Position numbers and translations under genes: made by a program
Shown here: piece by piece, positions 1 through 64,000 of the stretch
How the letters are laid out: each line of letters starts with the position of its first letter
Numbering within the stretch: the first letter of the stretch is position 1
The notes under the pieces: generated by a model
What the model saw: the letters and a program-made list of their open reading frames with translations, nothing else
What the model was told of the DNA's origin: nothing
The model's database searches: none
Assembly: GCA_041640655.1 (NCBI GenBank)
Contig: JBEPZV010000001.1
Location: forward strand, 154,845 to 218,844
From: a bacterium
GTDB lineage: Bacteria; Acidobacteriota; Blastocatellia; HR10
Length of the DNA: 64,000 nucleotides
Reading direction: 5' to 3'

Positions 1-1
1 C

Positions 2-403
2 GCCGTGGGGATGGCTCAGGCGTGCCTGGACGAGGTCATCGCGTATGCGCGCGAGCGCGTCGTCTTCGGTCAGCCCATCGGGAAGTTCCAACTGGTCCAG
101 TCCAAGATCACCGATATGGTCGTGGGGATCGAGAGCGCGCGCTATCTGACTTACCGGCTGGCCTGGCTCAAGGACCAAGGCGTTCAGGATGTTCGCCGCG
201 AGGCCTCCATCGCCAAGATGGTCGCCACCGATGTCGCCCTCATGGCGGCCACTCACGCCGTGCAGATCTTCGGCGCCTACGGCTGTTCGGCCGAATATCC
301 CGTCAGCCGATACTATCGCGACGCCAAGGTCTTTCAGATCGTCGAGGGCGTCAATGAGCTGCATCGCGTGCTCATCGCCGAGTATACTCTGGGCTATCGC
401 TGA
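2..403 (+). CDS. acyl-CoA dehydrogenase, C-terminal fragment (5' end lies outside window)
   Basis: ORF 5..403; reading frame is open to the window edge; C-terminal ACAD helical-domain motifs (FGQPIGKFQ, IFGAYG, YRDAKVFQIVEG). Confidence 0.8.
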   Translation, partial: AVGMAQACLDEVIAYARERVVFGQPIGKFQLVQSKITDMVVGIESARYLTYRLAWLKDQGVQDVRREASIAKMVATDVALMAATHAVQIFGAYGCSAEYPVSRYYRDAKVFQIVEGVNELHRVLIAEYTLGYR

Positions 404-420
404 CGTGAGGGAGAGGGCTT

Positions 421-1818
421 ATGGCGAAGTACGACGTCGTCATCATCGGCGCCGGAGCCGCCGGACTGACGGCCGGAGCCCTGTTGGCCAAGTTCGGGAA
501 GCGGGTGCTCATCCTGGAACGCGACGCCTATCTCGGCGGCCGCGCTATGGCCATCCCTTATGAGGGGTATCGGCTCAACCTCGGTGGCCATCTCCTCGAG
601 GATAGCGGATCGGGCATCACCCGGATCTTCCAGTTCCTCGGGAAGCGGCTCGAGCACGGTGTCGTCAATCAGGGCCTCCCCTTCTGGGACAATCGCGACG
701 GACGATGGCGGCCCATCCAGGAGCGCTATCGCGTGGAGAAGGGCGAGCTGAAGAAGATCATCCGCATCCTCTGCGAGACCGATTTCTCGGAGTTCGACCG
801 CTACGATCATCTCCCCCTGCGAGCGTGGCTCCTGGAGCATACGCGCAGCGAGGGCATCATCGAGCTGTTCGAGTACATCGCCATGGCGGAATGTCTCACC
901 GAGCGGTGGTACGATCACTCGGCCAGCGATAATCTCTACGTGCGCAAGATGCATTATCAGGAGAAGCAAACGGCAGGATATTCCTTCTGGCCCGTCGGCG
1001 GATGGGACGGGATGTTCCACACCCTCGCCGAGGCCGTTCGCGAACGTGGGGGAGAGATCCGACTGCACACGCGCGCCCATCGCGTGCTCATCGAGAACGG
1101 GCGCGTGACGGCCGTGGCCCTGGAGCCGGTAGAGAAGGCCATCCCCACGGAAGCCTTCAACCTGGAGTATGTGGAGACAGATGTGGTCATCTCCACCCTG
1201 CCCGTCTGGAACGTCCTGGAGGTCGTGCGCGAGCAGGATCTGCCCGATTGGTACGTGGCCCAGGTGAAGACGCTCGCGCAGGATCGCTTCCGCGTCTGCT
1301 GGCTGGGCTTTTACGTCGCCTGTCACGAGCCGATCACCACGGGCACGTCGCTCACGGAGCTGGCCGTGTGGTTCGAAGCCCCATACAGCCGATTGCCCGG
1401 ATGGGCGTTTCTGGTCTCGGGGATGGATCCGACGACGGCTCCCGAGGGGAAACACTTGTTCAACTGCGGATTCGCGTTCCAGGGCGTGCGCGACCGGGAA
1501 TGGATCGAGCGGAAGTTCGAGGAGGCCGAGCGCGACCTGGCCGCCATGTACCCGACGACGTTCACGCCGAGGAACATCATCTGGAAGAAGCGCCACCTGG
1601 TGATGTATCCCCCCTTCGGCGTCATTCAAAAGCCGTGTCTGGTCGGTCGCTACCGACCCGATTATCGCGCACCGAACGTGGAGGGGTTATACTTCGCCTC
1701 GGAGACCTTTCGCTCGCGTGGCATCGGCGTGGATCGCGCCGCGCGCGCGGCCTTGACCTGCGTCGAACAGATCCTGGGCTTTCGCATCCCGGAGTTCGCC
1801 GATTCATGGCATTACTGA
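421..1818 (+). CDS. NAD(P)/FAD-dependent oxidoreductase (phytoene-desaturase-like family)
   Basis: N-terminal Rossmann dinucleotide motif VVIIGAGAAGLTAG; ATG at 421 preceded by GAGGGAGAGG ribosome-binding site; 465 aa. Confidence 0.75.
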   Translation: MAKYDVVIIGAGAAGLTAGALLAKFGKRVLILERDAYLGGRAMAIPYEGYRLNLGGHLLEDSGSGITRIFQFLGKRLEHGVVNQGLPFWDNRDGRWRPIQERYRVEKGELKKIIRILCETDFSEFDRYDHLPLRAWLLEHTRSEGIIELFEYIAMAECLTERWYDHSASDNLYVRKMHYQEKQTAGYSFWPVGGWDGMFHTLAEAVRERGGEIRLHTRAHRVLIENGRVTAVALEPVEKAIPTEAFNLEYVETDVVISTLPVWNVLEVVREQDLPDWYVAQVKTLAQDRFRVCWLGFYVACHEPITTGTSLTELAVWFEAPYSRLPGWAFLVSGMDPTTAPEGKHLFNCGFAFQGVRDREWIERKFEEAERDLAAMYPTTFTPRNIIWKKRHLVMYPPFGVIQKPCLVGRYRPDYRAPNVEGLYFASETFRSRGIGVDRAARAALTCVEQILGFRIPEFADSWHY

Positions 1819-1832
1819 GCAGGGGCGCGCCC

Positions 1833-2735
1833 ATGAGGAGCATCGAGCGAAAATCGCTGATCATCGACGAGCGGGAGGCCGCCTCCTGGATCCGCGATGG
1901 GATGACCATCGCCATCGGCGGCTTCATCAATTCGAGCCATCCGATGGCCATCGTGCGCCAGATCATCCGTCGGGGAGTGCGCGATCTCACGGTCATTGGA
2001 CCGGCCTCGGGCGGCCTCGATCTGGATCTCCTCATCGGAGCCGGATGCGTCCGGAAGCTCGTGACGGCTTACATGGGGGGCGAACACTACTGTCCGGTCG
2101 CCCCGATGTTCCGCGCCGCCGTCGAACGCGGGGAGCTCCAGGTTTGGGAGTGCGATGAGGGGATGTATTACTGCGCCCTGCGCGCGGCAGCCCAGCGCCT
2201 GCCCTTCACGCCGTGGAAGGCCGGGATCGGGACGTCGTTCCCCGACGTCAACCCGGACATCAAGGTCTTCCCCGATCCGATCACGGGCGAGCCGCTTCTG
2301 GCCATCCCGGCCATCAAGCCCGACATCGCCCTCATCTACGCCGCCCACGCCGATCCATACGGGAACATCCAACACATCGGGACGGGATTCGGCGATCGGG
2401 CCCTCTGGCGCGCCGCCGATCGGACGATCGTGCAGGTCGAGCGGATCATCCCCAACGAGGAGGTGCGGAAGAATCCGTTGGCGACATCCCTCTACGGCGT
2501 GGACGCGATCGTGCGCGCCCCCTACGGCTCGCATCCGTTCGCCGCGCCGGGCTACTACATCGAGGATGCCGAGCATCTGCGCGAATATGTGGCCGCGGCC
2601 ACCGCCTACGCCAAGCACGGCGATCGCGGACCCTTCGAGGCGTACCTGCGGCAATATGTCCTCGAGCCGGAGACGCATGCCGATTACCTGGAGGTCATCG
2701 GGATTCGCCGCCTCATCAGCTTGCACGAGTATTGA
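1833..2735 (+). CDS. CoA-transferase subunit A (glutaconate/3-oxoacid CoA-transferase family)
   Basis: Internal ATG at 1833 in ORF 1002..2735; the upstream part of that ORF overlaps the previous gene in another frame. CoA-transferase A motifs (IAIGGF, DPYGNIQ). Confidence 0.7.
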   Translation: MRSIERKSLIIDEREAASWIRDGMTIAIGGFINSSHPMAIVRQIIRRGVRDLTVIGPASGGLDLDLLIGAGCVRKLVTAYMGGEHYCPVAPMFRAAVERGELQVWECDEGMYYCALRAAAQRLPFTPWKAGIGTSFPDVNPDIKVFPDPITGEPLLAIPAIKPDIALIYAAHADPYGNIQHIGTGFGDRALWRAADRTIVQVERIIPNEEVRKNPLATSLYGVDAIVRAPYGSHPFAAPGYYIEDAEHLREYVAAATAYAKHGDRGPFEAYLRQYVLEPETHADYLEVIGIRRLISLHEY

Positions 2736-2738
2736 CCT

Positions 2739-3536
2739 ATGGCCAAGACGTCCGCCAGAGACTTCACGACCAAAGAACTCATCGCCGCCTTCATCGCCCA
2801 TCAGGTGCGCGATGGAGAGCGCGTGGCCGTCGGCGCCGGACTTCACGTGCCGCGCGCCGGGATCCTGCTGGCGCACCTGCTCTATTGCCCCAACGTGCGG
2901 CTCTACATCGTCATGACATTCACCAATCTGCTCAAGGAGCCGCGGATGGAGCCCTTCTACACGGTGACCGATTTCCGCCCGGCGAAATGGGCCGAAGCCT
3001 ACGTCCTGCACGACGATTTCCAAGAGAACCCCCGCCTGGTCTCAAATATGTTCGTCGTGGGCGCTCTGCAGATTGATCCCTACGGGAATTCGAACCTCAT
3101 CGGCGTCGGCCGGGACTATCACCGACTGAGCTTTCGTGGGCCCGGGGCGGTGGGCACGACCTCGATGGCCCATTACGTGGATCGCTACTACCTCTACGTG
3201 CAATCTCACGATCGGCGCATCTTCGTCGAGAAGTGCGACTTCATCTCCACCCTCGGTTGGGGAGAGGGGGGTCCCGATGGGCGCCGACGACTCGGCCTCC
3301 CCGATAACGGGCCGATCTATTGCATCACCCCGCTGGGCATCATGGACTTCGAGCCGCAGACCAAGCGCATGCGACTCAAGTCCGTCCATCCCGGCGTGAC
3401 CGTGGACGACGTGGTGCGAAACACGGGATTTGAGCTGATCATCCCCGATGTGGTGCCGGAGACCGAACCACCGACGGTCGAAGAGCTGCGCGTGCTTCGC
3501 GAGCGCATTGACGTGGAGGGGATGCTGCGACGATGA
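2739..3536 (+). CDS. CoA-transferase subunit B
   Basis: Adjacent to subunit A; subunit-B-like sequence (DPYGNSNLIG, conserved Glu region); 265 aa. Confidence 0.7.
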   Translation: MAKTSARDFTTKELIAAFIAHQVRDGERVAVGAGLHVPRAGILLAHLLYCPNVRLYIVMTFTNLLKEPRMEPFYTVTDFRPAKWAEAYVLHDDFQENPRLVSNMFVVGALQIDPYGNSNLIGVGRDYHRLSFRGPGAVGTTSMAHYVDRYYLYVQSHDRRIFVEKCDFISTLGWGEGGPDGRRRLGLPDNGPIYCITPLGIMDFEPQTKRMRLKSVHPGVTVDDVVRNTGFELIIPDVVPETEPPTVEELRVLRERIDVEGMLRR

Positions 3537-5443
3537 CCTGGAAACTCCTGGAGCCGATCACCTTCAGCGGTCTGCGCGTGAAGAATCGGATCGTCATGCC
3601 CCCCATGGGGATGGGGTATGCGAACGAGGACGGTACCGTCTCCGATCGCATGATCCGCTATTACCTCCGGCGGGCGCAAAGCGGCGTCGGCATGATCGTC
3701 ATCGAGAACTGCATCGTGGACCCTCAGGTCGTCGGCGTGGGACCGGAGCTGCGCATTCACGACGATCTCTACATCGAGGGATTGCGCCGGCTCGTGCGCG
3801 CGCTCAAGCCCTACGACGTCATCGTCGGCTTGCAGTTGAACCACATGGGGCGGCAAACGACCTTGGGCACGCCCGTCGCCCCCTCGCCCATCCCCATCTC
3901 GCCCAAAGGGCCGATCCCGCGCGCCCTCACGACGGAGGAGATTCGCGTCGTCGTGAGCGAATTCGTCGAGGGAGCGCGGCGCGCGCGCGAGGCCGGCTTC
4001 GACTTCGTCGAGATCCACGGCGCGCACGGATACCTCGTCTGCGAATTCCTCTCCCCGGCCTCCAATCGCCGGGAGGACGAGTATGGAGGCTCCCTGGAGG
4101 GCCGACTGCGCTTCCCCCTGGAGATCGTCGCGGGCATCCGCGAACGTGTGGGCGCGGATTTCCCCATTCAGTTTCGCCTCTCCGCTCAGGAATACGTGCC
4201 CGAGGGGTTGACGCTGGAGGAGACCCGCCAGGTCGCGCGGCGTCTGGAGCAGGCTGGCGTCAGCGCGATCAGCGTCTCCGCGGGGAATTGGCAAACGCTC
4301 CATTACATCATGGCGCCCATGTTCATGCCCAAGGGGTACCTCGTCGAGGACGCCGCGGCGATCAAATCCGCCGTGCACATCCCGGTCATCGCCGTCGGCC
4401 GCCTGCATGACGTCGCCGTGGCCGAGCGCGTCCTGCGCGAGGGGAAGGCCGATCTCATCGCCGTCGGCCGCGGGCTCATCGCCGATCCCGAATGGGCGAA
4501 GAAGGTGAGGGAAGACCGCATCGAGGACATCCGACCCTGCATCTCCTGCAACTATTGCGTGGACTTCGTCTCGCGGGCGCTAGAGGCGCGCTGTACGGTC
4601 AATGCCGAACTCGGCGAGGAGTTCACGTTCCATGTTCGACCGGCGCGACAGCGCAAGCGCATCGTCATCATCGGTGGCGGACCGGCCGGACTGGAGGCGG
4701 CGCGCGTGGCGGCCGAACGCGGGCACGAGGTCTGGCTCTTCGAGAAGGATCGGCGCCTGGGCGGGAAGCTCCACGTCTCGGCCGCCGCGCCCTCCAAGGC
4801 GGAGATCCATCGGTTCACGGAATATCTGATCCGCCAGATCCAGAAGCATCGCGTCCGCGTCGAATTGGGCGTGACGCTCACGCGCGAGGAGCTGCTCGGA
4901 GGACATCCCGACATCATCATCCTGGCGACGGGGAGCGTGCCCGCGATCCCTCCGCTTGTGGGCGCGGACCTCCCCATGGTGGCGCTCGCCGAAGACGTGC
5001 TGCTTGGGCGCACCACCGTGGGCCCTCGCGTGGTGATCGTGGGCGGAGGCGGAACCGGGTGCGACGTGGCCGAATATCTGCTCCATCGCGGCCACGAGCT
5101 GACGATCCTCGAACTGCTCTCGCATATCGGCCGGGGCGTGGAAGCCATCACCCGCCGCTACCTGTACTATGCGTTCAAAAAGGCGGGCGTGCGCCTGCTG
5201 ACGCGACACCGTATCGCGCGAATCGAGCCAGGACGGGCCATCGCACTCGATGAGCAGGATCGCGAACACCTCATCCCATGCGACTCCGTCGTCCTCGCCA
5301 TGGGATACCGGCCGAATGACGAGATGGCCTTCTGTCTGGAAGAGGACTTCCCCGTACCCGTGTATCGGATCGGGGATTGCGTCCGTCCGGGGACGATCCT
5401 GGACGCGGTGACCCAGGGCGCTCACCTGGCGGCGAAGCTGTGA
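3533..5443 (+). CDS. 2,4-dienoyl-CoA reductase-like flavoenzyme (OYE-type FMN domain fused to FAD/NAD(P)-binding domain)
   Basis: N-terminal old-yellow-enzyme TIM-barrel motifs, central Cys cluster CISCNYC, second Rossmann motif IVIIGGGPAGLEAA; ATGA overlap with upstream stop. Confidence 0.8.
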   Translation: MTWKLLEPITFSGLRVKNRIVMPPMGMGYANEDGTVSDRMIRYYLRRAQSGVGMIVIENCIVDPQVVGVGPELRIHDDLYIEGLRRLVRALKPYDVIVGLQLNHMGRQTTLGTPVAPSPIPISPKGPIPRALTTEEIRVVVSEFVEGARRAREAGFDFVEIHGAHGYLVCEFLSPASNRREDEYGGSLEGRLRFPLEIVAGIRERVGADFPIQFRLSAQEYVPEGLTLEETRQVARRLEQAGVSAISVSAGNWQTLHYIMAPMFMPKGYLVEDAAAIKSAVHIPVIAVGRLHDVAVAERVLREGKADLIAVGRGLIADPEWAKKVREDRIEDIRPCISCNYCVDFVSRALEARCTVNAELGEEFTFHVRPARQRKRIVIIGGGPAGLEAARVAAERGHEVWLFEKDRRLGGKLHVSAAAPSKAEIHRFTEYLIRQIQKHRVRVELGVTLTREELLGGHPDIIILATGSVPAIPPLVGADLPMVALAEDVLLGRTTVGPRVVIVGGGGTGCDVAEYLLHRGHELTILELLSHIGRGVEAITRRYLYYAFKKAGVRLLTRHRIARIEPGRAIALDEQDREHLIPCDSVVLAMGYRPNDEMAFCLEEDFPVPVYRIGDCVRPGTILDAVTQGAHLAAKL

Positions 5444-5552
5444 GCCGATGCCGGGGCCTCAAGCGTTCCCTCGACGCGCGCGGGCTTGCCCGGCGCCGGC
5501 GCCGTGCGGCAAGCTTGAAGCGCGGGGCATCTTCGCGAAAGGAGGAGAAGAC

Positions 5553-6233
5553 GTGGTCGTCGCACGAGGACGCGCCAGACGACACCCCGGCGAAGAGGGG
5601 GAACGCTTCGAGGAGATCTTGAGGGCCGCCGCCGAACTCTTCTATGAGAAGGGATATCACGCGACAACGATGCAGGACGTCGCCGATCGGGTGGGGATGC
5701 TCAAGGGATCGCTCTACTACTACATCGACTCCAAAGAGGACCTGCTCTACATCACGCTCGATCAGGTCATCAAAAAGGGCGACGATTATTTCCTGCAGAA
5801 GGTCGCTTCAGCGCGCGATCCGATCGAGAAGCTGCGCCGCGCCATCGAGGCCGAGATCGAATACGTCATCCGAGATCAGGTGACCGTCGGGCTTTTCCTG
5901 CATGAGTTCGACACGCTCTCGGATCGGCGCCGCCGTCGTATCCTCGCCCGCATGCGCCGGTTCCAGAATCGCTACATCGAGATCATCCGCGAGGGACAAG
6001 CGGCGGGCGTCTTCCGCGAGCTCGATCCTCGGCTGGTGGTCTACGGGATCCTCGGCATGTGCAATTGGGTGTATCGGTGGTATCGGCCCGATCTCGGGTT
6101 CCCGCTCGAGCAGATCACCGCCGTCTTCACCCGCCTCATCCTCGACGGCATCGTGAAGCCGGACGCCAGGCCGGATTCGTCCAGAGCGCGGAGACGATCG
6201 GGGCGGACACCGAGATCGCGTCCCTCGAGATGA
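5553..6233 (+). CDS. TetR/AcrR family transcriptional regulator
   Basis: TetR helix-turn-helix region (ILRAAAELFYEKGYHATTMQDVADRVGMLKGSLYYY). GTG start at 5553 chosen because of upstream AAAGGAGGA; the ORF could begin further upstream. Confidence 0.65.
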   Translation: MVVARGRARRHPGEEGERFEEILRAAAELFYEKGYHATTMQDVADRVGMLKGSLYYYIDSKEDLLYITLDQVIKKGDDYFLQKVASARDPIEKLRRAIEAEIEYVIRDQVTVGLFLHEFDTLSDRRRRRILARMRRFQNRYIEIIREGQAAGVFRELDPRLVVYGILGMCNWVYRWYRPDLGFPLEQITAVFTRLILDGIVKPDARPDSSRARRRSGRTPRSRPSR

Positions 6234-6302
6234 CGTGGGCGCGCCCGTCCCGAATCGCGAGACGGGACGCCGTGAGAGAATCCGCATGAGGAGGTGAGGG
6301 CC

Positions 6303-7508
6303 ATGGTCGCGCACCGTTCGGAGAAGAACGTCCCCCTCGACGGGGGATTGAATTTCGACCTCGGCAAGGAGAAGGAGCTGCTGCGACAGAATATCCGCGC
6401 GTTCGTCGAACGCGAGTGTCCGCGCGAGTACGTGCGCGAGCTGGATGAGCGGGAGGAATATCCGGAGCGCATCTGGCAGAAGCTCGCCGAATACGGGTTT
6501 CTGCAACTCCCCGTTCCGGAATCCTACGGGGGAATCGGGGGGGATATCGTGGATCTGGCCATCGTCACCGAGGAGCTGGCGCGACGCAGCGGGGCCATCG
6601 CCCTGACGTTCTGGATGTCCGCATGCTTCGGCGCCATGACGCTGAATCTGGTGGGGACCGAGGAGCAGAAGCGGCGGTATCTGCCCCTGCTCGCCGAGGG
6701 GAAGATCAAGTTCGCTATCTCCCTGACCGAGCCCGATGGTGGGACTGACGTGGCCGGAGCCATGAAGACGCGCGCGGTCGAGGATGGCGACGGATACGTG
6801 ATCACGGGACAGAAGGTGTGGACGACGGCGGCTCACGTCTCCGATTACCTGATCGTCTTCGCGCGCACAAACGAGAACGTCGCGAAGCGGGTGGATGGCA
6901 TCTCGGCCTTCCTCGTGGACCGGCGCACGCCGGGCATCACGCTGCGGAGGTTGGAGAAGATCGGTATCCGCGCCACGCCATCCTTCGAGGTCTTCTACGA
7001 TCAGGTGCGCGTCCCGCGGGAGAATCTGCTCGGAGAGCGGGATAAGGGGCTCTATCAGTTGTTCGGCATGCTCAACGAGGAGCGCATCCTCACGGCCGCC
7101 ATGTGCGTGGGCGAAGCTCAAGGGGCCTTCGAGGACGCGCTCGCGTACGCCAAGCAGCGGCAGGCCTTCGGCAAGCCGATCGGCCAATTTCAAGCCATTC
7201 AGCACAAGCTCTCGTGGATGTACACGAAGCTGGAGCTGGCGCGGTTGATCACCTACAAGGCGGCCTGGCTGCAATCGCAGGGACGAGACTGCGCCCTCGA
7301 GGCCAATATGGCGAAGCTCGTGGCGGCCAACTTCGGTTTCGAGATCGCCGACATGGGGATGCAGATTCTCGGCGGATACTGCTACAGCCGCGAATACGAT
7401 ATGCAGCGCTACTGGCGCGACGTGCGGCTGCATCGCGTCGGCCCGATCTCCGACGAGATGGTGCTGAATTTCATCGGAGAGCGCCTGGGCTTGCCGCGCA
7501 GCTATTGA
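6303..7508 (+). CDS. acyl-CoA dehydrogenase
   Basis: Full ACAD architecture, 400 aa; ATG at 6303 after GGAGGTGAGGG. Confidence 0.85.
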   Translation: MVAHRSEKNVPLDGGLNFDLGKEKELLRQNIRAFVERECPREYVRELDEREEYPERIWQKLAEYGFLQLPVPESYGGIGGDIVDLAIVTEELARRSGAIALTFWMSACFGAMTLNLVGTEEQKRRYLPLLAEGKIKFAISLTEPDGGTDVAGAMKTRAVEDGDGYVITGQKVWTTAAHVSDYLIVFARTNENVAKRVDGISAFLVDRRTPGITLRRLEKIGIRATPSFEVFYDQVRVPRENLLGERDKGLYQLFGMLNEERILTAAMCVGEAQGAFEDALAYAKQRQAFGKPIGQFQAIQHKLSWMYTKLELARLITYKAAWLQSQGRDCALEANMAKLVAANFGFEIADMGMQILGGYCYSREYDMQRYWRDVRLHRVGPISDEMVLNFIGERLGLPRSY

Positions 7509-7521
7509 TGCGGGGGAGGCG

Positions 7522-8346
7522 ATGCTCTCGCTCGAGGGGAAGGTCGCCATCGTGACCGGATCGGGACGCGGGATCGGACGCGCCACGGTCCTGACCCTGG
7601 CGGCGCTCGGCGCCCGCGTCGTCATCAATGATGTGGACGAGGAGCCGGCGCGCGAGACCGAAGCCCTCGTGCGCCAGCGGGGCGGACACGCGGTCGTCCT
7701 GATCGGGAGCGTCGCGCGCTCGGACGTGGCTCCGGCGCTTGTGCGCGCGGCCCTCACGCACTTCGGAGAGCTCGATATCCTCGTCAATAACGCCGGAGTC
7801 ACCGCCGATGCCATGCTCCACCGGATGACCGACGAACAATACGACCGCGTCATGGACGTCGTGCTGCGCGGCACGTTCTACGGCATGCGCGCGGCGGCGG
7901 CTTATTTCCGGGAGGCCTTCCGACAGGACCAGCAGCGCGGCGCGCGCGTGCACCGCAAGATCATCAACGTCAGCTCGATCGCCGGTATTCACGGGGCCGT
8001 CGGCAACGCCAACTACGCCGCGGCCAAGGCCGGAGTGATCGGCTTGACCAAGGCCGCCGCCCGCGAGCTGGCGCCCTTTCTGGTCAACGTGAACGCGGTC
8101 GCCCCCGGCTTCATCGAAACCCGTTTGACCGCTGCGCGCGACGCGACCGCCTCACCCGAGCTTGGCCTTCCCCCATCGGTGCGCGAGCGCATCCTGCAAC
8201 AGATGCCTTTCGGGCGTCCCGGATATCCGGAGGATGTGGCCGCGGCCATCGCGTTCCTGGCCTCTCCGCATGCCGATTTCATCACCGGACAGGTCCTGCA
8301 GATTGATGGCGGATTGGAGTTCATCAATCCCGTCTCCGGGACATAA
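7522..8346 (+). CDS. SDR family oxidoreductase (3-oxoacyl-ACP reductase-like)
   Basis: TGSGRGIGRA glycine motif, NNAG, catalytic YAAAK. Confidence 0.85.
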   Translation: MLSLEGKVAIVTGSGRGIGRATVLTLAALGARVVINDVDEEPARETEALVRQRGGHAVVLIGSVARSDVAPALVRAALTHFGELDILVNNAGVTADAMLHRMTDEQYDRVMDVVLRGTFYGMRAAAAYFREAFRQDQQRGARVHRKIINVSSIAGIHGAVGNANYAAAKAGVIGLTKAAARELAPFLVNVNAVAPGFIETRLTAARDATASPELGLPPSVRERILQQMPFGRPGYPEDVAAAIAFLASPHADFITGQVLQIDGGLEFINPVSGT

Positions 8347-8380
8347 CCGATCCTCACATCGCCGCAGGGAGGACGTCACC

Positions 8381-8869
8381 ATGCCGAAACTGAAGTTCGA
8401 TCACATCGCTTTTCTAGTGCGCGATCTGGATCAGGCCGTGCGGGATTATCAGCAGATCCTGAGCGTCCTCGACCCGGAACAGGCGGAGCAGGTCGTCTGG
8501 GACGAGGGCGAAGCCGATGGCTATAAGCTCCGCTGGGCAACCTTCGTCAATCCCCACGGGACCTCGATCCAATTCTTCGAGAGTCAGCACCCGGCCGATC
8601 AAAAGCTCTTGGAGAAGTACGGCGAGCGCGTGCATCATCTGGCGTTCACGACGAGCGATCTCCCGCAGACGATCGCGGAGTTGCAAAAGGCGGGCATTCC
8701 GCTGATCAGCGCCGAGCCCACGGGGCCATCGCATATCCCCTGGTTGAAGTGGGTCTTCGTTCCTCCGCGCAAGGCGCACGGCGTGCTCATCGAGGTCGCC
8801 ACGCGCTATCGCGTGGAGAATAACCGATGGGTGCCCGATGTGGAGGGAGGAGACGAGGCATCGTCCTGA
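8381..8869 (+). CDS. VOC/glyoxalase-family protein (methylmalonyl-CoA-epimerase-like)
   Basis: Internal ATG at 8381 after GGGAGG; motifs HIAFLVRDLDQAV and HHLAF typical of the VOC fold. Confidence 0.6.
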   Translation: MPKLKFDHIAFLVRDLDQAVRDYQQILSVLDPEQAEQVVWDEGEADGYKLRWATFVNPHGTSIQFFESQHPADQKLLEKYGERVHHLAFTTSDLPQTIAELQKAGIPLISAEPTGPSHIPWLKWVFVPPRKAHGVLIEVATRYRVENNRWVPDVEGGDEASS

Positions 8870-8883
8870 GCGGAGGACCGAGC

Positions 8884-10260
8884 ATGGCGTCGGGGGAGCA
8901 CCGATCCGAGGCGTACTTCGAACCGCAGTGGGAGTTGATGCCGCGCGAACAGCTCGAGGCCGTGCGGCTGCAGAAGTTGCACCGGCAACTCCGCTACGCG
9001 TACGAGGCGTCGGCCTTCTACCGGGAGAAGTTTCATCAGGCGGGGGCGCGCCCCCAGGACATCCGCACGCTCGAGGATCTCCGCCGGTTGCCGATCTTCA
9101 TCACGCCGGAGATTCATCGGGAGAGCCAGGAGCAGTCGCTGCGCGAGGAGGGACATCCCTTCGGGATGTTCCTCTGCGCGCCCCCGGAGCAGGTCATCGC
9201 CGTGGCGGCGACCTCGGGGACCACGGGAGAGCCCACCTTCTACGCCTTCACCCGACAAGATGTGGAGGTGACCAACCGCCTCTGGGCGCGCGCCTTCTGG
9301 CGCGCGGGGATCAGACCGGGCGATACGGTGATGCACGCCTTCGGCTTGAGCATGTTCCTGGCCGGAGTCCCCGTCGTCCGCGCCCTGGAATGGATGGGCG
9401 CGCGCCCCATCCCCTGCGGGGCCGAGGCCGGAAGCGAGCGCTTGCTGAAGCTCATCCGGTGGACGCGCCCGCGCGCGCTGCTGTGCACGCCCTCATACGC
9501 CGAGTATCTGATCGAGGTCGCCCCCAAGGTCCTCGGCTGCGACGTCGGCGATCTGGGCATCGAGATCATCTGCTGCGCGGGCGAGCCGGGAGCCGGATTG
9601 CCGGAGGTTCGCCGCAAGATTCAGGACGCCTACGGCGCGCGCCTCTACGATATGCTCGGGGGCGCTCATGGGATCATGAACGTCTCCTGCGAGGCCTCCG
9701 AATACCAGGGGATGCATGTCCTCGGCGATGACTTCTCCGTCTCCGACGACCTCGTGGATCCGGAGACGAAGGAGCCCATCCCCCTCACAGAGGGAGCCAT
9801 CGGCGAGCGGGTGAAGACGGCACTGCAGTGGGAGGCGCAGCCGCCGATCCGATACTCCGTCGGGGACATCTATCAGGTGTTCACCGAGCCGTGCCCCTGC
9901 GGGCGACCGGGACCGCGGATCAAGGTGCTCGGGCGCGTGGATGATCTGCTGATCGTCAAGGGCGTCAAGGTGTACCCGGCGGCCGTGAAGAACCTCGTGG
10001 AATCGTTCGGCCCACGCACGACCGGAGAGATGCGCATCGTGCTCGAGGCACCGGGACCACGGGTGACGCCCCCGCTGCGGCTGCGCGTCGAATATCGCGC
10101 TGGTCTGGAGGGCGAACAGATCGAGCGCCTCAAGGCGGAGATCGCCGAGGCTATGCACCACCGATTGCGCGTGCGCCCGGAGATCGAGATGGTCCCCGAA
10201 GGGACGCTCCCGCGCACGGCCCATAAGACGACGCTCATCGAACGACGATACGCCAGATGA
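8884..10260 (+). CDS. phenylacetate-CoA ligase-like adenylate-forming enzyme (PaaK/F390-synthetase family)
   Basis: AMP-binding motif SSGTTGEPT and PaaK-like overall organisation; start at internal ATG 8884. Confidence 0.7.
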   Translation: MASGEHRSEAYFEPQWELMPREQLEAVRLQKLHRQLRYAYEASAFYREKFHQAGARPQDIRTLEDLRRLPIFITPEIHRESQEQSLREEGHPFGMFLCAPPEQVIAVAATSGTTGEPTFYAFTRQDVEVTNRLWARAFWRAGIRPGDTVMHAFGLSMFLAGVPVVRALEWMGARPIPCGAEAGSERLLKLIRWTRPRALLCTPSYAEYLIEVAPKVLGCDVGDLGIEIICCAGEPGAGLPEVRRKIQDAYGARLYDMLGGAHGIMNVSCEASEYQGMHVLGDDFSVSDDLVDPETKEPIPLTEGAIGERVKTALQWEAQPPIRYSVGDIYQVFTEPCPCGRPGPRIKVLGRVDDLLIVKGVKVYPAAVKNLVESFGPRTTGEMRIVLEAPGPRVTPPLRLRVEYRAGLEGEQIERLKAEIAEAMHHRLRVRPEIEMVPEGTLPRTAHKTTLIERRYAR

Positions 10261-11924
10261 CGAACCGAACGGAGAAGATCCTCACGCTCGCCGAAGCCGT
10301 CCGGCAGATCGAGGACGGGAGCACGATCGCCCTCGGCGGTCTCTCCTACTTCAACGCGCCAATGGCGCTGGTGCGCGAATTGATCCGCCAGCGAAAGCGC
10401 GGGCTGACGGTGATCACCTCCGCCGTGACGGGCCTGCAGGCGGATCTGCTCATCGCCGCCGGAGGCGTGCGCCGGCTCATCAGCCCCTACGTGGGCCTGG
10501 AAGAGCTGGGCATGGCGCCGAATTTCCGGCGCGCGGCCGAGCGCGGGGAGATCGAGATCTGCGAGATCGGAGAGGCCTTCCTCGCCTTCGGTCTGAAGGC
10601 GGGAGCAGCCGGCGCGCCCTTCTTCCCCCTCCCTCGCGCGCTCGCCCGCACGGATCTCGTTCGGGTGAATACCGACTATCGCTTCACCCGAGACCCATTC
10701 ACCGGCGAGGAGGTCCTCTGCGTGCCGGCGCTTGTGCCCGATTGGGCGCTGCTGCACGCGCAGCAGAGCGATCCGTTCGGAAACGCGCGCCATCTCGGAT
10801 CGGCTTACATGGACCTGCTGTTGGCGCGCGCCGCGCGCCGCTGTATCGTGAGCTGCGATGAGGTGATCCCTCAAGAGGCCGTGCGCGCGGAGCCGCAGCG
10901 CACGACGCTGCCGGCAGTTCTCGTGGACCACGTCGTCCCGCTCTTCGGGAGCGCGCATCCGACGGCGAGCGAGCCGCTCTACGATGTGGACCGCGAGCAC
11001 CTGCGGCTCTATCTCGAACTCAGCCGGACGCCCGAAGGCGCGGCGCAATATCTCCAGGAATTCGTGCGCTCCTCCGACGAATCGGCGTATCTCCAGAAGG
11101 TGAGGGGGACTGCGCAGGTCTCCGCATCCCGAGTGGAATCGACCGCGTGCGAACCCGAGGAAGCGCCGCCATCGGTCGGAGAACTCTTGGCCATCATCTT
11201 CTCGCGCCTGGTCGAGGATGGGGACGTCGTGGGCGTCGGCACGGGATGTATGGAGGTCGCGGCCGGACTTCGATTGGCGCAGCTCACACACGCTCCCAAC
11301 CTCTCCTTCATCATGGGCGGAACGGGGGCGCTCAATCCGGACGCGGAGGAGTTGCCCCCCTCGGTGAACTCGGCGCGGGCGATCTCCCGAGCCGAAGCCG
11401 TGCTGCGGCTGGAGGATCTGTTCGATCTGGAGCTGAAGGGCGATCTCGATGTGATGTTCCTGAGCGGCTTGCAGATTGATCGGCACGGGAACGTGAACCT
11501 CGTGGGCATTGGTCCGTGGTCGGCACCGCGACGCCGAGGGCCGGGAAGCGTGGGATTGGAGCTGGCTCCCCGCGCGCGACGCCGCGTGGCCTTCTTCCGT
11601 CGGCACACGCGCCAGATCTTCGTCGAACGGGTTGATTTCATCTCGGCCCCGGGTTATGTTCCCCAGGTGATCGAAGGCGGAGCCTACTGGGTCATCACCG
11701 ATCTGGCCGTGATGGATTTCGATGACGAGGGGCGAATGCGGCTGGCCTCCCTCCATCCCGGCGCGACGGTGGAGCAGGTTCGAGAGCGAACGGGCTTTGA
11801 ACTCCTCATCCCGGCCTCGGTGCCGACGACGCCACCGCCGACGCACGAGGAGCTTCACTTGTTACGCACCCAGGTGGACCGCCGAGGGCTCCTGCGGGCG
11901 GGTCCCCGCATGGGGTGTCCGTGA
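10257..11924 (+). CDS. fused CoA-transferase (subunit A-like N-terminal half plus subunit B-like C-terminal half)
   Basis: N-terminal half is paralogous to 1833..2735 and C-terminal half to 2739..3536 (both end ...TGFELLIP...EEL..LR); 555 aa. Confidence 0.7.
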   Translation: MTNRTEKILTLAEAVRQIEDGSTIALGGLSYFNAPMALVRELIRQRKRGLTVITSAVTGLQADLLIAAGGVRRLISPYVGLEELGMAPNFRRAAERGEIEICEIGEAFLAFGLKAGAAGAPFFPLPRALARTDLVRVNTDYRFTRDPFTGEEVLCVPALVPDWALLHAQQSDPFGNARHLGSAYMDLLLARAARRCIVSCDEVIPQEAVRAEPQRTTLPAVLVDHVVPLFGSAHPTASEPLYDVDREHLRLYLELSRTPEGAAQYLQEFVRSSDESAYLQKVRGTAQVSASRVESTACEPEEAPPSVGELLAIIFSRLVEDGDVVGVGTGCMEVAAGLRLAQLTHAPNLSFIMGGTGALNPDAEELPPSVNSARAISRAEAVLRLEDLFDLELKGDLDVMFLSGLQIDRHGNVNLVGIGPWSAPRRRGPGSVGLELAPRARRRVAFFRRHTRQIFVERVDFISAPGYVPQVIEGGAYWVITDLAVMDFDDEGRMRLASLHPGATVEQVRERTGFELLIPASVPTTPPPTHEELHLLRTQVDRRGLLRAGPRMGCP

Positions 11925-11947
11925 CGAACGAGAGAGGACGCTCTCGG

Positions 11948-13351
11948 ATGATCGGGATCACAGGATACGCCGTATATCTGCCGCGCCATCGGATCGAGCG
12001 GGAGAAGATCGCAGCCGCTCATGGGACGAAGCCGATTCTGGGAGGAGAGCGAACGGCCATCGGCTTCGATGAGGATGCGCTGACGCTGGCTCTGGAAGCC
12101 GTGCAGGCTCTGGAGCTCCCCGAATGCCGGGGGATATATTTCGCGTCCACGACGGCGCCCTACCTGGAGCGCATGAACGCGGCGCTTCTGGCCACGGCGT
12201 GCGATCTCCCGGAAGAGGTCGCCGTGGCCGACTTCGCGCATTCGCTGCGAGCGGGGACGGTGGCGCTCGCCGCGGCCCTGGATCGCGTAGCAGTCGGCGG
12301 CCAGGACCCCATCGTGGTGGTGGCCGCCGACGCGCGCGAAGCGCCACCGGAATCACCCGAAGAGCAATGGTTCGGCGATGGCGCGGCGGCCCTGGCCATC
12401 GGGCGGGGAGCAGAGGTCTTGGCCGCAGTGCGAGCGCGGACGAGCGTGACCGATGATTTCCTCGATTTCGTCCGGCGCGATAAGGATGAGCAGATCACGA
12501 GCTTCGCCTCCCGATTCACCCTGGAGGGGTATCGGCGAATCGTCGGTCGAGCCATCACGCAGGTCCTCGAACACAGTGGGGTGAATCCGTCGGAGATCGC
12601 GCGCGTCATCCTGCCACCTCTGGATCCGAAAGCCTCCATTCGCACGGCCATGGAGTTGGGATTTCGGGCCGATCAGGTTCAGGAGACGTTCCTCGACCGC
12701 GTGGGGATGATCGGATGCGCCATGCCGCTCTTCCTCTTGAGCGCGGCCTTGGAGACGGCACGGCCTGGCGATCTGATCCTCCTGGTGGGCTACGGGAGCG
12801 GCGCCGATGCCTTGCTCTTCGAGGTGACACCCGCTCTGGAGCGCTCCCGCAGATGTCCCTCGATCGCGGATCACTTGGAGGGCGGACTCCGATTCCCATC
12901 ATACGAATTGTTCCGGAAAGCCCGGGCCTACTTCCGACGCCACGACGACGGGCCGGTGGTGTCGAACATCTTCTATGAGAAGGAAGAGGTGCGCACGATT
13001 CGGCTCCGAGGGACCGAATGCGGAGAATGCGGGCTGCGACAGTTCCCGCCGACGGCCGTGTGTCAGCGCTGTCGGAGCACAGAGGGATTGCGAGAGGTGA
13101 AGCTCGGGCGGCGCGGAGCCGTGTTCACCTATACCGTGGATTGGCTGGCGACTTCGCCCATGCCGCCGACGATCCTGGCCGTCGTGGATGTGGAGGGGGG
13201 AGGACGGCTCTATCTGCAAATGACCGACGTCGAGCCATCGGCAGTGCGCATCGGCATGCCCGTGCGCGTGACGCTGCGACGGCTCGGAGCCGGTGGCGGT
13301 TTGTACCATTACTACTGGAAGTGCCGACCGGAGGGACGAAGCGATGGGTGA
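11948..13351 (+). CDS. HMG-CoA-synthase-like thiolase-fold protein fused to C-terminal DUF35 (Zn-ribbon/OB-fold) domain
   Basis: N-terminal ~340 aa resemble archaeal-type HMGCS/KAS-III fold (GITGYAVYLP...). C-terminal domain has the Cys4 ribbon CGECG...CQRC followed by an OB-fold-like region, as in DUF35 proteins. Confidence 0.6.
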   Translation: MIGITGYAVYLPRHRIEREKIAAAHGTKPILGGERTAIGFDEDALTLALEAVQALELPECRGIYFASTTAPYLERMNAALLATACDLPEEVAVADFAHSLRAGTVALAAALDRVAVGGQDPIVVVAADAREAPPESPEEQWFGDGAAALAIGRGAEVLAAVRARTSVTDDFLDFVRRDKDEQITSFASRFTLEGYRRIVGRAITQVLEHSGVNPSEIARVILPPLDPKASIRTAMELGFRADQVQETFLDRVGMIGCAMPLFLLSAALETARPGDLILLVGYGSGADALLFEVTPALERSRRCPSIADHLEGGLRFPSYELFRKARAYFRRHDDGPVVSNIFYEKEEVRTIRLRGTECGECGLRQFPPTAVCQRCRSTEGLREVKLGRRGAVFTYTVDWLATSPMPPTILAVVDVEGGGRLYLQMTDVEPSAVRIGMPVRVTLRRLGAGGGLYHYYWKCRPEGRSDG

Positions 13352-14507
13352 GAGCCTCAAGGACAGAGTGGCCATCATCGGGATCGGTTGCACGAAGTTC
13401 GGCGAGCTGCACGAGAAGAGCCTTCAAGACCTGATGGTCGAGGCGAGCTTCGCCGCTTACGCGGACGCGGGGATCGAGCCCGATCGCGTGGAAGCGGCGT
13501 GGCTGGGAACGTTCTCACCGGGTTTCGGGGGAGGGAAGGCGAGCGTCACCCTGGCCGACGCGCTGCGACTCTATGGCAAGCCGATCACCCGCGTGGAGAA
13601 CTACTGCGCCACGGGGACCGATGCCTTCCGAAACGCGTGCCTGGCCGTGGCCGCCGGCGTCTACGAAGTGGCCTTGGTCGTCGGAGCGGAGAAGTTGCGA
13701 GATCGGCCCGTGCGGGGATTGCAACGCGAGGGGACGCATCCGTACTTGGAAGCGGGCTCGACCCCACCGGGACTTTTCGCCCTGGCAGCGAATCGGTATT
13801 TCCATCGCTTCGGCGGGGATCGGCGGACGTTGGCCAAGGTCGCCGTCAAGAATCATCACAACGGAGCCCTCAATCCGAAAGCCCATTTTCAGATGGAGGT
13901 GACCGAGGAGCAGGTCCTCAACGCGCCGCTCATCGCCTATCCGTTCGGTCTGTATGACTGCTGCCCCACGACAGACGGAGCCGCGGCCGTCATCATCTGT
14001 CGGGCCGATCTGGCGCGGCAGTTTCGAGACGATCCGGTCTACGTGAAGGGCATCGGATTGGCCGTGGAGACGGGATGGCCTTTCTTCGATCCCACGTTCG
14101 AGTACATCGGGTTCCCGGCGACGACGGCGGCGGCGGCCGAAGCCTATCGCATGGCGGGAATCCGCCACCCGGCGCGGGAGATCTCCGTGGCCGAAGTGCA
14201 TGATTGTTTCACGTGGACCGAGATCGCCAATTATGAGGACCTGGGCTTCTGTCGGAAGGGCGAGGGGAGGTACTTCATCGAGGAGGGACGGAGCGCGCTC
14301 ACGGGCGATCTGCCCGTGAATCCGAGCGGCGGATTGAAATCGTTCGGCCATCCGATCGGAGCCAGCGGCGTGCGCATGCTCACGGAGATCGTCCTGCAGT
14401 TGCGCGGTCAAGCCGGAGCTCGCCAGGTGAAGAACGCCGAGCTGGGACTCGTGCATAATCTGGGCGGACCCGGCTCGGTCGCCTGCGTCGTCATTCTCGG
14501 ACGGTGA
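13344..14507 (+). CDS. SCP2/nsLTP-type thiolase
   Basis: Thiolase-like (CATGTDAFRNA; active-site Cys region; C-terminal NPSGG.KSFGHPIGASG). Start overlaps upstream stop (ATGGGTGA). Confidence 0.75.
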   Translation: MGESLKDRVAIIGIGCTKFGELHEKSLQDLMVEASFAAYADAGIEPDRVEAAWLGTFSPGFGGGKASVTLADALRLYGKPITRVENYCATGTDAFRNACLAVAAGVYEVALVVGAEKLRDRPVRGLQREGTHPYLEAGSTPPGLFALAANRYFHRFGGDRRTLAKVAVKNHHNGALNPKAHFQMEVTEEQVLNAPLIAYPFGLYDCCPTTDGAAAVIICRADLARQFRDDPVYVKGIGLAVETGWPFFDPTFEYIGFPATTAAAAEAYRMAGIRHPAREISVAEVHDCFTWTEIANYEDLGFCRKGEGRYFIEEGRSALTGDLPVNPSGGLKSFGHPIGASGVRMLTEIVLQLRGQAGARQVKNAELGLVHNLGGPGSVACVVILGR

Positions 14508-14552
14508 ACATCGTTCGGGCAACCCCGCGGGGGATCCCTGAAGGAGTCGAGG

Positions 14553-15404
14553 ATGCGTATCGTCGTCTGCCTGACGCAGATTCTCGATCCGGAGATGCCG
14601 CCGAGTGAATTTCGACTGGATCCGCAACGAAAGGCGGCCGCCGAGGGGATCGGACAGCTCGTCGTCAGCATCTTCGATGAGAACGCGCTCGAGGTGGCGC
14701 TGCAGGTGCGCGAGCGCATAGCCGAGCGCGAGGGAGCACCCCACGCGATCTCTCGATCGCGTGAGGACCCCGGCCCGGTGGAGATCGTCGCGCTCACCGT
14801 CGGTCCTCCTTCGGCCGCCGACGTCCTGCGGAAGGCGCTCAGTCTGCGCGCCGATCGCGCCATTTTGATCTCCAGCGAGGGATGGCCTCCGCTGGAAGGC
14901 GCCATCGTCGCCCGCCTTCTGGCCGCCGCCGTGAGACGGCTCCATCCGGTGGACCTCGTGCTCTGCGGGCGCGAGACGGGAGATTGGCATGGGGGACAGG
15001 TCGGCGCCTTCCTGGCCGAAGCGCTCGGATGGGCGAGCGTGAGCTTCGTCTCCCGCATCGAGGTGGAGGGGGAGACCTTCCTCATGCGACGCCAATCGGA
15101 CGAAGGATGGGAGATCGTGCGCGCGAGACGACCCGCCGTGGCGACGATCACCAACGATGAGACGAACGTCCCGCGCTTGCCGAAGGTCAGAGATACGATG
15201 CTGGCCGCCCGCGCGTCGCTCCCCGTGTGGACGATCCCGGAACTGGTCGAAGATCCGAGAGAGCTGTGGCAGGCGAATGCCCTGCAGGTGCGCGAGTTGT
15301 TCATTCCGAGCAGCTCGAAGGCGTGCGAGGTGATCGAGGGGGAGACGGTTCAGGAGAAAGCCGTTCGGCTTCTCCAGGCGCTGCGCCGACGACGGATTCT
15401 CTGA
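14553..15404 (+). CDS. etfB: electron transfer flavoprotein beta subunit, carrying an in-frame 38-nt palindromic-element insertion
   Basis: EtfB family sequence (MRIVVCLTQILDP...). An extra loop GAPHAISRSREDPGP coincides with the palindromic element at 14734..14771. Confidence 0.85.
   Translation: MRIVVCLTQILDPEMPPSEFRLDPQRKAAAEGIGQLVVSIFDENALEVALQVRERIAEREGAPHAISRSREDPGPVEIVALTVGPPSAADVLRKALSLRADRAILISSEGWPPLEGAIVARLLAAAVRRLHPVDLVLCGRETGDWHGGQVGAFLAEALGWASVSFVSRIEVEGETFLMRRQSDEGWEIVRARRPAVATITNDETNVPRLPKVRDTMLAARASLPVWTIPELVEDPRELWQANALQVRELFIPSSSKACEVIEGETVQEKAVRLLQALRRRRIL
14734..14771 (+). repeat. 38-nt palindromic element copy a (GAGCA-CCCCACGCGATC-TCTC-GATCGCGTGAGG-ACCCC), inside etfB
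   Basis: Matches the consensus GGGCA CCCCACGCGATC TCCG GATCGCGTGGGG ACCCC found in four other copies; 12-bp arms. Confidence 0.8.
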
Positions 15405-15424
15405 GCTGAGAGGAGGACGTCCTC

Positions 15425-16420
15425 ATGCGCACCGTGATGGTTCTCCTGCCGACATCCCGCATCGAGCGGGCCGAGCGCGAGGCCATCGGCGCCGCGCGCG
15501 CGTTGTCGCGGGAATGGTCGGCGAACGTGCAGGTGGCCCTCATCGCCCCAACGGCGGAGGGAATCGAAGGCCTCCGAGGGAGGACGGAGGCCTCTGGAGA
15601 TGTGCGCCTGTGGATCGCCGCCCATCCGCAGCTGGCGGCGTATTCGCCCGAGCTGTATGTGAGCGCCAGCGAACAGCTCATCACACGCGCGCGACCGGAC
15701 GTGATTGTCTTCCCCAGTCGGACGATCCCGCTTGAGATCGCGCCGCGTCTCGCATACCGGATCGGGGCGGCGATGGCGACCGATGTCATCGAGCTGCGCG
15801 CCGAGGATGAGACCGTCCGCATCACGAAGCCCGTCTACGGCGGCAAGGCGCACGCGGTGTTGATGGCGCAACGGTTCCCCCTCGTCCTCTGCGTGCGCCC
15901 GCGCGCGTTCGATCCGTTTGAGGGGGAGCTGCGCGACGATGCGGCGATGCGCGTCCAGGTGACGCTCGATCCCTCGTCCGTCCGCACGCAGCTCGTCCGA
16001 CGGATTCAAGAGGACGCCGCGGCGGGAGTGTCGCTCGAAGAGGCGCGCGTCATCGTCAGCGGCGGGCGCGGCCTCGGCGGACCCGAGGGCTTCCGATTGC
16101 TCGAAGAATTGGCGCGGTGGCTCGGCGGCGCCGTCGGCGCTTCGCGCGCGGCGTGCGACGCCGGGTGGGTGCCGGCCAGCTGGCAAATCGGGCAAACGGG
16201 AAAGAAGGTCGCCCCCGATCTCTATATCGCCGTCGGGATCTCCGGAGCCAGCCAGCACATCGTCGGCATCTCCGGGGCCAAGTGCATCGTCGCCATCAAC
16301 ACGGACCCCAAAGCGCCGATCTTCACAGTGGCGGATCTCGGGATCGTCGGCGATTATCGAGCGGTCGTCCCCGCTCTGATCGCGGAGGTCAAACGGATGC
16401 GTGAGGAAGCAGAGGGATGA
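15425..16420 (+). CDS. etfA: electron transfer flavoprotein alpha subunit
   Basis: EtfA FAD-binding C-terminal motifs ([22 protein letters not shown]). Confidence 0.85.
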
Positions 16421-16458
16421 ACGCTTGAACGCGACGAGACCTTCTGGGAGGACGCGAC

Positions 16459-17256
16459 ATGAGTGAGCCGACGGTGCAGCTTGTCGTGGACGATGGCGTG
16501 GCCACGGTGACGCTCAACCGGCCCGAGGCGTTGAACGCTATTGACGCGACGTTGGCGGCCGAGTTGCGCGAGGTCTTTCGAACGTTGGGAGCGCGAGAGG
16601 ATGTTCGGGCCGTGATCCTGACGGGAGCGGGACGGGCGTTCTCGGCGGGTGCGGATTTGAAGTACCTTCACCGGAGATTGGAGGAGGGCGCTTCGGCCGA
16701 ACAGTTGCTGGACGAGTTGCTCGGGCCGTTGAACGATACAATTCGACTCATTCGGGGCATGCCGAAGATCATCATCGCGGCCATTCACGGGGTCGCCAGC
16801 GGTGGCGGCTGTAACCTCGCGCTGGCGTGCGATTATCGGGTGGCGGCTGTGGGGACGCGGTTCAACCAGGCGTTCGTGCGACTCGGGATCGCTCCGGATT
16901 GCGGAGGGACGTTCATTGTGCCGCGCCTGATCGGCTGGACGAAGGCGTTCGAATGGATGGTGAGTGGAGCGTTGATCGAGGCTGAGGAGGCGGCCGCCTG
17001 GGGACTCGTGCATCGCGTCGTCCCCGAGGATCGCGTGCTCGAAGAGGCGCGCGCCTTCGCGCGCTCCGTGTGCGAAGGGCCGACACGAGCGATCGTGACC
17101 ATCAAACACTTGCTCGCGATGAGCCTCGGAGCCTCCCTGGATGAGCAGCTGGAGCGGGAGCGGCAGCTCGTGGGCTTGCTCGCCGGCACCGAGGATTTCC
17201 GCGAAGGCGTGCGCGCCTTCCTCGAGAAGCGCCCCCCGCGCTTCTCCGGGCGATGA
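16459..17256 (+). CDS. enoyl-CoA hydratase/isomerase (crotonase family)
   Basis: Crotonase motifs (LNRPEALNA, GAGRAFSAGADL, GGGCNLALACD). Confidence 0.85.
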   Translation: MSEPTVQLVVDDGVATVTLNRPEALNAIDATLAAELREVFRTLGAREDVRAVILTGAGRAFSAGADLKYLHRRLEEGASAEQLLDELLGPLNDTIRLIRGMPKIIIAAIHGVASGGGCNLALACDYRVAAVGTRFNQAFVRLGIAPDCGGTFIVPRLIGWTKAFEWMVSGALIEAEEAAAWGLVHRVVPEDRVLEEARAFARSVCEGPTRAIVTIKHLLAMSLGASLDEQLERERQLVGLLAGTEDFREGVRAFLEKRPPRFSGR

Positions 17257-17276
17257 CGCGTCGCCCCGATCCTCCC

Positions 17277-17314
17277 GGGGTCCCCACGCGATCCGGAGAT
17301 CGCGTGGGGTGCCC
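17277..17314 (-). repeat. 38-nt palindromic element copy b (intergenic, reverse orientation)
   Basis: GGGGTCCCCACGCGATCCGGAGATCGCGTGGGGTGCCC is the exact reverse complement of copy d; perfect 12-bp arms with a 4-nt spacer. Confidence 0.85.
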
Positions 17315-17335
17315 GAACTCCCCGAACGGAGGACT

Positions 17336-18292
17336 ATGTCGAGCGCATTCGAATTCGTTCCCCCCGGTCTCGATCTCGCCGATGATGACATCCATCCCAT
17401 CGGTCCGGAACCCTGGTGGCGCGAGGCCTGGTACTTCGAATTCTTCGACCCGGCTTCGCGCGTTCAGTTCCAGGTCTATCAAGGCATCTTCCCGAACGCC
17501 GGTCGAGGGGATCTGACCTGCTACGTGTTCGTGGAGGGACGCCTGCGATACGAGCTGATGAAGATGGACTTCGCGATTCCGTCCGACATCGGGCGGGAGC
17601 GCTTGTGCTTCGGCCCCTTGAAATTAGAGATGCTCGAGCCCTTCGTCCGATGGCGCTTGCGCTACGATAGCCCGAGGATGCAGTGCGATCTCTCCTTCCG
17701 CGCGCTCCATCGCGCCTTCAGTTGGGCGGAGACCCGGCTCTGGATGGAAGACGCTCCGGTCGGGCAGCAGAGCCGCCATTTCGATCAGGTGGGATGGTAC
17801 GAGGGATGGCTGCATCTGGATGACGAGCAGCTCTCCATCTCGGCGATCGGGATGCGCGATCGGATGTGGGGGTGGGGAGGGCGCGCTCTCTGGCGCGGGT
17901 ATCTGGTCCTGTGGGCGCCCTTCTCCGAAGCCTTCGTCGTCAATGTGGCGGCCATGAACTTCGCCGACGGTCGACGCCACCTCTGCGGATATCTCCATCG
18001 CGAGGGCGAACGCACCTATCTCGACTCCGCGCGCCTGACCATCACCTGGAGCGAGCAGCGATGGAAGTCGGTCGAACGTGTGCACGCGCAGCTCACCGAT
18101 CGGCGCGGGCGGTCGCTCGCGCTCTCGGCCCGACCGCTCGGCATCATTGATACATCGCATCATTGGCCGCACCGATTCGATCACCTCCTCTTCTCCATCG
18201 GCGAATATGAGTGCCAGGGGATGACCGGCTACGGATGCCTGACGTGGAGCTTCGTCACGGCGGAGGAGAAGATGCGCGCCATCGAGTTCTGA
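17336..18292 (+). CDS. hypothetical protein, possibly CrtC/AttH-like (lipocalin-like hydratase family)
   Basis: ATG 17336 after GGAGG; Trp-rich N-terminal motif PEPWWREAWYFEFFD resembles the EWWY signature of CrtC/AttH family proteins. Weak by-eye assignment. Confidence 0.35.
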   Translation: MSSAFEFVPPGLDLADDDIHPIGPEPWWREAWYFEFFDPASRVQFQVYQGIFPNAGRGDLTCYVFVEGRLRYELMKMDFAIPSDIGRERLCFGPLKLEMLEPFVRWRLRYDSPRMQCDLSFRALHRAFSWAETRLWMEDAPVGQQSRHFDQVGWYEGWLHLDDEQLSISAIGMRDRMWGWGGRALWRGYLVLWAPFSEAFVVNVAAMNFADGRRHLCGYLHREGERTYLDSARLTITWSEQRWKSVERVHAQLTDRRGRSLALSARPLGIIDTSHHWPHRFDHLLFSIGEYECQGMTGYGCLTWSFVTAEEKMRAIEF

Positions 18293-18316
18293 GAGGCGAA
18301 GCTCGGAGACGTGGCC

Positions 18317-19528
18317 ATGAAGTCGACCGACCTCACCGGGATCCTCCCGCGATCTCTCGATCGCGTGGCGTGCCTGAACGCGCTGCTCCATCGGTTCGGG
18401 GAGAGCGTCCGTCACTTCTTCCGCGCCGAGCAACGCTCGCACCTGTTCTCCCCCCTCTTTCATCTCCCCGGGCGATTGATCGCGGGGAGCTATTGCTACT
18501 ACGAGCACCTGGTGCCCTTGTTGCGACAGGTGGCGCGACAGATGCCGCCGGAAGCCCTCGCGCATCGGGTGAAGCGACTCGGGGCGCGACCCAACGAGAT
18601 CAACGCCAATTCTCTGCTGCTCGGGTATCTGAACGGGCGGGAGCAGCGGCGGCTGCTCGGCCATCGCGTGGCAGATGATCCGGAGGAGATCGCCTTCCTC
18701 CTGGACTTCTGGGCGCGCTTCCTCGCCGCCTATCGCGCCGATGGTCGGCTCTTGCCGGAGGAGAGCGGATTCGTTCTGCCGGTGCTCGAAGCGCGAGCGC
18801 TCGAAGTGCTCCTGCCGGAACTCCATCCGGAACCGGAGCACGCACGACGCCAGCGAGGTCCCCATGTGATCGGGAGATCGCGTGGGGTGCCCGAGCGGAT
18901 GCGTCGCGCCCTGGCCACGCTCGAGCTCTTCGCCTTCGTCTTCAACGGCGAGGCGCGCGTCGGCCTCTTTCACCACGGGCCCTATCCCCGACCCGACGGC
19001 ACGTGCGTGCTCGTCAAGGAGCTGGTGGGGTTGCAGGACGATTTCTATTCCTGGGCGGAGGAGTCCGTGCGACTCCCCGTGGCCCATGTGGCCTGCCTCT
19101 TGCTCGTGAAGGACGTCGAAGTGAGAATCGGTTTATTCGGATCGCTCCGGACGGAGCCCCGGGAGTACGCTCAGAACGTCGTGGCCTGTGGCCTCTTCAC
19201 CGCCACGGGGGAAGACGTTCGTCCTCTCACGCTCGAGGAGCTGGAGGAGATCGCCGCGCACGCGGCTGAGGCGCAGATGCGCCTCTATCGCCACTTCCTC
19301 ACATGGGATGATCGGCGTCGCATCGCCTATGGAGCGGAGCTCTACGGGAACCTGCTGCGCGTCTTCGGCGATCAGGCGGGACTCGGGCCGGATTTCCATC
19401 GGGAGATCCGAGAGCGCTTCCGGGAGAGCACGGACCGACATCTACAAGCCATACTCGCTGGCGAGCCTCCGGCCATCCTGCGGCATATCGCGGAGACGGC
19501 GGGAGAGATCTACAGCCCCCTCGCATGA
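18317..19528 (+). CDS. conserved hypothetical protein (paralog P1), carries an in-frame palindromic-element insertion
   Basis: About 400 aa, tandem paralog of 19541..20770 (shared blocks ATLEL.AF, GLF.HGPY, LYGNLL/LYLFAN). Insertion RGPHVIGRSRGVP maps to element copy c. Confidence 0.5.
   Translation: MKSTDLTGILPRSLDRVACLNALLHRFGESVRHFFRAEQRSHLFSPLFHLPGRLIAGSYCYYEHLVPLLRQVARQMPPEALAHRVKRLGARPNEINANSLLLGYLNGREQRRLLGHRVADDPEEIAFLLDFWARFLAAYRADGRLLPEESGFVLPVLEARALEVLLPELHPEPEHARRQRGPHVIGRSRGVPERMRRALATLELFAFVFNGEARVGLFHHGPYPRPDGTCVLVKELVGLQDDFYSWAEESVRLPVAHVACLLLVKDVEVRIGLFGSLRTEPREYAQNVVACGLFTATGEDVRPLTLEELEEIAAHAAEAQMRLYRHFLTWDDRRRIAYGAELYGNLLRVFGDQAGLGPDFHREIRERFRESTDRHLQAILAGEPPAILRHIAETAGEIYSPLA
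18855..18892 (-). repeat. 38-nt palindromic element copy c (inside P1 coding sequence, slightly degenerate)
   Basis: GAGGTCCCCATGTGATCGGGAGATCGCGTGGGGTGCCC; left arm carries 2 substitutions. Confidence 0.8.
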
Positions 19529-19540
19529 AGACCGGGTCGG

Positions 19541-20770
19541 ATGAGGCGCATGACCCTCGAGGAGATCAATCGCCACATCCGGCTGATCGCGGAACAGCTG
19601 AAGGCGTTCATGCGCTCGGAGCAACGCGCGCTCCTGCGATCGGCGCTTTTTGACGTCCCCCGCCGCTCCTCGCTCGGATGGGAATGCCTCTACCGCACGG
19701 CCTATCCGCTGCTGGCGGACCTCACGTCGGTCGTCACGCCTGAGGAGATCGGACGCCGGATGAAGCGCGTGTGCGCGCGCCCGAATTTCCTCACGCTGAG
19801 CATTCTGATCTGCTGCTACCTCGGGGGACGCCAGCAGCGGATCCTCGATCTCGGCGTGCGACCGGGAGAGCCCTTCCCCGAGGATGATCCCGAGCAGATC
19901 GGCTTCGTCCTCGACTTCTGGTGGCGCGTCTGCCGCACCTATCGCGAGGATGGTGCCCTCTTGCCGGAAGAGCGAGGAGGGACGATGCCGATCCTGCCGG
20001 CCGGAACGATCGCTCGACTCCGCGCGCTGCTGGTCGAGACGGATCCGCTCACGGTGAAACGCCTTCGTCGTCTGGCGGCGACGCTGGAGCTGTACGCGTT
20101 CATCCTGCACGGGGAGCAACGCGATGGCCTCTTCGCGCACGGCCCGTACGCGCTGCAGGAGCGGGCGGGCACCCCACGCGATCTCCGGATCGCGTGGGGA
20201 CCCCGGGAGGTGCTCGTCATTCGCGAGTTCACCGACCTGCAGAACAGTTATCTCCCCTGGGCGCAGACGCGCGCGCGGAACCTCTACCCGAATCTGGCGC
20301 TCGCGCTCCAGCTTCGGGACGTGACGGCTCAGTTCGATCTCTTCGGAGGGGTGCGATTCGATCCCCCGGAATATGCTGATCGCGTTCGCGCCGTCGCGTT
20401 GGTGACCGTGGCCGACAATGGGGAGATCCGAGCCGTCCCTTTCGAGGAGATCGAGGAGATCGAACGCCGCGCGGCCGACGCCCAGATGGAGCTGTATCAA
20501 CGCGCGCTCTGCTGGTCGCCGCGCTTCAAGATCGAATACGGCCTCTACCTGTTCGCGAACCACGTGAAGGCGTTCTTCGATCTGGCGGGGGTGGAGGCGG
20601 GCGAGCGCATTCGTCGGGCGTTCGAAGAGGCCGCCGCTCCGTTCCTGCAGCGGTTGCTCGCCGATGCCGAACCACCATTCATCTGGCGGTTCATGGCGAC
20701 GACAGAAGGCGATTTCTTCTATCCGATCTCCGCGCAGATGCCCGAACGTGAGGGAGGAGAGGGGCGATGA
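19541..20770 (+). CDS. conserved hypothetical protein (paralog P2), carries an in-frame palindromic-element insertion
   Basis: Paralog of P1. Insertion GTPRDLRIAWGPRE (copy d) lies at a site where P1 has no insertion. Confidence 0.5.
   Translation: MRRMTLEEINRHIRLIAEQLKAFMRSEQRALLRSALFDVPRRSSLGWECLYRTAYPLLADLTSVVTPEEIGRRMKRVCARPNFLTLSILICCYLGGRQQRILDLGVRPGEPFPEDDPEQIGFVLDFWWRVCRTYREDGALLPEERGGTMPILPAGTIARLRALLVETDPLTVKRLRRLAATLELYAFILHGEQRDGLFAHGPYALQERAGTPRDLRIAWGPREVLVIREFTDLQNSYLPWAQTRARNLYPNLALALQLRDVTAQFDLFGGVRFDPPEYADRVRAVALVTVADNGEIRAVPFEEIEEIERRAADAQMELYQRALCWSPRFKIEYGLYLFANHVKAFFDLAGVEAGERIRRAFEEAAAPFLQRLLADAEPPFIWRFMATTEGDFFYPISAQMPEREGGEGR
20167..20204 (+). repeat. 38-nt palindromic element copy d (inside P2 coding sequence)
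   Basis: GGGCACCCCACGCGATCTCCGGATCGCGTGGGGACCCC; perfect 12-bp inverted arms. Confidence 0.85.
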
Positions 20771-22923
20771 GAGAGGAGAGCCTCTTGATGGTTCACCAGC
20801 AGGAGCCGCTTGGTCAGAGCGAGCCCGCTCGGGAATACTCCTGCGCTGTGGATACGGGGGGGACGTTCACCGACTGCGTCGTCGGCGATTCGGAGGGGAA
20901 TCTGGTCTTCGCCAAGAGCCCCTCGACGCCGCACGATTTTTCGGCGGGCTTCTTCGCCGCACTCGCCCTGGCGGCGGAGCAGCTTGGGCTCACGCTCACC
21001 GAACTGATGGCGCGCACGCGACGGCTCATGCACGGGACGACGGTGGGCACCAACGCCATGGTGGAGCTCAAAGGGGCGCGCGTGGGGTTGATCACGACGC
21101 GGGGGCATGGGGATGCCATCCTCATCATGCGCTCGGTGGGCCGCTCGGCGGGATTGCCGATCGAGCGGTTGCTGCATGTCTCCCGTCATCAGAAACCCCG
21201 GCCCCTCGTCCCCCGCCACCTCATTCGCGAGGTGAGCGAACGCGTGGACTGGCGCGGCGAGGTCATCGTGCCTCTGAATCGAGAAGAGGCGCGTCGCGCC
21301 ATCGAGGAGTTGCTGGAGCAGAAGGTCGAGGCCATCGCCATCGCCTTCCTCTGGGGATTCGTGAATCCCATCCACGAGCGCGAGGTTCGCCGCATGGTCG
21401 AGGAGATAGCGCCCGACCTCTTCGTCACCTGCGCGCACGAGTTGATCGCGAAGCCGGGCGAGTATGAGCGGACGGCGGCGACCGTGATCAATTGTTTCAT
21501 CGGGCCGAAGACGACGCAGTACATCCGCCGGGTGGAAGAGCGGGCTCGCGCGCTCGGCTGCACGGCTCCCCTCCTCATCATGCAAGCATCAGGTGGCGTC
21601 GCGCCGGCCCGGGAGATCCTGCGCGCGCCGTTGTTCACCATCGGCTCGGGGCCGGCAGGGGGCTTGATGGGATGCCAGTTCCTGGCCGAGACCCTCGGAC
21701 ATCCCCACGTCATCGCCACGGACATGGGGGGGACGAGCTTCGACGTCGGCCTCATCGTGGACGGGATGCCGCTGTCGGCGTCCGAGACCACACTCGAGCA
21801 GTACACCTTCTTCATGCCTCGCTTGGACATCCTCTCCATCGGCGCGGGCGGAGGATCCATCATCTGGATCGATGAGCGGAGCGGAACCCTGAAAGTCGGT
21901 CCGGAATCAGCGGGGGCAGACCCGGGACCCGCCTGCTACGGACGCGGAGGCACACGACCCACGGTGACCGATGCGGACCTCATCCTCGGCTATTACAATC
22001 CGGAGTTCTTCCTGGGGGGGAGGCTGACGCTCAATCCTGAAGCGGCTCACCACGCGATGCGCACGGTCGCCGACCCCCTCGGGTTGGACATCACCGAGGC
22101 GGCCGACGGAGCCACGCGGATCGTTGAGATGCAGATGGCCGATCTCATCCGGCAGATGACCATCCAGCGGGGATACGATCCGCGCGATTTCGTCATCTAC
22201 GCCTACGGCGGAGCCGCCGGCGCCCATGCGGCTGTCTACGCGCGGGAGTTGGGATGCCGCACGGTCGTCATCCCGCGCGGAGTCCTGGCCGCCACCTGGT
22301 CGGCCTTCGGGATCCTCTCGACGGATGTCCAGCACGTCTTCGAGAGATCGGAGCTGCTCATCGCACCCCTGGATGCGACGCGCGTCACGGAGATCTTCCT
22401 CGAGCTGGAAGAGCGAGCCCGCCGACAATTGTGCGAGGAGGGGGTGGCCGAGGATCAGATCCTCCTGCGCCGCTTCGCGGAGATGAAGTTCCGACTGCAG
22501 ATCCATCGCGTCGAGATCCCCGTCCCCGGTGGGATTCTGACCGATCAGGACATGCGCGATCTGGAGCAGGCATTCGTACAAAAGTACGAGACGCTCTATG
22601 GACGCGGATCGGCATTCACGGCGGCGGGCATGGAGATCGGCCTGCTGCGCGTGGTGGCGCTCGGGCGCATCGCTCGCGGGCCGTTGAAGCAGCTCTCCAC
22701 CGAGCACCGCAGCGGATGGACGCCCGTCGGACGGCGCCAGGTCTACTGGCGGGAACTCGGACGACGGATTCAAACGCCCATCTTCTCCGGGGAAGGGATC
22801 CCCCCTGAGACATCTCTGGAGGGTCCGGCGATCGTCGAACTGCCCGTGACGACCATCGTCGTCCGCCCGGGCGACCGCCTCACCACCGATGCATATGGGA
22901 ATTTCATCCTCACCCTCCCCTGA
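20767..22923 (+). CDS. hydantoinase A / acetone-carboxylase beta-like subunit (HyuA family)
   Basis: 718 aa; N-terminal AVDTGGTFTDCVV and ASKHD-superfamily ATPase motifs of hydantoinase A/oxoprolinase. Confidence 0.8.
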   Translation: MREESLLMVHQQEPLGQSEPAREYSCAVDTGGTFTDCVVGDSEGNLVFAKSPSTPHDFSAGFFAALALAAEQLGLTLTELMARTRRLMHGTTVGTNAMVELKGARVGLITTRGHGDAILIMRSVGRSAGLPIERLLHVSRHQKPRPLVPRHLIREVSERVDWRGEVIVPLNREEARRAIEELLEQKVEAIAIAFLWGFVNPIHEREVRRMVEEIAPDLFVTCAHELIAKPGEYERTAATVINCFIGPKTTQYIRRVEERARALGCTAPLLIMQASGGVAPAREILRAPLFTIGSGPAGGLMGCQFLAETLGHPHVIATDMGGTSFDVGLIVDGMPLSASETTLEQYTFFMPRLDILSIGAGGGSIIWIDERSGTLKVGPESAGADPGPACYGRGGTRPTVTDADLILGYYNPEFFLGGRLTLNPEAAHHAMRTVADPLGLDITEAADGATRIVEMQMADLIRQMTIQRGYDPRDFVIYAYGGAAGAHAAVYARELGCRTVVIPRGVLAATWSAFGILSTDVQHVFERSELLIAPLDATRVTEIFLELEERARRQLCEEGVAEDQILLRRFAEMKFRLQIHRVEIPVPGGILTDQDMRDLEQAFVQKYETLYGRGSAFTAAGMEIGLLRVVALGRIARGPLKQLSTEHRSGWTPVGRRQVYWRELGRRIQTPIFSGEGIPPETSLEGPAIVELPVTTIVVRPGDRLTTDAYGNFILTLP

Positions 22924-22955
22924 GCAGGGGGCTATCCCTTCGGAGGAGGACGACT

Positions 22956-25220
22956 ATGTCATCCATCGCGTGGGACGGCCGGCAATACCCCTACGTCTAT
23001 GGCCGAGAGCTGAAGATCGCTCCCGGCCTGAAACTCCACACGGAGGCGGTCGAGCGTATAGACCCGATCACCTACGAGGTCATCCGCCACGCCCTCTGGA
23101 ATATCAACGTCGAACACGGGCTGACCATCATGAAGATCTCCGGCTCCCCCATCTGCGCCTACGGGCATGACTTCAATCCCTGCCTCCTTGACGAGAAGGG
23201 GGATTTCGTCTTCTTCGGCCCGTTCCTTCAGTATCTCTCCTCGGCGACCAGCTCGGCGGTGAAGTGGACGCTGGAGTATCGCTCGGAGAATCCGGGGATC
23301 GAGGAGGACGACATCTTCTTGACGAACGATCCGTGGATCGGCGCGACCCATCAATCGGATGTGACGTTGATCGCGCCCGTCTTCTGGGAGGGGGAGCTGT
23401 TCTGCTGGGTGGGGAATACGCTGCACCAGTGGGATTTAGGGGGGACATCGCCCGGAGGGTTCAATCCCATGGCCCCCGATGTCTATTGGGAGGCCGGATG
23501 CATCCCCCCGATCAAGATCGTCGAACGCGGACGCTTGCGGCGCGATCTGGAGGAAGAGTACATCCGCCGGTCGCGAATGCCGGAACTGGTGGCCCTGGAT
23601 CTGCGCGCGGAGATCGCCGGCTGCCACGTCGCCCGCGAGCGCATCAAACAGTTGCTCGCGCGATACGGAGCCGCGACCGTCAAGGGCGTCATGCGCAAGC
23701 TTCAGGAGGATTCGGAGCGCGCCTTCGTGCGACGCTTGGCGACCATCCCCGATGGGACGTGGCGCGAGGTCGGATGGGTGGAGTGGGCGCACCCGGGCGA
23801 TCGGCGCGTGTACCGGAATTGCCTGACGCTCACCAAGCGCGGCGATCAGTTGATCTTCTCCAACGAGGGGACTGACCCACAAGCCGGCACGCTCAATTGC
23901 ACGCTCGTCGCCTGGAGGGGGGCCATCATGGCCATGGTCTCGGCGCAACTGCTCTTCGATCAGATGTTCGTCGTCGAAGGCGCCTATCGGCATGTCCAGT
24001 TCCAGGTGCAGCCGGGGACGCTCACGTGCGCGCTCTTTCCGGCCGCGGTGAGCGCTGCCCCCGCGCTCACGCTCCTTCAGACGATCGCCCTCTCGGGACT
24101 CGTGATCTCCAAGATGCTCGCCTGTTCGGACGATCCCGAGTTGCGGATGGAAGTCCAAAGCTGCATGGGCGCACCCATGTATCCGATCGCGGCCGTGAGC
24201 GGCCTCAATCAGCGGGGATCGCCCTACGTCTCCTTCCTGCTCGATCCGGTGGGAGCCGCCCTGGCCGGACTCTCCTGGCGAGATGGCGTGGATACGGGCG
24301 GCTGGCCCTGGGATCTGCAAAGCACCATGCCCAATGTCGAGGAGAACGAGTGGTTCTATCCGATCCTCTACCTCTGGCGTCGCGAGCTGCCCGATTCAGG
24401 CGGAGCGGGAATGTTCCGCGGTGGGAACGCCGCCGAATTGGCCTTCCTCCCTCATGGGACGGAACGCATCACGCTCTTCACCGCGACCGGACATTGCGCC
24501 GTCCCGGGACCGGGGCTGTTCGGCGGCTTCCCCACTTCGACGACGCGGTATGCCCTTGTTCGCAACACTCGCGCGCGATCACTCTTGTCCGCCGGACACG
24601 TGCCAGATCGCCTGGAGGTTCTCGGAGGACATGTGGAATATCTCCCGCCCAAGGCCTTCGACATCGTTCAGAATCCCGACGACGTCTTCATCATGTCCTG
24701 GGCCTCAGCGGGCGGCTACGGGGATCCGTTGCGGCGCGATCCTGAGCGCGTGGCCGAGGACTATCGCGAAGGGCGCTTGACCCGGGAGTGGGCGCAACGA
24801 GCCTATGGGGTCGTGCTCGATGAGACCGGAGCTGTCCTCGCGCCGGAGACGGAGCAGCTGCGCCAGCAGATGCGCCGGCATCGTATAGGAGCCGAGCCGA
24901 AGCCGCAAACGGCTCCTGATGAACCCGAGGCGCGCCTCTTGGCTGAAGGTCTGAAACTCGTCGGGGGATGGATCCGCTGCCGGTATTGCGATCATCCCCT
25001 CTCACCCCCGACGGAGAACTATAAGCGCCACTGCCTCCGAAAAAGCCTCTCCATTCAGGACGCGAACCCGCATATCCGCGATCCGAAGCTCTACATCGAA
25101 GAGACTCTGGAGTGGCGCCACTTCTACTGCCCGGGATGCGGCGCGCTCCTTCAGACGGAATTGGCGCGACCTTCGGATCCTCCCCTCTGGGACCTGCAGC
25201 TTGATCTCGGCGCGAAGTGA
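22956..25220 (+). CDS. hydantoinase B / acetone-carboxylase alpha-like subunit (HyuB family) with C-terminal Cys4 motif
   Basis: 754 aa HyuB-like. C-terminal CRYCDHP...CPGCGA resembles Zn-binding motifs of ATP-dependent ketone carboxylases. Confidence 0.8.
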   Translation: MSSIAWDGRQYPYVYGRELKIAPGLKLHTEAVERIDPITYEVIRHALWNINVEHGLTIMKISGSPICAYGHDFNPCLLDEKGDFVFFGPFLQYLSSATSSAVKWTLEYRSENPGIEEDDIFLTNDPWIGATHQSDVTLIAPVFWEGELFCWVGNTLHQWDLGGTSPGGFNPMAPDVYWEAGCIPPIKIVERGRLRRDLEEEYIRRSRMPELVALDLRAEIAGCHVARERIKQLLARYGAATVKGVMRKLQEDSERAFVRRLATIPDGTWREVGWVEWAHPGDRRVYRNCLTLTKRGDQLIFSNEGTDPQAGTLNCTLVAWRGAIMAMVSAQLLFDQMFVVEGAYRHVQFQVQPGTLTCALFPAAVSAAPALTLLQTIALSGLVISKMLACSDDPELRMEVQSCMGAPMYPIAAVSGLNQRGSPYVSFLLDPVGAALAGLSWRDGVDTGGWPWDLQSTMPNVEENEWFYPILYLWRRELPDSGGAGMFRGGNAAELAFLPHGTERITLFTATGHCAVPGPGLFGGFPTSTTRYALVRNTRARSLLSAGHVPDRLEVLGGHVEYLPPKAFDIVQNPDDVFIMSWASAGGYGDPLRRDPERVAEDYREGRLTREWAQRAYGVVLDETGAVLAPETEQLRQQMRRHRIGAEPKPQTAPDEPEARLLAEGLKLVGGWIRCRYCDHPLSPPTENYKRHCLRKSLSIQDANPHIRDPKLYIEETLEWRHFYCPGCGALLQTELARPSDPPLWDLQLDLGAK

Positions 25221-25252
25221 CCGCCCGACCTTCGCCGACAAGGAGACCGACG

Positions 25253-25597
25253 ATGAGGAAAATCGGGGAAGGGGAGCCGACGTCCGGACACGGCGCCGTC
25301 GGCATCTTGCGCAAAGTCGAAACCTTGGAGGACGTCCTGCGGTTGATGGAGATCGATCTCTCGGAGACGATCGTCTTCACTCCCTCGGCCTCGGTGACGG
25401 CCATCACGCCGATCCTTCCCAAGATCCGAGGGCTCATCTGCGCTTCCGGAGGCTTCACGTCGCATCTGGCGATCGTCGCCCGGGAGTTCGATCTGCCGTG
25501 CCTGATGGGAAGCCACCTCGAGGAGGTGAGCGCCCTCGAAGGACGTCGCGTGCGATTCACGGCCCAAGGGGAGATCTTTCTCGAGGACGATGTCTGA
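25253..25597 (+). CDS. PEP-utilizing enzyme mobile (phosphohistidine) domain protein, stand-alone
   Basis: GGFTSHLAIVAREFDLPCL matches the phosphohistidine swivel-domain signature; ATG 25253 after AAGGAGA. Confidence 0.7.
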   Translation: MRKIGEGEPTSGHGAVGILRKVETLEDVLRLMEIDLSETIVFTPSASVTAITPILPKIRGLICASGGFTSHLAIVAREFDLPCLMGSHLEEVSALEGRRVRFTAQGEIFLEDDV

Positions 25598-26468
25598 ACG
25601 GCGCCCGAAGATTTACCTGAATCTGAGCTTCCCCCAATTGGCCGCTCGGTACGCGCATCTTCCCGCCGATGGCGTCGGGCTCTTGCGCGCCGAATTCCTC
25701 GCCCTCTCGCTGGGTGTCCATCCGAAGCAGCTCCTCGCCGAAGGGGGGGCGGAGACCTTCATCCGAGCCTTCGCCGAGGGAGTGATCGAGGTCGCGCGCC
25801 AGTTCTGGCCCCGACCGGTCACCTATCGCGCGCTCGACCTGAAATCGAACGAATATCGCGGCCTGCGCGGAGGCCAGCAGCTCGAGGAGCCGGAAGAGAA
25901 CCCCGCGCTCGGTCTGCGCGGATGCCGCCGCTATCTGGATGATCCGGAGCTCCTCCGCCTCCAAGCGCGCGCCGTACGAAGCGTCCATGAGGCCGGATGG
26001 ACCAACGTGCGCCTGATGCTCCCCTTCGTGCGCACCGTGTCGGAGGTCCTCGCCTGCCGCGAGATCCTTCAGCAGGAGGGGCTCTTCGAGAGAGGTATCC
26101 CCCTCTGGATCATGGTCGAAGTGCCCTCGGTCGTCTTCCTCATCGAACGATTCCTCCCGTTGGTGGACGGCGTCTCCATCGGAACCAACGATCTCACGCA
26201 GCTCATCCTCGGCGTGGATCGAGATAACCCGCGATTGATCCCCCTGTGGGATGAGCGCGACGACGCCATCATGCGCGCTATCGAATGGGTCGCGCGCGCA
26301 TGCCGGGAGAGCGCCCTGGAGTGCTGCGTCTGCGGCGATGCCCCCTCGCGACGCCCGGAGCTGATCCCCCAGCTGCTGCAACTGGGCCTCACGGCCCTCT
26401 CGGTCTCCCCCGAGGCCTTTGAGCGAACGCTTCGAATCGTGCGCGAGAGAGAGCCCGGCTCAGGGTGA
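25590..26468 (+). CDS. PEP-utilizing enzyme C-terminal TIM-barrel (PEP/pyruvate-binding) domain protein, stand-alone
   Basis: PEP-synthase C-terminal domain motifs (GLLRAEFL, SIGTNDLTQ, CGDAPS); no ATP-grasp domain present. Confidence 0.7.
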   Translation: MSERRPKIYLNLSFPQLAARYAHLPADGVGLLRAEFLALSLGVHPKQLLAEGGAETFIRAFAEGVIEVARQFWPRPVTYRALDLKSNEYRGLRGGQQLEEPEENPALGLRGCRRYLDDPELLRLQARAVRSVHEAGWTNVRLMLPFVRTVSEVLACREILQQEGLFERGIPLWIMVEVPSVVFLIERFLPLVDGVSIGTNDLTQLILGVDRDNPRLIPLWDERDDAIMRAIEWVARACRESALECCVCGDAPSRRPELIPQLLQLGLTALSVSPEAFERTLRIVREREPGSG

Positions 26469-27120
26469 GCCGCTAGCGTACGTCGCTCGCCCAGAGCCGC
26501 GAGCCTTCTTGCTCCCATCACCCTCCCCGGGTTCCCCACCCTATCCCCCATCGCCACGATTTCCGCCTCATCTCAGTCCGTGCGGGGACGTCCGCTGCTG
26601 CTCTCGCTCTTGTTTCGTCCGTCGGCCCGCCGGATCCCCGGTCACCTCTCCATCCCCTCTGAATCCGACGCCTTTCAGGAACCGCCGCTGTGCCGGAAGC
26701 CACGACAGGCTCGATCGCGCATCATCGGGCGAAAATCCCTATATCCACATGAGCCTCCGCACGCTCATACCCGAAGCAGACGGCATCGGAACGTAGATCC
26801 CAGGTCGACCGCCTCGCCCACAACCTGCGAGGCAGCTCCCGCAGCAGATGCCTCAGCCTTCGACCATATCGGGGGCATCGGGTTTGGGCCGCGTCCTCCG
26901 ACAGGCGAAGCGCGCTCCCCATCCCACATCGGGGGGAGGGAGTCGGTCCGAGGATCCGCTCTTCGGGCTTTAAAACGAGCTTCGGTATGCCTTATGATTG
27001 ATCTTCCACAGGAGCGAGCACGATGTGTGAGCTGGACATGGAGAGAATGGCTCAGCGTGGGCATCCTGTGATCGGCGCGCGCTTCGCTCCGAGCGCGCTC
27101 TCTCAATAGGGAGGATCGCG

Positions 27121-28371
27121 ATGGCCTTCACCATGAAGGATCTCCACGATTTGATTCGGATCTTGGAGAAGCATCCGGAGTGGCGCACGGAACTGCGGCG
27201 GCTCCTTCTGACCGATCAGCTGCTGGAGCTGCCCGTCATCGTTCGCGAGTTGGCCGAAGCACAGCGACGAACGGAGGAACGCGTGGAGGCGTTGGCCGAG
27301 GCGCAGCGGCGGACGGAAGAACAGGTGCGGGCCTTGACGCAGCAGGTGCAGGCCTTGGCCGAGGCGCAACGGCGGACGGAGGAGCGGGTCAGTCGGGTGG
27401 AGGAAGAGCTGGCCAAGTTGGCCGAAGCGCAACGGCGGACGGAAGAACAGGTGCGGGCCTTGACGCAGCAGGTGCAGGCCTTGGCCGAGGCGCAACAGCG
27501 GACGGAGGAGCGGGTCAGTCGGGTGGAGGAAGAGCTGGCCAAGTTGGCCGAAGCGCAACGGCGGACGGAAGAACAGGTGCGGGCCTTGACGCAGCAGGTG
27601 CAGGCCTTGGCCGAGGCGCAACAGCGGACGGAGGAGCGGGTCAGTCGGGTGGAGGAAGAGCTGGCCAAGTTGGCCGAAGCGCAACGGCGGACGGAAGAAC
27701 AGGTCCGGGCCTTGACCGAGGCGCAGCGACGAACGGAAGAACAGGTGCGAGCCTTGACTGAAGCGCAGCGGCGGACGGAGGAGCAGGTGCAAGCCTTGAC
27801 CGAAGCGCAGCGGCGGATCGAACAGCAAGTCGCCGATCTGGTGGCCGCTCAACAGCGCACCGAGCGCACCTTGCAACGCCTCCTCGAATGGCAACAGGGC
27901 GAAGCGGGACGGCGCGAGGGCGAGCGATACGAGCGGCGCATCGTGGTGCGCGCGCCCAACCTGTTCTTCGGTGGCGAGGGCGGTGCACCCGGGGAGCCGG
28001 ATGTGCGTCGTCAACTCAGCCGGTGGCTTCACCCGTTCTATCGAGAGGGTCGAGCCCCGGATCCCCCCGCCGATCCTCTCCTGGCCGACCTCATTTGGTG
28101 GAAAGGAGAGGAAGTGTTCGTCGTGGAGGTGTCGCAGAAAGTGGACCCTCAGGACATCCACCGCGCCCGTCAACGAGCCGATACCTTGCGCGAAGCGGGC
28201 GTGAACGCCACACCGGCTGTGATCGGCGAGGAGTGGGCGACGCCGGAGTCACAGGCGCTGGCCCAACAGGAATCGGTGGAATGGTTGGTCGGCGGAGGCC
28301 TTTCCCAGGGGTTCCTGCGCTTCCGCCGCCTGTCAGCCGAGACGCTGGAAAATCCCCCACGCGAAGGATGA
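27121..28371 (+). CDS. coiled-coil repeat protein (paralog A) with C-terminal putative PD-(D/E)xK-like domain
   Basis: N-terminal conserved block [22 protein letters not shown], then repeats of AEAQRRTEE(R/Q)V..., C-terminal FVVEVSQK block; ribosome-binding site GGGAGG. Confidence 0.6.
   Translation: MAFTMKDLHDLIRILEKHPEWRTELRRLLLTDQLLELPVIVRELAEAQRRTEERVEALAEAQRRTEEQVRALTQQVQALAEAQRRTEERVSRVEEELAKLAEAQRRTEEQVRALTQQVQALAEAQQRTEERVSRVEEELAKLAEAQRRTEEQVRALTQQVQALAEAQQRTEERVSRVEEELAKLAEAQRRTEEQVRALTEAQRRTEEQVRALTEAQRRTEEQVQALTEAQRRIEQQVADLVAAQQRTERTLQRLLEWQQGEAGRREGERYERRIVVRAPNLFFGGEGGAPGEPDVRRQLSRWLHPFYREGRAPDPPADPLLADLIWWKGEEVFVVEVSQKVDPQDIHRARQRADTLREAGVNATPAVIGEEWATPESQALAQQESVEWLVGGGLSQGFLRFRRLSAETLENPPREG
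27292..27810 (+). repeat. intragenic tandem repeat: 126-nt unit x3 followed by about 42-nt units x3
   Basis: Near-identical nucleotide units gccgaggcgcaacggcggacggaggagcgggtcagtcgggtggaggaagagctggccaagttg... Confidence 0.8.
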
Positions 28372-29028
28372 GCCCCAAAACTCGCGCCGCCAAACCCTGA
28401 GACCCGGCGGAGCAGTCATCCCCGTGGCAACCCGGTGACCTCTCTCGCTCGCGCATCCTCCCCTCACGATCCAGGTCAGGCGTTGAATTCGGCTTCACTC
28501 GAATGGAGTCCGGATGCCTGCCCTGGCACGTGCTGCGCCTCTTCTCCATCCCTGCCTCTTCGTCCACGGCCCTGAGGGGTTCCTCTCACACCCGGAGCGC
28601 GACGCTTGATCTCAACGATGGATCGAGCCCTCTCAGCCTCTCCCCCTTCCGGAGCGAACCCGCGCTGTCGGGAGATCGCTATGCGTCCTGAAAATGTCAA
28701 TAGGTATCTCCGGCACATAGCAGAAGAGCATGCGGCGGTTCTGGCGAGCGGTGCGATTATACGCGTGACTGAAGTGCGTATCCAGATTCGCACTCTCCCC
28801 TTGCGAACAGAGGAGTAGTCGCCATGGCGCAGAAGCCTAACACTCGCTCCAGCCGACCCGCCGCGGCAGGCGGCTGAGCCTGGTCGTTAGGCGGCATTCC
28901 GGGTGCCAAAGGAGGAGCGCGATGAACCATCCACGGCAATCGGTGATGGACATTTGGATCATACGGGTTGGAATCCGGCGAATCACAAGAGTTGTCGGGT
29001 TCTAGAAAATCTCACGAAAGGAGGGAGT

Positions 29029-29664
29029 ATGCGACGGAGAACGTTTCACTCGATGACGAAAGTGGGGGCGATGATCGCGCTCATGGGGATGTATGCTTGG
29101 GGTGTGGAGGCCCGTCTCTCCCAAGCGCCGCCCGTCCAGGATTCACGCCTGGAGCCGGCGCTCCAGCAAGCCCGGCAGGTGGCCAATGAGTTGGCCGACA
29201 CAGTTCGCCGCCTGCTGTTCAAAGAGCTGGAGAAAGGAGGATATGCTGATGCGGTGCGCGTTTGCTCGGAAGTGGCCCAGGACATCCCGCGCGAGTTCAC
29301 CGCTCGCACCGGTCATTCTGTTCGCCGCGTGAGCCTCGGCTATCGCAATCCCAAGGATGTGCCCGATGACTATGAGCGGCAGAAGCTCGAAGAATTCGAC
29401 CGCCTCAATCGGGGGAAGAAGCTAGAGAACGATTACTTTGAGGTTGTGAAAGAAGGCGAGCGTGAGTATCTCCGTTATCTCAAGCCACTCATTGCCGGGC
29501 CGATGTGTCTCACCTGTCACGGCGAGACGGCGAACATCCCGCCGGAGGTGAGGGCGATTCTCGCTGAGAAGTACCCTGAGGACCGAGCGACCGGCTATCA
29601 CACGGGCGACGTGCGCGGAGCTATCAGTGTGAAGATCGCCTTGCCGCCGGGCAAGCCTCAATGA
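29029..29664 (+). CDS. DUF3365-like secreted protein with CXXCH heme-binding motif
   Basis: ATG 29029 after AAAGGAGGG; signal peptide; motif PMCLTCHGE. Confidence 0.45.
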   Translation: MRRRTFHSMTKVGAMIALMGMYAWGVEARLSQAPPVQDSRLEPALQQARQVANELADTVRRLLFKELEKGGYADAVRVCSEVAQDIPREFTARTGHSVRRVSLGYRNPKDVPDDYERQKLEEFDRLNRGKKLENDYFEVVKEGEREYLRYLKPLIAGPMCLTCHGETANIPPEVRAILAEKYPEDRATGYHTGDVRGAISVKIALPPGKPQ

Positions 29665-29681
29665 TGTCTGGAGGAAGATGA

Positions 29682-29891
29682 ATGGTGACCAAAGAGACGC
29701 TCATTGAAGACATCGTCAGCCAGCACCCGGAGTCGGTGCGGTTTTTGTTCGAGAAGGGAATCAAGTGCATCGAGTGCGGCGAGCCGGCGTGGGGAACGCT
29801 GGAGGAAAACGCGCGGCGGAAAGGTCTGGATGAGGCGGCAATTGAGCGCCTCGTCCAGGAGTTGAATCAGTGGCTGGTTGAACACCCGTGA
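29682..29891 (+). CDS. DUF1858-like small protein
   Basis: 69 aa with CIECGE motif, resembling DUF1858 small redox-associated proteins; ribosome-binding site GGAGGAAG. Confidence 0.5.
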   Translation: MVTKETLIEDIVSQHPESVRFLFEKGIKCIECGEPAWGTLEENARRKGLDEAAIERLVQELNQWLVEHP

Positions 29892-30613
29892 CGCTGCTTG
29901 GTGAAAGTATCACCCGTGTCCAGCTTCACCAGGACTGTCGGCTGATTCGGCAGTTGATAGACGATGTAGCGGAAGCCGGTTGCCACGTGACAGCCGTTAC
30001 AGAAATTGACCATGTTGGTGAAATTGGTCTGGAAAGCGTTGAAACCCTGGTTGACGATGCCTTCAGTCCGCCCCTGCACACTCGGTCTTCAACCGAGCCA
30101 TCGTCTGCTCTAGCTCGGCCAGATGGTGCTTGAGCTGCTTTGTATGCTTTCGTACCACTTTGGGAGCCATCCGGTTGACATCTTTCCTGAGGCGCTCCAG
30201 ATCATTCAACACCGTGCTCATCTCCTTCATCGTGGATTCCGAACCTGGTTGTTTACCCCTACCGGCAATAGCGTTCTTTCCAAGAGCCGAGGGAACAAAG
30301 TCAGGAAAAGCACGACACGCTGCTGACGCTGTTTGTACTGCCTGTGCTCTACCGCCGGTTTGAGAAGGAGTGGGCCGAGGTGGAGATCGAGCTGGATTTT
30401 GTTGACACGACAAGCCGCGCCAGTTGACCCACCAACGGCGGCAAATGCCCCGACCGACTCGGCCCTCGACGCATCTGGCTTGGCCGGTTGTGAAATCGGG
30501 CGCGTGCCACATCACCAACGAGATCCATGCGTTAATTGGTCTCTCTAAATTTGCCTACGGCGTTCATTCCTCGCTGGCATGATATTTGCTTATCCGCATA
30601 GGCGGAGGAAGAA

Positions 30614-31009
30614 ATGAAAGAATTGGAGAAAACACTCAAAGCGTTGGCTGATCCAAGCCGATTGAGAATCTTGAACATCTTGTTCCACCAAGAAGTCTGT
30701 GTTTGCGATCTGCAATCGGTGTTGGGATTGCCCCAACCATTGCTTTCCCGGCACTTGGCGTATCTCCGAAACGCGCACCTGGTGCGAGACCGTCGAGACG
30801 GTCCGCGCGTGTGGTATTCGCTGGCGCTCGATGACGAAGTGGGACGCGCAGTTCGAGAGTTTCTTCAGAGAGTGTTTCCACTTTTTGAAACCTTTCAGAC
30901 AGATTCAGCGAGAATGCGGCAATTTACGGAGAGTTGCGCCACCCCGCGAGGACATCAAAAGCTCCATCGGCGGGCCAATAGCTTAGCATTCGAGGAGATG
31001 ACATCATGA
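30614..31009 (+). CDS. arsR: ArsR/SmtB family metalloregulator
   Basis: LADPSRLRILNIL winged-helix motif plus metal-binding CVCDL; lower-GC segment. Confidence 0.85.
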   Translation: MKELEKTLKALADPSRLRILNILFHQEVCVCDLQSVLGLPQPLLSRHLAYLRNAHLVRDRRDGPRVWYSLALDDEVGRAVREFLQRVFPLFETFQTDSARMRQFTESCATPRGHQKLHRRANSLAFEEMTS

Positions 31010-32052
31010 TGAAGGACCTCATCCTGGCCGGTGTCGTGGCGCTCAAAGATTACATCGCGCTGCATGTGATCACCTGTCTTATCCCGGCCTTTCTGCTGGC
31101 GGGCGCGCTGGTGACGTTCATCTCGCGCGAGGCCATCATCCGGTATCTGGGTGCGGCGGCGCGCAGGATCACCTCGTTTGGGCTGGCGTCGGTGGCGAGC
31201 TTTTTCGTGGCGGCCTGTTCGTGCACGGTCATTCCCGTGTCGAGCGGAATTTACTATGGCGGAGCAGGCATCGGGCCGGCCTTCATCATCCTGTGGGTCG
31301 CACCCGCGGCCAACATCCTGGCGCTCGTCTACACGGGAGCGATCTTGGGCGGGCAGATGGTGGCCGCGCGCATCGCCGCAGCGCTCACCATGGCCTTTGT
31401 AGTGGGCACCGTCATGAGCCTGGCCTTTCGGCGGGAAGAGTCCACTCGGGCTTCAGCCTTTGTCGCCCATCCGGGCGAGAAGGTCATGTCCCGGAAAGAT
31501 GTGATCTTGATTCTGCTCATTGTGGCCGACTTGCTGGCGCCGAACTACCTCATTCGCAGCGGGCCGTATCTTCACAAGGTTTACGTATGGGCCGTGGGCA
31601 TGGTGGTGATCGCGATCTATGCCTACTTGACCAAGAGCAGAGAGGACATCCTCGCCTGGGTGAAGGAGACCTGGTGGTTTGTGCGCGTGATCTTTCCGCT
31701 GTTGCTTGTCGGTGTGTTCATCGTCGGCGTCATCGGCGCGATTCTGCCCCAGTGGTGGATTCAGAACTGGCTGGGTGGTTCAGGGATTTTCGCTTCGTTT
31801 CTGGCCACTCTGATCGGTGCCATCAGCTATTTTGCCACCCTGACCGAAGCGCCGTTTGTGGACAAACTCATGAGCTTGGGCATGGGCAAAGGGCCGGCCC
31901 TGGCGCTGTTGCTGACGGGGCCGGGCTTGAGCCTGCCCAATTGGCTCGCCATCGGGCGTGTGTTCGGAGTGAAGAAGGCCGTCATCTACGTCATCACCAT
32001 CGTCGTTCTCGGCACATGTGTGGGATGGTTTGCCGGGAACGTGATTTTCTAA
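31006..32052 (+). CDS. arsP: DUF318/ArsP-like permease
   Basis: Multi-TM permease with the conserved CSC motif (AACSCTVIP), as in organoarsenical efflux permease ArsP; ATGA overlap with arsR. Confidence 0.65.
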   Translation: MMKDLILAGVVALKDYIALHVITCLIPAFLLAGALVTFISREAIIRYLGAAARRITSFGLASVASFFVAACSCTVIPVSSGIYYGGAGIGPAFIILWVAPAANILALVYTGAILGGQMVAARIAAALTMAFVVGTVMSLAFRREESTRASAFVAHPGEKVMSRKDVILILLIVADLLAPNYLIRSGPYLHKVYVWAVGMVVIAIYAYLTKSREDILAWVKETWWFVRVIFPLLLVGVFIVGVIGAILPQWWIQNWLGGSGIFASFLATLIGAISYFATLTEAPFVDKLMSLGMGKGPALALLLTGPGLSLPNWLAIGRVFGVKKAVIYVITIVVLGTCVGWFAGNVIF

Positions 32053-32155
32053 ATGGAGCTTCGTAGCGCCGCCCTCTTGGTGGCATGCCGGGAGAGAGAC
32101 GGGCGCTACGGTGATAGGCGACGAAAATCTTGAACGTGAAGGGGAGGGAGCCGAG

Positions 32156-32440
32156 ATGAGAATCGAAGTGTTAGGTCCGGGATGCTCTCGCTGCCATAAC
32201 ACGTTGAGGACTATTGAACACGCGCTCCAGGCGCTCGGCGTCGCCGCCGAGGTCGTTCATATCCACGACCCACGAGAGTTTGCCACCCGGGGAGTGCTTT
32301 TCACCCCCGCCGTCTTCATCAACGGTGTGATGAAAGCATCGGGGCGAATTCCCAAGCTGGAAGAAGTGAAACAGTGGTTGATGGAGTGCCAAGAAACGAA
32401 CACACAGAAGGGCGAAAGATCGAGCGAGGAGTCGCCGTGA
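32156..32440 (+). CDS. thioredoxin-like redox-active disulfide protein (small, CXXC)
   Basis: MRIEVLGPGCSRCH motif, about 94 aa; this family commonly pairs with DUF318 permeases. Confidence 0.65.
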   Translation: MRIEVLGPGCSRCHNTLRTIEHALQALGVAAEVVHIHDPREFATRGVLFTPAVFINGVMKASGRIPKLEEVKQWLMECQETNTQKGERSSEESP

Positions 32441-32939
32441 CGCCGTGAGGTTTCACCAACGACGAGGGACTCCATGGAGTTGAGCATGTCGCCTGACCGA
32501 TGCGAAGAAACGATGAAAAATTGGTGTGCCTCTCCCCCACGGCAAGCCCGATTTTCGATGACTACATCGCCGAGGCTCAGGTATTGAGGCTGCTTTTCTT
32601 CTACCCGCGACCATCACGTTCGACATTCGCGCCGTGCGGCCACGCAAGCTGGCGGCCATGCGAGCGTATCGCAGCCAAAGCCACCTCGTGAAAGCGTTGC
32701 GACAGGATCATGTGGCGTGGCACGCGCCGCAGGAATACTTTCATCGGGCGTTCCCTGCGTTGTCCGAACAACATCAAGAAAGCACGGAGGCTGTCATGTG
32801 CGCGTAATCGTGAGTCGGAAGTATGACGGAGCGATTGGAGCAACAAGCTGAGGCGTTACACCAGATGGTCACCGAGTTGGTGAAGGAATACCCCTTTCGC
32901 GACCATCAAGAAATCTGCTGTCATGGTATTTCCGTCTCG

Positions 32940-33206
32940 CCGGACGATGCGCTGGCAGCTCTCAATGAGTCAAAGAAACTGACGAAGGGGAATTGGCCGA
33001 GCCGATGCACCGGATTATCGCTCGATGCGATTGATCTGTTTGAAATCAACGAAGCGTTTGCGGTGGTAGAGCTGGCGGCGATTCGACCGCTCAAACTCGA
33101 TCCCCAGAAGGGGAACGTCAATGGCGGCGCGGTCGCCTTTGGTCCTCTGACGCTCTGCATCGGCGGCGGCGAGGCCGTGGCGATGGTGGTGGAACGAGCA
33201 TCCTGA
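32940..33206 (+). pseudogene. thiolase C-terminal remnant
   Basis: [36 protein letters not shown]...[13 protein letters not shown] matches the thiolase C-terminal domain; no N-terminal part present. Confidence 0.5.
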
Positions 33207-33330
33207 GGTTAGCCTGGAGGGCGGCGCGCGCTCACCGTGGAGCGCTACTGGTGTAATCACAGCCGACATTTCAGTAAGGCGGCTGTTGAACGATAGAGAG
33301 TCATCACCCAGGACACGGTAAGCGATGGCC

Positions 33331-36300
33331 TTACACCTTCACCACGTTCACGCGCGTGTCGTAGAACGAGACGCTGCCGCCGACGGTGTCAACCATGCAC
33401 GTGTTCTTCAAGTAGTCGTCCACGCGCATGGCCGCATTGGCGTGGACGCCCTGAGCGCGACGCTCGTCGCCGGGAATGCGCACACCGTCAATCATGATGT
33501 CGCTTGAGCCGACGGCCCAGTGGCCAAAGCCCAGCGCAAAGCTGACCACTCCAGGACGTATTCCCAGGACCGGTTTGACCGTGCCGATCATCGGCACGCG
33601 CCGTCCGTTCTTCAGATCCCACACCCCATTGGGATTCGTCGCCGAGACGATCTTCACCCGGTCACCGTCTGCCAACCCCATTCGGTACGCGTCCTCAACG
33701 TTCATCAAGACGAAGTTCTCCGGCATCAGATCGAGCAGCCAGTAATCCACCACCGTGCGCGATTTGGTGTGGAAGATCTCGCGGTGCGTGATCAGATGCA
33801 GGGCGAACCCTTCATCCCTGACCTCGCGCCCCAGCGCATCGCGAATGGGCAGGTACACGGCTACGCCCGGCAGGTACTCTCCCGTCATGGCGCTCCTGGT
33901 GGTCGCCACTTTCTCCAGGTAAATGCTGGCCAGCTTGCCGTACTTGGATTTCGCCTGATCGCCGACCCAAGCATCGCTGTAGTTCTCGAAGCGCCCCCCG
34001 CGATTGAGCACGTAGATGACCTTGCGCCACCACCGGGAGCCGACGATCTGCTCCCATCGCGCGGGATCGAAGACCGTTGGCGGCAAGTGCCGCCGGGCTT
34101 TCAGGAACAGCTCGACCTCCTCATCGCTGGCATCCGGCACCGCATCCGTGCCATCGGATTTGTCGCCGAAGGCGATGTTGGCGACCACGCGGAGATGAAA
34201 ATCCTCCGGACGCTTCAAATCTTTCCCCGGCTCGAATCCGTTCGGACCGAATCCCGGCAATCCCATCTTCTCGGCCAGGCCGAGCAACAAGGCTTCCAAC
34301 GAGAGCGGCATCTCCTCGCCGAACACGGTGACGGTTTCCGTGAGCGGTGCGACGACCGGCTGGCGCACCGGCGAAACCTTCTGCGGAATGGAGGGATGCG
34401 AGCCGTGAAATTCCCAGCGCTCCAGGTAGGAGAGGTCGGGGAAGATATAATCGGCGTACATCGAGGTCTCGCCGATGATGATGTCGCTGGCCACGATGAG
34501 GGGAATCTTGTTCGGATCGGCGAGGATCTCGATGTTGGTGTGACCGGCCGGCAGCGCATAGACCGGCGATCCCATGTAGATGAAGAGCGCCTTGATGGGA
34601 TAGGGATAGCCATCACCTGCTGACGGGATGATCTCCTGATAAATGTCGCTCGCAAACGGATACCAGTTGCGCGGTGCCGGATAGCCCGAGAAGAGGGTCG
34701 TCTTCTCGTAATTCACCTCATGCCGGATGATACTGATCCCAAACGGCGTCAGCTTCGCCGGATGCTTGCCCAGGTTGAACGGCTTGCCCGGCGTCGAACC
34801 CATCTGATCATACGTCCCACCGCCATAGATCATGCCGCCTTTCCAATCGAAGTTACCGATGAGCAGGTTGACGGTCATCACCGCCAGCACGTTGTAGAAC
34901 CCGTTGGTGTGCTGTGCGACGCCGCGATGCGGCTCCATGACGGCGCGTTTGCCGTGAGCGGTGAACTCGCGAGCGAGATCAACGATGTCTTGAGCAGCAA
35001 TGCCGCAGATCTGGGCCCACTCCTCAATCGTTCGCGAGGCCGCCGATTCGTAAACGAGTTGCAGCGCGCTCTTGACGCGAATGCCGCCGACCACCGCATC
35101 GACAAAGAGGTCGCCCTCCACCACCGTCTGCTCATCGTCAACCTTGAACGCCCGTGGCTGGCCATTTCGGAGCACGACGAAACTATCGGCGTCGCCCAGT
35201 CCAATTTCATCGGCTCGCAGGAATTTCGAGGGCCGCCCATCGGCCTCGATCTTGACGAGCCAGGACGCATTGGTCCAGGTCGGTTCATTGTCGGCTCTGG
35301 CCGCGCCTCGGTTGGCGTTCTCCAGGAACCTTCGATCATACCGCTCGTTTTCGATGATCCAGCGGATCATGCCCAGGGCGAGAGCCGCTTCCGTGCCCGG
35401 TTTGATCGGCACCCACTTCCAGGCTTTCGCGGCGGTCTTGGAGAAACGGGGATCAACAACGGCGATCTTCAGCCGGTTGTCCACGGCCCCTTTGGTGATC
35501 TTCCCGGCCTTGAACGGCGGGCCGTAGTTGGCTTCCAGCGGGCTCGCGCCGATGTAGATGATGAACTCGGCGTGGGCCGTGTCCGCCATCCAGTAGGCTT
35601 TGCGCCCGCCCGTCCATTTGCCGCCGGTGTACTGATCGCTCATCGCCTTGCCGGTGAAATAGAGCGACCCCTGACACACCGTCGTGTGGCCGTGCGCGTT
35701 GATCGAACCGAAGCTATCGCGGACGAACCGGCTGATGAATTCCGCCCTTCCGGCTTTGAGTCGGCCCCACATGAAGACGAGTTGATTATTCTTCGGGCCG
35801 AGATCGGGATGATCGGGGTCAATCAGCTTGTCCAAGTGCGCGGCGTACTTGGCCTTGAACTCCTCGACGGTCATTTTCTTGTCCCAGATCCGGGCCACAT
35901 CATCGGCCATGGATTTCATCAACGCCGGGTCGCGCACGGCCCACAGCTCCCGCAGTCCGGTGACCACGCGATTCTCTTCACCGGGGACATGGGCGAACAG
36001 CAGGCCGCCGTTGACGATCTCCTCGATGGCTTGTTCAAACGGAATCGTCATCCACTTGTTCTCGCCGCGACGGCCCGCTCGCTTGAGCACTTTGACGACA
36101 CGATACGGATCGTAGTGCGTTTGAATGCCCGCCTGACCTTTGGGGCAGATGTGTCCGTCCACGGTGGCCATGTCCAGCGGCGAGCTGTCATACGCCACAT
36201 GCGGCCACATCGCGCGCGGCCCGTAGGGGCTGCCGTCAATCTTCACCACCACGCCGTCGAGAATCTTGGCTTTGATCTCGCAGCCGGTGTTGCACTGGAG

Positions 36301-36555
36301 GCAAGTGGTGTAGAGGACATTCTCCGCCTTCGCCAGTTCGTACTCCGGTCCCGGAGCCTGCGCCTGAGCCGGCGCGAAGATGTTGTGCATCCATTTCGCT
36401 CGGCTGGCCAGGAGCGCGGAGCCACCGAGCAGGGCCGAGGTTTTCAGCACAGCTCGCCGCGTCGCGCAAAAGGTCGGATCACTGATGTTCTCGCTCGACG
36501 GCGTCGGCGACGAGTTTTGAGAAGCGGTGCTGTCGGTGAGCATTCTCTCTTTCAT
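33331..36555 (-). CDS. molybdopterin oxidoreductase catalytic subunit (PsrA/TtrA/ArrA-type), TAT-exported
   Basis: Twin-arginine signal TRRAVLKTS; 4Fe-4S motif C-x2-C-x3-C (CLQCNTGC); about 1075 aa. Start at MKERML after AAGGAGG. Confidence 0.8.
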   Translation of the reverse strand: MKERMLTDSTASQNSSPTPSSENISDPTFCATRRAVLKTSALLGGSALLASRAKWMHNIFAPAQAQAPGPEYELAKAENVLYTTCLQCNTGCEIKAKILDGVVVKIDGSPYGPRAMWPHVAYDSSPLDMATVDGHICPKGQAGIQTHYDPYRVVKVLKRAGRRGENKWMTIPFEQAIEEIVNGGLLFAHVPGEENRVVTGLRELWAVRDPALMKSMADDVARIWDKKMTVEEFKAKYAAHLDKLIDPDHPDLGPKNNQLVFMWGRLKAGRAEFISRFVRDSFGSINAHGHTTVCQGSLYFTGKAMSDQYTGGKWTGGRKAYWMADTAHAEFIIYIGASPLEANYGPPFKAGKITKGAVDNRLKIAVVDPRFSKTAAKAWKWVPIKPGTEAALALGMIRWIIENERYDRRFLENANRGAARADNEPTWTNASWLVKIEADGRPSKFLRADEIGLGDADSFVVLRNGQPRAFKVDDEQTVVEGDLFVDAVVGGIRVKSALQLVYESAASRTIEEWAQICGIAAQDIVDLAREFTAHGKRAVMEPHRGVAQHTNGFYNVLAVMTVNLLIGNFDWKGGMIYGGGTYDQMGSTPGKPFNLGKHPAKLTPFGISIIRHEVNYEKTTLFSGYPAPRNWYPFASDIYQEIIPSAGDGYPYPIKALFIYMGSPVYALPAGHTNIEILADPNKIPLIVASDIIIGETSMYADYIFPDLSYLERWEFHGSHPSIPQKVSPVRQPVVAPLTETVTVFGEEMPLSLEALLLGLAEKMGLPGFGPNGFEPGKDLKRPEDFHLRVVANIAFGDKSDGTDAVPDASDEEVELFLKARRHLPPTVFDPARWEQIVGSRWWRKVIYVLNRGGRFENYSDAWVGDQAKSKYGKLASIYLEKVATTRSAMTGEYLPGVAVYLPIRDALGREVRDEGFALHLITHREIFHTKSRTVVDYWLLDLMPENFVLMNVEDAYRMGLADGDRVKIVSATNPNGVWDLKNGRRVPMIGTVKPVLGIRPGVVSFALGFGHWAVGSSDIMIDGVRIPGDERRAQGVHANAAMRVDDYLKNTCMVDTVGGSVSFYDTRVNVVKV

Positions 36556-36568
36556 CGTCACCCCCTCC

Positions 36569-37516
36569 TTATCGGTGACACACGCGGCAGGATAGCAGTC
36601 GGCGCACATTGGGCAATTCGTCCTCGATATAGAAGACGCGCGGCTGAGTCCCGGCGCTGGCCTTCACCTGCATCACCTTGTGCGTGGCCAGCAATTCGGA
36701 GACGAGACTCTGCGGATCATTCCTGTCGCCGAAGGACATCGCCCCGCCGATGCAGGTGGTCACGCAGGCCGGCAACATCCCGGCGTTGAGCCGATGCAAA
36801 CAGAAGTGGCACTTGCGCGCGCGGCCGACCGGCGTCTGACCGCCCGCGCGCGTGTACTCGCCTTCGTATTCGTAGAACCTGCGCGTCTCGTAGGGCTGCG
36901 TCCCGCCGGGTGTATCGCTCGTGTAGAAATCACCGTCGTCGAAATAGAGGGCCGTGTATGGACAGGCCTGACGCGCGGCCTCGAACGCTTCGCGCGAAGT
37001 GAATTTCGTGTAATCAATCGCCACGATGCCGTCGGGCCGCTTGGTGATCGCCCCCGGCGGGGCCGCTCTCATACAAGGCGGGTTGTCGCATTGCATGCAG
37101 TTGGTCGGCATGAACACGCGATTGAGGTTCGGGTACGTCCCGAATTCGATTTCGGGAACCGTTCGATAGGAAACGCCCGGCGGCGTCACATTCTCGGCTT
37201 TGCACGAGACGACGCACGCCTGACAACCGATGCAACGGCGCGGATCAATCACCATCACCCAGCTTCGCTCGGCGACCGGCTTGGCCAACGCCCGCTTCAA
37301 ATCTTGTTGCATGCGTAAAAGGGCATTTTCGATCTGGGCCTGGTCGAGTCGGGTCTCTCGGGCCAGACCGGCAGCGGCTGTCTTCAGCGATGCGCGGTTG
37401 TCCCGGGCGACTTCGGCCAGTAGCGCTCCGGCCGCTCCCACCCCCACCAGTTTCAAGAACTTCCTCCTTTTGGCACGGCGCGTAGGCTCGTTCATCGTCG
37501 CCTCCTTCTGTGCCAT
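36569..37516 (-). CDS. 4Fe-4S ferredoxin-type iron-sulfur (beta) subunit of molybdopterin oxidoreductase, TAT signal
   Basis: RRKFLKLVGVGAA TAT motif; multiple CxxCxxCxxxCP clusters. Confidence 0.8.
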   Translation of the reverse strand: MAQKEATMNEPTRRAKRRKFLKLVGVGAAGALLAEVARDNRASLKTAAAGLARETRLDQAQIENALLRMQQDLKRALAKPVAERSWVMVIDPRRCIGCQACVVSCKAENVTPPGVSYRTVPEIEFGTYPNLNRVFMPTNCMQCDNPPCMRAAPPGAITKRPDGIVAIDYTKFTSREAFEAARQACPYTALYFDDGDFYTSDTPGGTQPYETRRFYEYEGEYTRAGGQTPVGRARKCHFCLHRLNAGMLPACVTTCIGGAMSFGDRNDPQSLVSELLATHKVMQVKASAGTQPRVFYIEDELPNVRRLLSCRVCHR

Positions 37517-37779
37517 CCTGAAATAGAGCCGCCCTCATGGGCGACCTGCAGTTCAGGGTTTAGCAACATCCATGCCACGCCATCACTCTCCACGAGAGCG
37601 TGATAAAACTGACGGCATTCGCGTGAGTTGGAGATCCCGGTGGATCCGAAAGAGCGGACGAACACGGGGTATTTCGCCCAACCCGTGCGCGAAATCGCAT
37701 AGGTTCAGGTTCGGGGTCGGTGATCCGGTGCGATTATCATTCAGGGTGTGTGGTTTGAGCGCATGTGCGAGGAGGGGGT

Positions 37780-38057
37780 ATGCGCTTGGCGCGGTATCGT
37801 TGGCAGGGCCGGGAATCGGCAATGCGGGACGAAACCTCCTGCCGGGTCCGGGGTGGGTGAACTTCGATTTCTCCGTGATCAAAAACACCTATGTGACCGA
37901 GAGCGTCAATCTTCAGTTCCGAGCCGAGATCTTCAATCTCTTCAACCATCCGAACTTCTTCAACCCGGAGCGCTTCTTCGACACGCCGCTTTTCGGGAAG
38001 GTGACGGCGGCGGCGGATCCTCGGCTCGTCCAGTTGGCGCTGAAGGTGATCTTTTAA
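37780..38057 (+). pseudogene. TonB-dependent receptor C-terminal remnant
   Basis: GNAGRNLLPGPGWVNFDFSVIK...LQFRAEIFNLFNHPNF...LALKVIF is the typical last ~90 aa of Acidobacterial TonB-dependent receptors; no upstream barrel or plug. Confidence 0.55.
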
Positions 38058-39138
38058 ACGCAGCGCCTTCGCCGGGAGTGACGGCTCGTGCGCCTCGGTG
38101 GGAGGCGGGTCGTCACCCCCTGGTGTGGTTCGCCGGATCTCGCGCGGGGGCCTCATGAGGATCGCGGCAAGAGGCGCGTCCCGGATCAAGAGCAGGGCGT
38201 GGACGAGCCCGCTGTCAGATACAGGCGCAGGGAGCGCGCAGGCCGCTTGCCGATCATACCACAGCCGGAGCCGACGCAAGGGGAAAGGGTCCGGGCAGCG
38301 GTTCGCCGTCCGCGCATCCGGTCCCAGACGGCGCGCCAGCTCGCTCGCGTCAAGGCCGATGCTATGGGGAGGGGGGTGAGGGTGCTCGTTGGATTGGTCG
38401 TCGGCGAGCGGCCGAGGGCCAGGTCCAGGCTCTGTGTGAAGGCACGAGTGGCTGTCCAGATTGTGGAGCCGTTTTGCTGGGAGCGGGGGGCTGATGAAGG
38501 TCCCCATCTGGGGCTGTGCTCTCGATGGGGTTCCCTGAAGGTCCCCTCCGTTTCGACCTTTGGGCGGATCATCGTGCGCGACCCTCAGAAGATGTGGGTC
38601 AGTTGGGGGCGCTTGGACGCGTGGGGGGTGAAAAGGATGGACTTTTGGTGCCCGGACACGATCGTGCGGGTACTGGAAGGGTCGAGGCGAGACATTCTGA
38701 TTCATAGTCCTTGCCGATGGTGCCGGCGTGTGCGCGCCGGTCGCTAGTGCAAGAGGGTGGGGGGGGGTCTTTCAAAAGCTTCTCCGAAGTGCTGGCCGTA
38801 GGCGGATTCGGCCATGCCTCTGGGGGGCTTGCGGGCGTCGTGGACGCCGACAACGGGCCGGAGATTAGGGAGGCCAGGCTCACGGGCGGCGAAGGCCTAG
38901 GGCACTTCGCCCTCCACCCTTGCTCGCCCAAACAAGACGCCGCTCTCGCTTCAATCGCACCCTGCGGGGAACCTTCGTAGACTTCCACGAAGAGCTGCTC
39001 CTTACGGACCACAACGCCTTCAGCCGCCGCCTCGCCGCCTTCCTGATCGCTTCCAACATTTCTATCTCCCCCTCAATCTGCAACCCCCGTCCGGGCCTTC
39101 GCCCGTTAATCTGTCCCAAAGATACAGATCCAACCCTC

Positions 39139-39166
39139 TTGACAGGAGATCGGGGCGTGCTATAAT
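39139..39166 (+). promoter_or_regulatory. consensus sigma70-type promoter TTGACA-N16-TATAAT
   Basis: cTTGACAggagatcggggcgtgcTATAATtg, immediately upstream of the truncated P-type ATPase at the GC-content transition. Confidence 0.4.
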
Positions 39167-39289
39167 TGTTTTGCCAAACGAAAATAAGTTTTATTGTACG
39201 AAACATGAAACGGCTGCGCGCGACGTCGGATCGGTACGTGGTCGAGGCCGTTGTGAAGGCGCTCGAGCTGTTGGATGCCTTCCAAGAGG

Positions 39290-40266
39290 CCATCGAAGTG
39301 ATGCGGAAAGTGGACACGCTCATCGGGGATAAAACGGGCACGCTGACGGAGGGCAAGCCCAAACTCGTCACGGTGGTTCCCGCAGAAGGCTGGGACGAGC
39401 GGACGGTGCTGCGACTGGCCGCCAGCTTGGAGCGCGGCAGCGAGCATCCACTGGCGGCAGCCATCGTCGCGGGAGCGCGCGAGCGGGCGGTTGAGCTGAC
39501 CGACGCGGAGTCCTTTGAATCAGTCCCGGGCAAGGGCGTGAAGGGTCGAGTTGACGGTTGTGCCGTCAGTTTGGGCAATCACAAGCTGCTCGGCGATCTC
39601 GGGATTGATCCGGACGATCTGACGACGACAGCGGAGGCCTTGCGGGCCGACGGTCAAACGGTGATGTTCCTGGCGGTAGAAGGCGCGGTGGCCGGTCTGC
39701 TCGGTGTGACTGACCCGATCAAGGCGACGACGCCGGAGGCTATTCGGCAGCTTCACGACGAAGGCATCCGCATCGTCATGGTCACCGGCGACAATCATAC
39801 GACGGCACAGGCGGTCGCCGGGAAGCTCAATATTGACGAGGTGGTCGCCGAAGTCCTGCCCGACCAGAAGGTCGAAGTGGTCAAGAAGCTCCAGGCCGAA
39901 GGCCGAATTGTGGCGATGGCCGGGGATGGCATCAACGATGCTCCGGCGTTGGCTCAAGCTCACGTGGGGATTGCCATGGGCACGGGCACGGATGTGGCGA
40001 TGGAGAGCGCGGGAGTGACATTGGTCAAGGGAGACCTCCGGGGCATTGTCCGGGCGCGGCGTCTGAGCCGGGCGACCATGCGCAACATCAAAGAGAACCT
40101 TTTCTTCGCCTTCATCTACAGCTTGCTCGGCGTGCCGATTGCGGCCGGAGTGCTCTATCCGTTCTTCGGCATCCTGCTCAGTCCGATCATCGCGGCGGCG
40201 GCGATGAGCTTCAGTTCGGTGTCTGTAGTGGGCAACGCGCTGCGGCTGCGGCGGGTGCGCTTATAA
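39290..40266 (+). pseudogene. heavy-metal P-type ATPase, 5'-truncated (C-terminal half only)
   Basis: Homology starts at the phosphorylation motif DKTGTLT and continues through [10 protein letters not shown] and the C-terminal TMs. No N-terminal metal-binding, TM or actuator domains; the first ~40 codons of ORF 39166 are unrelated. Confidence 0.7.
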
Positions 40267-40291
40267 AAGGATTGTGCGATAGGGGTACGGT

Positions 40292-40660
40292 GTGGTAATC
40301 TTATCATCTATGATCCGAGTGGCGGTGGTCATTATCCTGCTCTTGATTCCGGCAACCGATTTGCTGACGCCGGGACTCTGCCCCGAGGATCTCCAAGGGA
40401 CGCCGATGCTGGCGATGGTCAACCAAAGCTGTGCAAGCCAGAGCGTCACTTCAACTACGCTCGCTGAACAACAGCAACATCCTCACCACTCGAATTCTCC
40501 TCCGGAAGATGAATGTTTTTGCTGCTGCCATCATGTTGTGCTGCAATTGATCTTTGTTCCTCCAAACCATGAAACTTCCGTCAAAGTAATCCCAGAGGCG
40601 GTTGAAGATTTGGTGTCACCCACGGGCGACCCACCCTATCATCCCCCCCGCTTCTCCTAA
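40292..40660 (+). CDS. small secreted Cys/His-rich hypothetical protein
   Basis: Hydrophobic N-terminus; HPHHS and ECFCCCHH clusters suggest metal binding; no recognised family. Confidence 0.3.
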   Translation: MVILSSMIRVAVVIILLLIPATDLLTPGLCPEDLQGTPMLAMVNQSCASQSVTSTTLAEQQQHPHHSNSPPEDECFCCCHHVVLQLIFVPPNHETSVKVIPEAVEDLVSPTGDPPYHPPRFS

Positions 40661-40839
40661 TCTCGCTGCTCAACACTCGACAACTGTTCACCCTGCTGCG
40701 ATAAGCAGCGGTGCGTGAATCCATTTAACGGAGGTGTGCTCTGGGCATGGCGCCCTTCATCCATCGAATGAAGGAAGCGCCGGGCTGCCTCCGGCGATGG
40801 CCGAGCAACCCGCTCGGTGAGCAGAATGACGAGGTGAGT

Positions 40840-42240
40840 ATGAAACTCAAATCATTCAGAAAATTTGTTCGCATGGCATTCGTTTTCTGTCTGATCATTC
40901 GGCTGGTTGCGCTTCATGTTTGGGCGCAATCTCAGTCGGTTAGCCAGACACCGGATCAAGAAACTTTGGATTTTTCAGTGCGCCCGAACATAACCGTTTC
41001 TTTCACGAAGTATGTTGATCCTGTCCAGGGCACCGGCGTGGAAGAACTGGTGCAAAGGGCGCTCACGCGGAACGCCGAATTGCTGGCCGCTCGCCAACGA
41101 GCGACCGAAGCGCAAGGACTCCTTCTTCAAGCTGGATTCCGCCCCAATCCCGGATTTGAAGTCAGCATGACCAATGGCTCTATCCTGGGCAGCCGAGGCG
41201 AGCGCGAACTGACGCTCGGCTACGCCCATACATTTGAACTGGGTGGGAAACGGGAGCGCCGAGTTGAAGTGGCTCAGATCGGGTTGGAACTCGCTCAGCT
41301 TGAAATCGCTGACCGTGAGCGTCAACTGAAAGCAGACATCAAAGCCCGTTATGGCGAAGCGCTGGCGGCGGTGCGGAATCTGGAAATCGCCGAGCGATTG
41401 TTGCAACTGAATCAGCAAGTCTATCACCTGACCCAAGCGCGCGTGCGCGAAGGCGAAGCCGCACCGGTTGAACAAGGACTGCTCCAGGTGGAGGTCGGTC
41501 GTATCGAGTCAGATCGGCTGCTGTTTGAGAATCAGGTCGCCCGCGCCATCCTGGAGTTAAAGACGCTCGCGGGAATGAGTCTGGACGAACCACTTCGGCT
41601 GAGGGGCGATCTGAGCACGCCGCCGGTCACGATCTCGCTTGTCGAGGCGATCGAGCGGGCGCTCAGCGAACGACCTGATCTGAAAATCGCTCGTCTGGAA
41701 GAAAACCTCGGAGAGGCCGAAGTTCGGCTGGCCCGCGCCGAAGCTACTCCCAATCTGATCGGCTTTGCCCGCTACACGCGGGTCAACTCGCGCTTCGATC
41801 AGTTTGGGCTGAGGGGAGCAGGAGGACTTGTTCCGATCCGGGATACGGATAATTTGTTCACTGCCGGTGTGTCCATCACACTGCCTACACGCAACCGCAA
41901 TCAAGGTAACATTCAAGCCGCCATTGCCCGACGAGAAGCGGCGCGGTTGCGCCGGCAGTTTATTGAACAGGTCGTGCGGCGCGAAGTCCAGGCGGCTTAC
42001 AGCCGGTATGAGACGGCGCGCCGGGCACTGGAGATTTTCGATCAAAGAGTCATTGGGCAGGCCCAGGATAATCTGCGCATCATTCGGGCCGCCTACAGCC
42101 TCGGCGAATTGCGCATCTTTGACGTGATCAATGAGCAACGGCGGTTGATTGATACGCAGAAAGCGTACACCGAGGTACTCAAGGAATACTACCTGGCGCT
42201 GGTGGAGCTCGAGCGCGCCGTTGGAGCACCGATCAGGTAA
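40840..42240 (+). CDS. outer-membrane efflux protein (TolC/CzcC family)
   Basis: Signal peptide, two OEP-type repeats, coiled-coil alpha-barrel regions; first gene of a CBA efflux operon. Confidence 0.8.
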   Translation: MKLKSFRKFVRMAFVFCLIIRLVALHVWAQSQSVSQTPDQETLDFSVRPNITVSFTKYVDPVQGTGVEELVQRALTRNAELLAARQRATEAQGLLLQAGFRPNPGFEVSMTNGSILGSRGERELTLGYAHTFELGGKRERRVEVAQIGLELAQLEIADRERQLKADIKARYGEALAAVRNLEIAERLLQLNQQVYHLTQARVREGEAAPVEQGLLQVEVGRIESDRLLFENQVARAILELKTLAGMSLDEPLRLRGDLSTPPVTISLVEAIERALSERPDLKIARLEENLGEAEVRLARAEATPNLIGFARYTRVNSRFDQFGLRGAGGLVPIRDTDNLFTAGVSITLPTRNRNQGNIQAAIARREAARLRRQFIEQVVRREVQAAYSRYETARRALEIFDQRVIGQAQDNLRIIRAAYSLGELRIFDVINEQRRLIDTQKAYTEVLKEYYLALVELERAVGAPIR

Positions 42241-42252
42241 AAGGAGGTTCAG

Positions 42253-43560
42253 ATGAAGAGCGAGAAAGTTTCAAAAATCAAAACGTGGATGGAAGGGAGG
42301 AGCAAAACCCGGACGATGGTCATTCTTTGGGTGGTATTTCTCCTGATCGTGATCGTTGCCAGAGTGTGGTGGAGCTCACATCAGTCGGACATAAACGACG
42401 AAGCGAGCGGTCGTGAGGAAACCTTGGAAGCGGCTGCTCCAAATGTGGTGACGCTCGACGCTGCCGCTCAGCGCAACATTGGTCTGAGGGTGGAAGCCGC
42501 GCAGATCAGGACCATCGTGCAAACGATTCAAACGACCGGTGTCGTCGGCCCGAACGAGACGCGGGTGGCGCATATTCGTCCGCTGGCGCGGGGTCGGATC
42601 GAGAAGGTCTACGTGCGGCTGGGCGACCGCGTGCGCGCCGGGCAGCCGCTGGTCGCCTATGACAATATCGAACTCGGCGAATTGATCGGGGAGTATCTGA
42701 GTGCGGTGGCCGCGCTGGAGAAGGCGAATGCGGAGGCTGAAGTGGCGAAACGTTCACTCGAGAGGGCGCAAAATCTGGTCGAACTCGGGGCCATCGCGAG
42801 AGCCGAATATGAGAGGCGAAATGCGGAGTACAAAAACGCGCTGGCTGCAATCAACAGCCAGAAGGCCGAGATCGCCAAGATCGAGGAGAAACTGCATCGC
42901 TTTGGGCTCACTGATGCAGATATCGCGCAAGTTACCAACCTGCGCCACACGCCATTTCACCGGGAAGCCTCCCACAGCGTCCTGCGCGCTCCCTTCGATG
43001 GCGTCGTGATCAAGTCCGATGTGGCCGAAGGCGAGGTGGTGGAAACGGACCGCGAACTCTTCACGATCGCTGATCTCTCAACTGTCTGGGTGCAGGCGGA
43101 TGTCTATGAAAAGGACATCGCCTCGATCCGCGAAGGTCAGGAGGTGAAGGTTCTTGTGGATGCTTATCCAGGCGAAACGTTCGTCGGGAAGATCACCTAC
43201 GTGAGCGATTTTCTTGATCCGAAGACGCGCACGGCCAAAGTCCGCTGTGAAGTGCCCAACCCCGATGGTCGGCTGAAACTGGAGATGTTTGCCACGATTC
43301 AAATTCCTACGCCGATAGGCCGAGAAGCGGTGATGATTCCCACGGCGGCAGTTCAGCAGATTGATGACAAGCCAGTTGTGTTTGTGAAAACCGGCGACAC
43401 ACAGTTTCAAAAACGCGATGTTCAACTTGGGAATCAAAGTGATGGTTGGGTTGAGGTCAAGAGCGGGTTGAAAGCGGGCGAGGTCGTGGTGACGCAAGGA
43501 AGCTTTTACTTGAAATCCATGCTACTGCGAGAGCAGATCGGTGGGGAGGAGGGGCACTGA
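42253..43560 (+). CDS. efflux RND periplasmic adaptor (CzcB/CusB, HlyD family)
   Basis: N-terminal TM, coiled-coil hairpin, beta-barrel and MP domains; AAGGAGG ribosome-binding site. Confidence 0.85.
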   Translation: MKSEKVSKIKTWMEGRSKTRTMVILWVVFLLIVIVARVWWSSHQSDINDEASGREETLEAAAPNVVTLDAAAQRNIGLRVEAAQIRTIVQTIQTTGVVGPNETRVAHIRPLARGRIEKVYVRLGDRVRAGQPLVAYDNIELGELIGEYLSAVAALEKANAEAEVAKRSLERAQNLVELGAIARAEYERRNAEYKNALAAINSQKAEIAKIEEKLHRFGLTDADIAQVTNLRHTPFHREASHSVLRAPFDGVVIKSDVAEGEVVETDRELFTIADLSTVWVQADVYEKDIASIREGQEVKVLVDAYPGETFVGKITYVSDFLDPKTRTAKVRCEVPNPDGRLKLEMFATIQIPTPIGREAVMIPTAAVQQIDDKPVVFVKTGDTQFQKRDVQLGNQSDGWVEVKSGLKAGEVVVTQGSFYLKSMLLREQIGGEEGH

Positions 43561-43562
43561 CC

Positions 43563-46500
43563 ATGCATCGGATCATTGAACTCTCACTCAAGTATCGCTT
43601 TTTGGTCATCGTGCTCACGCTGCTGATGATTGGTGTCGGCATCTATAACTTGCGGCGGCTGCCCATTGATGCCGTGCCCGACATCACACCCAATCAGGTG
43701 TTAATCCTGACGCGCGCGCCCGGTCTTGGGCCGGTCGAGGTCGAACGCTTCATCACCTTTCCCGTCGAAACAGCGATGAGCGGACTGCCCGGCGTTACCG
43801 AGATTCGCTCTATCTCTCGCTTTGGACTCTCCGTAGTTTATGTCTTCTTTGAGGAGTCCATGGACATCTACTTCGCACGGCGTCTGGTAATGGAACGGCT
43901 GCCGCAGGCGCGGGAGATGATACCGCCAGGCTTCGGCAGCCCTGAGATGGGGCCGATATCGACGGGCCTGGGCGAAATCTATCAGTTCGAGGTGAGGGGA
44001 GAGGGCTATTCGCTGATGGAGCTGCGCTCAATCCTGGAATGGGATATTGCGTTCAAACTCCGTTCGGTGCCCGGCGTCGTCGAGGTCAATACATACGGCG
44101 GCGAACTGAAGACCTATGAGGTGCAGCTCGATGCCAACAAGCTCGTCGGTTACAACATCTCGCTTGAACAAGTGATGGAGGCGCTGGAGCGTAACAACTT
44201 CTCGACCGGCGGCGCCTACATTGAACACAATCAAGAACAACAGGTCATACGGGGAGAAGGGCTTGTTGAAAATCTTCAGGACATCGAGAACATCGTGGTG
44301 GCGGCCACTCCGGAAGGCGTCCCGATTTACATTAAGAACATCGGGAAGGTTGCTTTCGCTCCGCGGGTGCGCCAGGGTGCAGTAACTCGTGATGGTCGAG
44401 GCGAAGTAGTCACCGGCGTGGTAATGATGCTCACCGGCGAGAACTCGCGGGTCGTAGTCCAGCGGGTAAAAGAGAGACTTGAGGAGATCAAGAAATCGCT
44501 GCCGCCGGGCGTGGTTCTTGACGGCTACTATGATCGCACCGATTTGGTACGCAAGACCATTAACACTGTCACCAAGAATCTCACCGAAGGCGCGTTATTG
44601 GTGATTGCCGTGTTGCTTTTGCTGCTGGGCAATCTGCGCGGCGGCCTGATCGTGGCCTCGGCCATCCCGCTCTCGATGCTGGTGGCATTCACCGGCATGA
44701 TGTACGCCAAGTTGTCAGGCAACCTGATGAGCCTCGGGGCAATTGATTTCGGACTCATCGTTGATGGATCGGTGGTGATGATTGAAAACATCGTGCGGAA
44801 GCTGGCGGAGCGGAATAAAGAGAATCCAGGGGATCCCATGGCGGCCATCTTGGAGGCGGGGCGTGAGGTCGCGCGGCCCGTCTTCTTCGCCGTGGGCATT
44901 ATCATCATCGTCTACCTGCCCATTCTCACCCTACAGGGCGTGGAAGGCAAGATGTTTCGGCCAATGGCGTTGACGGTGATCTTTGCGCTCTGCGCCGCGC
45001 TGGTGTTGTCGCTCACGTTGATGCCGGTGCTCGCCTCGATCGTCTTCCGGCGCGGGGTAGAAGAGCATGAGACCTGGGTCATTCGCAAGGTGAAACAGGC
45101 GTATCTGCCGATTCTGAGGAAAGCCGTTGATCACCCTCGCCTCACGGTATCCATAGCCGCTACGATCTTCCTGCTGAGCGTGGTTGTGGCCTTGACGATG
45201 GGGGCGGAGTTCATTCCCCGTCTGGATGAAGGAGTCATCGCCCTGCAAGCGTGGCGGCTGCCGAGCGTGGCGCTCTCGGAAGCAGTCAAGAATACAACTC
45301 TGATCGAAAAGACGTTGAAACAATTTCCTGAAGTCACATCCGTTATCTCCCGGACCGGACAAGCGGAGATTCCCACCGACCCGATGGGGGTTGAGGTCAG
45401 TGACATTTACGTACTGCTCAAACCTCGCGACGAATGGACGACGGCCAAGACCCGTGAGGAGTTGATTAAAAAAATAGATCGGGCTTTGAAAGAAAACGTA
45501 CCGGGCACGATCTTCAGCTACTCCCAGCCGATTGAACTCCGGATGCAAGAGCTGATTGCCGGTGTGCGCTCCGACATCGCTATCAAGCTCTATGGCGATG
45601 ACCTGGAGGTGCTGAAACAGAAAGCCGACGAGATCGTGCGGGTGATCTCACGAATTCCCGGCGCGGCTGACACCAAGGCCGAGCAAGTGGCTGGGCTGCC
45701 GTTCTTACGCATTCGCATCAACCGCGAGGCCATCGCCCGCTATGGCATCAACGCCGCACAAATTCTCGATGTGGTGGAGGCGATGGGCGGCAAGATCGTC
45801 GGGCAAGTCCTCGAAGGCCAGCGCCGCTTTTTCTTGCAAGTGCGATTTCAAGAGAGCGACCGACAAGACGTGGAGCAAATCAAGAACATCAAAGTGGCTG
45901 ACCCGCAAGGGCGACTCATTCCCATCAGCCAACTGGCTGACGTGTGGGTTGAACAAGGCCCGGCGCAGATCAGCCGGGAGAACCTTCACCGGCGCATCAC
46001 AGTCGAGACGAACGTTCGCGGGCGAGACATTGCCAGTTTTGTCGCTGAGGCCCGGCGAGCCATTGAGCAAAAGGTTAAACTACCACCCGGCTACTGGCTG
46101 GAGTGGGGCGGCCAGTTTGAGAACTTGCAGCGGGCCAGCGCGCGGCTCGCCCTTGTCGTGCCGCTGGCGCTCTTTCTCATCTTCGTCTTGCTCTACACGA
46201 CCTTTAACTCAGCACGGCTCGCCGCGCTCATCTTCATCAACGTCCCAATGGCGGCAACGGGTGGCGTCTTCGCGCTGTTTGTGCGCGGCATGCCGTTCAG
46301 CATCTCGGCAGGCGTTGGATTCATTGCGCTGTTCGGCGTCGCTGTGCTCAACGGCGTCGTGCTCGTCAGTTACATCAAGAAGATGCGAGAGGAAGGCGCA
46401 CCACCCATCGAAGCGGCAATGAAAGCCGCCGAGATTCGCCTTCGTCCGGTGCTGATGACAGCACTTGTGGCCAGTCTGGGGTTCGTGCCAATGGCGCTCT

Positions 46501-46643
46501 CAACGAGCGCCGGGGCCGAAGTGCAACGACCGCTGGCGACGGTGGTCATCGGCGGACTCATCACCTCGACCTTGCTCACCTTGCTCGTCTTGCCAGCGAT
46601 CTATCGCTGGTTTGAGAAAGAGCGGCCTGAGGTGGAGATTTGA
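43563..46643 (+). CDS. heavy-metal efflux RND transporter (CzcA/CusA family)
   Basis: 1026 aa, 12-TM HME-RND architecture with two large periplasmic loops. Confidence 0.9.
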   Translation: MHRIIELSLKYRFLVIVLTLLMIGVGIYNLRRLPIDAVPDITPNQVLILTRAPGLGPVEVERFITFPVETAMSGLPGVTEIRSISRFGLSVVYVFFEESMDIYFARRLVMERLPQAREMIPPGFGSPEMGPISTGLGEIYQFEVRGEGYSLMELRSILEWDIAFKLRSVPGVVEVNTYGGELKTYEVQLDANKLVGYNISLEQVMEALERNNFSTGGAYIEHNQEQQVIRGEGLVENLQDIENIVVAATPEGVPIYIKNIGKVAFAPRVRQGAVTRDGRGEVVTGVVMMLTGENSRVVVQRVKERLEEIKKSLPPGVVLDGYYDRTDLVRKTINTVTKNLTEGALLVIAVLLLLLGNLRGGLIVASAIPLSMLVAFTGMMYAKLSGNLMSLGAIDFGLIVDGSVVMIENIVRKLAERNKENPGDPMAAILEAGREVARPVFFAVGIIIIVYLPILTLQGVEGKMFRPMALTVIFALCAALVLSLTLMPVLASIVFRRGVEEHETWVIRKVKQAYLPILRKAVDHPRLTVSIAATIFLLSVVVALTMGAEFIPRLDEGVIALQAWRLPSVALSEAVKNTTLIEKTLKQFPEVTSVISRTGQAEIPTDPMGVEVSDIYVLLKPRDEWTTAKTREELIKKIDRALKENVPGTIFSYSQPIELRMQELIAGVRSDIAIKLYGDDLEVLKQKADEIVRVISRIPGAADTKAEQVAGLPFLRIRINREAIARYGINAAQILDVVEAMGGKIVGQVLEGQRRFFLQVRFQESDRQDVEQIKNIKVADPQGRLIPISQLADVWVEQGPAQISRENLHRRITVETNVRGRDIASFVAEARRAIEQKVKLPPGYWLEWGGQFENLQRASARLALVVPLALFLIFVLLYTTFNSARLAALIFINVPMAATGGVFALFVRGMPFSISAGVGFIALFGVAVLNGVVLVSYIKKMREEGAPPIEAAMKAAEIRLRPVLMTALVASLGFVPMALSTSAGAEVQRPLATVVIGGLITSTLLTLLVLPAIYRWFEKERPEVEI

Positions 46644-46680
46644 TGCTATGAAGTGAAACCATAAAAGGAGAGATTCGATT

Positions 46681-47685
46681 ATGAGACCAGATAGAAGAAC
46701 CTTTCTAAAATGGAGTATTTCGGGGACCACGTTTTTCGCCGCAGCCTCTTTGCTTGATTTACGTGGAGACCGAGCGGCGGCTGTCGTAGGAACCCTGAGC
46801 GAAGCTCATGCAAGCGCCAGGCGCCCCTTGTTTGTTGCCCCGCAACGCGAATTCGTTCTTCGTGTGCGTGAGGGATTCCGCCGGATGGTGGATGGCCGCA
46901 GCCTCTACGCGTGGGGATATACAGATGAGAGTGGTGTGATTCAAGGCGTCGGACCGCCGCTCACGGTTCGTGAGGGTGAGCGAATCACAGTGACGCTGGT
47001 GAATGAGGGCCGCGATGGGCATAGCTTCCATATCAAGGACATTCTCTCAGATCAAACGGTGGTTCCGCCGGGAGGGCAACATACGTATGAGTTCATGGCT
47101 CCGCTGGCGGGGACTTACCTCTACTACGATTCGGCCAATGATCCGCTTGGTCGGGCGCTGGGGCTGTGCGGCGCATTGGTGGCGTTGCCTGCTGATGGCC
47201 GTCAGACAGCGTGGACTGGCGGCCCGGCGTTCGATCAGCAATTCCTCTGGGTGCTCAGCGAGCTGGATGAGCGATGGAACGTGGCCCGGCAAAACGCCCA
47301 ACCGGTCGACCTGCGGGACTATCGGCCCAACTATTTCTTCATCAATGGCCGGAGTTTCCCCGAGACCATGTCTGATCCAAACGCGATGATGGCAGGTCGC
47401 GTCGGGCAGACCGTTTTGATCCGCACCGTCAACGGCGGACTCATCTCGCACGCGATGCACTTTCACGGGTATCACTTCAGAATCATCGCCCGAAATGGGC
47501 AGCCGCAAGCTGCGTTCATCGAGAAAGATACTTTCGTCGTCTATCCCGGCGAAACGATGGACGTGCTCGTCACACTCGACCAGCCGGGCCGATACCCGGT
47601 GCATGATCACTCGCTGATGGCGGTGACCGCCAATGGCGTTTATCCCAACGGCATGATGGCCGAATTTGATGTGAGGGAGGCGTAA
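46681..47685 (+). CDS. multicopper-oxidase-family cupredoxin protein, TAT signal
   Basis: RRTFLKW TAT motif; HxH copper motifs (HSFH, HFHGYH, HDH). Confidence 0.7.
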   Translation: MRPDRRTFLKWSISGTTFFAAASLLDLRGDRAAAVVGTLSEAHASARRPLFVAPQREFVLRVREGFRRMVDGRSLYAWGYTDESGVIQGVGPPLTVREGERITVTLVNEGRDGHSFHIKDILSDQTVVPPGGQHTYEFMAPLAGTYLYYDSANDPLGRALGLCGALVALPADGRQTAWTGGPAFDQQFLWVLSELDERWNVARQNAQPVDLRDYRPNYFFINGRSFPETMSDPNAMMAGRVGQTVLIRTVNGGLISHAMHFHGYHFRIIARNGQPQAAFIEKDTFVVYPGETMDVLVTLDQPGRYPVHDHSLMAVTANGVYPNGMMAEFDVREA

Positions 47686-47687
47686 CG

Positions 47688-48569
47688 ATGGCAATTCGAG
47701 ATTTCACACTCTTTGCTGGTTTCGGTAGCACGACGATGCCCGACGGAAACACGTTTCCGGTTTGGGGCTTCTCCACCACGCCTGGACGGGTAGTCGTTCC
47801 TGCTCCCACGCTCACGGTGAACGAAGGCGACTGGGTCAGGCTCACGCTGCGCAACATGACGATGATGGAACACACCATTCATCCCCACGGCCTCGATGTT
47901 GACACACTCAACGACGGAGTTCCCCACACTTCCTTCACCGTGCCGCCCATGGGCAGTTACACCTATCAGTTCACGGCCAGGCACGCCGGAACGTATGCTT
48001 ATCATTGTCACGTCAACACCGTGCTTCATCAGCAGATGGGGATGTATGGCGCGTTCATTGTGATGCCTGCTGATGGAAGTCAGCGGGCATGGACGGGCGG
48101 GCCTGCGTTTGACAAGCAATACGTTTGGGTGCTGAGCGAATTCGATAGCGCGTGGCATCGAGCGGCGGGCATGATGGGTGGTCCTCCCGTGGGCAACGTC
48201 AATTTCGCTTCCTACAATCCCGACTACTTTCTTATAAACGGCAAGGCTGATCCGGAGACGCTCAGCGACGCGTCGACGGCCATCGTCGCGGATCGAGGCC
48301 AACGGGTGCTCGTCCGGTTGATCAACATGGGGTACTTAAACCAACGAGTCTCGCTTGGCGCATTGCTGTTTCGAGTGATCGCCTCCGATGGCCGACCTCT
48401 GCCGCGAAGTTATGAAGCGAGCCGTATCGTTCTCGCTCCGGGTGAGCGATATGATGTTCTTGTGGCGGTGCCTCAAGAGCCAGGCGTGCATACAGCGCAG
48501 GTGGATTATCTGTCGCTGTACGACGGCTCAGTCTTAGGAGTAGCCAGAACCCAGATTCGGGTCGCGTGA
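47688..48569 (+). CDS. multicopper-oxidase-family protein (paralog, no signal peptide)
   Basis: HPHGLDV and HCHVNTVLHQQM (type-1/trinuclear Cu ligands); shares AWTGGPAFD block with upstream paralog. Confidence 0.7.
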   Translation: MAIRDFTLFAGFGSTTMPDGNTFPVWGFSTTPGRVVVPAPTLTVNEGDWVRLTLRNMTMMEHTIHPHGLDVDTLNDGVPHTSFTVPPMGSYTYQFTARHAGTYAYHCHVNTVLHQQMGMYGAFIVMPADGSQRAWTGGPAFDKQYVWVLSEFDSAWHRAAGMMGGPPVGNVNFASYNPDYFLINGKADPETLSDASTAIVADRGQRVLVRLINMGYLNQRVSLGALLFRVIASDGRPLPRSYEASRIVLAPGERYDVLVAVPQEPGVHTAQVDYLSLYDGSVLGVARTQIRVA

Positions 48570-48595
48570 CGCGGCTCGACAGAAGAGGTGAAACC

Positions 48596-48937
48596 ATGAA
48601 AGAAATCAAAGCGATCATTCAACCGTTCATGCTCTCGAAGGTGATTAACGCCTTGAAAGAGCTGGAAGGATTGCCCGGTCTGACTGTCTCTGAGGTGAAA
48701 GGCTTTGGAAAAAGTCAGGCGGAGGATGCGGAACACAAGATCGTTGAAGACTTCGTCGGGTATGTCAAGAAAGCCAAGCTGGAGATCGTCGTCCCCGATC
48801 ATCTGGTCGGAGCGGTCGCTGAGATCATCCAGACGCACGCACACACAGGCAATCCGGGCGACGGGAAAATCTTCATCTCGACAGTGGATGATGTGATTAA
48901 GATCCGCACCGGCGAACGAGGTGAAGGAGCGATCTAG
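48596..48937 (+). CDS. P-II family signal-transduction protein (GlnB-like)
   Basis: MKEIKAIIQPF...TVSEVKGFG...IVV...TG..GDGKIFI matches the PII fold; located in the metal efflux operon. Confidence 0.7.
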   Translation: MKEIKAIIQPFMLSKVINALKELEGLPGLTVSEVKGFGKSQAEDAEHKIVEDFVGYVKKAKLEIVVPDHLVGAVAEIIQTHAHTGNPGDGKIFISTVDDVIKIRTGERGEGAI

Positions 48938-48999
48938 AACATGTGAAAGCGAGCAAGCTCTTGCGCGGCAGGTAACAGCCAACCCAAAGGAGGACAACG

Positions 49000-49386
49000 A
49001 TGAACGCATTTGAGCGAACAGTCACAACTGACAAATCGTTTGAAGAGGCCGTTGCGGCCATTGAGCAGAAGGCCGCTGAGAAGGGTTTCCGGGTGCTGCA
49101 CACGCACGATGTGGCGGCGACGTTGGCGGAAAAGGGCTTCCCACGCGAGCCCCTGAAGATTATTGAAATCTGCAACGCCAAGTACGCGAGCCAGGTGCTC
49201 AACAGGGATGTGAAGATTTCCCTCATGCTCCCCTGCCCGATCAGTGTGTATGTCGAAGGCGGCCAGACGCACATCAGCACGCTGCTCCCGACTTCGATTG
49301 TGCAGTTCTTTCCCCACGCCGGGATTGAGGATCTCGCGTCGGAGGTGGAGAGCATTGTGCTCCGGATTATAGAAGAGGCGCGTTGA
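49000..49386 (+). CDS. DUF302 domain protein
   Basis: 128 aa; family commonly found beside metal-resistance genes. Confidence 0.55.
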   Translation: MNAFERTVTTDKSFEEAVAAIEQKAAEKGFRVLHTHDVAATLAEKGFPREPLKIIEICNAKYASQVLNRDVKISLMLPCPISVYVEGGQTHISTLLPTSIVQFFPHAGIEDLASEVESIVLRIIEEAR

Positions 49387-49391
49387 GGAAA

Positions 49392-51305
49392 ATGAAAGAG
49401 GATAAGAAAATGAAAGAGGACAAGAAGGAAGAAATCTTTGAGGGGAAATGGTACGCTCACCCCCCAATGCGAAACGCATTGATAGCCGCCGTGCTCGCAG
49501 GCACCGCATTTGGGTTGGCTCATCTTGGGAGTATTCCTTCGCTGGTCGAGACCGCTCTCTATCTGGTGGCCATCCCATTGGGTGGCTACCACTGGGCTCG
49601 CGAAGGGATTGAAGAGTTGATCGAAGAGAACGAGATCGGCATAGAAATCCTGATGCTGGCGGCTACGCTTGGTTCAGCGGTGTTGGGCATGTTGGATGAA
49701 GCCGCCTTCCTGGTCGTCCTCTACGGGGCGGCTGAGGGATTGGAGGAGTACACCTACGCCAGAACCAGGGCTTCCATCAGGAAACTTCTCGACCTCGCTC
49801 CCAAAGAGGCGAGAGTCATCAGGAATGGGGAAGAAATAATCATACCCGCTGAAGAGATAGCTGTCGGAGATGTCTTCGTCGTCCGGCCCGGCGAGTCCAT
49901 CCCAACAGATGGCATTATTGTCAAAGGTCGGTCCAGCATCAATGAGGCTCCTGTGACCGGCGAATCCATCCCGGTTGAAAAGAAAGAGGGAATGAAGGTC
50001 TTTGCCGCTACTATCAATCAAGAAGGAGCGTTGGAGATCAGGGCCACAGCGACGTTTGAAGATAATACCCTCGCCAAAATGGTCCATCTGGTCGAGGAAG
50101 CACAGGAACAAAAGAGCAAGACTCAGCTCTTCATTGAAACGTTTGGGCGGAGATACTCTCCGTTAGTCCTCTTGAGTTCCTTGCTTCTCATCGTCATCCC
50201 TCCTCTGATCGGAGCGTCTTTTTCGGAATGGGCAACAAGGGCGGTGGTCCTTTTAGTCGCCGCTGCCCCTTGTGCTTTGGTGATGTCTACGCCCGTCGCC
50301 ATTGCCGCTGGGATTGGTCGGGCGGGCCGATCTGGCGTGCTGATTAAGGGAGGAATTCATCTCGAAAATCTGGGCAAGATCAAGGCGGTGGCGTTCGATA
50401 AGACAGGAACGCTCACCAGAGGCAAACCCATTGTAACCGACGTGGTGCCCCTGAATGGAGACGAATCTCAACTGCTGGCGTTCGCTTACAGTGTGGAGAG
50501 ATTTTCTGAGCATCCCCTGGCCCAGGCCATTGTGGAAAAGGCGAAAGAATCTCATGTCGAGGCTCTGGAAGCCACCGACTTTAGCGCTCTTGTTGGTTCG
50601 GGCGCGAAGGCCAAGATTGCCGGCAGAACGATTTACGTTGGCAAACCAGGGCTATTTGAAGAGCTGGGTCTGAAGGTCCGGGGCATTCCAGACGCTGAGA
50701 GGCTCAGGGACGAAGGGAAGACGGTGATTCTCGTGGGCACAGAAGAAAGTATTGCAGGGTTCATTGCCATCCGAGATGAGGTGAGACCCCAAGCCAAAGA
50801 GGTCGTAGATCAGCTTCACCGGATGGGTGTGAGAGTCGTCATGCTGACTGGCGACAATGAGGTGACGGCCAAAGCGATTGCTAAGGAACTGGGTATAGAT
50901 GAAGTGAAGGCCGATCTCAAGCCAGAAGATAAGATCAAAGCGGTGGAAGAATTGGAAAAGAAGTATGGGTCTGTGGCGATGGTTGGTGATGGTATCAACG
51001 ATGCGCCGGCATTGGCCAGAGCGACCGTTGGCATAGCTATGGGCGTAGCCGGGACCGATGCCGCCATCGAAGCCGCCGATATTGCTCTTATGGCCGATGA
51101 TCTCACCAAGGTGGTTTATGCGATCAATCTTGGCAAGAGAGCCAGACGGATCAGCTTGCAGAACATTGTCTTTTCGCTCCTCATTCTGGCGGTTCTGATA
51201 CCCTCAGCTCTCATTGGCATCATGACAGTGGCCATTGCGGTTGTGGCGCATGAGGGCTCAGAGCTTTTGGCGGTGGCCAATGGTTTGCGGGTAGCAAGGG
51301 GGTAG
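49392..51305 (+). CDS. heavy-metal translocating P1B-type ATPase (P1B-4-like; APC transmembrane motif, HEG C-terminal motif)
   Basis: [19 protein letters not shown]6 APC, C-terminal HEGSELL, no N-terminal HMA domain. An 18-nt tandem duplication encodes MKEDKK x2 at the N-terminus. Confidence 0.85.
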   Translation: MKEDKKMKEDKKEEIFEGKWYAHPPMRNALIAAVLAGTAFGLAHLGSIPSLVETALYLVAIPLGGYHWAREGIEELIEENEIGIEILMLAATLGSAVLGMLDEAAFLVVLYGAAEGLEEYTYARTRASIRKLLDLAPKEARVIRNGEEIIIPAEEIAVGDVFVVRPGESIPTDGIIVKGRSSINEAPVTGESIPVEKKEGMKVFAATINQEGALEIRATATFEDNTLAKMVHLVEEAQEQKSKTQLFIETFGRRYSPLVLLSSLLLIVIPPLIGASFSEWATRAVVLLVAAAPCALVMSTPVAIAAGIGRAGRSGVLIKGGIHLENLGKIKAVAFDKTGTLTRGKPIVTDVVPLNGDESQLLAFAYSVERFSEHPLAQAIVEKAKESHVEALEATDFSALVGSGAKAKIAGRTIYVGKPGLFEELGLKVRGIPDAERLRDEGKTVILVGTEESIAGFIAIRDEVRPQAKEVVDQLHRMGVRVVMLTGDNEVTAKAIAKELGIDEVKADLKPEDKIKAVEELEKKYGSVAMVGDGINDAPALARATVGIAMGVAGTDAAIEAADIALMADDLTKVVYAINLGKRARRISLQNIVFSLLILAVLIPSALIGIMTVAIAVVAHEGSELLAVANGLRVARG

Positions 51306-51430
51306 AGGCGAACCATGAGTTCAAAGTGCGCATTGACCGCTTCCTGACAGGCAAAGGAACACGCATGCAGGGTTGTTGGACATGGCGGAGATCAAGTCGC
51401 TTTTGTCGCTGGACACTTTCACTTGCCGTC

Positions 51431-51460
51431 TCTAGAATAGTTGAGCAATTGTTCAATTAT
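51431..51460 (+). promoter_or_regulatory. imperfect inverted repeat, putative ArsR/SmtB operator
   Basis: ATAGTTGAGCAATTG / CAATTGTTCAATTAT centred on CAATTG, about 20 nt upstream of the CadC-like gene start. Confidence 0.35.
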
Positions 51461-51475
51461 GATTATGAGGTGAAT

Positions 51476-51874
51476 ATGCCGAAAGCGACTGTCACTAAGA
51501 AGCGAACCAGCGCCCGGCTCCCAGTGCGCGACACGTGCGAGCAAGTTTGCTACGATGCGCCGCTTGTGCGCACGCTCAAGCGAGAGATGCTCGCCGACGA
51601 TACTGTGATGGAACTGGTGGCGACCTTCGAGGTTTTGGCCGACCCAACACGCCTCCGAATTATCTACGCGCTCGGCCGGGGCGAATTGTGCGTGTGCGAC
51701 CTGGCGCATGTGCTGGGGATGAGCTTGTCTGCCACGTCGCACCAACTGCGGCGACTGCGCGATCTTCGGCTGGTCAAGTACCGATACGAGGGCCGGATGG
51801 CCTTCTATTCGCTCGATGACGAGTTCATCAAGAAGATGGTGGAAGATGCGGTGCAGCACGTAGAGAGTGATTGA
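51476..51874 (+). CDS. ArsR/SmtB family metal-sensing repressor (CadC-like)
   Basis: LADPTRLRIIYAL helix-turn-helix and CVCDL metal site; GAGGTG ribosome-binding site. Confidence 0.8.
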   Translation: MPKATVTKKRTSARLPVRDTCEQVCYDAPLVRTLKREMLADDTVMELVATFEVLADPTRLRIIYALGRGELCVCDLAHVLGMSLSATSHQLRRLRDLRLVKYRYEGRMAFYSLDDEFIKKMVEDAVQHVESD

Positions 51875-51875
51875 G

Positions 51876-52994
51876 ATGACGAATCAAGAGCCGATTGAGA
51901 AAATCCGATCCGAACTGCAAGAGGGCATGAGCCTGGCCAAATGCCGGAAGTGTGGATGCATGAAGGAGACCCTGGAAAATCTCGGGACTTCGCTTTCTTC
52001 AATCGAAACTCCGGCTTCTTCAGATTTGCGTCAACAGATCGGAGCCTGGCTAAAGCAAATGGAACCGATCAAGTATGCGTGCCTGGGGTGCGAGTATTGC
52101 TTCCCGGCGGTGGCGATGAATGTTTTTCACCAAGCCTTTCCTGAAGCCGCACAGGGTCCATCGCTAGGGTGCGCCTTTGAAGTGAGAGTGCGAACCTGGC
52201 CCCCTGTGCCAGGGGAATATTTCGCTTTCTGTGATGGCCCAGCTTGTCCAGTCGCCGTCTCCACTCTGGCCAGTGTGGAACTGGCCGAAACGCTGGCCGG
52301 CATAAGACCAAAAGAGCTTTGCATTGTCGGCAAGACAGAGACAGAAAACATCGGCATTGACAAGGTCATCAAGAACACGATCACCAATCCCACGATTCGC
52401 TTTCTTCTGTTGGTGGGGGAAGACCCTCAAGGCCATCAGCCCGGCAGGACATTTCTTGCTCTGTCGAAAAATGGTGTTGATGAGAACGGGCGGGTGATAG
52501 GCTCTCCTGGCAAGCGCCCTATTTTAAGAAACGTGACCCCTGAAGAGGTGGAAACCTTTCGGAAACAGGTGCGGGTTGTGGACCTAATTGGATGTGAAGA
52601 TGTGAAGACCATCATTGAGAAACTCAAAGAACTCTCACAGAGTCTCAGCCTGTCCTGCAACTGTGCGGAGTCCACTAAGGAAACCATGCCTGTTCAGAAT
52701 TCCACCGTGCCAGTCATTCAGGCAGAAGAGCCCACGAAAGTTGAGATGGATAAGGCCGGCTATTTCGTGATCATTCCACAGCCAGAGAAGGGGATCATCG
52801 CGGTAGAACATTACTCTTACGACAACCGGCTTTTAAGAGTCATTGAGGGCAAGAATGCCAGAAGCATCTCCTGGACAATCATTGAAAACGGTTGGGTGAC
52901 GCAGCTCTCTCACGCCGCTTATCTCGGAAGGGAATTGGCTAAGGCAGAACTTTCAATGAGACTGAGATTCAAATACATTCAGGACGGAGCATAA
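51876..52994 (+). CDS. MtrA-like (tetrahydromethanopterin S-methyltransferase subunit A family) corrinoid-type protein with N-terminal Cys-rich domain and DUF4346-like C-terminus
   Basis: N-terminal CRKCGC...CLGCEYC cluster; central region resembles bacterial MtrA homologs; family assignment by eye only. Confidence 0.45.
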   Translation: MTNQEPIEKIRSELQEGMSLAKCRKCGCMKETLENLGTSLSSIETPASSDLRQQIGAWLKQMEPIKYACLGCEYCFPAVAMNVFHQAFPEAAQGPSLGCAFEVRVRTWPPVPGEYFAFCDGPACPVAVSTLASVELAETLAGIRPKELCIVGKTETENIGIDKVIKNTITNPTIRFLLLVGEDPQGHQPGRTFLALSKNGVDENGRVIGSPGKRPILRNVTPEEVETFRKQVRVVDLIGCEDVKTIIEKLKELSQSLSLSCNCAESTKETMPVQNSTVPVIQAEEPTKVEMDKAGYFVIIPQPEKGIIAVEHYSYDNRLLRVIEGKNARSISWTIIENGWVTQLSHAAYLGRELAKAELSMRLRFKYIQDGA

Positions 52995-52999
52995 AAACG

Positions 53000-53686
53000 A
53001 TGGAAAGGGGAACTTCAACCATAGTGAAACAAGTTTTGGACGCGCAGCGCCAACATTGGGAAAATACATTTTCAAAGAAGCCTGATATGTTTGGGAGCGA
53101 GCCCAGTGATTGCGCTCGAAAAGCAGCAGAGCTATTCAAAAAAGAAGGTCAAACCAAGATTCTCGAACTCGGAGGCGGACAGGGGCGAGATACCATCTTC
53201 TTTGCTCAAAGTGGTTTTCACGTTCACGTACTTGATTATTCTGGGAACGCAGTTGAAGCCATCACCCAAAAAGCCCGAGCATTGGGCTTGTCTCAGTCCG
53301 TCAGAGCGATATGTCACGATGTTAGAGAACCCCTCCCCTTCGATAATGAATCTTTCGATGGTTGCTATTCGCATATGTTGTATTGTATGGCGCTCACAAC
53401 TTCGGAGCTCGAATTTCTTTCAGACGAAGTCAGGCGGGTATTAAAACCAGGTGGACTCAACATTTACACAGTTAGGCATACAGGTGACCCCCATTATGGA
53501 ACAGGCATTCATCGAGGGGAGGGTATGTATGAGGTTGACGGATTTATTGTGCATTTTTTTAGTAAAGAAAAAGTACAACATTTAGCCAAAGGATATGAAA
53601 TCGTTGGCGTTGATGAATTTGAAGAAGGTGGACTTCCCAGAAAACTATTCCGAGTAACACTGAGAAAGAAAGGAGGCGAATCATGA
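53000..53686 (+). CDS. class I SAM-dependent methyltransferase (TehB/thiopurine-MT-like)
   Basis: ILELGGGQGRD motif I, acidic motif II VLDYS, 228 aa, several Cys. Confidence 0.75.
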   Translation: MERGTSTIVKQVLDAQRQHWENTFSKKPDMFGSEPSDCARKAAELFKKEGQTKILELGGGQGRDTIFFAQSGFHVHVLDYSGNAVEAITQKARALGLSQSVRAICHDVREPLPFDNESFDGCYSHMLYCMALTTSELEFLSDEVRRVLKPGGLNIYTVRHTGDPHYGTGIHRGEGMYEVDGFIVHFFSKEKVQHLAKGYEIVGVDEFEEGGLPRKLFRVTLRKKGGES

Positions 53687-54189
53687 CGAAGACAAAACTT
53701 GCAGTGCTCACTACCGCCTGCTTAATCTTAGGTGGCATTTGGCTGTCCAGTTATGCTCAACAGAGCGAAGTGCACAAAAAAGCAACGGAAGGACAGTCTC
53801 AAATGCAAATGGGACCGGAGATGATGCAGCAAATGATGAAGGACATGGGCAACAATCCTATGATGGCCCAATGCCAGCACATGATGCGCACCGTCATCTA
53901 TCCCGATAGTGCATCGAGCATCCTTGCCTTGAAGGAACAACTTGACCTTTCCGAAAAGCAGACGAAAGAGCTCATAGCCATTCAGGAAAAGGCCAATGCC
54001 GAGGCAAAGAGAGTCCTTACCGAGGAGCAGGGTAAGAAGTTTGAAGCGCTGACCAAAGACTGGAAGCCACAATCCATGATGCAATGCATGCAAACCATGA
54101 TGTCTCAGATGCAGAAGATGATGGGAGGCCAGATGCCTGCCTGTCCTATGATGCAAATGATGCAAGGAAAGGAGCGACGAACAAAGTAA
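53683..54189 (+). CDS. periplasmic Met-rich LTXXQ-motif protein (Spy/CpxP/ZraP-like)
   Basis: Signal peptide; MxxM-rich N- and C-terminal tracts (MQMGPEMMQQMMKDM, MMQCMQTMMSQMQKMM); central LSEKQ...LTEEQ helices. Confidence 0.6.
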   Translation: MTKTKLAVLTTACLILGGIWLSSYAQQSEVHKKATEGQSQMQMGPEMMQQMMKDMGNNPMMAQCQHMMRTVIYPDSASSILALKEQLDLSEKQTKELIAIQEKANAEAKRVLTEEQGKKFEALTKDWKPQSMMQCMQTMMSQMQKMMGGQMPACPMMQMMQGKERRTK

Positions 54190-54302
54190 CGGGACAAAAG
54201 TTCGGGGCGCTTTTTGCTGGTGCCTTGACAGCTATTCAAGAGCGTTCCTTTGGTTTAAAAGTGTTCCCGAACTTTTGTCCACCTACTAAGGAGCATTGAA
54301 TC

Positions 54303-54728
54303 ATGAAGCGAGTCATCCTCGTGCTGATCATTGTGGCTGTAGCCGCCGTCGTGACCGTGAAGCTGGTAAGCAGAAAGCAAAAGCCTCAACCGCCATCGGC
54401 AGTGGTGACCGCACCATCATCGGCCAGCACCCAAGGCAAGCCAATTCTTTATCTGTTTCACGATCCGTCTGATCAGGATGCCGGTTGTCGGCGCATTTAC
54501 GCCTATCTGGATCAGGCCGAGAGAGAACTGGCTGGGCAAGTGGAAGTGCGGCGGCCGGATGTTGAGCGTGAGAAGAATCTTGTCGAGCAGTTTCAGGTGC
54601 GGGTGCTGCCGACGGTCTTGCTCGTATCGCCAACCGGTGCTGTTGAGCAACGCTTTGAAGGTGAGGACAGTTCAACCGCCGAGCACATCGAGCAGGCGCT
54701 CGAACGATTGAAAGGGATGCCACAGTGA
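54303..54728 (+). CDS. membrane-anchored thioredoxin-fold protein
   Basis: N-terminal TM followed by a thioredoxin-like fold; paired with the CcdA gene by ATGA overlap. Confidence 0.45.
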   Translation: MKRVILVLIIVAVAAVVTVKLVSRKQKPQPPSAVVTAPSSASTQGKPILYLFHDPSDQDAGCRRIYAYLDQAERELAGQVEVRRPDVEREKNLVEQFQVRVLPTVLLVSPTGAVEQRFEGEDSSTAEHIEQALERLKGMPQ

Positions 54729-55384
54729 ATCCACCGAACATTGAAGAGATTTCTTTGACAGCTTTTGTGCTGACCTTTATGGGCGGGATCGTGACCGGCT
54801 TCAATCCCTGCTGCTATACGATGGTCCCAGCACTGGTTGGCTACCTGAGCGGGTACTGTGAGCCATCGGTGAAGCGATGCGCGTGGCTGTCGGGCTGGTT
54901 TGCCATCGGGCTTGCTACGGCCACTGCGATGTTGGGATTAATCGCTGTGCTTGCTGGTGGAATATTCGGCGGCGTGCATCCAGCGGTGCGTTATCTTCTC
55001 GCCGTGATACCGATTGTAATGGGTTTGCACCTGTTGGGGATTATCAATATCAAAGTGCCAGCGGTTCGCCATTGGCGGCCTATCCGCTCTGGTACACTCG
55101 GCGCGTATCTCACCGGCTTGCTATTTTCTCTGGCGATCCTTCCTTGTGCTACTCCTATTTTGGCTTCAATTCTCGCGTATACTGCCAGTCATGGCAGTGT
55201 GCTTTATGGCTCAGCATTGCTCTTCATCTATGGCACAGGAATCGGTGTGCCAATTGTACTTGTCGGTACAAGCCTCGGCATTCTTTCATCACTGCGACTA
55301 CTGGCTTGCTGGTGGTCGGTGGTTCACCGCCTCAGCGGCGTAATCCTCATTGGGCTGGGCTTCTACTTGCTCTGGCAAGCATAA
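54725..55384 (+). CDS. ccdA: cytochrome c biogenesis protein CcdA / DsbD transmembrane-domain family
   Basis: Six TMs, conserved Cys pair (FNPCC...C); 219 aa. Confidence 0.8.
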   Translation: MNPPNIEEISLTAFVLTFMGGIVTGFNPCCYTMVPALVGYLSGYCEPSVKRCAWLSGWFAIGLATATAMLGLIAVLAGGIFGGVHPAVRYLLAVIPIVMGLHLLGIINIKVPAVRHWRPIRSGTLGAYLTGLLFSLAILPCATPILASILAYTASHGSVLYGSALLFIYGTGIGVPIVLVGTSLGILSSLRLLACWWSVVHRLSGVILIGLGFYLLWQA

Positions 55385-55611
55385 TTCGCTATGGACCACA
55401 AAGAAAAAAGCTGGTCGTTCCAGGCAATAGCCACACTCACCACAACGCCAGCGGGCAGACGGTCAAAGACCTTGTCTGGGGGAACCCTTTGAAGAAATGG
55501 CTCGACATGATGCGCCAATTCTGGGCGAGATTTGTCCTGACGGCTCCGATTCTCCACATCCACTGGCCCGATGAGTTGACCATCTCCCAAGTATCGCTCT
55601 AACGTCGTATC

Positions 55612-56688
55612 GTGGGGCAGCTCGCCGCCTATACGCTCTTTCTGTTTAATGGTCGTCTGGCCTTCCAACTGGCGGACGCTGTGGGAACCGGATTTACCAA
55701 CTACATCTCGAACGCCTCGGTGAATGATGGGCAGTGGCATCATGTTGCGGCGACGGTTCAGCGAACGAGCGGGCCCCCCATGCTCACGCTCTACGTGGAT
55801 GGCATGTCAGTTCTCACCAATCCGAATCCGAGAATGGGCAATCTGACGAACACGAATCCATTATGGATCGGACGGCGGCATCCTGTTCCTGGCGCTACGA
55901 CGGACCGGTTCTTCGTCGGAGACATTGACGAAGTGGAACTCTTCAACCGGGCGCTGACTCAGCAAGAGATTCAAGCCATCGTCCAGGCGGGCGCGGCGGG
56001 CAAATGCAAGGGGTGCATCGAAGGCATGAAGTGGAACGATGCCAACGGCAACGGTGTGAAAGATCCCAATGAGTCAGGGCTGTCGGGCTGGACGATTCAG
56101 CTCAGCGGTCCTTCTGGTGTGATTGCCACGACCACCGGCACCGGCGGCACCTATCGCTTCTGCGGATTGCCGCCGGGCACCTACACGGTGGCAGAAGTGT
56201 TAGTGTTGCAGCCTTTCTGGGTGCGCACGTTCCCGCCGCCACCGGGCACGCACACGGTCACGCTCGGCGTCAATCAGACGGTGTCCAACATCAACTTCGG
56301 CAATCGGCGGGTGATCGTTCTGCCTGATTTCGTGGTGAAGAATCTGCGCGTGCTGCCGCCCGTGATTCCGCGGGGAGGGACGGCCATTGTTTCGTTTGAC
56401 ATCGTCAATCAAGGTGAAGGGGAAGCCGGTCCGGCGACCCATCAGGTGCGGCTCTTCATCCGGCGTCCCGGTCTTCCCGACCTTGATGTGTTGCTCGCCA
56501 CGGTGGCGACGGGAACGCTGGCTGCCGGCGGCTCGCAATCGTTCACCGTGGCGATCCGGTTGCCGCAAGAGGTTCCGACCGGCACGGCCCTGATTCGCGT
56601 CCTGGCCGATGCAGGGAGAACGGTCAACGAGTCGAACGAGGAGAACAACGTGGCCGAAGTTCAGATCACCATCACCGGAGGACCGTAG
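55612..56688 (+). CDS. LamG-like / Cna-B / CARDB domain surface protein, N-terminally truncated fragment
   Basis: Begins inside a concanavalin-like domain (no signal peptide or start context); an out-of-frame LamG-like stretch lies upstream at 55400-55600; sits at the GC transition. Confidence 0.45.
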   Translation: MGQLAAYTLFLFNGRLAFQLADAVGTGFTNYISNASVNDGQWHHVAATVQRTSGPPMLTLYVDGMSVLTNPNPRMGNLTNTNPLWIGRRHPVPGATTDRFFVGDIDEVELFNRALTQQEIQAIVQAGAAGKCKGCIEGMKWNDANGNGVKDPNESGLSGWTIQLSGPSGVIATTTGTGGTYRFCGLPPGTYTVAEVLVLQPFWVRTFPPPPGTHTVTLGVNQTVSNINFGNRRVIVLPDFVVKNLRVLPPVIPRGGTAIVSFDIVNQGEGEAGPATHQVRLFIRRPGLPDLDVLLATVATGTLAAGGSQSFTVAIRLPQEVPTGTALIRVLADAGRTVNESNEENNVAEVQITITGGP

Positions 56689-56722
56689 TTGGGAAAATCA
56701 TTCCGTACGGGCGACGGTCTCC

Positions 56723-56750
56723 GGCCGTCCCCCATCGGCGGGGGGGACGG
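56723..56750 (+). terminator. GC-rich stem-loop downstream of the LamG/CARDB fragment
   Basis: GCCGTCCCCC-atcggcgg-GGGGGACGGC; 10-bp stem, no U-tract. Confidence 0.25.
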
Positions 56751-57313
56751 CGAGACCTCCGTACAGCGGCCCGCGCTCTTAACAGGGAAGCGGAATTGTG
56801 GGATCGTTCAAATCCCACCTGCTCTCTCAACGCCTTGCGGGGCGCCCCACGGGGACCCTCTCTGACGACGGAACTCTACGCCTCATTCGCAGCGAAGACT
56901 CTCTCCGCCGCCTCTGTAGCTCGGATTGCGGCGCCGGCATCCGACCGGCTCGGCGCGAATCCTGGGGAAAGGCCAGGCTCATCTCGCCGCCCGTCCGGCT
57001 AAAGGTGAGGGACGTTTTGTCCACATCACCGGGAGCATCAAAGTCGGGAGCGTATCGGCGACGCCGCTGCCTGGCGGTGATTCGAGACGGGCGACCGGCC
57101 GGATCCTCACCGAACCTTCGGATCCAGGAAGGCCAGCCGATTGTCTGCGGCGATCACCGCCAGTCGCCCCGTGGACGAGCGGGTGAGGGAAACGGCCGCC
57201 CCCCCCGTGCTCACCCGATCCCGCTCCTTCCCCTCCAGATCGTAGGTCACGACCGCTCCGTTCACGAGAAAACAGCGTGACGCGCGGATCTCGCATTCGT
57301 TTGAGGCCACGCC

Positions 57314-58156
57314 TCAAAAGTGATAACTCAAGCCGAAGACGCCGTGATGGGAGCGAAGGAGCGCTTCGGCGTGACCAGCGAAGATTGCGCCGCGCTGCCG
57401 CGTGCGCGTGAATTTGTATTCGCTGAGCACGTAGAGGCCGCGCCAGAGGTGAACCTCCCCGCCGACAGCCCACTGCCACGCGAGGCGTCCCCACTGGTAC
57501 TGCTCCTGCTCATGGCCCTCGATGGTGCTCTCCGTATGCGGGATTGTGGGGCCGAGGCCAAATCGCGTGGTCACCATCAGGGGGCTTCGACGGGCATCGG
57601 CGCGTTGACCGAGCGGCGCGCGGGCGACGACGTTCAGGAGCAGGAGGTTCGCTCCATGAGAGATCGCGTAGCGCTGGACGATCTCCGAGAGCGCGAGTTC
57701 TCGCTCCAGTCGCGCGCCGCGATGCAACCCGGCCACGCGCACGCGCTGTTGCGGATCGGCGTAGACTTTCATGTGGATGAACTCGGCTTCAAAGCCGAAG
57801 AACCGGAGGCGTCCGGGAAAGTAGCCTCCCCGAACGCCATAATAAAGCGGCGGATCGAAGGAACGGCCTTCGAAGCGAACCCCCTCGAAATCGAGCTCGG
57901 TCTTCAGCGTCGGTTGCCGGATGCGCAATCTGGACGGGGTCGTGTGCGCGCCTCCGAGATAAAGGGCGATGACCCAGCGGCTGCGCTCCGGGCGAGGGGA
58001 TTGGCTGCCGTCGCGGGCTGGAAACGTCGGTCCGAGTGGGTTCGAGCCCGTTGCTTCATGGGGGGACTGGGTTTGGTGCGTTGCTTGAGCGAATGCGGTG
58101 GGGAAGGTCGGCGCGAGCGCGAGCAAGGCGGTGAGCGCGAGCCGTTCGATCTTCAT
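57314..58156 (-). CDS. outer-membrane beta-barrel protein (signal peptide)
   Basis: ATG 58156 after GGAGGAAG; signal MKIERLALTALLALAPTFPTAFAQA; alternating amphipathic strands; C-terminal aromatic residue (YHF). Confidence 0.5.
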   Translation of the reverse strand: MKIERLALTALLALAPTFPTAFAQATHQTQSPHEATGSNPLGPTFPARDGSQSPRPERSRWVIALYLGGAHTTPSRLRIRQPTLKTELDFEGVRFEGRSFDPPLYYGVRGGYFPGRLRFFGFEAEFIHMKVYADPQQRVRVAGLHRGARLERELALSEIVQRYAISHGANLLLLNVVARAPLGQRADARRSPLMVTTRFGLGPTIPHTESTIEGHEQEQYQWGRLAWQWAVGGEVHLWRGLYVLSEYKFTRTRQRGAIFAGHAEALLRSHHGVFGLSYHF

Positions 58157-58805
58157 GGCGCTTCCTCCGTTCGCCGAGCTCACCCACATTGTGCCACGAG
58201 TAGCGGTGTTTGTGAACTGAGCAGGCGAACCGCTGTCGGTGTGCGCCGGATGCGAATCGGAGACGACGCGAACGGACCGAAGGAGGGACACCCTGTTGTG
58301 AGAACGGCGCAGCCAGAATCCGGGAGCGTCAATGGCGGATACTTCGAGCTTGCCGAACTTCGAGATCCTCCGCGAGCGGCTGGCTCGGGAACTGATCCTC
58401 TGCCTCAGTCTGGACCATTTGACGCTCTGGACTGCCTGAGAGGGGGATCGCGAGCGGTGGAGGGGCCAGCTCGTGGCTGAACTGCGCACCGATGACTTGT
58501 CGTGATGGATGCGGAGCTGGCACGTGTGAAGAAGAGAACCGCAAGCGACATCGGGTGATCAATGGAGGGGGAGCGGAGCCTGGGGAGAGGTGCTCGGTCT
58601 CAGGAAGCCCATTGAGTCCGATAATTCGACGAGGACCGAGCGTCTGGCGAGGGCTCGGTCGTCGTTGTTTTGTTTGTTTGCGGTGTCCGCTTCCACGCCA
58701 TTTCATGTGAAGGAGGCGTGGCTTATCCCGGGCGTGTTTCGGCGCTTGAGGCGTGTGGCCTCGTCGTGTATAGTGTTGGTGATTGGGCGGAGGTCATGTG
58801 GCACT

Positions 58806-60002
58806 ATGGCTTTTGAGGTGGACGATTATCTGGATCTGATTCGACTGCTGCAGGAGCATCCGGAGTGGCGGGCAGAGCTGCGCCGTCTGCTGCTGACGGA
58901 GGAGCTGCTGGCGCTACCGGAGCTGGTCCGTGATCTGGTCCACGCCCAGCGGCAGACGCAAGAACACCTGGCGGCGTTGGCCGAGGCGCAACGGCGGATC
59001 GAACAACAGGTGGAGGCGTTGACGCAACAGGTGCAGGCCTTGGCCGAGGCACAACGGCGGACGGAGGAGCGGGTCAGTCGGGTGGAGGAAGAGCTGGCCA
59101 AGCTGGCCGAAGCGCAACGGCGGACGGAGGAGCGGGTCAGTCGGGTGGAGGAAGAACTGGTCAAGCTGGCCGAGGCACAACGGCGGACGGAGGAGCGGGT
59201 CAGTCGGGTGGAGGAAGAACTGGTCAAGCTGGCCGAGGCACAACGGCGGACGGAGGAGCGGGTCAGTCGGGTGGAGGAAGAGCTGGCCAAGCTGGCCGAG
59301 GCACAACGGCGGACAGAAGAGCGGGTCAGTCGGGTGGAGGAAGAGCTGGCCAAGCTGGCCGAGGCACAACGGCGGACGGAGGAGCGGGTCAGTCGGGTGG
59401 AGGAAGAACTGGTCAAGCTGGCCGAGGCACAACGGCGGACGGAGGAAGAGGTGCGTGCTCTGGCCGAGGCCCAGCGCCGGACCGAGCAGCGTGTTGGCCA
59501 TCTGGAAGAAGCGCTGCAGGTCCTGATCGAGAGCCACAAACGCTTGACGGATGTGGTGGGCGATCTCAGGGGGCGCGTGTTGGAACAGACCTACCGCGAC
59601 CGGGCCGGCGCATACTTCGGTCCGTTGCTGCAGCGGCTCCGGGTCGTGGACCCGTATGCGCTGGAGGAGGTGTTGCGCGTCCATCTCACGGCGGACGAGT
59701 TTTACGATCTGCTGCGCGTAGACCTGCTCGTTTGTGGGCAGCCGCGGTTGCGGCCGGAGATGATGGAGGTCTGGCTGGTGGTGGAGATCTCGGCCGTCGT
59801 GGATCAGGGTGATGTCGAGCGCGCCCAACGGCGGGCCAAACACTTGCGCCGAGCCGGCTATCGGGCGATTCCGATGGTGGCTGGGGAGCGCGTGACGTCG
59901 GGCGCAGAGGACGAGGTCCGCCGGCACCGCGTGGCGGTCTTGCAGGATGGGAGCGTGTCCTTCTGGGAGGAAGCCCTGGAGGCGTGGGCGGGCAGCGCCT
60001 GA
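58806..60002 (+). CDS. coiled-coil repeat protein (paralog B) with C-terminal putative PD-(D/E)xK-like domain
   Basis: Same N-terminal block as paralog A ([22 protein letters not shown]); 21-aa repeats [18 protein letters not shown](A/V)KL; C-terminal VVEISAVVD block. Confidence 0.6.
59040..59417 (+). repeat. intragenic tandem repeat, 63-nt unit x6
   Basis: Nearly identical 63-nt units (ctggccgaggcacaacggcggacggaggagcgggtcagtcgggtggaggaagaactggtcaag). Confidence 0.85.
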
Positions 60003-60154
60003 GGAGCCGATGGTGTGTCGTTGTCCCTTCCTTCTGTGCGAGGAGCCCGTCCCCGGTTCGTGGCAGCCCGCTGCCTGCCCACGAGTGAGGACCGCGCCGT
60101 CCGTGGGTCGGTGGGATTCACCGAGGCCGGAGTCAAGCGGTGCGCTGTGCTGCT

Positions 60155-60192
60155 GGGCACCCCGCGCAATCTCCCGATCACGTGGGAACCCC
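60155..60192 (+). repeat. 38-nt palindromic element copy e (intergenic, degenerate)
   Basis: GGGCACCCCGCGCAATCTCCCGATCACGTGGGAACCCC; about 6 substitutions relative to consensus. Confidence 0.65.
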
Positions 60193-60310
60193 GTAGGGTC
60201 GAGGATCGCCTGAATGCGCAGGCGGTGCGGCACGCCTTCAGGACGATCAACCGGGGGCTACTCGGCCGGCCCCGAGCCAACGCCTCACCTGTCCTGGAGA
60301 GAAGCACATC

Positions 60311-62557
60311 ATGAAACGCTCCTTCACTCGTGCCATCTTGGTGTTGGTGGTGATCCTGGTTTCCGTTCAGGAGGGAGTGGCCGGGCAAAGCCATCCGGCG
60401 GATTCCATGCCTTCCCCGGTGCGCATCGCCACCGCGCGGCGGCTCACGGCGGAGATCACGCTGGATGGCCGGCTCGATGAACCGATCTGGAACGAGATCG
60501 AGCCGATCACCGATTTCACCCAGACGGAACCCGACGAAGGCCAACCGGCAACCGAACGAACCGAAGTTCGGATCTTTTACGATCGCAAGAAGCTCTATTT
60601 CGGCTTTCGCTGCTTCGACTCGGAGCCGAGTCGAATCGTGGCTCGCCTCGATGCTCATGATGCCCGCACCTTCTCCGACAGTGTGGAGATTTTGCTCGAC
60701 ACGTTTCATGATCGTCGCACGGGCTATTTTTTCAGCGTCAATGCTCGCGGCGTTCAATTCGACGCCATTGTGTCGGAGACAACTGGAGGCGGCTCCGGCT
60801 TTGGCCTGTACGATGGGACGTGGGATGGACTGTGGGAGAGCGCGGCGACGATTGACGAATTCGGCTGGACGGCGGAAATCGCCATCCCGTTCAAGATCCT
60901 CCGATTTCCTCGCACATCGCCGCAGACCTGGGGGCTCAATCTCGGCCGGGTAATTGTGAGAAAGAACGAAACCGTGCGCTGGTATCCGGTGGCTCGGTTC
61001 GATGCGGTGATGAAGCCGTCGAAGTCCGGCGTCCTTCGAGGACTCGACGACATTGAGCCCGGACGCGATCTGGAGATCATTCCGTTCACCCTCCAGCCGG
61101 GGCGCTTTCGCACGACGGTTCCCACCCTTTCGGGCTATCATCCCACCGCCGGCGTGGACGTGCGCTATGGTCTGACGGCCAACCTGAAGGCGAACCTGAC
61201 CGTCAATCCCGATTTCGCCCAGACCGAAGCGGACGAGATCAATATCACGCTCTCCCGGTTCGAGCTGTTTTTTCCGGAAAAGCGCGCGTTTTTCGTCGAA
61301 GGGGCGAATTTTTTCCGCACGCCGCTTCGCCTCTTCTTCACCCGACGGGTGGGCCTGCGGGTGCCCGACGGATCGGAGCAGCGGATCGCCGCCGGAGCCA
61401 AGATCACCGGCAAGATCGGGCGATACAGTCTGGGTCTGCTGGAAGCCCGCACCCGCGATCAATTTTTCCTCGATCCCAAATCGGGACAACGGCGCGTGAG
61501 TCCGGGAGCCAATTTCTTCGTCCTGCGCCTGCAGCGCGACATCTTCGAGAAATCCGCGCTCGGATTCATCACGGTGAATCGGGATCAGCCGGGGAGCGAT
61601 TTTTCTCACTCGGTGCGCGCGCATGGGATTGATCTGTCGCTCGCCCGAGGACGACATGTCACCTTTTCCTCGCAGGTGGCCGTGAGTCAAAATCCCGGCG
61701 TGCGGGCGAGTCTGTGGCAGCAGGCCGGCGCCACGGCCGAGTTCCGCTATGATTCCGATCAATTCGAATACCAAGTTAAGGCGAAATATCTTGGCCGCGA
61801 CTTCGATGTCGGCGGCATCGGCTTTGAGCCCGAGACGGGGCGGGTGAGCGGGCAGATGAGTTTCACCTACAAGCCGTTTCTCAATCGCTTCGGCATCCGG
61901 CAGATTTTCCTGGAGCCCAACTACGATCACGTCGCTTTGGTGACGGGCGAGCTCGATGACTCGGGCGCCGATCTGCGCCTGCGCGTGCAATTGAAGAATT
62001 TCTGGTCGGTGCGGGCCGTCTATTCCTACGACCGGGTTCGATTCAACGAGTTCGTGAACCAAGCGGCGCTCGATCGGATGAGAGTCTACATCATGCCGCG
62101 CGTCATTCTGGGGGTGACGACCAATGAGAATCGGTCGGTTTCCCTGAGCCTTCAAGTCGTGCGGCGAAAGTTCGTGGACTTTCGTGACAACTACTACGGT
62201 CGTCTCTGGTTTTACGAAGTGGGGTTGAATGCCCGGCTGGCCGGCCGCACGAAGCTCGAACTGCGGGGCCTGCTCTTCCGCGAGTCTTTCATGAATGGGA
62301 AGCTGGAGGAGAATCGAAGTTTGATCCTCGCCCGCCTCGGCTATCAGTTCACGCCCAAGCTGCGCGCTCGATGGCTCGCCCAGTTCAACAACGACAATCG
62401 CCGCAATCAATTCAACCTCAACTTTCTGCTCTCTTACGATTTCACCGCCCGCAGCGCCCTGGCCATCGGCTACAACACGGAGACGATCTCGCCCGAGTCG
62501 CCTTTTCGCCTCGGACGGGAATTCTTCGTGAAATTCTCCTATGTGTTGGCCTTTTGA
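60311..62557 (+). CDS. DUF5916-like outer-membrane-associated protein with N-terminal CBM9-like domain
   Basis: Signal peptide; 748 aa; beta-rich; resembles DUF5916-family proteins of Acidobacteria/Bacteroidetes. Confidence 0.5.
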   Translation: MKRSFTRAILVLVVILVSVQEGVAGQSHPADSMPSPVRIATARRLTAEITLDGRLDEPIWNEIEPITDFTQTEPDEGQPATERTEVRIFYDRKKLYFGFRCFDSEPSRIVARLDAHDARTFSDSVEILLDTFHDRRTGYFFSVNARGVQFDAIVSETTGGGSGFGLYDGTWDGLWESAATIDEFGWTAEIAIPFKILRFPRTSPQTWGLNLGRVIVRKNETVRWYPVARFDAVMKPSKSGVLRGLDDIEPGRDLEIIPFTLQPGRFRTTVPTLSGYHPTAGVDVRYGLTANLKANLTVNPDFAQTEADEINITLSRFELFFPEKRAFFVEGANFFRTPLRLFFTRRVGLRVPDGSEQRIAAGAKITGKIGRYSLGLLEARTRDQFFLDPKSGQRRVSPGANFFVLRLQRDIFEKSALGFITVNRDQPGSDFSHSVRAHGIDLSLARGRHVTFSSQVAVSQNPGVRASLWQQAGATAEFRYDSDQFEYQVKAKYLGRDFDVGGIGFEPETGRVSGQMSFTYKPFLNRFGIRQIFLEPNYDHVALVTGELDDSGADLRLRVQLKNFWSVRAVYSYDRVRFNEFVNQAALDRMRVYIMPRVILGVTTNENRSVSLSLQVVRRKFVDFRDNYYGRLWFYEVGLNARLAGRTKLELRGLLFRESFMNGKLEENRSLILARLGYQFTPKLRARWLAQFNNDNRRNQFNLNFLLSYDFTARSALAIGYNTETISPESPFRLGREFFVKFSYVLAF

Positions 62558-62975
62558 GCGGGAGCCCGTCTCACGCAGCGGGCGCAACATGCTGTTGGTG
62601 GTGGGGCGGCAGGGTTCATCCGCGGGGAGGTGCTCGCGCGAGGTCCATCGAGTCCGATAAGTAATGTTACGCCTCAAATGATATCCCAAGCACCCATTCA
62701 CGCCGCGTTCGGTCTCTTCGCCCACGCCCCTCACGTCCTCATGCGGAGAACCCCTCCAAAGGTCACGCCCGCAGGCTCGCCGCTCGCATCAGGCTTGCCA
62801 CTCGCATGCGGCAATGGCCTCAAGGTCGGCCACCACATCCACAGCAGCCTACCGGAAAGCCCGCGCGCCGCGGCTTCCTCCGCGGATTACGACCCTATAA
62901 AACCGCAGGAATACAGAGTCCCGGCCCTTCCCGAATCCACGCGCACAACCCGGAACCCAGGTCATTGAGTGGCTC

Positions 62976-63557
62976 TCACTGCGCCGAGGACGACGACATT
63001 TCTCCAGGATCGGCTGTCACCATCTCCGGTTCGGGATCGACGCCGAGAGCATCTGCCACTCGGTTGATGTAGTTGAAATAGGCGATAACCTGAACCAAGT
63101 CGAGAATGTCTCGGTCGCTCAGGCCCACGCTCCGCAGCCGATCCAGATCGGAAGGCGTGACGTTCCAGGGCGTGCGCGTCACTTTCTCGGCAAATTCACA
63201 GAGCGCACGCTCGCGCTCGCTGAGCGGAGCCCGTCGGTAATCGTGCTTCACCTGGGCCACCAGATCGTTGTTGTTGGTTTCCTTACGGAGATCCTCCCCG
63301 TGCGCTTCGACTCAGTAGAAGCAGCGGTTGGCCCATGACGTGACGGTCGCCACCAGCTCCCGCTCGGCGCGCGAGAGCTTCGATTCCCCGTACATCACCG
63401 TAAGGTAGAGCTGAACGCCCGCCCGCAAGGCCGCCGGATTGAGGCTCTGTACCTTGACGATATTGAAGACCTTCCCGGCCCGTCGCCGCGCGGCTTCATA
63501 TTCTCGTGCCAGGAATCCGGTCGCTTCCTCTTCCCCGATGATCCGTATCCATGCCAT
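62976..63557 (-). CDS. AhpD/carboxymuconolactone-decarboxylase-family peroxidase-related protein; candidate selenoprotein (in-frame TGA at 63312..63314)
   Basis: ORFs 63312..63617 and 62976..63260 are in the same frame, separated only by TGA. The TGA falls at the second Cys of the family motif N-x-C-x-Y-C-x-x-x-H (here NRCFY-TGA-VEAH). GAGGAGG ribosome-binding site before the ATG at 63557. Confidence 0.5.
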
Positions 63558-63629
63558 AACTGCCTCCTCTGAGAAACACCCGCCCACCACACAAGACAAC
63601 GCCCAATGAGCGGCCATCCTCTCTGCGCC

Positions 63630-63821
63630 TCATCGGTCGCAACGCGAACCCGCCTCAAAGGACGCGAGGCCCACCACCGCGGGCTCACCCCAGTTCGACA
63701 CCATGTCGCCAGCCGCAGCGAAACGAGAGGACATACACGTCTCTGCGCCTCGCGCTCGCGCCACGGCCGGCGTGGCCGTCGCATCAATGCCGCCGCTCAG
63801 AAGAACCACGGCGTTCTTCAT
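63630..63821 (-). pseudogene. possible queC-like (PP-loop ATPase) N-terminal remnant
   Basis: MKNAVVLLSGGIDATATPAVARARGAE resembles the QueC N-terminus (MKKAVVLLSGGLDSTT...); similarity is lost after about 30 aa. Confidence 0.25.
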
Positions 63822-64000
63822 CAGAGCGACATTATACCAGGAGTCCGAAAGATGCAGATGGGCGGCCGCGTGTCACCACAGGCAGATCCGCTCTCCTTTC
63901 GCACACCGGCTCCTGCAGCTCCTGAGGACACGCCGCGCCAGTTGCCCCACCGACGGCGAGAAATTCCCCGACCGACCCGGCCCTCGACACATCCGGCCCG

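Follow-up and report, generated by a model that had tools for sequence, protein, structure and literature searches.

A fused, tetrad-less HMGS-like/DUF35 protein encoded in overlap with an SCP2-type thiolase in a catabolic operon of an uncultivated Acidobacteriota bacterium

Introduction

Within a 64,000-nucleotide stretch of DNA from an uncultivated member of the Acidobacteriota (hereafter the window), a protein joining an HMGS/KAS-III-like thiolase fold to a DUF35 domain is encoded directly ahead of a thiolase, among genes of catabolic character. The locus raises the question of whether the pair comprises two cooperating enzymes, as supposed by a first-pass annotation that described an archaeal-type thiolase/HMGS/DUF35 module cleaving or forming C–C bonds, or one enzyme with a non-catalytic partner. 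The analysis favours the latter; the two proteins probably constitute a two-chain HMGS/thiolase/DUF35 assembly in which the thiolase is the sole enzyme, cleaving a 3-oxoacyl-CoA, and the fused protein is a non-catalytic scaffold of the PhlA/PhlB kind.

The combination of a tetrad-less scaffold with a thiolase of this type was first described in bacteria in 2026, so the window pair is of an already known kind (PMC12960953). In the described case, Pseudomonas fluorescens PfACAT/HMGS-DUF35 (Nat Commun 2026;17:2196), the HMGS and DUF35 parts are fused and lack the Glu-Cys-His-Asn tetrad, the ACAT keeps Cys, HDxF and GHx, and the complex performs acetoacetyl-CoA thiolysis, abolished by H294Y, yet synthesises neither acetoacetyl-CoA nor HMG-CoA; its authors view it as an evolutionary intermediate, still unrecruited to a pathway (PMC12960953). 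Added here are the genomic context and the delineation of a large fused family that is mostly thiolase-paired, with many loci in catabolic clusters.

Gene pair and domain architecture

Gene A (11948..13351, forward strand; ATG at 11948, TGA at 13349–13351) encodes the fused protein of 467 aa, and gene B (13344..14507, forward strand; ATG at 13344) an SCP2-type thiolase of 387 aa. The stop codon of the former and the start codon of the latter lie within an 8-nt overlap, ATGGGTGA (13344..13351), as first annotated, and a GGAGG motif is placed 7 nt upstream of the gene B ATG. The same overlap recurs at a second Blastocatellia locus (L002), with 4-nt overlaps in Novosphingobium and Rhodococcus homologues, and translational coupling of the two genes appears likely from this arrangement.

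The proposed fusion of an HMGS/KAS-III-like domain to DUF35 is borne out by Pfam matches above gathering thresholds on a single open reading frame. The N-terminal thiolase-fold domain (aa 1–331; 11948..12940) matches ACP_syn_III_C at aa 207–286 (8e-08); a linker (aa 332–348; 12941..12991) is followed by a rubredoxin-like zinc ribbon (aa 349–380; 12992..13087), matched by zf-ChsH2 (PF12172) at aa 349–379 (3.5e-07), and by a DUF35 OB-fold (aa 381–461; 13088..13330), matched by OB_ChsH2_C (PF01796) at aa 383–443 (2e-10). The AF2 model of the whole protein has a pLDDT of 85.6 and a pTM of 0.87; in the linker, pLDDT falls below 50 at aa 336–346 and mean identity to homologues is 15%, compared with 34–44% in the domains. 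The CGECG...CQRC motif, previously singled out as a zinc ribbon, corresponds to C358, C361, C372 and C375, and all four cysteines are invariant (120/120 homologues; 144–145/145 cluster representatives). A frameshift or assembly artefact was considered as the origin of the fusion and is ruled out by the conserved full-length architecture, seen in hundreds of homologues of about 465–490 aa, and by the presence of an identical protein (P0001) in a public collection.

Structural relatives are consistent across both halves. The best NCBIfam match of the N-terminal domain is the archaeal HMGS model PRK04262, at 168.7 bits against a cutoff of 244; PDB sequence searches connect this domain with the HMGS chain of the archaeal complex, 6esq_I (9e-24), which also ranks first in a Foldseek search with the gene A model (TM 0.85), ahead of PhlA and MucA. 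The DUF35 part matches 6esq_E (1.4e-12), and the C-terminal region also matches ChsH2(DUF35) 6ok1_B (1e-5), PhlB 5m3k_B and 9myr_B (1e-5).

Loss of the catalytic tetrad

The Cys, His and Asn for which the first-pass annotation proposed to look, and with them the Glu of the tetrad, are all replaced in gene A: alignments to 6esq_I and PhlA place T68 (12149–12151) at the position of Glu, L100 (12245–12247) at that of Cys, P223 (12614–12616) at that of His and M254 (12707–12709) at that of Asn. The loss is a property of the family, since Glu and Cys are found in 0/120 close homologues and 0/145 50%-cluster representatives, and are likewise absent from the cultured-organism and haloarchaeal members examined; His is present in 1/120 close homologues and otherwise missing in the approximately 265 homologues examined, and the former nucleophile position is usually occupied by Leu, Val or Ile. 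Because the tetrad is missing both in gene A and across its family, the HMGS-like domain cannot be a condensing enzyme and cannot form a C–C bond of its own. The earlier reading had been staked on a domain not devoid of catalytic residues and on DUF35 being recognised by HMMs; the residues are gone, and DUF35 is detected by both of its models.

The domain is nevertheless retained at 35% identity, on par with the DUF35 part (34–44%), and is therefore under purifying selection. Invariant charged residues (D41, D43, D86, D95, R101, R130, E139, D144 and R176) are distributed through it, and these could serve ligand binding instead of pure scaffolding. A decarboxylase role of the KS-Q/CLF kind was rejected for this domain: the His and Asn required for decarboxylation are gone, and the nucleophile position holds Leu, Val or Ile, not Gln.

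The thiolase partner

The identification of gene B as an SCP2-type thiolase stands, with matches to Thiolase_C_1 (1.7e-45) and Thiolase_N (6e-21) in Pfam and 497 bits for NCBIfam PRK06157 against a cutoff of 403. The thiolase motifs are all present and align with 6esq_A, comprising Cys88 (13605–13607), His286 of HDCF (14199–14201) and His336 of GHP (14349–14351), and catalytic motifs of this type are conserved in 69/73 partner thiolases of the family. Its PDB matches include 4yzo_A (1.5e-70), 6esq_A (2.8e-69) and BbsB 7pxp_C (5e-55), with weaker matches to PhlC (6e-34), Sal (2.6e-34) and Ltp2 (2.5e-31).

Operon context and spread of the fused family

The surroundings are catabolic, as originally noted. 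A PaaK-like ligase and a CoA-transferase are encoded directly upstream of the module, the latter a fused family-I enzyme of Gct/IpdAB/AibAB type (10257..11924; Pfam CoA_trans; PDB 1poi, 5mzw, 6co6); further upstream on the same, forward strand are an acyl-CoA dehydrogenase (6294–7508) and an SDR (7522–8346), both recognised by Pfam and NCBIfam and candidate makers of the 3-oxoacyl-CoA substrate. Directly downstream follow Pfam-assigned ETF beta (14553–15404), ETF alpha (15425–16420) and an enoyl-CoA hydratase (16459–17256), also on the forward strand. The operon genes annotated between 421 and 26468 comprise CoA-transferases, OYE, TetR, acyl-CoA dehydrogenase, SDR, VOC, ligase, ETF, enoyl-CoA hydratase and hydantoinase-like genes, together with two genes without a family match; no PKS or NRPS gene is among them. 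A 405-aa protein (18311–19525) returned no match in the PDB sequence search. An IpdAB-like steroid ring-opening context was entertained for the operon and set aside without assignment, the CoA-transferases matching GctAB, IpdAB and AibAB about equally.

At least 565 loci of the fused family were found in species-representative genomes. A thiolase is encoded directly downstream on the same strand in 60 of the 76 loci with enough downstream sequence and within 5 kb in 56/70 non-redundant loci; since about 14 of these 70 are without a thiolase in that range, the fused protein may sometimes act with a distant partner or alone. Beta-oxidation neighbours (acyl-CoA dehydrogenase, enoyl-CoA hydratase or SDR) occur within 5 kb at 36/70 loci. 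In loci L002–L005, the acyl-CoA dehydrogenase, the SDR and the CoA-transferase are conserved with the module, the CoA-transferase staying next to it at 50% identity, and ETF beta/alpha and enoyl-CoA hydratase are kept in L002 and L003 only.

Other homologues are embedded in an oestrogen-type cluster of Novosphingobium, in ligase/ring-dioxygenase clusters of Rhodococcus and M. avium, and in Azoarcus. The Rhodococcus and M. avium layout resembles ipf. The repeated placement of the pair in catabolic clusters, including the oestrogen-type one, points to a role in the cleavage of bulky 3-oxoacyl-CoA, and, to judge from the contexts of the homologues, the substrate may be an acyl-CoA that is bulky, branched or derived from a ring.

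Proposed mechanism

The preferred reading, a thiolase supported by a dead scaffold, can be laid out as a sequence of steps. Either the CoA-transferase or the PaaK-like ligase next to the module would carry out an initial CoA activation, after which the acyl-CoA dehydrogenase with its ETF, the enoyl-CoA hydratase and the SDR of the same operon would supply the 3-oxoacyl-CoA. Gene A would provide the scaffold, a pseudoenzyme of the PhlA/MucA kind connected by a flexible linker to a DUF35 of the PhlB/BbsA/ChsH2 kind, with DUF35 predicted to clamp onto the SCP2-type thiolase and to help shape its active-site cleft, as in every solved relative; by analogy with these relatives, the two proteins would form a physical complex. 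Gene B would use Cys88 together with the histidines of HDCF and GHP to cleave the 3-oxoacyl-CoA thiolytically in a CoA-dependent reaction, thiolysis being the presumed direction in vivo, and the stop/start overlap would couple production of both chains. Of the C–C cleaving or forming complex envisaged by the first-pass annotation, cleavage is plausible given the catabolic operon, and bond formation by the HMGS-like domain is excluded by the lost tetrad.

Alternative readings

An unlikely alternative is that, in this lineage, the module terminates a ketone-carboxylation route following acetone/acetophenone logic, in which a ketone would be carboxylated by HydA and HydB-gamma to give a beta-keto acid; once this had been activated by the ligase or by the CoA-transferase, the thiolase would cleave the resulting beta-ketoacyl-CoA. 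Hydantoinase A and B genes do lie in the same strand run as the module, HydB bearing a fused acetone-carboxylase-gamma domain, the activating genes are immediately upstream, the entire arrangement is kept in L002, and the published fused complex cleaves acetoacetyl-CoA (PMC12960953). The Hyd genes are, however, 6 kb and six genes away, and among the surveyed loci they accompany the module only in L002, which is 81% identical; they are absent at a 50%-identity locus where the rest of the core is kept, and within 5 kb at the other surveyed loci. Every score with the NCBIfam models for acetophenone carboxylase and caprolactamase falls below cutoff, leaving carboxylase activity putative. Only in the closest relatives are the carboxylase-like genes tied to the module, and this context weakens the proposal of the first-pass annotation that the complex acts on the carboxylase product.

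A more elaborate version, which is rather doubtful, would place the module at the end of a route not described before: in an ATP-dependent carboxylation, HydA/HydB-gamma would turn an alicyclic or isoprenoid ketone into a beta-keto acid, activation would fall to a Gct/Ipd-type CoA-transferase or to the PaaK-like ligase, and the scaffolded thiolase would split a bulky beta-ketoacyl-CoA in a cleft formed with the help of DUF35 and the dead HMGS domain, with specificity set by the latter. Were this true, the pseudo-HMGS domain would be a determinant of specificity and no evolutionary leftover.

There is a slim chance that the dead domain binds acyl-CoA or CoA, at a shared or allosteric site setting specificity, or has acquired a new activity. 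The purifying selection and the many invariant charged residues, with R101 beside the former nucleophile position, are compatible with this, as are the family members without a nearby thiolase; the HMGS is, moreover, part of a shared CoA site in the archaeal complex (PMC12329534). Against it, the predominance of Leu, Val and Ile at the nucleophile position is what a filled pocket would show, structural motifs inherited from HMGS/FabH (DED, GDGA, WRR) account for many of the invariant residues, and PhlA, MucA and the fused P. fluorescens protein have no reported activity beyond thiolase support (PMC12960953).

Friedel–Crafts C-acylation of the PhlACB/MucABC type, in which a small phenolic or tetramic-acid compound would accept an acetyl group, is very unlikely. 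PhlA and PhlB match gene A (7e-21 and 2e-4) and PhlC matches gene B, PhlA and MucA stand right behind 6esq in the Foldseek ranking, and the HMGS-like units of PhlA and MucA are tetrad-less like that of the window; yet HDxF is lost in PhlC and MucB (PMC12960953) and kept in gene B as H286DCF. The archaeal thiolase (3e-69) and BbsB are also much better matches to gene B than PhlC is; the neighbouring genes are of beta-oxidation type, and the annotated genes of the operon (421 to 26468) include none of the PKS or NRPS genes of a biosynthetic setting.

Slighter still are the prospects of a retro-aldolase–DUF35 complex of the Ltp2/Sal type that would cleave 3-hydroxyacyl-CoA, even though the DUF35 partners of steroid aldolases (6ok1_B, 9myr_B) match the gene A C-terminus, Ltp2 and Sal match gene B, and some homologues are found in steroid-type clusters. 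Such aldolases have YDHF or YDCY and a Gly in place of the nucleophile (PMC12329534), whereas gene B has H286DCF and Cys88, and the Ltp2 and Sal matches are far weaker than those of true thiolases.

Archaeal-type channelling, in which thiolase and HMGS-like domain would both be catalytic and two coupled steps would make or break the C–C bond, is scarcely credible even though each of the three parts has a chain of 6esq as its closest solved relative and the archaeal HMGS model is the top NCBIfam match of the N-terminal domain, as Glu and Cys are gone family-wide, the PRK04262 score is under its cutoff, and neither an archaeal quadruple tetrad mutant nor the fused P. fluorescens complex makes HMG-CoA (PMC12960953).

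Comparison with known systems

The archaeal thiolase/HMGS/DUF35 complex (6esq) remains the top sequence and fold match for all parts of the module, with Cys, HDCF and GH identical in type and a DUF35 likewise made up of an OB fold and a zinc ribbon with four cysteines; the archaeal-type architecture claimed for the module holds, and the two-enzyme channelling complex is contradicted by the lost tetrad. The archaeal assembly differs in having three chains instead of two, an active HMGS, and a place in the anabolic mevalonate pathway as opposed to a catabolic context. With PhlACB (5M3K) and MucABC (9VBO) the window pair shares the non-catalytic, HMGS-like partner and the DUF35 bridge to a thiolase-like catalytic subunit, but those systems perform their acylations in biosynthetic clusters through HDxF-less PhlC and MucB, whereas the window combines HDCF with a fused DUF35 and beta-oxidation neighbours. 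As is proposed for the window pair, the benzoylsuccinyl-CoA thiolase BbsAB (7PXP) and IpfDE-type pairs are catabolic DUF35-dependent SCP2-type HDxF thiolases acting on bulky 3-oxoacyl-CoA. They differ in that DUF35 is a separate protein in BbsA and IpfE, with no HMGS-like domain attached, and the window proteins fall short of the NCBIfam models for BbsA (28 bits, cutoff 250) and BbsB (197.3 bits, cutoff 750).

The P. fluorescens complex resembles the window pair in having HMGS and DUF35 in one chain, the tetrad lost, the thiolase Cys/HDxF/GHx kept and PKS/NRPS neighbours absent, a likeness that rests on these shared features, not on alignment. No Pseudomonas entry is present among the top gene A homologues listed, nor among the best 120 homologues of the Azoarcus KH32C protein, where Aromatoleum, Azoarcus and Variovorax are listed. 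The window pair differs in its origin from an uncultivated, Blastocatellia-like acidobacterial lineage and, together with many of its homologues, in its position within catabolic operons; this repeated embedding qualifies the published view of fused complexes as unrecruited intermediates.

Automatic annotation commonly gives the family the names 'HMG-CoA synthase', '3-oxoacyl-ACP synthase III' or 'OB-fold protein', and a correction is warranted: its members are tetrad-less thiolase scaffolds, and in Acidobacteriota, Binatia, Chloroflexota, Desulfobacterota and further phyla they ought to be kept out of counts of genes for the mevalonate pathway or for fatty-acid synthesis. A case in point is the edc oestrogen cluster of Novosphingobium tardaugens, in which an unexplained 'HMG-CoA synthase' is encoded beside a thiolase (EGO55_13555/13550) and a condensing role for it was already doubted by the authors (PMC7793797); no later literature explaining this protein was found. 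The edc genes resemble the window pair as an adjacent 'HMGS' and thiolase in a cluster for steroid-ring beta-oxidation, and differ in the remaining operon genes and in an identity to the window protein of only about 34%. A plasmid gene of Novosphingobium ES2-1 encodes a fused homologue of 467 aa, in which Glu and Cys are likewise lacking.

Gene organisation and domain architecture

Two overlapping forward-strand genes encode the module: gene A (ATG at 11948 to TGA at 13349-13351, with GAGAGAGGA preceding the ATG) specifies a 467-aa protein in which an HMG-CoA synthase (HMGS)-like region, recognised by ACP_syn_III_C (aa 207-286), is followed by a ChsH2-type zinc ribbon (aa 349-379) and a ChsH2-type OB fold (aa 383-443), all above their Pfam gathering scores, the CGECG...CQRC motif corresponding to C358, C361, C372 and C375. 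Gene B (ATG at 13344 to 14507; GGAGG precedes the ATG) encodes a 387-aa thiolase with Thiolase_N and Thiolase_C_1 Pfam domains, and shares 8 nt (ATGGGTGA) with gene A. The fused HMGS-like/DUF35 protein and overlapping thiolase of the first-pass annotation are thus borne out by open reading frames, overlap and domains, far beyond chance, with DUF35 itself detected by HMM.

A pseudoenzyme paired with a predicted active thiolase

The best NCBIfam match of the HMGS-like domain is the archaeal HMG-CoA synthase model, below its cutoff (168.7 bits vs 244). In a HMMER alignment to the M. thermolithotrophicus HMGS of the archaeal thiolase/HMGS/DUF35 complex 6ESQ, all four residues of the catalytic Glu-Cys-His-Asn (E-C-H-N) tetrad are replaced: Glu of SESHPY by T68 (STTAPY), Cys of FACKAGT by L100 (HSLRAGT), His of FHQPNG by P223 (LPPLDP) and Asn of GNTYSG by M254 (GMIGCA). 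Of the 120 best homologues of gene A, 116 have T at the Glu column, 110 have L, V or I at the Cys column and none has C there, and a single sequence has H at the His column; not one of 145 representatives of 50%-identity clusters shows E, C or H in these columns, and Glu and Cys are absent from fused members in Novosphingobium, Rhodococcus, Azoarcus, M. avium and one haloarchaeon. The four zinc-ribbon Cys are invariant in both the 120 homologues and the 145 representatives. Mean identity to the gene A protein is 35% for the HMGS-like domain, 34-44% for the DUF35 part and 15% for the linker; since the HMGS-like domain is conserved about as well as the DUF35 part, and the linker is not, it is under selection. 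The gene A protein modelled with AlphaFold2 (pLDDT 85.6, pTM 0.87; disordered linker at aa 336-346) is closest to the complex-forming archaeal HMGS 6esq_I (TM 0.85), followed by PhlA and MucA, known non-catalytic HMGS-like subunits of multicomponent C-acyltransferases. Judged by its residues, this domain is therefore a pseudoenzyme; the first-pass annotation of an archaeal-type module was right in its parts and general chemistry, but one of its two supposed enzymes is no enzyme.

Gene B scores above the NCBIfam PRK06157 cutoff (497 vs 403 bits), its closest solved relatives being 4yzo_A (1.5e-70), the archaeal complex thiolase 6esq_A (2.8e-69) and the benzoylsuccinyl-CoA thiolase BbsB (5e-55), with PhlC (6e-34) and Ltp2 (2.5e-31) much remoter. 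Cys88, His286 (of HDCF) and His336 (of GHP) line up with the archaeal thiolase residues, and are kept in 69 of 73 thiolases adjoining fused genes. In steroid aldolases, by contrast, the motif reads YDHF or YDCY and Gly takes the place of the nucleophile (PMC12329534), and HDxF, kept in gene B, is lost in PhlC and MucB (PMC12960953). With Cys88, HDCF and GHP retained, gene B thus belongs to the thiolase type and to neither the aldolase nor the acyltransferase type, and it looks to encode an active thiolase.

Relation to a described fused complex and proposed mechanism

The structure of MucABC has been solved and 1,030 bacterial HMGS/ACAT/DUF35 loci mined (PMC12960953, Nat Commun 2026), and the same study characterised a P. 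fluorescens complex of a fused HMGS-DUF35 protein lacking the E-C-H-N tetrad and an ACAT with Cys, HDxF and GHx, which cleaves acetoacetyl-CoA, makes neither HMG-CoA nor acetoacetyl-CoA, and is nearly inactivated by H294Y (PMC12960953). Genes A and B possess all the sequence features listed for this complex, and are a further case of this recently described kind.

Gene A would be a single-chain counterpart of PhlA plus PhlB, acting as a non-catalytic scaffold whose DUF35 part binds the thiolase dimer; the neighbouring ACAD/ETF, ECH and SDR would generate a 3-oxoacyl-CoA, which gene B would cleave by CoA-dependent thiolysis. This mechanism as a whole is considered probable. The present analysis shows the architecture, the missing tetrad, the kept thiolase motifs, the recurrent gene pairing and the selection acting on the dead domain; thiolysis as sole activity is suggested by analogy with the published fused homologue, and complex formation by A and B, the in vivo direction and a bulky or ring-derived substrate are presumed.

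Distribution and catabolic settings

The fused architecture is common: a first homologue search with the fused protein gave 297 matches, and among 1.84 billion representatives searched, 440 clusters matched at E <=1e-30, the top 150 being nearly all full-length fusions of ~445-495 aa with a few shorter fragments. At least 565 fused loci occur in species-representative genomes, mostly MAGs of Acidobacteriota, Binatia, Desulfobacterota, Chloroflexota and Methylomirabilota. In a tblastn survey of window proteins against 88 fetched loci, a thiolase lies directly downstream on the same strand in 60 of the 76 with >=1.5 kb of downstream sequence; within 5 kb of the fused gene, a thiolase is present in 56 of 70 non-redundant loci and absent from about 14 (e.g. 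L006, L008, L015, L024, L026, L029), and an ACAD, ECH or SDR homologue is present in 36 of 70. A Binatia/Deltaproteobacteria subgroup carries, immediately before the fused gene, genes for a MaoC-type hydratase and for an HpcH/citrate-lyase-beta-like lyase.

Annotated genomes place the fused gene and thiolase in an oestrogen-type cluster (Novosphingobium ES2-1 plasmid), beside beta-oxidation genes (Azoarcus KH32C), and after a CoA ligase and ring-hydroxylating dioxygenase alpha/beta genes on plasmids of Rhodococcus qingshengii (L090, 5103-11558) and M. avium (L093, 3040-10548). The layout of the latter two presumably resembles ibuprofen ipfABDEF logic, the fused protein replacing a stand-alone DUF35. 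The edc oestrogen cluster contains an unexplained 'HMG-CoA synthase' adjoining a thiolase, suspected to be non-condensing (PMC7793797); a literature search found no later paper resolving it. Recognition of the pseudoenzyme corrects a widespread mis-annotation of fused proteins, and the gene settings show fused modules integrated into catabolic operons.

Operon context and a possible carboxylase link

The operon comprises, in order, an FAD oxidase, split CoA-transferase, BaiCD/FadH-like OYE, TetR, ACAD, SDR, VOC, PaaK-like ligase, fused CoA-transferase, gene A, gene B, ETF beta and alpha, ECH, DUF7065/7064, two paralogues of no recognised family, HydA and HydB-gamma, and is entirely syntenic with a Blastocatellia MAG locus (L002) whose fusion is 81% identical. 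A 50%-identity locus keeps just the core, FAD oxidase to thiolase, and lacks ligase, ETF and ECH as well as the hydantoinase-like genes, so the 'carboxylase' link is lineage-specific. The hydantoinase A/B pair (20767-25220, forward strand), whose HydB carries at its C terminus the acetone-carboxylase-gamma domain PF08882 (aa 674-751), scores under the cutoff of each curated carboxylase or lactamase model, including all caprolactamase and acetophenone-carboxylase models; a PEP-utilizers_C-only protein (25590-26468) follows. The module's link to a carboxylase is weak: a CoA ester of the carboxylase product, as the first-pass annotation proposed for the substrate, is conceivable in the window lineage yet unlikely; the idea follows the known logic of acetone and acetophenone metabolism. 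Such a link is not a property of the fused family.

The two tandem ~405-aa paralogues (18311-19528 and 19541-20770, forward strand; 37% identical to each other) gave no match in Pfam, NCBIfam or by PDB sequence search, and are conserved in L002, where they are likewise flanked by the DUF7065/7064 and hydantoinase A genes; the hydantoinase/carboxylase-like enzyme may include them as so far unrecognised subunits or use them as accessory proteins. The two CoA-transferases of glutaconate-CoA-transferase/IpdAB/AibAB type (1830-3536 and 10257-11924, forward strand) are paralogous (38% identical), one encoded as separate A and B subunits and the other as a fusion; by sequence, either may be a transferase, a ring hydrolase or a decarboxylase. 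The listed DUF7065/7064 (Rv3169-family) frame (17141-18292, forward strand) shares 116 nt with the enoyl-CoA hydratase gene and encodes 383 aa vs 318 aa in the L002 homologue, so its true start is probably further downstream. Between ~28000 and 56000, GC content is 0.49-0.61, down from about 0.65 and contrasting with the operon region; this could mark foreign DNA or a stretch distinct in some other way.

What the first reader, a model, noticed from the sequence alone, without database searches (positions are those of the whole stretch)
14734..60192. A family of 38-nt near-perfect palindromic elements scattered through the window
Five copies of GGGCA-CCCCACGCGATC-TCCG-GATCGCGTGGGG-ACCCC (12-bp arms, 4-nt spacer) occur at 14734, 17277, 18855, 20167 and 60155, in both orientations, intergenic and intragenic. 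Copies b and d are exact reverse complements of each other, which argues for recent spread rather than ancient remnants. All three reading frames of the element are stop-free on both strands. The element should form a stable hairpin in RNA and cruciform-prone DNA. It looks like a miniature REP/RPE-like mobile or recombination-generated element, which is not a standard annotation class for high-GC soil bacteria.
Basis: seen in the sequence. Interest (0 to 1): 0.8.

Follow-up and report, generated by a model that had tools for sequence, protein, structure and literature searches.

The report
Mobile palindromic repeat inserted inside genes
A 40-base hairpin-forming DNA repeat has recently copied itself between and into ordinary genes of a hot-spring acidobacterium, adding about 14 tolerated amino acids each time; it is a new family of an already known kind of small bacterial repeat (REP/RPE-like).

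Summary
The window holds six copies, plus one internally deleted remnant, of the palindrome (C)GGGCA-CCCCACGCGATC-NNNN-GATCGCGTGGGG-AC-CCC(G); none is expected by chance. Four copies lie inside ORFs (ETF-beta and two paralogous genes of unknown function). Two are intergenic.

Comparison with 91-97% identical strains and with orthologues shows clean presence/absence differences. The insertions are exactly 42 nt (14 codons) or 84 nt (dimers). One copy is nested inside another, and copies decay by in-frame internal deletions. The same palindrome occurs in the MAGs "Bacterium HR08" (about 93% identical to the window) and HR10. It also occurs in MAGs labelled Thermoflexus and Pseudomonadota, and in other metagenome contigs with 3-, 4- or 5-nt loops.

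Arm mutations are not compensated, and there is no orientation bias, so nothing indicates a host function for the hairpin.

No transposase was found in the window or in 1.1 Mb of fetched loci. No full-length IS with these ends was found, and there are no viral or plasmid copies.

Verdict: a non-autonomous, recently active REP/RPE-like element that is translated in frame. Its mobiliser is unidentified; a hairpin-recognising HUH/Y1 enzyme is inferred only. This is a new member of a known kind, because intragenic REPs are documented (Di Nocera 2013).

The parts
11899..11921 (-). Internally deleted remnant of the element (CGGGTCCCC-GCAT-GGGGTGTCCG) at the 3' end of ORF 10257-11924, just before its TGA stop
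   Evidence: The outer arms are retained and the inner stem is lost. A 95.5% identical strain (L031) has a further deletion here.
14733..14774 (+). Copy a: 42-nt in-frame insertion (38-mer at 14734-14771, 2 mismatches) in the ETF-beta gene 14553-15404; it encodes GAPHAISRSREDPG (residues 61-74)
   Evidence: There is an exact 42-nt gap in L030, which is 91.5% identical. The 14 aa are absent from P0104 and all other orthologues. L031/P0103 carries a 27-nt in-frame internal deletion. The AF2 model puts the insert in a low-confidence loop between helix 44-59 and strand 77-84.
17277..17314 (-). Copy b: perfect copy in the 79-nt spacer between the enoyl-CoA hydratase gene (stop 17256) and the DUF7065/7064 gene (ATG 17336)
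   Evidence: 0 mismatches. The spacer is 49 nt shorter in L030, which lacks the copy. Gene identities come from Pfam.
18338..18375 (-).
   Evidence: The 13-aa stretch is absent from the paralogue and from orthologues P0002-P0011, and is present in the 96% identical P0001.
18852..18893 (-). Copy c: 42-nt in-frame insertion (38-mer at 18855-18892, 3 mismatches) in unknown-function gene 18311-19528; it encodes RGPHVIGRSRGVPE and is bounded by a 4-nt direct repeat AGCG
   Evidence: There is a clean 42-nt indel against L027, which is 97% identical. The 14 aa are absent from P0001 and all orthologues.
20167..20204 (+). Copy d: perfect copy inside paralogous gene 19541-20770; it encodes GTPRDLRIAWGPR and is flanked by CGGG/CGGG
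   Evidence: There is a 14-aa gap in the paralogue. The orthologous copy in L027 has a 15-nt in-frame internal deletion.
60155..60192 (+). Copy e: degenerate copy (4 mismatches). It is most likely intergenic, lying 153 nt after the stop of 58590-60002 and upstream of 60311-62557; the short ORF 60015-60314 has no family match.

Best explanation
The repeat is a non-autonomous, selfish palindromic element of the REP/RPE type.

Shown here:
- It is a 40-nt hairpin-forming palindrome.
- New copies appear at new sites in closely related strains. In coding DNA they appear as units of 42 nt (40-mer plus 2 nt), or as 84-nt dimers.
- Because 42 is a multiple of three and the sequence has no stop triplets, an insertion in a gene adds 14 Gly/Pro/Arg-rich residues, and the gene stays open.
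- After insertion, copies drift neutrally and are eroded by internal deletions. Inside genes these deletions are in frame.
- Copies tend to land close to, next to, or inside one another.

Inferred, not shown:
- The element is mobilised in trans as a single-stranded DNA hairpin.
- The mobiliser is a structure-recognising enzyme encoded elsewhere in the genome, most plausibly an HUH/Y1 tyrosine transposase of the RAYT/TIRYT type.
- The conserved CA/AC mismatch near the foot of the stem serves as the recognition or orientation feature.
- Host proteins tolerate the insert because surviving copies sit in surface loops or at termini.
For: Presence and absence between near-identical strains:
- Copy c is missing from L027 (97% identical): a 42-nt indel.
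- Copy a is missing from L030: a 42-nt indel.
- L030 has its own 42-nt copy at window position 16400, and L031 has a copy in ETF-alpha; both are absent from the window.
- HR08 (93% identical) has a perfect 42-nt copy at the start of the hydantoinase gene that the window lacks.
- Two strains carry the element 25 nt apart in the same spacer.

Independent insertions in one gene family:
- Paralogues and orthologues carry 14-aa or 28-aa inserts at different positions.
- A perfect copy is nested in the arm of an older one, again as 42 nt.

Breadth:
- HR08 locus L021 has 9 copies in 7 kb.
- Host proteins are unrelated: TPR, BatA/VWA, FG-GAP, peptidase M61, hydantoinase.
- All three frames and both orientations relative to transcription are used.
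- The same core occurs in other MAGs and metagenome contigs of 59-73% GC with 3-5-nt loops.

Neutral decay:
- Stem changes are not compensated: 87.3% of cells pair against 87.5% in shuffles, and covariation is 0.086 against 0.091.
- In-frame internal deletions of 15 and 27 nt occur.

Other support:
- The perfect copy forms a stable ssDNA hairpin, -20.3 kcal/mol, z -6.95.
- The ETF-beta insert maps to a low-confidence loop.
- The lower-GC island at 28-57 kb has no copy.
- Intragenic REPs, REP dimers encoding 20-30 aa, and REP families without a known transposase are documented (PMC3733652).
Against: No mobiliser was found.
- Pfam scans listed no transposase or integrase for the window ORFs. For 22 ORFs scanned only, just the 25 most frequent of 67 families were visible.
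- E. coli RayT (phmmer, E<=10) and an HUH...Y motif search hit nothing in the six-frame ORFs of the window plus about 150 loci, 1.1 Mb in total.

Other points against:
- The element lacks the GTAG or CGTC end tag that defines the described REP superfamilies.
- Junctions are inconsistent. Terminal direct repeats are 4 nt in copy c (filled versus empty site) and in copy d and L013 (read from flanks only), 0 nt in copy a, 1 nt in L006, and 2-4 nt in L065/L039. A pooled duplication test is not significant (p 0.11-0.14). The insertion chemistry is therefore unresolved.
- Absence of copy c from L027 could be precise excision between the AGCG repeats rather than a recent gain.
- The '42 nt' rule rests on coding-region cases, where only multiples of three can survive. 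Intergenic indels were 42, 43 and 49 nt.
- Cross-phylum occurrence relies on MAG labels.
Confidence: 0.75

Rival explanations
1. It is a minimal MITE: two 17-nt terminal inverted repeats of a DDE-type insertion sequence joined by a 3-5-nt spacer. The parent IS's transposase moves it by cut/copy-and-paste and makes a short fixed target-site duplication (2-4 bp).
For: Perfect 4-nt direct repeats bound copy c (AGCG), copy d (CGGG), L013 (CGGG) and L039 (CCGG). The arm length is typical of IS ends. The left flank begins with CG more often than expected (my count).
Against: Other clean filled/empty pairs show 0-2 nt of repeat. The pooled duplication test is not significant. None shared a recurrent downstream sequence of the kind a full-length IS would give; they were chance hits, loop-length variants, or an unrelated tandem repeat. 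No transposase gene was found in the window or in the 1.1 Mb of loci by the RayT/HUH searches; Pfam was run only on window ORFs and nine locus proteins. From general knowledge of DDE transpososomes, two ends 4 bp apart on duplex DNA cannot be synapsed.
Confidence: 0.13
2. The copies are generated by recombination or repair rather than by a dedicated transposase. An abundant palindromic sequence is copied into breaks or stalled forks by template switching or microhomology-mediated synthesis, and is lost again by slippage between short repeats.
For: Microhomology at the junctions varies from 0 to 4 nt. Copies cluster locally, lie adjacent, or are nested. Internal deletions typical of palindrome instability are frequent. 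No mobiliser was found.
Against: The inserted unit has reproducible ends and length: 40-mer plus 2 nt in five coding cases. The asymmetric CA/AC mismatch is conserved in copies from very different genomes. The same core in MAGs of different phyla is easier to explain by a transferable enzyme-element pair.
Confidence: 0.08
3. The palindromes are functional host sites. They could be operators for a dimeric regulator of the fatty-acid/ketone catabolic operon at 12-25 kb, or RNA hairpins that control mRNA stability or translation.
For: Five copies cluster in one co-directional gene cluster. The perfect copy b sits in an intercistronic spacer, where REP-like hairpins are known to affect mRNA decay (general knowledge; PMC3733652). 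The spacer between half-sites is variable, as for dimer-binding sites.
Against: Sites are present or absent between 91-97% identical strains. They occur inside unrelated genes elsewhere. Arm mutations are uncompensated and copies decay. There is no orientation bias relative to transcription. Nothing matches in Rfam.
Confidence: 0.03

Closest known systems
REP elements (repetitive extragenic palindromes), GTAG- and CGTC-tagged superfamilies, and their RAYT transposases (Nunvar 2010; Bertels & Rainey 2011; Di Nocera 2013, PMC3733652)
   Same: Both are 20-40-nt GC-rich imperfect palindromes present in many dispersed copies. Both occur as singletons, dimers and clusters, have variable loops, and form sub-families. 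Some REP families have 12-13-bp stems with a fixed mismatch (GTAG-24). Some REP families are found inside genes, and some (CGTC) have no known transposase.
   Different: The element has no GTAG or CGTC end tag; only a G at +1 and T/G at +2 are conserved. Most copies examined are intragenic rather than extragenic. No RAYT was found nearby. A near-identical core is seen in MAGs of different phyla, whereas REP sequences are usually lineage-specific.
Rickettsia palindromic elements (RPE-1 to RPE-8; Ogata et al. 2000, 2002, from memory; RPE-4/6 reclassified as CGTC REPs in PMC3733652)
   Same: Both are palindromic repeats inserted in frame in many unrelated protein-coding genes. Both add a peptide segment that the protein tolerates.
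   Different: The element has no sequence similarity to RPEs. It is much shorter than RPE-1 (about 100-150 bp). The host is a high-GC Acidobacteriota relative rather than an AT-rich obligate intracellular alphaproteobacterium. Activity is evidently recent, seen as strain-level polymorphism.
REPINs (REP doublets forming hairpins; Bertels & Rainey 2011, PMC3116915)
   Same: 84-nt inverted or tandem dimers occur as single indels. Copies cluster.
   Different: Singletons of 42 nt clearly move on their own here. The dimers pair one good copy with one degenerate copy.
TIR repeats flanking acidobacterial TIRYT tyrosine transposases (Di Nocera 2013)
   Same: Hosts are Acidobacteria. The TIRs share a GGGGWSAS motif, and the arms here begin GGGGTCCC/GGGGACCC (7 of 8 positions). 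Some TIR repeats are self-complementary and moderately repeated.
   Different: No TIRYT gene was seen next to any copy. The motif match is partial. This is a lead, not a test.
Bacterial MITEs (e.g. Correia, Nezha; review PMC10969869)
   Same: Both are non-autonomous, have inverted-repeat ends, and are occasionally inserted in frame.
   Different: At 40 nt the element is far below usual MITE size. No parent IS was found and no constant target duplication is seen.

Membership tests
REP (repetitive extragenic palindrome) | Short (about 20-40 nt) imperfect palindrome able to form a stem-loop | tested here: met
   The palindrome is 40 nt, with 12-bp and 4-bp stems, a 2x2 internal loop and a 3-5-nt loop. 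ssDNA folding gives dG -20.3 kcal/mol, z -6.95.
REP (repetitive extragenic palindrome) | Many dispersed copies per genome with a common consensus | tested here: inconclusive
   There are 7 copies in this 64-kb window, 9 in one 7-kb HR08 locus, and 12 strict matches (11 loci) in the HR08 MAG. The whole-genome copy number could not be counted.
REP (repetitive extragenic palindrome) | Conserved unpaired GTAG or CGTC tetranucleotide at one end (Di Nocera 2013) | tested here: not met
   In the flank composition of 30 copies, only +1 G (25/30) and +2 T/G are conserved. GTAG is present in 2 copies and CGTC in 2.
REP (repetitive extragenic palindrome) | Predominantly extragenic location | tested here: not met
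   In my count, roughly 70% of copies in the loci examined lie inside ORFs. Several were confirmed as inserts by comparison with homologues.
REP (repetitive extragenic palindrome) | Cognate RAYT (Y1/HUH) gene flanked by the repeats | not testable with these tools
   None was found in the window or in 1.1 Mb of loci.
RPE (Rickettsia palindromic elements) | Palindromic repeat inserted in frame in protein-coding genes and translated as part of the protein | tested here: met
   There are 42- or 84-nt indels in ETF-beta, the paralogue pair, hydantoinase A and others. ORFs remain open, and decay deletions of 15 and 27 nt are in frame. Translation itself is inferred.
RPE (Rickettsia palindromic elements) | Sequence relationship to RPE-1..8 consensus; Rickettsiales host | not tested
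   No alignment to RPE consensus sequences was made. RPE-4/6 are described as CGTC-tagged with 8-9-bp AT-starting stems, which this element does not have. The nearest named relatives of the host are an Acidobacteriota (Blastocatellia) MAG and 'Bacterium HR08'.
MITE (miniature inverted-repeat transposable element) | Terminal inverted repeats matching those of a parent IS | tested here: not met
   A scan for arms without a partner gave 120 loci with no recurrent IS-like continuation.
MITE (miniature inverted-repeat transposable element) | Target-site duplication of constant length | tested here: inconclusive
   Direct repeats of 0, 1, 2 and 4 nt were seen in seven cases (five filled/empty pairs and two copies read from their flanks). 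The permutation test gave p 0.11-0.14.
CRISPR array | Regularly spaced direct repeats separated by unique spacers of similar length | tested here: not met
   Copies are irregularly spaced, in both orientations, and inside genes.
Curated RNA families (Rfam 15) | Match to a covariance model | tested here: not met
   There were no matches in the window at gathering thresholds, nor in five copy-rich loci at E<=0.1.
TIRYT-associated TIR repeats (Acidobacteria) | GGGGWSAS motif in repeats that flank a tyrosine transposase gene | tested here: inconclusive
   The arms read GGGGTCCC/GGGGACCC, a 7/8 match. No flanked Y1 gene was observed.

The most novel reading that the evidence does not exclude
The element may be a horizontally spreading, coding-compatible hairpin transposon. 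On this reading its unit length (42 nt = 14 codons) and stop-free, loop-forming peptide in every frame are adaptations that let it colonise genes. It would be moved by an as yet unrecognised mobiliser, not a classical RAYT, that is shared among several phyla (Acidobacteriota, Chloroflexota, Pseudomonadota). If so, it would be the first tractable, currently active system for working out how tag-less or CGTC-type REPs, which have no known transposase, actually move.
Probability: 0.15. Interest if true: 0.7.

Novelty: new member of a known kind. Interest (0 to 1): 0.4.

Why it matters
Small palindromic repeats are common in bacteria, but how most of them spread is unresolved, particularly for families with no associated transposase. 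This family is unusually informative for three reasons.

- It is still active. Filled and empty sites differ between strains that are 91-97% identical.
- It inserts into genes as a 14-codon unit.
- The same core appears in MAGs of different phyla.

Practical consequences follow for annotation. These insertions create lineage-specific 14- or 28-residue loops in otherwise conserved enzymes. They shift predicted start codons, as at 18338. They can also mislead orthology calls, alignments and structure prediction in MAGs.

In kind, however, the phenomenon is already known: REPs inside genes, and RPEs.

Tried and rejected
1. Parent IS. A metagenome scan for one arm not followed by its partner gave only chance hits, 3- and 5-nt-loop variants, and an unrelated 81-nt tandem repeat family.
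2. RAYT/Y1 mobiliser. E. coli RayT by phmmer and an HUH...Y regex against all six-frame ORFs of the window plus loci found nothing. Pfam on the window ORFs listed no transposase.
3. Phage or plasmid vehicle. There were 0 matches in viral contigs and none in PLSDB plasmids.
4. Structured RNA. Rfam gave nothing, and stem covariation was no better than shuffles.
5. Fixed target duplication. Testing every flank register gave no significant diagonal.
6. Literature. The core sequence appears in no open-access paper in a relevant context. Nothing was found for the HR08/HR10 bins. REP surveys that include Acidobacteria do not describe it.
7. Census of intragenic copies through the protein database.
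8. Orientation bias relative to replication or transcription. There is none (3 + versus 4 - in the window; about 12 same versus 13 opposite to the gene). This neither supports nor excludes a lagging-strand ssDNA mechanism, because the element is nearly symmetric.
9. Source organism name. Cluster look-up gave no names.


Full report
**Observation**

The suggested pattern, with up to 3 mismatches, finds copies at 14739, 17282, 18343, 18860 and 20172. None is found in 100 dinucleotide-preserving shuffles.

Scoring the whole 38-mer GGGCACCCCACGCGATC-NNNN-GATCGCGTGGGGACCCC on both strands gives six copies:
- 14734 (+, 2 mismatches)
- 17277 (-, 0)
- 18855 (-, 3)
- 20167 (+, 0)
- 60155 (+, 4)

Copies 17277 and 20167 are exact reverse complements. 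A seventh, internally deleted remnant (CGGGTCCCC-GCAT-GGGGTGTCCG) lies at 11899-11921.

Aligning oriented copies from the window and related loci shows that the palindrome is really 40 nt. It has an outer stem CGGG/CCCG, a conserved 2x2 mismatch (CA opposite AC) that gives the element a polarity, a 12-bp stem, and a loop that is mostly TTCG, TCCG, TCGA or TCTC. The perfect copy folds as single-stranded DNA at -20.3 kcal/mol (z = -6.95), whereas degenerate copies fold no better than shuffles.

Being stop-free in six frames is not special: 28% of all 38-mers in the high-GC part of the window share the property. The copies are clustered, with six of seven in 8.3 kb (p about 0.001). None lies in the lower-GC metal-resistance island at 28-57 kb.

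**Context in the window**

The genes here run on the + strand:
- thiolase-like genes
- ETF-beta (14553-15404) and ETF-alpha
- enoyl-CoA hydratase
- a DUF7065/7064 protein
- two paralogous proteins without Pfam match (18311-19528 and 19541-20770)
- hydantoinase/oxoprolinase A and B

Copy 14734 is inside ETF-beta. Copy 17277 lies in the 79-nt spacer after the hydratase gene. Copies 18338 and 18855 are inside the first paralogue, and 20167 is inside the second. Copy 60155 lies between two genes.

**The intragenic copies are insertions**

- The two paralogues (42% identical) each have a gap of about 13-14 residues where the other carries its copy.
- Among 101 homologues of the first paralogue, P0001 (96% identical) lacks exactly the 14 residues RGPHVIGRSRGVPE. 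All more distant orthologues lack both inserts. P0007 and P0008 carry element-derived peptides (DPRIAWGVPE, RDPEIAWGTP) at two other positions.
- ETF-beta orthologues are 270 aa against 283 aa here. P0104 (93% identical) lacks GAPHAISRSREDPG, and P0103 (97%) keeps only part of it.

**DNA-level comparisons**

- L027 (97% identical) has a clean 42-nt gap at copy 18855, bounded in the window by a 4-nt direct repeat AGCG. It also has a 15-nt in-frame internal deletion in its copy of 20167.
- L030 (91.5% identical) has a clean 42-nt gap at copy 14734 and a 49-nt shorter spacer at copy 17277. It also has its own degenerate 42-nt copy at the end of ETF-alpha, which the window lacks.
- L031 (95.5% identical) has a 27-nt in-frame deletion in copy 14734 and a copy in ETF-alpha that the window lacks.
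- Bacterium HR08 is 93% identical to the window at the hydantoinase locus. It carries a perfect 42-nt copy at the start of that gene that the window lacks.
- The P0007 and P0008 genes (87% identical) each have an 84-nt insertion, a dimer of one good and one degenerate copy, at different sites.
- In HR08 locus L009, a perfect copy is nested inside the right arm of an older copy, again as 42 nt.
- In one intergenic spacer, two strains carry the element 25 nt apart.

**Distribution**

An exact scan of one genome per species found the full element, with variable loops, as follows:
- 12 times in HR08 (11 loci)
- 3 times in HR10
- once in a Thermoflexus MAG
- three times in a Pseudomonadota MAG (SAR270)
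- as a partial form in a Bacillota MAG

Hits in Streptomyces and others lack the flanks and are treated as chance or something else. In SAR270 the palindrome sits in the centre of a repeat of about 200 nt that has its own inverted ends.

HR08 locus L021 has nine copies in 7 kb. Host proteins are unrelated: TPR, BatA/VWA, FG-GAP, peptidase M61, luciferase-like and hydantoinase. All three frames and both orientations are used, about 12 co-oriented and 13 opposite. The frame giving ..TRSEDR.. is the rarest (3 of 25, my count).

The metagenome scan shows the same arms with 3-nt and 5-nt loops in further contigs of 59-73% GC. No copies were found in viral contigs or plasmids.

The nearest named relative is a Blastocatellia MAG, so the host is an Acidobacteriota relative. 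That the HR bins come from a geothermal site is from my memory only.

**Is the hairpin selected?**

On 36 distinct copies, the 16 stem pairs are paired in 87.3% of cells, against 87.5% after shuffling partners. Double-sided changes are no more frequent than in shuffles. Copies therefore decay neutrally from a palindromic master. Nothing indicates that individual copies are maintained for structure. Rfam has no match. An AlphaFold model of ETF-beta places the 14 inserted residues (61-74) in a low-confidence loop between helix 44-59 and strand 77-84. That is consistent with tolerance at a surface loop.

**Mechanism**

What is shown: the unit that appears in coding DNA is 42 nt in five clean cases and 84 nt in two. 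It reads as the 40-mer plus two variable nucleotides at the ACCCCG side.

What is not resolved is the chemistry of insertion.
- Junction direct repeats are 4 nt (copy 18855 and L039 by filled/empty comparison; copy 20167 and L013 from their flanks), 0 nt (copy 14734), 1 nt (L006) or at most 2 nt (L065).
- A permutation test for a 2- or 4-nt duplication over 30 copies is not significant (p 0.11-0.14).
- The flanks themselves show palindromic composition: -1 C, +1 G, -5/-6 C, +5/+6 G.
- No full-length IS with these ends turned up among 120 loci with an unpartnered arm.
- No transposase or integrase is listed for the window ORFs.
- No RayT-like or HUH/Y1-like ORF was found in 1.1 Mb of fetched DNA.

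I favour trans-mobilisation as a single-stranded hairpin by an HUH/Y1 enzyme. My reasons are:
- The element is a single hairpin with a conserved asymmetric mismatch near its foot.
- Two ends 4 bp apart cannot be synapsed by a DDE transposase on duplex DNA (general knowledge).
- Y1 transposases flanked by repeats carrying a GGGGWSAS motif form a defined group in Acidobacteria (PMC3733652). The arms here start GGGGTCCC/GGGGACCC.

That step is inference. I give it about one chance in three on its own.

**Comparison with the known**

Di Nocera et al. 2013 (PMC3733652) describe REPs of 20-40 bp in two tagged superfamilies (GTAG and CGTC). Their account includes stems up to 12-13 bp with a fixed mismatch, REP dimers, REPs inside genes in several species (including Rickettsia RPE-4/6) encoding 20-30 residues as dimers, and CGTC REPs without any dedicated transposase.

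The present element works like these. It lacks either tag, is mostly intragenic in the loci examined, and shares no described consensus. The core sequence is absent from the searchable literature.

I therefore file it as a new member of a known kind, not as a member of the GTAG or CGTC families.

**Verdict**

Novelty is moderate. The most interesting open points are the unidentified mobiliser, the apparent 14-codon unit, and the occurrence of the same core in MAGs of different phyla.

Noticed in passing
window 28000-57000: A lower-GC block (0.575 against 0.653) carries metal-resistance genes: two ArsR regulators, an ArsP-type permease, multicopper oxidases, a CusA/AcrB-HlyD-OEP efflux system and P-type ATPases. 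It contains no copy of the palindrome, which suggests a recently acquired island.
   Followed up: partly
window 27121-28371 and 58590-60002: Two paralogous coiled-coil proteins (53% identical, E 3e-59) bracket the low-GC island. Both carry tandem [21 protein letters not shown]-type repeats and a shared C-terminal domain. GC skew is very strong at 58-60 kb.
   Followed up: partly
window 18311-19528 and 19541-20770: This is a tandem paralogue pair of a conserved family (101 homologues at E<=1e-10) with no Pfam domain. In the loci seen, it lies upstream of hydantoinase/acetone-carboxylase-like A and B subunit genes. The pair may be uncharacterised accessory subunits.
   Followed up: no
L036, L044, L050, L080, L106, L108, L130, L141 (metagenome contigs): An unrelated repeat family forms tandem arrays with an 81-nt period and contains several hairpins. 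It shares the 17-mer GGGCTCCCCACGCGATC with the arm of the element studied here.
   Followed up: no
L017:2400-2900, L018, L023 (Pseudomonadota MAG SAR270): The 38-nt palindrome sits in the centre of an intergenic repeat of about 200 nt that has its own inverted ends (GCCGATTTTGGCCG ... CGGCCAAAATCGGC). This is either a composite or a nested element.
   Followed up: partly
L087, L096, L112, L136 (metagenome contigs; L087/L096/L112 from Ga0070739): 3-nt-loop variants of the palindrome are nested between outer arms CCCCGCGCG ... CGCGCGGGG. It looks as if one palindromic repeat had inserted into the loop of another.
   Followed up: no
L057, L071, L084: Two or more adjacent copies lie immediately upstream of a sequence that looks like the 5' half of a tRNA gene (GCGGGGTGGAGCAGCCCGGTAGCTCGTCAGGCTCATAACC...). 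No tRNA scan was run.
   Followed up: no
window 18311-18375: The degenerate copy at 18338 overlaps the region where orthologues have their start codon. The ORF now begins about 18 codons further upstream, and an in-frame GTG at 18365 lies inside the element. The insertion has probably shifted or extended the N-terminus.
   Followed up: partly

Follow-up and report, generated by a model that had tools for sequence, protein, structure and literature searches.

In-frame insertion of a 40-nt palindromic element in the etfB gene of a Blastocatellia bacterium and the repeat family to which it belongs

The etfB gene in a 64,000-nt stretch of acidobacterial DNA (the window), which encodes the beta/FixA subunit of ETF, carries within its coding sequence a copy of a short palindromic element that is repeated elsewhere in the window and in related genomes. 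In-frame insertion of this element into a gene that remained functional under purifying selection is very probably the overall explanation of the additional loop in the protein. A preliminary description of this DNA had given the loop 13-15 residues; the loop is real, and its length is exactly 14 residues, encoded by 42 nt. The coordinates proposed there for the element copy (14734..14771) fall within 1-3 nt of the 40-nt consensus element at 14733..14772. The positions of the element copies and of the genes around them are collected in Table 1.

Table 1. Genes, insertion and element copies in the window
Feature	Position	Strand	Description
etfB	14553..15404	+	ETF beta/FixA subunit; 283 aa, ATG start, intact ORF
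etfB in-frame insertion	14733..14774	+	42 nt = 40-nt element plus 2 nt (GC); codons 61-74, GAPHAISRSREDPG
Copy a	14733..14772	+	in etfB; hairpin core 14742..14763; partly decayed
etfA	15425..16420	+	ETF alpha subunit, partner of etfB; no element copy in this window
Copy b	17276..17315	-	intergenic, 19 nt after the enoyl-CoA hydratase stop (17256); intact, -35.7 kcal/mol
Host of copies c and d	18311..19528	+	conserved hypothetical protein, no Pfam domain; paralog of 19541..20770
Copy c	18337..18376	-	5' end of ORF 18311..19528; decayed
Copy d	18854..18893	-	in frame within ORF 18311..19528; peptide GPHVIGRSRGVPE; 42-nt gain
Host of copy e	19541..20770	+	paralog of 18311..19528
Copy e	20166..20205	+	in frame within ORF 19541..20770; peptide GTPRDLRIAWGPRE; intact, -34.8 kcal/mol
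Copy f	60154..60193	+	intergenic, between ORF 58590..60002 and ORF 60311..62557; decayed

The host gene is identified by several features of its product and its surroundings. A GGAG ribosome-binding site lies upstream of the ATG, and PF01012, the domain of the ETF beta/FixA family, is present on all 120 listed EtfB homologs. The phmmer matches are ETF beta chains, with 6fah_B as the best (E 3e-30), together with 7koe_A, 4kpu_B, 1efp_B and 1efv_B, and the AlphaFold model (mean pLDDT 83.4) reaches TM scores of 0.64-0.70 to solved ETF beta chains. The partner gene etfA, whose ORF is intact, starts 21 nt 3' of etfB and encodes PF01012 and PF00766, as annotated on an identical locus (L006); both genes are located in a single cluster for fatty-acid and CoA metabolism, and the status of essential redox partner that the preliminary description gave to EtfB is putative. 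Together with the PF01012 assignment, the ETF beta fold and the adjacent etfA establish 14553..15404 as a member of the ETF beta family.

The repeated element has the consensus CGGGCACCCCACGCGATCNNNNGATCGCGTGGGGACCCCG and the layout CGGGCA-CCCCACGCGATC-NNNN-GATCGCGTGGGG-ACCCCG, which makes it a 40-nt near-perfect palindrome. A conservation profile of 71 distinct copies, drawn from the window and related loci, displays a sharp 40-nt boundary, with information at background level just outside it and in the 4-nt loop. The 22-nt core is matched five times in the window at three or fewer mismatches, against 0.02 matches expected, and none of 100 shuffles reaches five. A repeat finder independently recovered the same family with six copies in the window (family D4), and the etfB copy aligns over 38 of 38 nt to other family copies at 86-92% identity. 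The core-match statistics, the repeat finder and the 71-copy profile thus bear out the original suggestion that the DNA of the loop is one copy of a palindromic repeat. The predicted fold of intact copies is a hairpin whose 16-bp stem contains a 2x2 internal loop and is capped by a free 4-nt loop (about -35 kcal/mol, z about -5), whereas the hairpin of the etfB copy is weakened to -22.4 kcal/mol. No Rfam family matched at E values up to 1 over window positions 14000-21000.

None of the six frames of the consensus contains a stop codon, and the same is true of 77% of 122 distinct copies; the corresponding figures are 16% for random 42-mers from the window and about 40% for random sequence matched in GC content (79%). 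Stop-freeness had been considered as strong evidence of adaptation and was downgraded, as 77% against about 40% represents only a modest excess; it helps in-frame insertion and is partly a by-product of the 79% GC. The G-run and C-run ends of the element encode Gly/Pro-rich caps (G-x-P ... G-x-P), and with these caps and the lack of stops the product of an insertion is a self-contained extra loop. All three reading frames are used, yielding three peptide classes: G-A/S-PHAI-x-RSRG-x-P, GTPRD-x-x-IAWGPR and GHPTRS-x-DRVGTP.

Empty, filled and decayed states of the etfB site are all preserved among close relatives. In an ortholog of 93% identity (P0003, locus L001) the site is empty, with GAGCGCGAG directly joined to CCGGTGGAG; between those flanks the window etfB reads GGAGCAC-CCCACGCGATCTCTCGATCGCGTGAGGA-CCCCGGC (42 nt). 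A third allele is found in an ortholog of 97% identity (P0002), for which four assemblies are represented (L002-L005, so that this allele has been seen in at least four). It consists of a 15-nt stub, GGGGCGC-T-CCCCGGC, in which both termini of the element are kept and a single base stands in place of the 28-nt hairpin core, so that a net 27 nt have been lost in frame. Three further independent assemblies (L006-L008), of NCBI, JGI and Logan origin, have exactly the same filled allele as the window, and their different origins show that this allele is not an assembly artefact. Residues 61-74 are complete in none of the 19 aligned orthologs, the full segment being absent from 18 of them that range from 47% up to 93% identity, and orthologs at 47-83% identity are all empty at the site except for the P0006 lineage. 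The alignment thereby confirms the expectation that the insertion is lineage-specific, as neither the 93%-identical ortholog, whose site is empty, nor any more distant one has the segment. The simplest history is that the window and P0002 lineages inherited a single insertion from their shared ancestor and that the core was later deleted in P0002. Predicted tryptic peptides of full-length EtfB that span the insert junctions are EGAPHAISR or SREDPGPVEIVALTVGPPSAADVLR.

The exceptional P0006 lineage (78% identical) contains an extra loop of 7 residues at the etfB site, encoded by the 21-nt sequence GCATCCGAAGATCGCGTGACC, which includes a 16-nt exact match to copies of the element family. This relic lies 2-3 nt from the insertion point in the window and is read in a different frame, and the offset and the frame together mark it as an independent hit in the same EtfB loop. 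An equivalent loop encoded by unrelated DNA in other lineages would have spoken against an insertion, as the preliminary description recognized; a shorter loop is indeed present in P0006, but its DNA is itself a relic of the element family, and it strengthens the insertion reading rather than refuting it. A separate homolog of 286 aa (P0231) was considered as a less-decayed allele of this second insertion and was rejected, since its extra residues form an unrelated C-terminal extension.

In the AlphaFold model of EtfB, the insert forms a loop between helix 40-59 and strand 77-84, and this block has a pLDDT of 60 compared with 85-93 for its neighbours. In HMMER alignments it corresponds to a gap in 6fah_B and 7koe_A, located between a helix ending in ALVIKD and the strand EVIVMTMGPP, and the extra segment does not occur in solved ETFs. 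The mapping onto an ETF structure that had been proposed at the outset therefore places the insert in a helix-to-strand connecting loop that solved ETFs do not possess. Among ETFs in general, the loop at this position varies in length. In Rossmann-like alpha/beta domains, the helix-to-strand connections are situated on the edge of the sheet opposite the nucleotide site, and the EtfB loop is accordingly expected to be peripheral. Secondary-structure topology and low pLDDT together indicate that it is probably surface-exposed and distant from the cofactors. Tolerance of the insert may be attributed to this location, at the sheet edge opposite the cofactor site of a Rossmann-like nucleotide-binding domain, and the second hit in P0006 supports the view that insertion at this loop can be tolerated.

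A more active role for the copy has also to be weighed, namely that it was retained because it is useful, either as an RNA hairpin that provides an intra-operon processing, stability or translation-pausing signal or as a new interaction surface of EtfB. Four assemblies from different samples share one identical filled allele, the same loop has been hit twice independently, and REPs are known to act as RNA elements (PMC3733652), all of which would be compatible with such a role; however, the sister lineage lost the hairpin core and yet kept the gene, and the etfB stem has already weakened (-22 vs -35 kcal/mol). The stub and relic peptides (GALPG and ASEDRVT) differ, so that no common peptide is conserved, and copies elsewhere decay without compensatory changes in the stem. 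Retention for usefulness is, on this balance, improbable.

Marginally less probable still is the possibility that the insertion inactivated etfB, leaving a young pseudogene that has not yet accumulated stops while another ETF paralog supplies the function. In its favour are a strong hairpin (-22 kcal/mol) within the etfB mRNA and one relative (L089) in which an element copy in etfA appears to break the reading frame, which suggests that not every insertion is harmless. Comparison of the window etfB with that of the stub lineage, however, gives 8 nonsynonymous vs 17 synonymous changes (dN/dS 0.157), and because both lineages descend from an insertion-bearing ancestor, this value reflects selection since the insertion; dN/dS lies at 0.11-0.17 in all etfB comparisons. 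The stub, moreover, arose through an in-frame deletion of 27 nt, the invariant ETF-beta positions are all retained in the window EtfB, and the downstream etfA is intact. The claim that etfB is intact and in frame has consequently held up, a dN/dS of about 0.16 being a sign of purifying selection rather than of a pseudogene, and from this conservation we infer that EtfB retained its activity. As for the segment being an ancestral EtfB loop lost in relatives, a coincidental similarity to a repeat or an assembly artefact, the length variation of the loop among ETFs is the one point in its favour, and the reading is already effectively refuted by the 18 orthologs at 47-93% identity that do not have the full segment, by the match of 38/38 nt at 86-92% to a family present at more than 100 unrelated loci, and by the recurrence of the same allele in independent NCBI, JGI and Logan assemblies.

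Further copies in the window also document insertion of a mobile element, the explanation preferred for etfB. Over a stretch of 45 nt, of which 5 nt lie outside the consensus ends, copies b and e agree at every position (100% identity), a sign that copying took place very recently and within 3 kb. A locus of 88.5% identity (L001) does not have copy b, which relative to it represents a 49-nt gain, and copy d is absent from an ortholog of 96% identity (P0121, locus L085), where the gain amounts to exactly 42 nt. Copy e is missing in all aligned homologs of its host; locus L085 has it with a 15-nt in-frame deletion of the core. Copy c overlaps the position of the ATG (MER...) start in distant orthologs of ORF 18311..19528, and in two homologs of the same ORF, P0127 and P0128, adjacent pairs of copies are found at positions that differ again.

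Genes of unrelated function in the HR08 and HR10 genomes have likewise received the element in frame. Among the hosts confirmed by Pfam, an M61 peptidase has the element behind its catalytic domain, and in a PNPOx-like protein the copy lies within the domain match; a TPR/peptidase-MA protein contains four copies and a BatA-VWA protein three to four. In addition, an 801-aa ORF that has no Pfam match contains three copies. At five metagenome loci, a recurrent pair of inverted copies 363 nt apart was considered as a composite transposon and proved to be a DnaE-like OB-fold region bracketed by two in-frame copies. The share of intragenic in-frame copies was estimated with an approximate classifier based on the codon-position GC periodicity of the flanks, applied to 72 non-redundant copies: 18 of the 72 (25%) are intragenic under the strict threshold, which misses some Pfam-validated cases, and about 31 of the 72 (43%) under a lenient definition that accepts any phase-consistent spanning ORF, so that most copies are not confidently intragenic. 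A classifier that applied a GC3 threshold to ORFs was abandoned in favour of flank periodicity, being too permissive and allowing antisense frames to pass.

The lengths of the gains and losses show how reading frames have been preserved. All three intragenic gains for which the empty site is known (etfB, ORF 18311..19528, and an HR08-specific copy at the 5' end of a hydantoinase ORF) measure exactly 42 nt, whereas the two intergenic gains measure 49 and 44 nt; this difference is direct evidence of selection for an intact frame. An intrinsic footprint of 42 nt (40 + 2), which would have made every insertion frame-neutral, is ruled out by the same two intergenic gains. Deletions by which intragenic copies have decayed are all multiples of three (27, 15 and 21 nt).

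Beyond the window, an exact-core scan that covered one genome per species, with copies validated by their flanks, revealed multiple flank-validated copies in few places, namely 'Bacterium HR08', 'Bacterium HR10' and a high-GC MAG labelled Pseudomonadota SAR270 (three copies), as well as one such copy in a Thermoflexus MAG; about 60 other single exact-core matches are chance palindromes with unrelated flanks. The sampled contigs of HR08 contain at least 10 exact-core copies, related HR08/HR10 bins hold dozens, and a metagenome scan contributed 53 further loci from a handful of metagenomes. Overall, 71-122 distinct copies were collected. Contigs of HR08 and HR10 match parts of the window at 89-93% identity and show lineage-specific gains at sites that are empty in it. 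GTDB places the order HR10 within Blastocatellia, where it is related to GAL08, a thermophilic group (PMC8787282). A Blastocatellia label is carried by one homolog, and on these grounds the window probably belongs to the same clade. In the unrelated SAR270 MAG, the hairpin forms the centre of a larger palindromic unit of roughly 150-200 nt that is MITE-like in appearance. The possibility that the SAR270 and Thermoflexus copies reside on mis-binned contigs of the HR08/HR10 clade was rejected on the basis of their GC content (68-71% vs 61.6%) and the lack of any other nucleotide similarity. The presence of the same 40-nt consensus in these two MAGs of unrelated phyla might reflect horizontal spread, either of the element or of the enzyme that recognizes it.

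On the preferred explanation, etfB received a short non-autonomous mobile element before the window lineage and its sister lineage of 97% identity separated, and the event added 42 nt, or 14 codons, in the form of a self-contained extra loop. In coding DNA the element subsequently decays only by in-frame deletions that shed the hairpin, as seen in the 15-nt stub, the 21-nt relic and the 15-nt deletion in the ortholog of copy e. Mobilization might depend on an HUH tyrosine transposase of RAYT/TIRYT type that acts in trans and recognizes a single-strand hairpin; this is the most likely option, at somewhat less than even odds, and is put forward as a conjecture. Recognition of a single-stranded hairpin would fit the conserved stems, the free loop and the variable few extra nucleotides that are carried along. 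Transposases of the RAYT/TIRYT type have been documented in Acidobacteria, in which the TIRYT group is best defined (PMC3733652). In 1.05 Mb of sampled DNA, no RAYT/TIRYT transposase was found by tblastn with E. coli YafM or by a scan for an HUH...Y motif, and an HMM of 14 RAYT/TIRYT sequences (PMC3733652, Additional file 5) had no match in the same DNA. The element does not have the GTAG/CGTC tags of classical REPs, and for this reason the mobilization step stays conjectural.

The flanks of dated gains provide a further view of the insertion process. There is no consistent target-site duplication among the five dated gains, in which the extra flank amounts to 2, 2, 2, 4 and 9 nt. The dinucleotide AG precedes the element in all three intragenic gains and is perfectly repeated after it only once. 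A fixed target-site duplication was accordingly discarded, the flanks reading AGCG/AG at site 3, AG/GG at HR08 and AG/GC at etfB, with nothing clear at the intergenic sites.

It could be speculated that the family is intrinsically gene-compatible, being stop-free in all six frames, with Gly/Pro-encoding ends that close off a loop whatever the frame or orientation and a stem that in-frame deletions can remove. It would then be a natural mutagen that adds loops to proteins throughout thermophilic Blastocatellia, moved by something other than a classical RAYT and spread horizontally, although this broader proposal is rather unlikely. If true, a gene-compatible element would have reached essential genes such as dnaE and would have repeatedly hit the loop of EtfB. 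The etfB site in any case offers an unusually clear record at a single position: close relatives show it empty, filled or decayed, and the same loop has been hit independently. The family marks out, as a natural experiment, which loops of thermophile proteins (EtfB, the DnaE-like polymerase and peptidases) tolerate insertions, and it offers a starting point in the search for the enzyme that mobilizes REP-like hairpins without tags. There is also a practical aspect, as copies break metagenome assemblies, in which contigs end at them, and mislead gene callers with respect to starts and frames. In-frame colonization of genes by palindromes has mostly been treated as a peculiarity of Rickettsia, apart from scattered cases of intragenic REPs in other bacteria, and it is encountered here in free-living, high-GC Acidobacteria of hot springs.

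Comparison with known systems begins with the Rickettsia palindromic elements (RPEs), which are described as selfish palindromic repeats lying in frame in functional genes, nearly half of the copies being intragenic in some families (Ogata et al. 2000, as summarized in PMC10969869 and PMC3733652). Like RPEs, the element occurs in frame in unrelated and apparently functional genes and adds family-specific peptides at positions compatible with the fold; its intragenic share of 25-43% compares with nearly half for some RPE families. Frequent in-frame insertion, functional ORFs and structurally permissive sites are thus common to both, and the analogy drawn in the preliminary description is apt as a statement about behaviour, the family being found in frame in many other genes. 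Judged by length (40 nt) and host, however, the element does not belong to the RPE sequence families: elements of the RPE-1 type are about 100-150 bp long and reside in AT-rich, obligate intracellular Alphaproteobacteria, whereas the present hosts are free-living, high-GC, thermophilic Blastocatellia, and a relationship in sequence is not to be expected.

REPs are a second point of reference. They are imperfect palindromes of 20-40 nt that lie predominantly outside genes, typically a short way downstream of them, and are associated with a RAYT or TIRYT gene flanked by copies. Intragenic REPs have been reported to encode 8-30 residues in hosts that include dnaE and genes of replication and repair (Di Nocera et al. 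2013, PMC3733652); Additional file 3 of that study lists no ETF gene as a REP host. The element resembles REPs in being a short multi-copy palindrome that occurs singly and as adjacent pairs, with some copies intragenic, and in that N-terminal copies can shift the apparent start sites of genes. Unlike REPs, its consensus does not contain the GTAG/CGTC terminal tag by which they are defined (PMC3733652), and its intragenic fraction appears to be much higher than that of typical REPs. The TIR families that flank acidobacterial TIRYT genes share the motif GGGGWSAS, and some of them are self-complementary and moderately abundant (PMC3733652). Just inside its ends, the element has arms, GGGGACCC and GGGGTGCC, that agree with 7 of the 8 positions of GGGGWSAS as described, a similarity to be treated only as a lead; unlike the situation of TIRYT-linked TIRs, an HMM search found no TIRYT gene adjoining any sampled copy.

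MITEs usually measure 70-300 bp or more, have distinct TIRs and a fixed target-site duplication, and may form hairpins and in-frame fusions (PMC10969869). The element is likewise non-autonomous, hairpin-forming and capable of in-frame fusion, but it falls outside the MITE definition, as the whole of it is one 40-nt hairpin, its flanks are irregular, and a perfect direct repeat occurs at only one gain. The exact string of the repeat occurs in no indexed paper, and a literature search retrieved nothing on REP-like repeats of Blastocatellia or on the HR08/HR10 bins. In-frame palindromic insertion is already known from Rickettsia and some other bacteria and is therefore not new in kind; the repeat family and its lineage, on the other hand, appear to be new, and the element appears to represent an undescribed REP-like family of thermophilic Blastocatellia with an unusually high intragenic share.

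Element copies are strongly clustered in the window: a 5.5-kb stretch of a single fatty-acid/CoA-metabolism gene cluster contains five of the six, with only one in the other 58 kb. Locus L076 of the related Blastocatellia bin HR08 carries eight copies in 7.2 kb, and such clustering is consistent with local hopping. Several metagenome contigs terminate at or inside an element copy (L006, L002-L005, L007-L008); the end of L006 corresponds to window position 17300, and the 46.8-kb Logan contig, for instance, breaks off within the intergenic copy b. The repeat is therefore an assembly breakpoint.

Two in-frame copies, 363 nt apart, flank the OB-fold region (…TKRGDRFAIFTLEDQYGSLKVLVWPE…) of a DnaE-like DNA polymerase III alpha, and this bracketed arrangement is kept in five metagenome loci representing at least two sequence variants. 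Copy c and the 5' end of ORF 18311..19528 overlap, with the right arm of the element occupying the exact position of the ATG GAA CGT (MER) start found in distant orthologs. In the window and in L085, the locus of a 96%-identical ortholog, the start codon must be either an upstream ATG/GTG or a GTG within the element; were the upstream ATG/GTG used, the N-terminus would be encoded by the element.

In L089 (JGI 3300005858 contig Ga0079995_1059259), from the same organism as the 78%-identical EtfB ortholog P0006, the frame of etfA is shifted by an internal element copy together with a partial second copy, and the gene caller reports two ORFs of 82 and 286 aa. The frameshift may truly disrupt the gene, etfA may be a split gene here, or the repeat may have been misassembled. 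Where the window has copy e, HR08 contains a segment of similar length, GACGAAGAGGCTCCAACGGGTCGTCGCCCCGGGGGGATGCC, that shows no clear similarity to the element; this may be either a copy in reverse orientation that has decayed heavily or a variable loop unrelated to the element.

The 40-nt consensus and its flanks are also found in unrelated high-GC genomes, namely the MAG 'Pseudomonadota bacterium SAR270' (GC 68-71%) and Thermoflexus sp. In SAR270, the element lies in the middle of a longer palindromic repeat, about 150-200 nt in length, whose outer inverted repeats are GCCGATTTTGGCCGC and GCGGCCAAAATCGGC. The occurrence of the element in such genomes suggests either horizontal spread or a recognition module in common.

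Coordinates of element copies and associated features
Feature	Location
Five clustered copies	window 14733-20205
DnaE-like OB-fold bracketed by copies	L094:6642-7041; L105:3409-3808; L113; L122; L124
Copy c at ORF start	window 18311-18380
etfA of L089	L089:5850-6300
Internal copy in L089 etfA	L089:6042-6078
Copy e site	window 20150-20215
Segment at copy e site in HR08	L023:230-290
Element in SAR270	L069:2270-2900; L082:1350-1980; L073:6280-6900
Element in Thermoflexus sp.	L074:7805-7841
63-nt tandem arrays	window 27121-27841; 58806-59544
etfB/etfA region	window 14553-16420

The window also contains two tandem arrays with a 63-nt repeat unit (7-8 units, up to 97% identical), which are unrelated to the palindromic element and encode 21-residue coiled-coil-like repeats inside ORFs such as ORF 58590..60002. 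The nearest solved relatives of the window EtfB are the electron-bifurcating ETFs CarE/6fah, FixA/7koe, and 4kpu; ETFs of the canonical type, from human or Paracoccus, are more distant.

Follow-up and report, generated by a model that had tools for sequence, protein, structure and literature searches.

Two adjacent genes in the window, the whole stretch of 64,000 nucleotides analysed here, each carry a short palindromic segment at a position where the other has none. Are these segments old parts of the encoded proteins, or did a mobile element insert them separately into coding DNA? The two genes, P1 and P2, are neighbouring reading frames on the plus strand. According to the ORF list, P1 spans positions 18311/18317–19528 (405 amino acids) and P2 positions 19541–20770 (409 amino acids). 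The alternative P1 start codon, ATG 18317, has GGAG upstream and may be the actual start. P1 has no Pfam match and belongs to an uncharacterised family; its 101 homologs come for the most part from MAGs of Acidobacteria. The Pfam context of the neighbouring genes agrees with the initial annotation, which had placed both genes in a catabolic operon.

A BLASTP alignment of P1 and P2 (38% identity, E = 7e-71) identified them as clear paralogs that align well, as had been described. The alignment contains an 18-column gap in P2 facing RGPHVIGRSRGVPE of P1 and a 12-column gap in P1 facing PRDLRIAWGPRE of P2. Each of these two gaps is the site of one copy of the palindromic repeat, referred to as copy c (P1) and copy d (P2). 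The P2 peptide of the copy d region reads GTPRDLRIAWGPRE.

Copy c has its 40-nt hairpin core (CGAGGTCCCCATGTGATCGGGAGATCGCGTGGGGTGCCCG) at positions 18854–18893 on the plus strand, which we define as the standard orientation. The inserted unit comprises 42 nt or 14 codons, instead of the approximately 39 nt given initially, and its limits are ambiguous within positions 18850–18897 because AGCG is found on both flanks. It codes for residues R182–E195 of P1 (RGPHVIGRSRGVPE); the insert peptide given earlier was corrected to this sequence. The segment is missing in all 16 P1 orthologs that were aligned, including the closest one (P0001, 96% amino acid identity), which shows a clean 14-residue gap at this site. 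At the nucleotide level, the contig of a close relative (L001, 97.1% identical over 3846 nt) has a gap of exactly 42 nt. The alignment gap and the empty orthologs agree that copy c was inserted into P1 and has no equivalent in P2.

Copy d, a perfect 40-nt core in the reverse orientation (positions 20166–20205, minus strand), codes for approximately residues A209–R222 of P2 (AGTPRDLRIAWGPR). Here, too, the alignment gap and the empty orthologs bear out an insertion restricted to one paralog: all P2 orthologs at 49–77% identity lack the copy and show a 14-residue gap. In L001 copy d is present, minus 15 nt removed by an in-frame deletion. Bacterium HR08 (92% nucleotide identity) carries a 45-nt segment of equal length and unrelated sequence at the site of copy d. 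This segment was considered as a decayed or reoriented copy and rejected, its global alignment not scoring above shuffled sequences (P = 0.42), and no repeat of it was found elsewhere. A simple history of gain and decay fails to account for it. The ortholog P0108 has a short 'TGSPRD' insert near the same site.

The 15 extra unrelated codons of HR08 and the insert of P0108 indicate that this loop is length-variable in the family. They lend some support to the view that c and d are ancestral parts of P1 and P2, similar to the repeat by chance and since lost from other lineages. For copy c, however, this would have to be reconciled with its absence from 16 of 16 orthologs, one of them at 96% amino acid and 97% nucleotide identity with a clean 42-nt gap; an ancestral origin of c is already refuted. 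Copy d is not only missing from every P2 ortholog at 49–77% identity but also identical at 45 of 45 positions to the reverse complement of an intergenic copy in the window (copy b, see below), an identity that no coding segment of great age could show. We therefore regard ancestry as extremely improbable. Comparison with orthologs had been named as the check on this point, and it failed to refute the insertions (c in none of 16 P1 orthologs, d in no P2 ortholog at ≤77% identity).

The insertions of c and d are independent, since their sites, orientations and reading frames differ, and they are of different age, because the 97% relative has d but not c. Within this lineage, the element family has shown recent activity. 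Both the independence and the past or present mobility claimed for the element are thus upheld, the former by different sites, opposite orientations, different frames and different ages, the latter by presence/absence at 97% identity and by gains elsewhere in the operon of relatives, namely in HyuA of HR08 and in EtfA of L048. Very probably, P1 and P2 received separate insertions of a mobile element that is very small and non-autonomous.

The consensus of this element is 5'-CGGGGTCCCCACGCGATC-NNNN-GATCGCGTGGGGTGCCCG-3'. The 40-nt hairpin consists of 4 bp, a 2x2 internal mismatch (G5.G36 / T6.T35), 12 bp and a tetraloop. Its two 18-nt arms are inverted repeats bearing two fixed mismatches, i.e. 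terminal inverted repeats of the MITE type are present. The internal G·G/T·T mismatch gives the element its polarity, and 55 of the 58 copies examined have retained this GT/TG pair. Over 43 copies, positions 1–40 are conserved and the flanks are not. The arms are free of stop codons in all six frames, and the peptide encoded in each frame is hydrophilic (mean hydropathy from -0.6 to -1.5) and rich in Gly, Pro, Arg, Ser and Asp. Owing to these two properties an insert would be tolerated as an extra loop: a copy in a loop-coding stretch would be translated as an additional surface loop, and the gene would survive.

The structure prediction suggested initially is in line with this. The AlphaFold2 (AF2) models of P1 and P2 have pLDDT values of 89.3 and 89.7, and the inserts contain their sole internal segments with pLDDT <50, both between secondary structure elements. 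In P1 the segment covers residues 185–191 between helices 176–180 and 193–211. In P2 it covers residues 208–219, and the insert forms the loop of a predicted β-hairpin (strands 197–204 and 223–230). Both inserts are accordingly located in low-confidence predicted loops of otherwise confident folds. We infer that they are translated and not removed.

The peptide types GSPRDPEIAWGAR and GPHAIxRSRGVP recur in many proteins, which could be taken as a sign that selection acts on the peptide, a short functional module being repeatedly recruited. Yet the use of three frames on both strands yields six unrelated peptides, identical DNA also occurs in intergenic spacers, and disorder is predicted for the inserts, so that such recruitment is hardly credible.

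A search of the window with a 28-nt pattern (≤3 mismatches) found five copies compared to none in 100 shuffled sequences. With a sixth one at 60154–60193 (e), the copies in the window are a, b, x, c, d and e, three to four of which are coding; five of the six are clustered within 5.5 kb. Copy b (17276–17315, plus strand) matches the consensus perfectly and lies in a 79-nt spacer that separates an enoyl-CoA hydratase gene (end 17256) from a DUF7064/7065 gene (start 17336). Its DNA hairpin has a ΔG of -20.4 kcal/mol (z = -6.7), compared to -10.6 kcal/mol for copy c, and the orthologous spacer of L048 lacks it. Copy a (14733–14772, minus strand) is slightly decayed and lies in frame within the EtfB gene (14553–15404), where it encodes GAPHAISRSREDPG; comparison with the solved EtfB/CarD structure 6fah_B results in a 16-residue gap. 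L048 (75% nucleotide identity) has a remnant at this site which is 21 nt shorter. Copy e (60154–60193, minus strand) is decayed and intergenic; the gene before it ends at 60002, and the next one starts at 60311. The degenerate copy x (18337–18376, plus strand, nhmmer E = 9e-5) lies over the putative first codons of P1 (GILPRSLDRVAC) and is shared with the 97% relative (L001, positions 496–527). Near this copy the P1 orthologs start mostly at an aligned M(E/D)R; copy x may be translated or may else be part of the 5' leader of P1. The degenerate x at the P1 5' end and the in-frame a in EtfB are additions to the copies listed in the initial annotation.

Five copies in a single co-directional catabolic operon, together with the high stability of the hairpin, might indicate that it is kept for the use of the host as DNA or RNA, for example as a signal for mRNA stability or processing or as a protein-binding site; such roles exist in classical REPs (PMC3733652). 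However, the copies are polymorphic in presence between near-identical strains, and both orientations are found, so that either arm order would appear in the transcript. The stems of the intragenic copies c, a and x are weakened, which together with the deletions looks like decay and not like maintenance. An Rfam search of positions 14000–21500 at E≤1 gave no match to any family. A host function thus seems quite improbable to us. For the mobile element, the same weakened stems would represent later decay by hairpin-weakening point mutations and in-frame deletions, the latter exemplified by the loss of 15 nt of d in L001 and of 21 nt of a in L048.

The element is not restricted to this window. 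An exact-pattern scan found 12 copies in Bacterium HR08 and three in HR10, and a metagenome scan found 36 loci. A crude classification by ORF and GC3 of the approximately 99, partly redundant copies from these hot-spring genomes (HR08, HR10) and metagenomes assigned 54 to long ORFs with coding-type GC3, 15 to ORF edges and 30 to non-coding DNA. Intragenic copies use all three frames and both orientations, and a 7-kb locus of HR08 contains seven copies across three genes. The P1/P2 orthologs P0007, P0008 and P0112 have inserts at other sites whose DNA belongs to the same element family. The copies are mainly singletons dispersed inside genes, with few adjacent pairs (L013 1696–1765, L024 5628–5703 and L031 799–882) and no regular CRISPR-like array of repeats and spacers. 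Inverted copies in L024 (HR08) were considered as a REPtron and rejected: the ORFs between them are ordinary long genes which themselves carry copies. A Thermoflexus MAG also contains the same 40-nt core with the polarity mismatch, as does a 'Pseudomonadota' MAG of 70% GC, where the core is part of a larger repeat. Matches of a loose pattern in Streptomyces and other Actinomycetota were set aside as a different palindrome (GGCCGCCCCACGCGATCAGTGGATCACGTGGGGCGGCC). In the literature on HR08/HR10 and on intragenic REPs in Acidobacteria we did not find a prior description.

The modal footprint of an insertion is 42 nt, equal to 14 codons, as derived from five clean pairs of filled and empty sites. 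Besides copy c and its empty counterpart in L001 (97.1% identity), these are the N-terminus of HyuA in HR08 (empty in the window and in L001), HR10 L014 (empty in HR08 L006), L039 (empty in L060, 97.4% identity with perfect flanks) and L042 (empty in the window near 13330), each of 42 nt. Exceptions are a 40-nt copy in a relative, which causes a frameshift in a fused CoA-transferase gene, and one intergenic case of 44 nt. It had been suggested that frame-compatible insertions are selectively retained. Copies c and d are indeed in frame. The footprint is 42 nt at gene boundaries, too, and frame preservation therefore seems to be for the most part a property of the element itself and not just the outcome of selection. 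An insertion would usually add 42 bp and hence 14 codons.

Direct repeats of 1–4 nt were examined at 35 independent copies. A 2-nt repeat flanks seven of them (2.9 expected, P = 0.017), a weak signal, and none has a repeat of 3 or 4 nt. The cleanest filled/empty pair has the flanks AC...AT and no 2-nt duplication. These repeats give no clear support to a target-site duplication of fixed length. The flanks of 43 copies show a weak palindromic bias, with C at position -3 (30/43) and CGG at +43..45, and this bias is already seen in the empty site of copy c; copies b and d have five further flanking bases in common.

This lack of a consistent duplication, the weakly palindromic, pre-existing flanks, the bases shared by b and d and the clustering of five of six window copies within 5.5 kb would all suit a spread without a dedicated transposase, and none was seen in the 8-kb loci around copies. 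In that case DNA metabolism, and no transposon, would have produced the copies as a side effect. Hairpins and short palindromic targets rich in GC would have exchanged sequence by recombination, gene conversion or template switching, or copies would have arisen where breaks in these targets were repaired. The sharp, reproducible ends and the constant 42-nt size at unrelated loci argue against this, as do the same core in MAGs from other phyla and the polarity mismatch kept in 55 of 58 copies, the expected outcome if a protein recognises the hairpin. We consider a transposase-free spread unlikely.

For a mobile element we infer instead that movement is catalysed in trans. Our preferred guess, a tentative one, is an HUH/Y1 transposase of the IS200/IS605-RAYT type recognising the single-stranded hairpin. 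The main alternative, a DDE enzyme to which the two 18-nt arms would serve as terminal inverted repeats, is possible but rather doubtful. We know of no parent insertion sequence for this element, and an unsystematic look at approximately 430 kb of related loci noticed no autonomous element with these arms.

Genes colonised in frame by palindromic selfish DNA are best known from Rickettsia. The RPEs of these obligate intracellular bacteria are AT-rich palindromes of approximately 100–150 bp (Ogata et al. 2000, via PMC10969869 and PMC3733652). As with RPEs, the palindromes described here occur in frame in many unrelated, seemingly functional genes (c in P1, d in P2, a in EtfB, and many more in genes of HR08), at sites tolerated by the fold, and also between genes; RPEs, too, are regarded as selfish DNA. 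In contrast to the RPE unit of approximately 100–150 bp, which adds about 30–50 residues, the present element has a 40-nt core, a 42-nt footprint and 14 residues, and it is found in free-living hot-spring bacteria. Sequence homology to RPE-1 to RPE-10 is very unlikely because its core is GC-rich. REPs and REPINs are likewise imperfect, GC-rich palindromes of 20–40 nt with an irregular stem and many dispersed copies (PMC3733652, PMC3116915), and in Opitutus, Xanthomonas, Thauera and Rickettsia a minority of REPs lies in ORFs and codes for extra residues (PMC3733652). However, REPs are by definition mainly extragenic, whereas more than half of the present copies are intragenic; the 43 copies end with CGGGGT.../...TGCCCG and carry at neither end the GTAG or CGTC tetranucleotide that marks one end in the REP superfamilies of Di Nocera et al. 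2013, and they are chiefly single units and not inverted doublets as in REPINs. With MITEs, which typically measure 50–500 bp, the element shares its non-autonomous nature, two inverted-repeat arms, presence/absence polymorphism and occasional in-frame fusions (PMC10969869), but it is far shorter, its arms are only 4 nt apart and it shows no consistent target-site duplication. DNA uptake sequences differ in that they arise by point substitution and leave orthologs ungapped, whereas discrete 42-nt gaps are observed here. Like HIP1 (GCGATCGC), the element core contains GCGATC/GATCGC. The cyanobacterial SDRs of Elhai et al. 2008 (Genome Res 18:1484; cited in PMC4390886) are reportedly very small, mobile palindromes, some tens of nucleotides long, for which no transposase is known; they are said to insert precisely, often into other palindromes. 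They belong to another phylum and have another sequence, and the likeness is a tentative one.

The element represents a new family within a known type, that of the Rickettsia RPEs and intragenic REPs, and is unusually small and coding-tolerant. A more far-reaching and, in our view, somewhat doubtful interpretation is that of an undescribed class of hairpin transposons with coding DNA as its main habitat. The 14-codon quantum, the arms stop-free in six frames and the benign, loop-forming peptides would then be adaptations that let the element persist in the genes of a compact genome. Its mover would stand outside the rules of RAYT/REP and classical MITE systems because it leaves neither a GTAG tag nor a regular duplication of the target, and the element would have crossed phylum boundaries, as the Thermoflexus and 'Pseudomonadota' MAGs might suggest.

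For genome annotation, the insertions inflate apparent divergence, cause spurious N-terminal extensions and can split genes in MAGs; the element peptides (GSPRDPEIAWGAR, GPHAIxRSRGVP, GHPTRSxDRVGTP and their reverse-strand equivalents) can serve as markers for masking. In-frame colonisation of genes also takes place in free-living thermophilic bacteria, where it is dense, recent and due to a 40-nt element. With clean presence/absence pairs at 97% identity and an element short enough for synthesis, this case offers a tractable system for the questions of how such hairpins are mobilised and how proteins accommodate random loops of 14 residues.

P1 (18311–19528, + strand, 405 aa, with an alternative ATG at 18317) and P2 (19541–20770, + strand, 409 aa) are adjacent open reading frames. 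They encode paralogs, which align along their full length with 38% identity (E = 7e-71). According to the Pfam matches the two genes sit in a long co-directional catabolic cluster, in the order CoA-transferases, OYE/dienoyl-CoA-reductase-like enzyme, TetR, acyl-CoA dehydrogenase, SDR, thiolase/DUF35, EtfB and EtfA, enoyl-CoA hydratase, DUF7064/7065, P1 and P2, hydantoinase A, and hydantoinase B with a fused acetone-carboxylase gamma domain. In the hydantoinase B-type subunit (22956–25220) this gamma-subunit domain (PF08882) is located at the C-terminus. Database searches yielded 101 homologs of P1 and more than 200 of P2. Neither protein has a Pfam family or a convincing structural neighbour in the PDB, in line with the initial annotation, which described them as uncharacterised members of a catabolic operon.

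The pairwise alignment of P1 and P2 contains two large gaps, the first facing '...RGPHVIGRSRGVPE' in P1 and the second facing '...PRDLRIAWGPRE' in P2. At each gap lies a copy of the same palindromic repeat (copy c in P1, copy d in P2), so that each paralog indeed carries the repeat at a site that is empty in the other. The c and d segments are insertions and not ancestral parts of the family. Segment c is present in none of 16 orthologs in the P1 alignment, and the nearest one (P0001, 96% identity) shows a single clean 14-residue gap at this position. P0001 is encoded on contig L001, which shares 97.1% identity with the window along 3846 nt and is shorter by exactly 42 nt at the position of c. 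The 14 residues at d are missing from all P2 orthologs of 49–77% identity. L001 carries d, with a 15-nt in-frame internal deletion, and has no c; d therefore predates the split between the window and L001, and c is younger. Since c and d differ in site, orientation and frame, they are independent events, as had been proposed. Two further assemblies include contigs of 100% identity to the window that contain both copies, which rules out an assembly artefact.

The core of the element was defined by aligning 43 different copies, taken from the window as well as from two related genomes and hot-spring metagenomes. The core comprises 40 nt, CGGGGTCCCCACGCGATC-NNNN-GATCGCGTGGGGTGCCCG, and conservation drops sharply beyond positions 1–40. 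As single-stranded DNA it forms a hairpin (dG −20.4 kcal/mol, z −6.7) in which a 2x2 internal loop separates 4 bp from the 12 bp that carry the tetraloop. An internal G·G/T·T mismatch, present in 55 of 58 copies, makes the palindrome polar. All six reading frames of the arms are free of stop codons and encode hydrophilic peptides in which G, P, R, S and D are abundant. The loop is variable; among the 43 aligned copies (window and loci L004–L068), A never occurs at position 19 and T never at position 22. Because the loop neither begins with A nor finishes with T, TGATC, with a TGA stop in one frame, never arises there on either strand. Loops that give TAG (TCTA, TATA) are found in intergenic copies or in copies in a compatible reading frame. 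Rfam contained no family matching the element.

A 28-nt pattern (≤3 mismatches) detected five copies in the 64-kb window and none in 100 dinucleotide shuffles; repeat finding and an nhmmer profile added a sixth. The copies are a (14733–14772), b (17276–17315), x (18337–18376, degenerate), c (18854–18893), d (20166–20205) and e (60154–60193). Copy a lies in EtfB; an alignment with the solved CarD structure (6fah_B) shows a 16-residue gap at this insert. A 5.5-kb part of one operon (14733–20205) contains five of the six copies, and the orthologous operon of more distant relatives (L030/L048, L031) received several independent insertions, which together suggest local hopping or a regional preference. 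The window also holds two paralogous genes (27121–28371 and 58590–60002) in which a unit of 63 nt (21 residues) recurs in tandem in long arrays; their products look like coiled-coil proteins. The units of the second array are 83–97% identical to one another; the first gene had no Pfam match.

When one genome per species was scanned for the exact pattern, 12 copies were found in Bacterium HR08 and 3 in Bacterium HR10 (92% and 89% nucleotide identity to the window over shared loci), 3 in a 'Pseudomonadota' MAG and 1 in a Thermoflexus MAG. A metagenome scan added 36 loci. Of about 99 copies (some loci overlapping), 54 are within long ORFs with coding-type GC3, 15 at ORF edges and 30 in non-coding DNA, with all frames and orientations represented. 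A 7-kb locus of HR08 contains seven copies over three genes, one pair being adjacent. P0007, P0008 and P0112 have inserts at other P1/P2 sites, encoded by DNA of the same family. L048 shows an additional copy in EtfA and, in EtfB, a remnant of copy a that is 21 nt shorter. Filled and empty alleles, such as c and L001, together with these inserts at other sites confirm the earlier proposal that the element is or was mobile. In the 'Pseudomonadota bacterium SAR270' MAG (~70% GC) the core (L018:2623–2815, L027:1701–1878, L020:6443–6568) is central in a larger repeat of 115–190 nt, which is itself bordered by outer inverted repeats (GCGCCGATTTTGGCCG ... CGGCCAAAATCGGC). The cores from this MAG and the Thermoflexus MAG (L021:7804–7843) keep the GT/TG polarity mismatch; their occurrence in MAGs assigned to other phyla could be due to horizontal spread, to nesting in another MITE or to mis-binning. 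Matches in Streptomyces/Actinomycetota (L009, L011, L019, L023, L025, L026), caught by the loose pattern only, were rejected as a different palindrome, GGCCGCCCCACGCGATCAGTGGATCACGTGGGGCGGCC, which is conserved as a single copy in each of several Streptomyces genomes.

The insertion footprint is exactly 42 nt in five clean filled/empty comparisons: c against L001, an HR08 copy at the HyuA N-terminus against the window and L001, HR10 L014 against HR08 L006, L039 against L060 (97.4% identity), and L042 against the window near 13330. At the protein level d likewise amounts to 14 codons. Because one of these five sites is at the end of a gene and not inside it, the size of 42 nt looks intrinsic to the element. 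The initial annotation had assumed frame-preserving insertions of about 39 nt; the insertion unit does preserve the frame, and its length is corrected to 42 nt. There are two exceptions. One intergenic comparison, in diverged DNA, gave 44 nt. The copy at L042:776–814 accounts for an extra 40 nt, which causes a frameshift. Its site corresponds to ~11000 of the window, at the boundary between the two domains of a fused CoA-transferase (gene 10257–11924), and the L042 halves are out of frame with each other (ORFs 23–1018 and 624–1847). Judging from these reading frames, a gene that forms one fused unit in the window has apparently been split or inactivated by the element in L042. Another L042 copy (3226–3265), with a C-to-T change (CACGTGATC), provides the TGA stop of the upstream ChsH2-like gene in this relative. 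We infer that element copies would be translated, because their footprints are multiples of three, their arms are stop-free and they decay via in-frame deletions.

AlphaFold models of both proteins are confident (pLDDT 89.3 for P1, 89.7 for P2), and the sole internal segments with pLDDT <50 are the inserts: residues 185–191 of P1 (c), between helices 176–180 and 193–211, and residues 208–219 of P2 (d), in a β-hairpin turn. The d site is a recurrent length-variable loop. Element-derived inserts occur there also in P0008, a P1 ortholog, and in P0108. The HR08 P2 ortholog (L010:226–285, ~20160–20210 of the window) has a segment of the same length (45 nt, 15 codons) and unrelated sequence, CDEEAPTGRRPGGMP, which is non-palindromic and has flanks of 92% nucleotide identity to the window. 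This segment had no repeat elsewhere, and its likeness to the element was no greater than for shuffles.

A 2-nt direct repeat surrounds 7 of 35 independent copies (2.9 expected, P = 0.017), and none of the 35 has a longer one. The best filled/empty pair is flanked by AC...AT. A weak flank bias (C at −3, CGG at +43..45) reflects target preference, since the empty allele of c already has these bases. Because the polarity mismatch is conserved and there is no regular duplication, the favoured candidate for moving the element is an HUH/Y1 transposase that would act on a single strand and recognise the hairpin. Against it count the absence of the GTAG/CGTC tags carried by known REP superfamilies (PMC3733652) and the lack of a transposase in the loci around the copies. 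Alternatively, a DDE enzyme may move the element, or a recombination-based route may spread it.

In the literature on HR08/HR10 and on intragenic REPs in Acidobacteria we found no earlier description of the element. It behaves like Rickettsia palindromic elements and like intragenic REPs, which are a minority of REPs (PMC10969869, PMC3733652), but differs in size (40 nt), composition, its free-living hot-spring hosts and its high intragenic share. Judging from the best named P1 homologs, the host probably belongs to the Acidobacteriota. The analysis shows a mobile, non-autonomous hairpin that has been active recently and inserts as a unit that keeps the reading frame.
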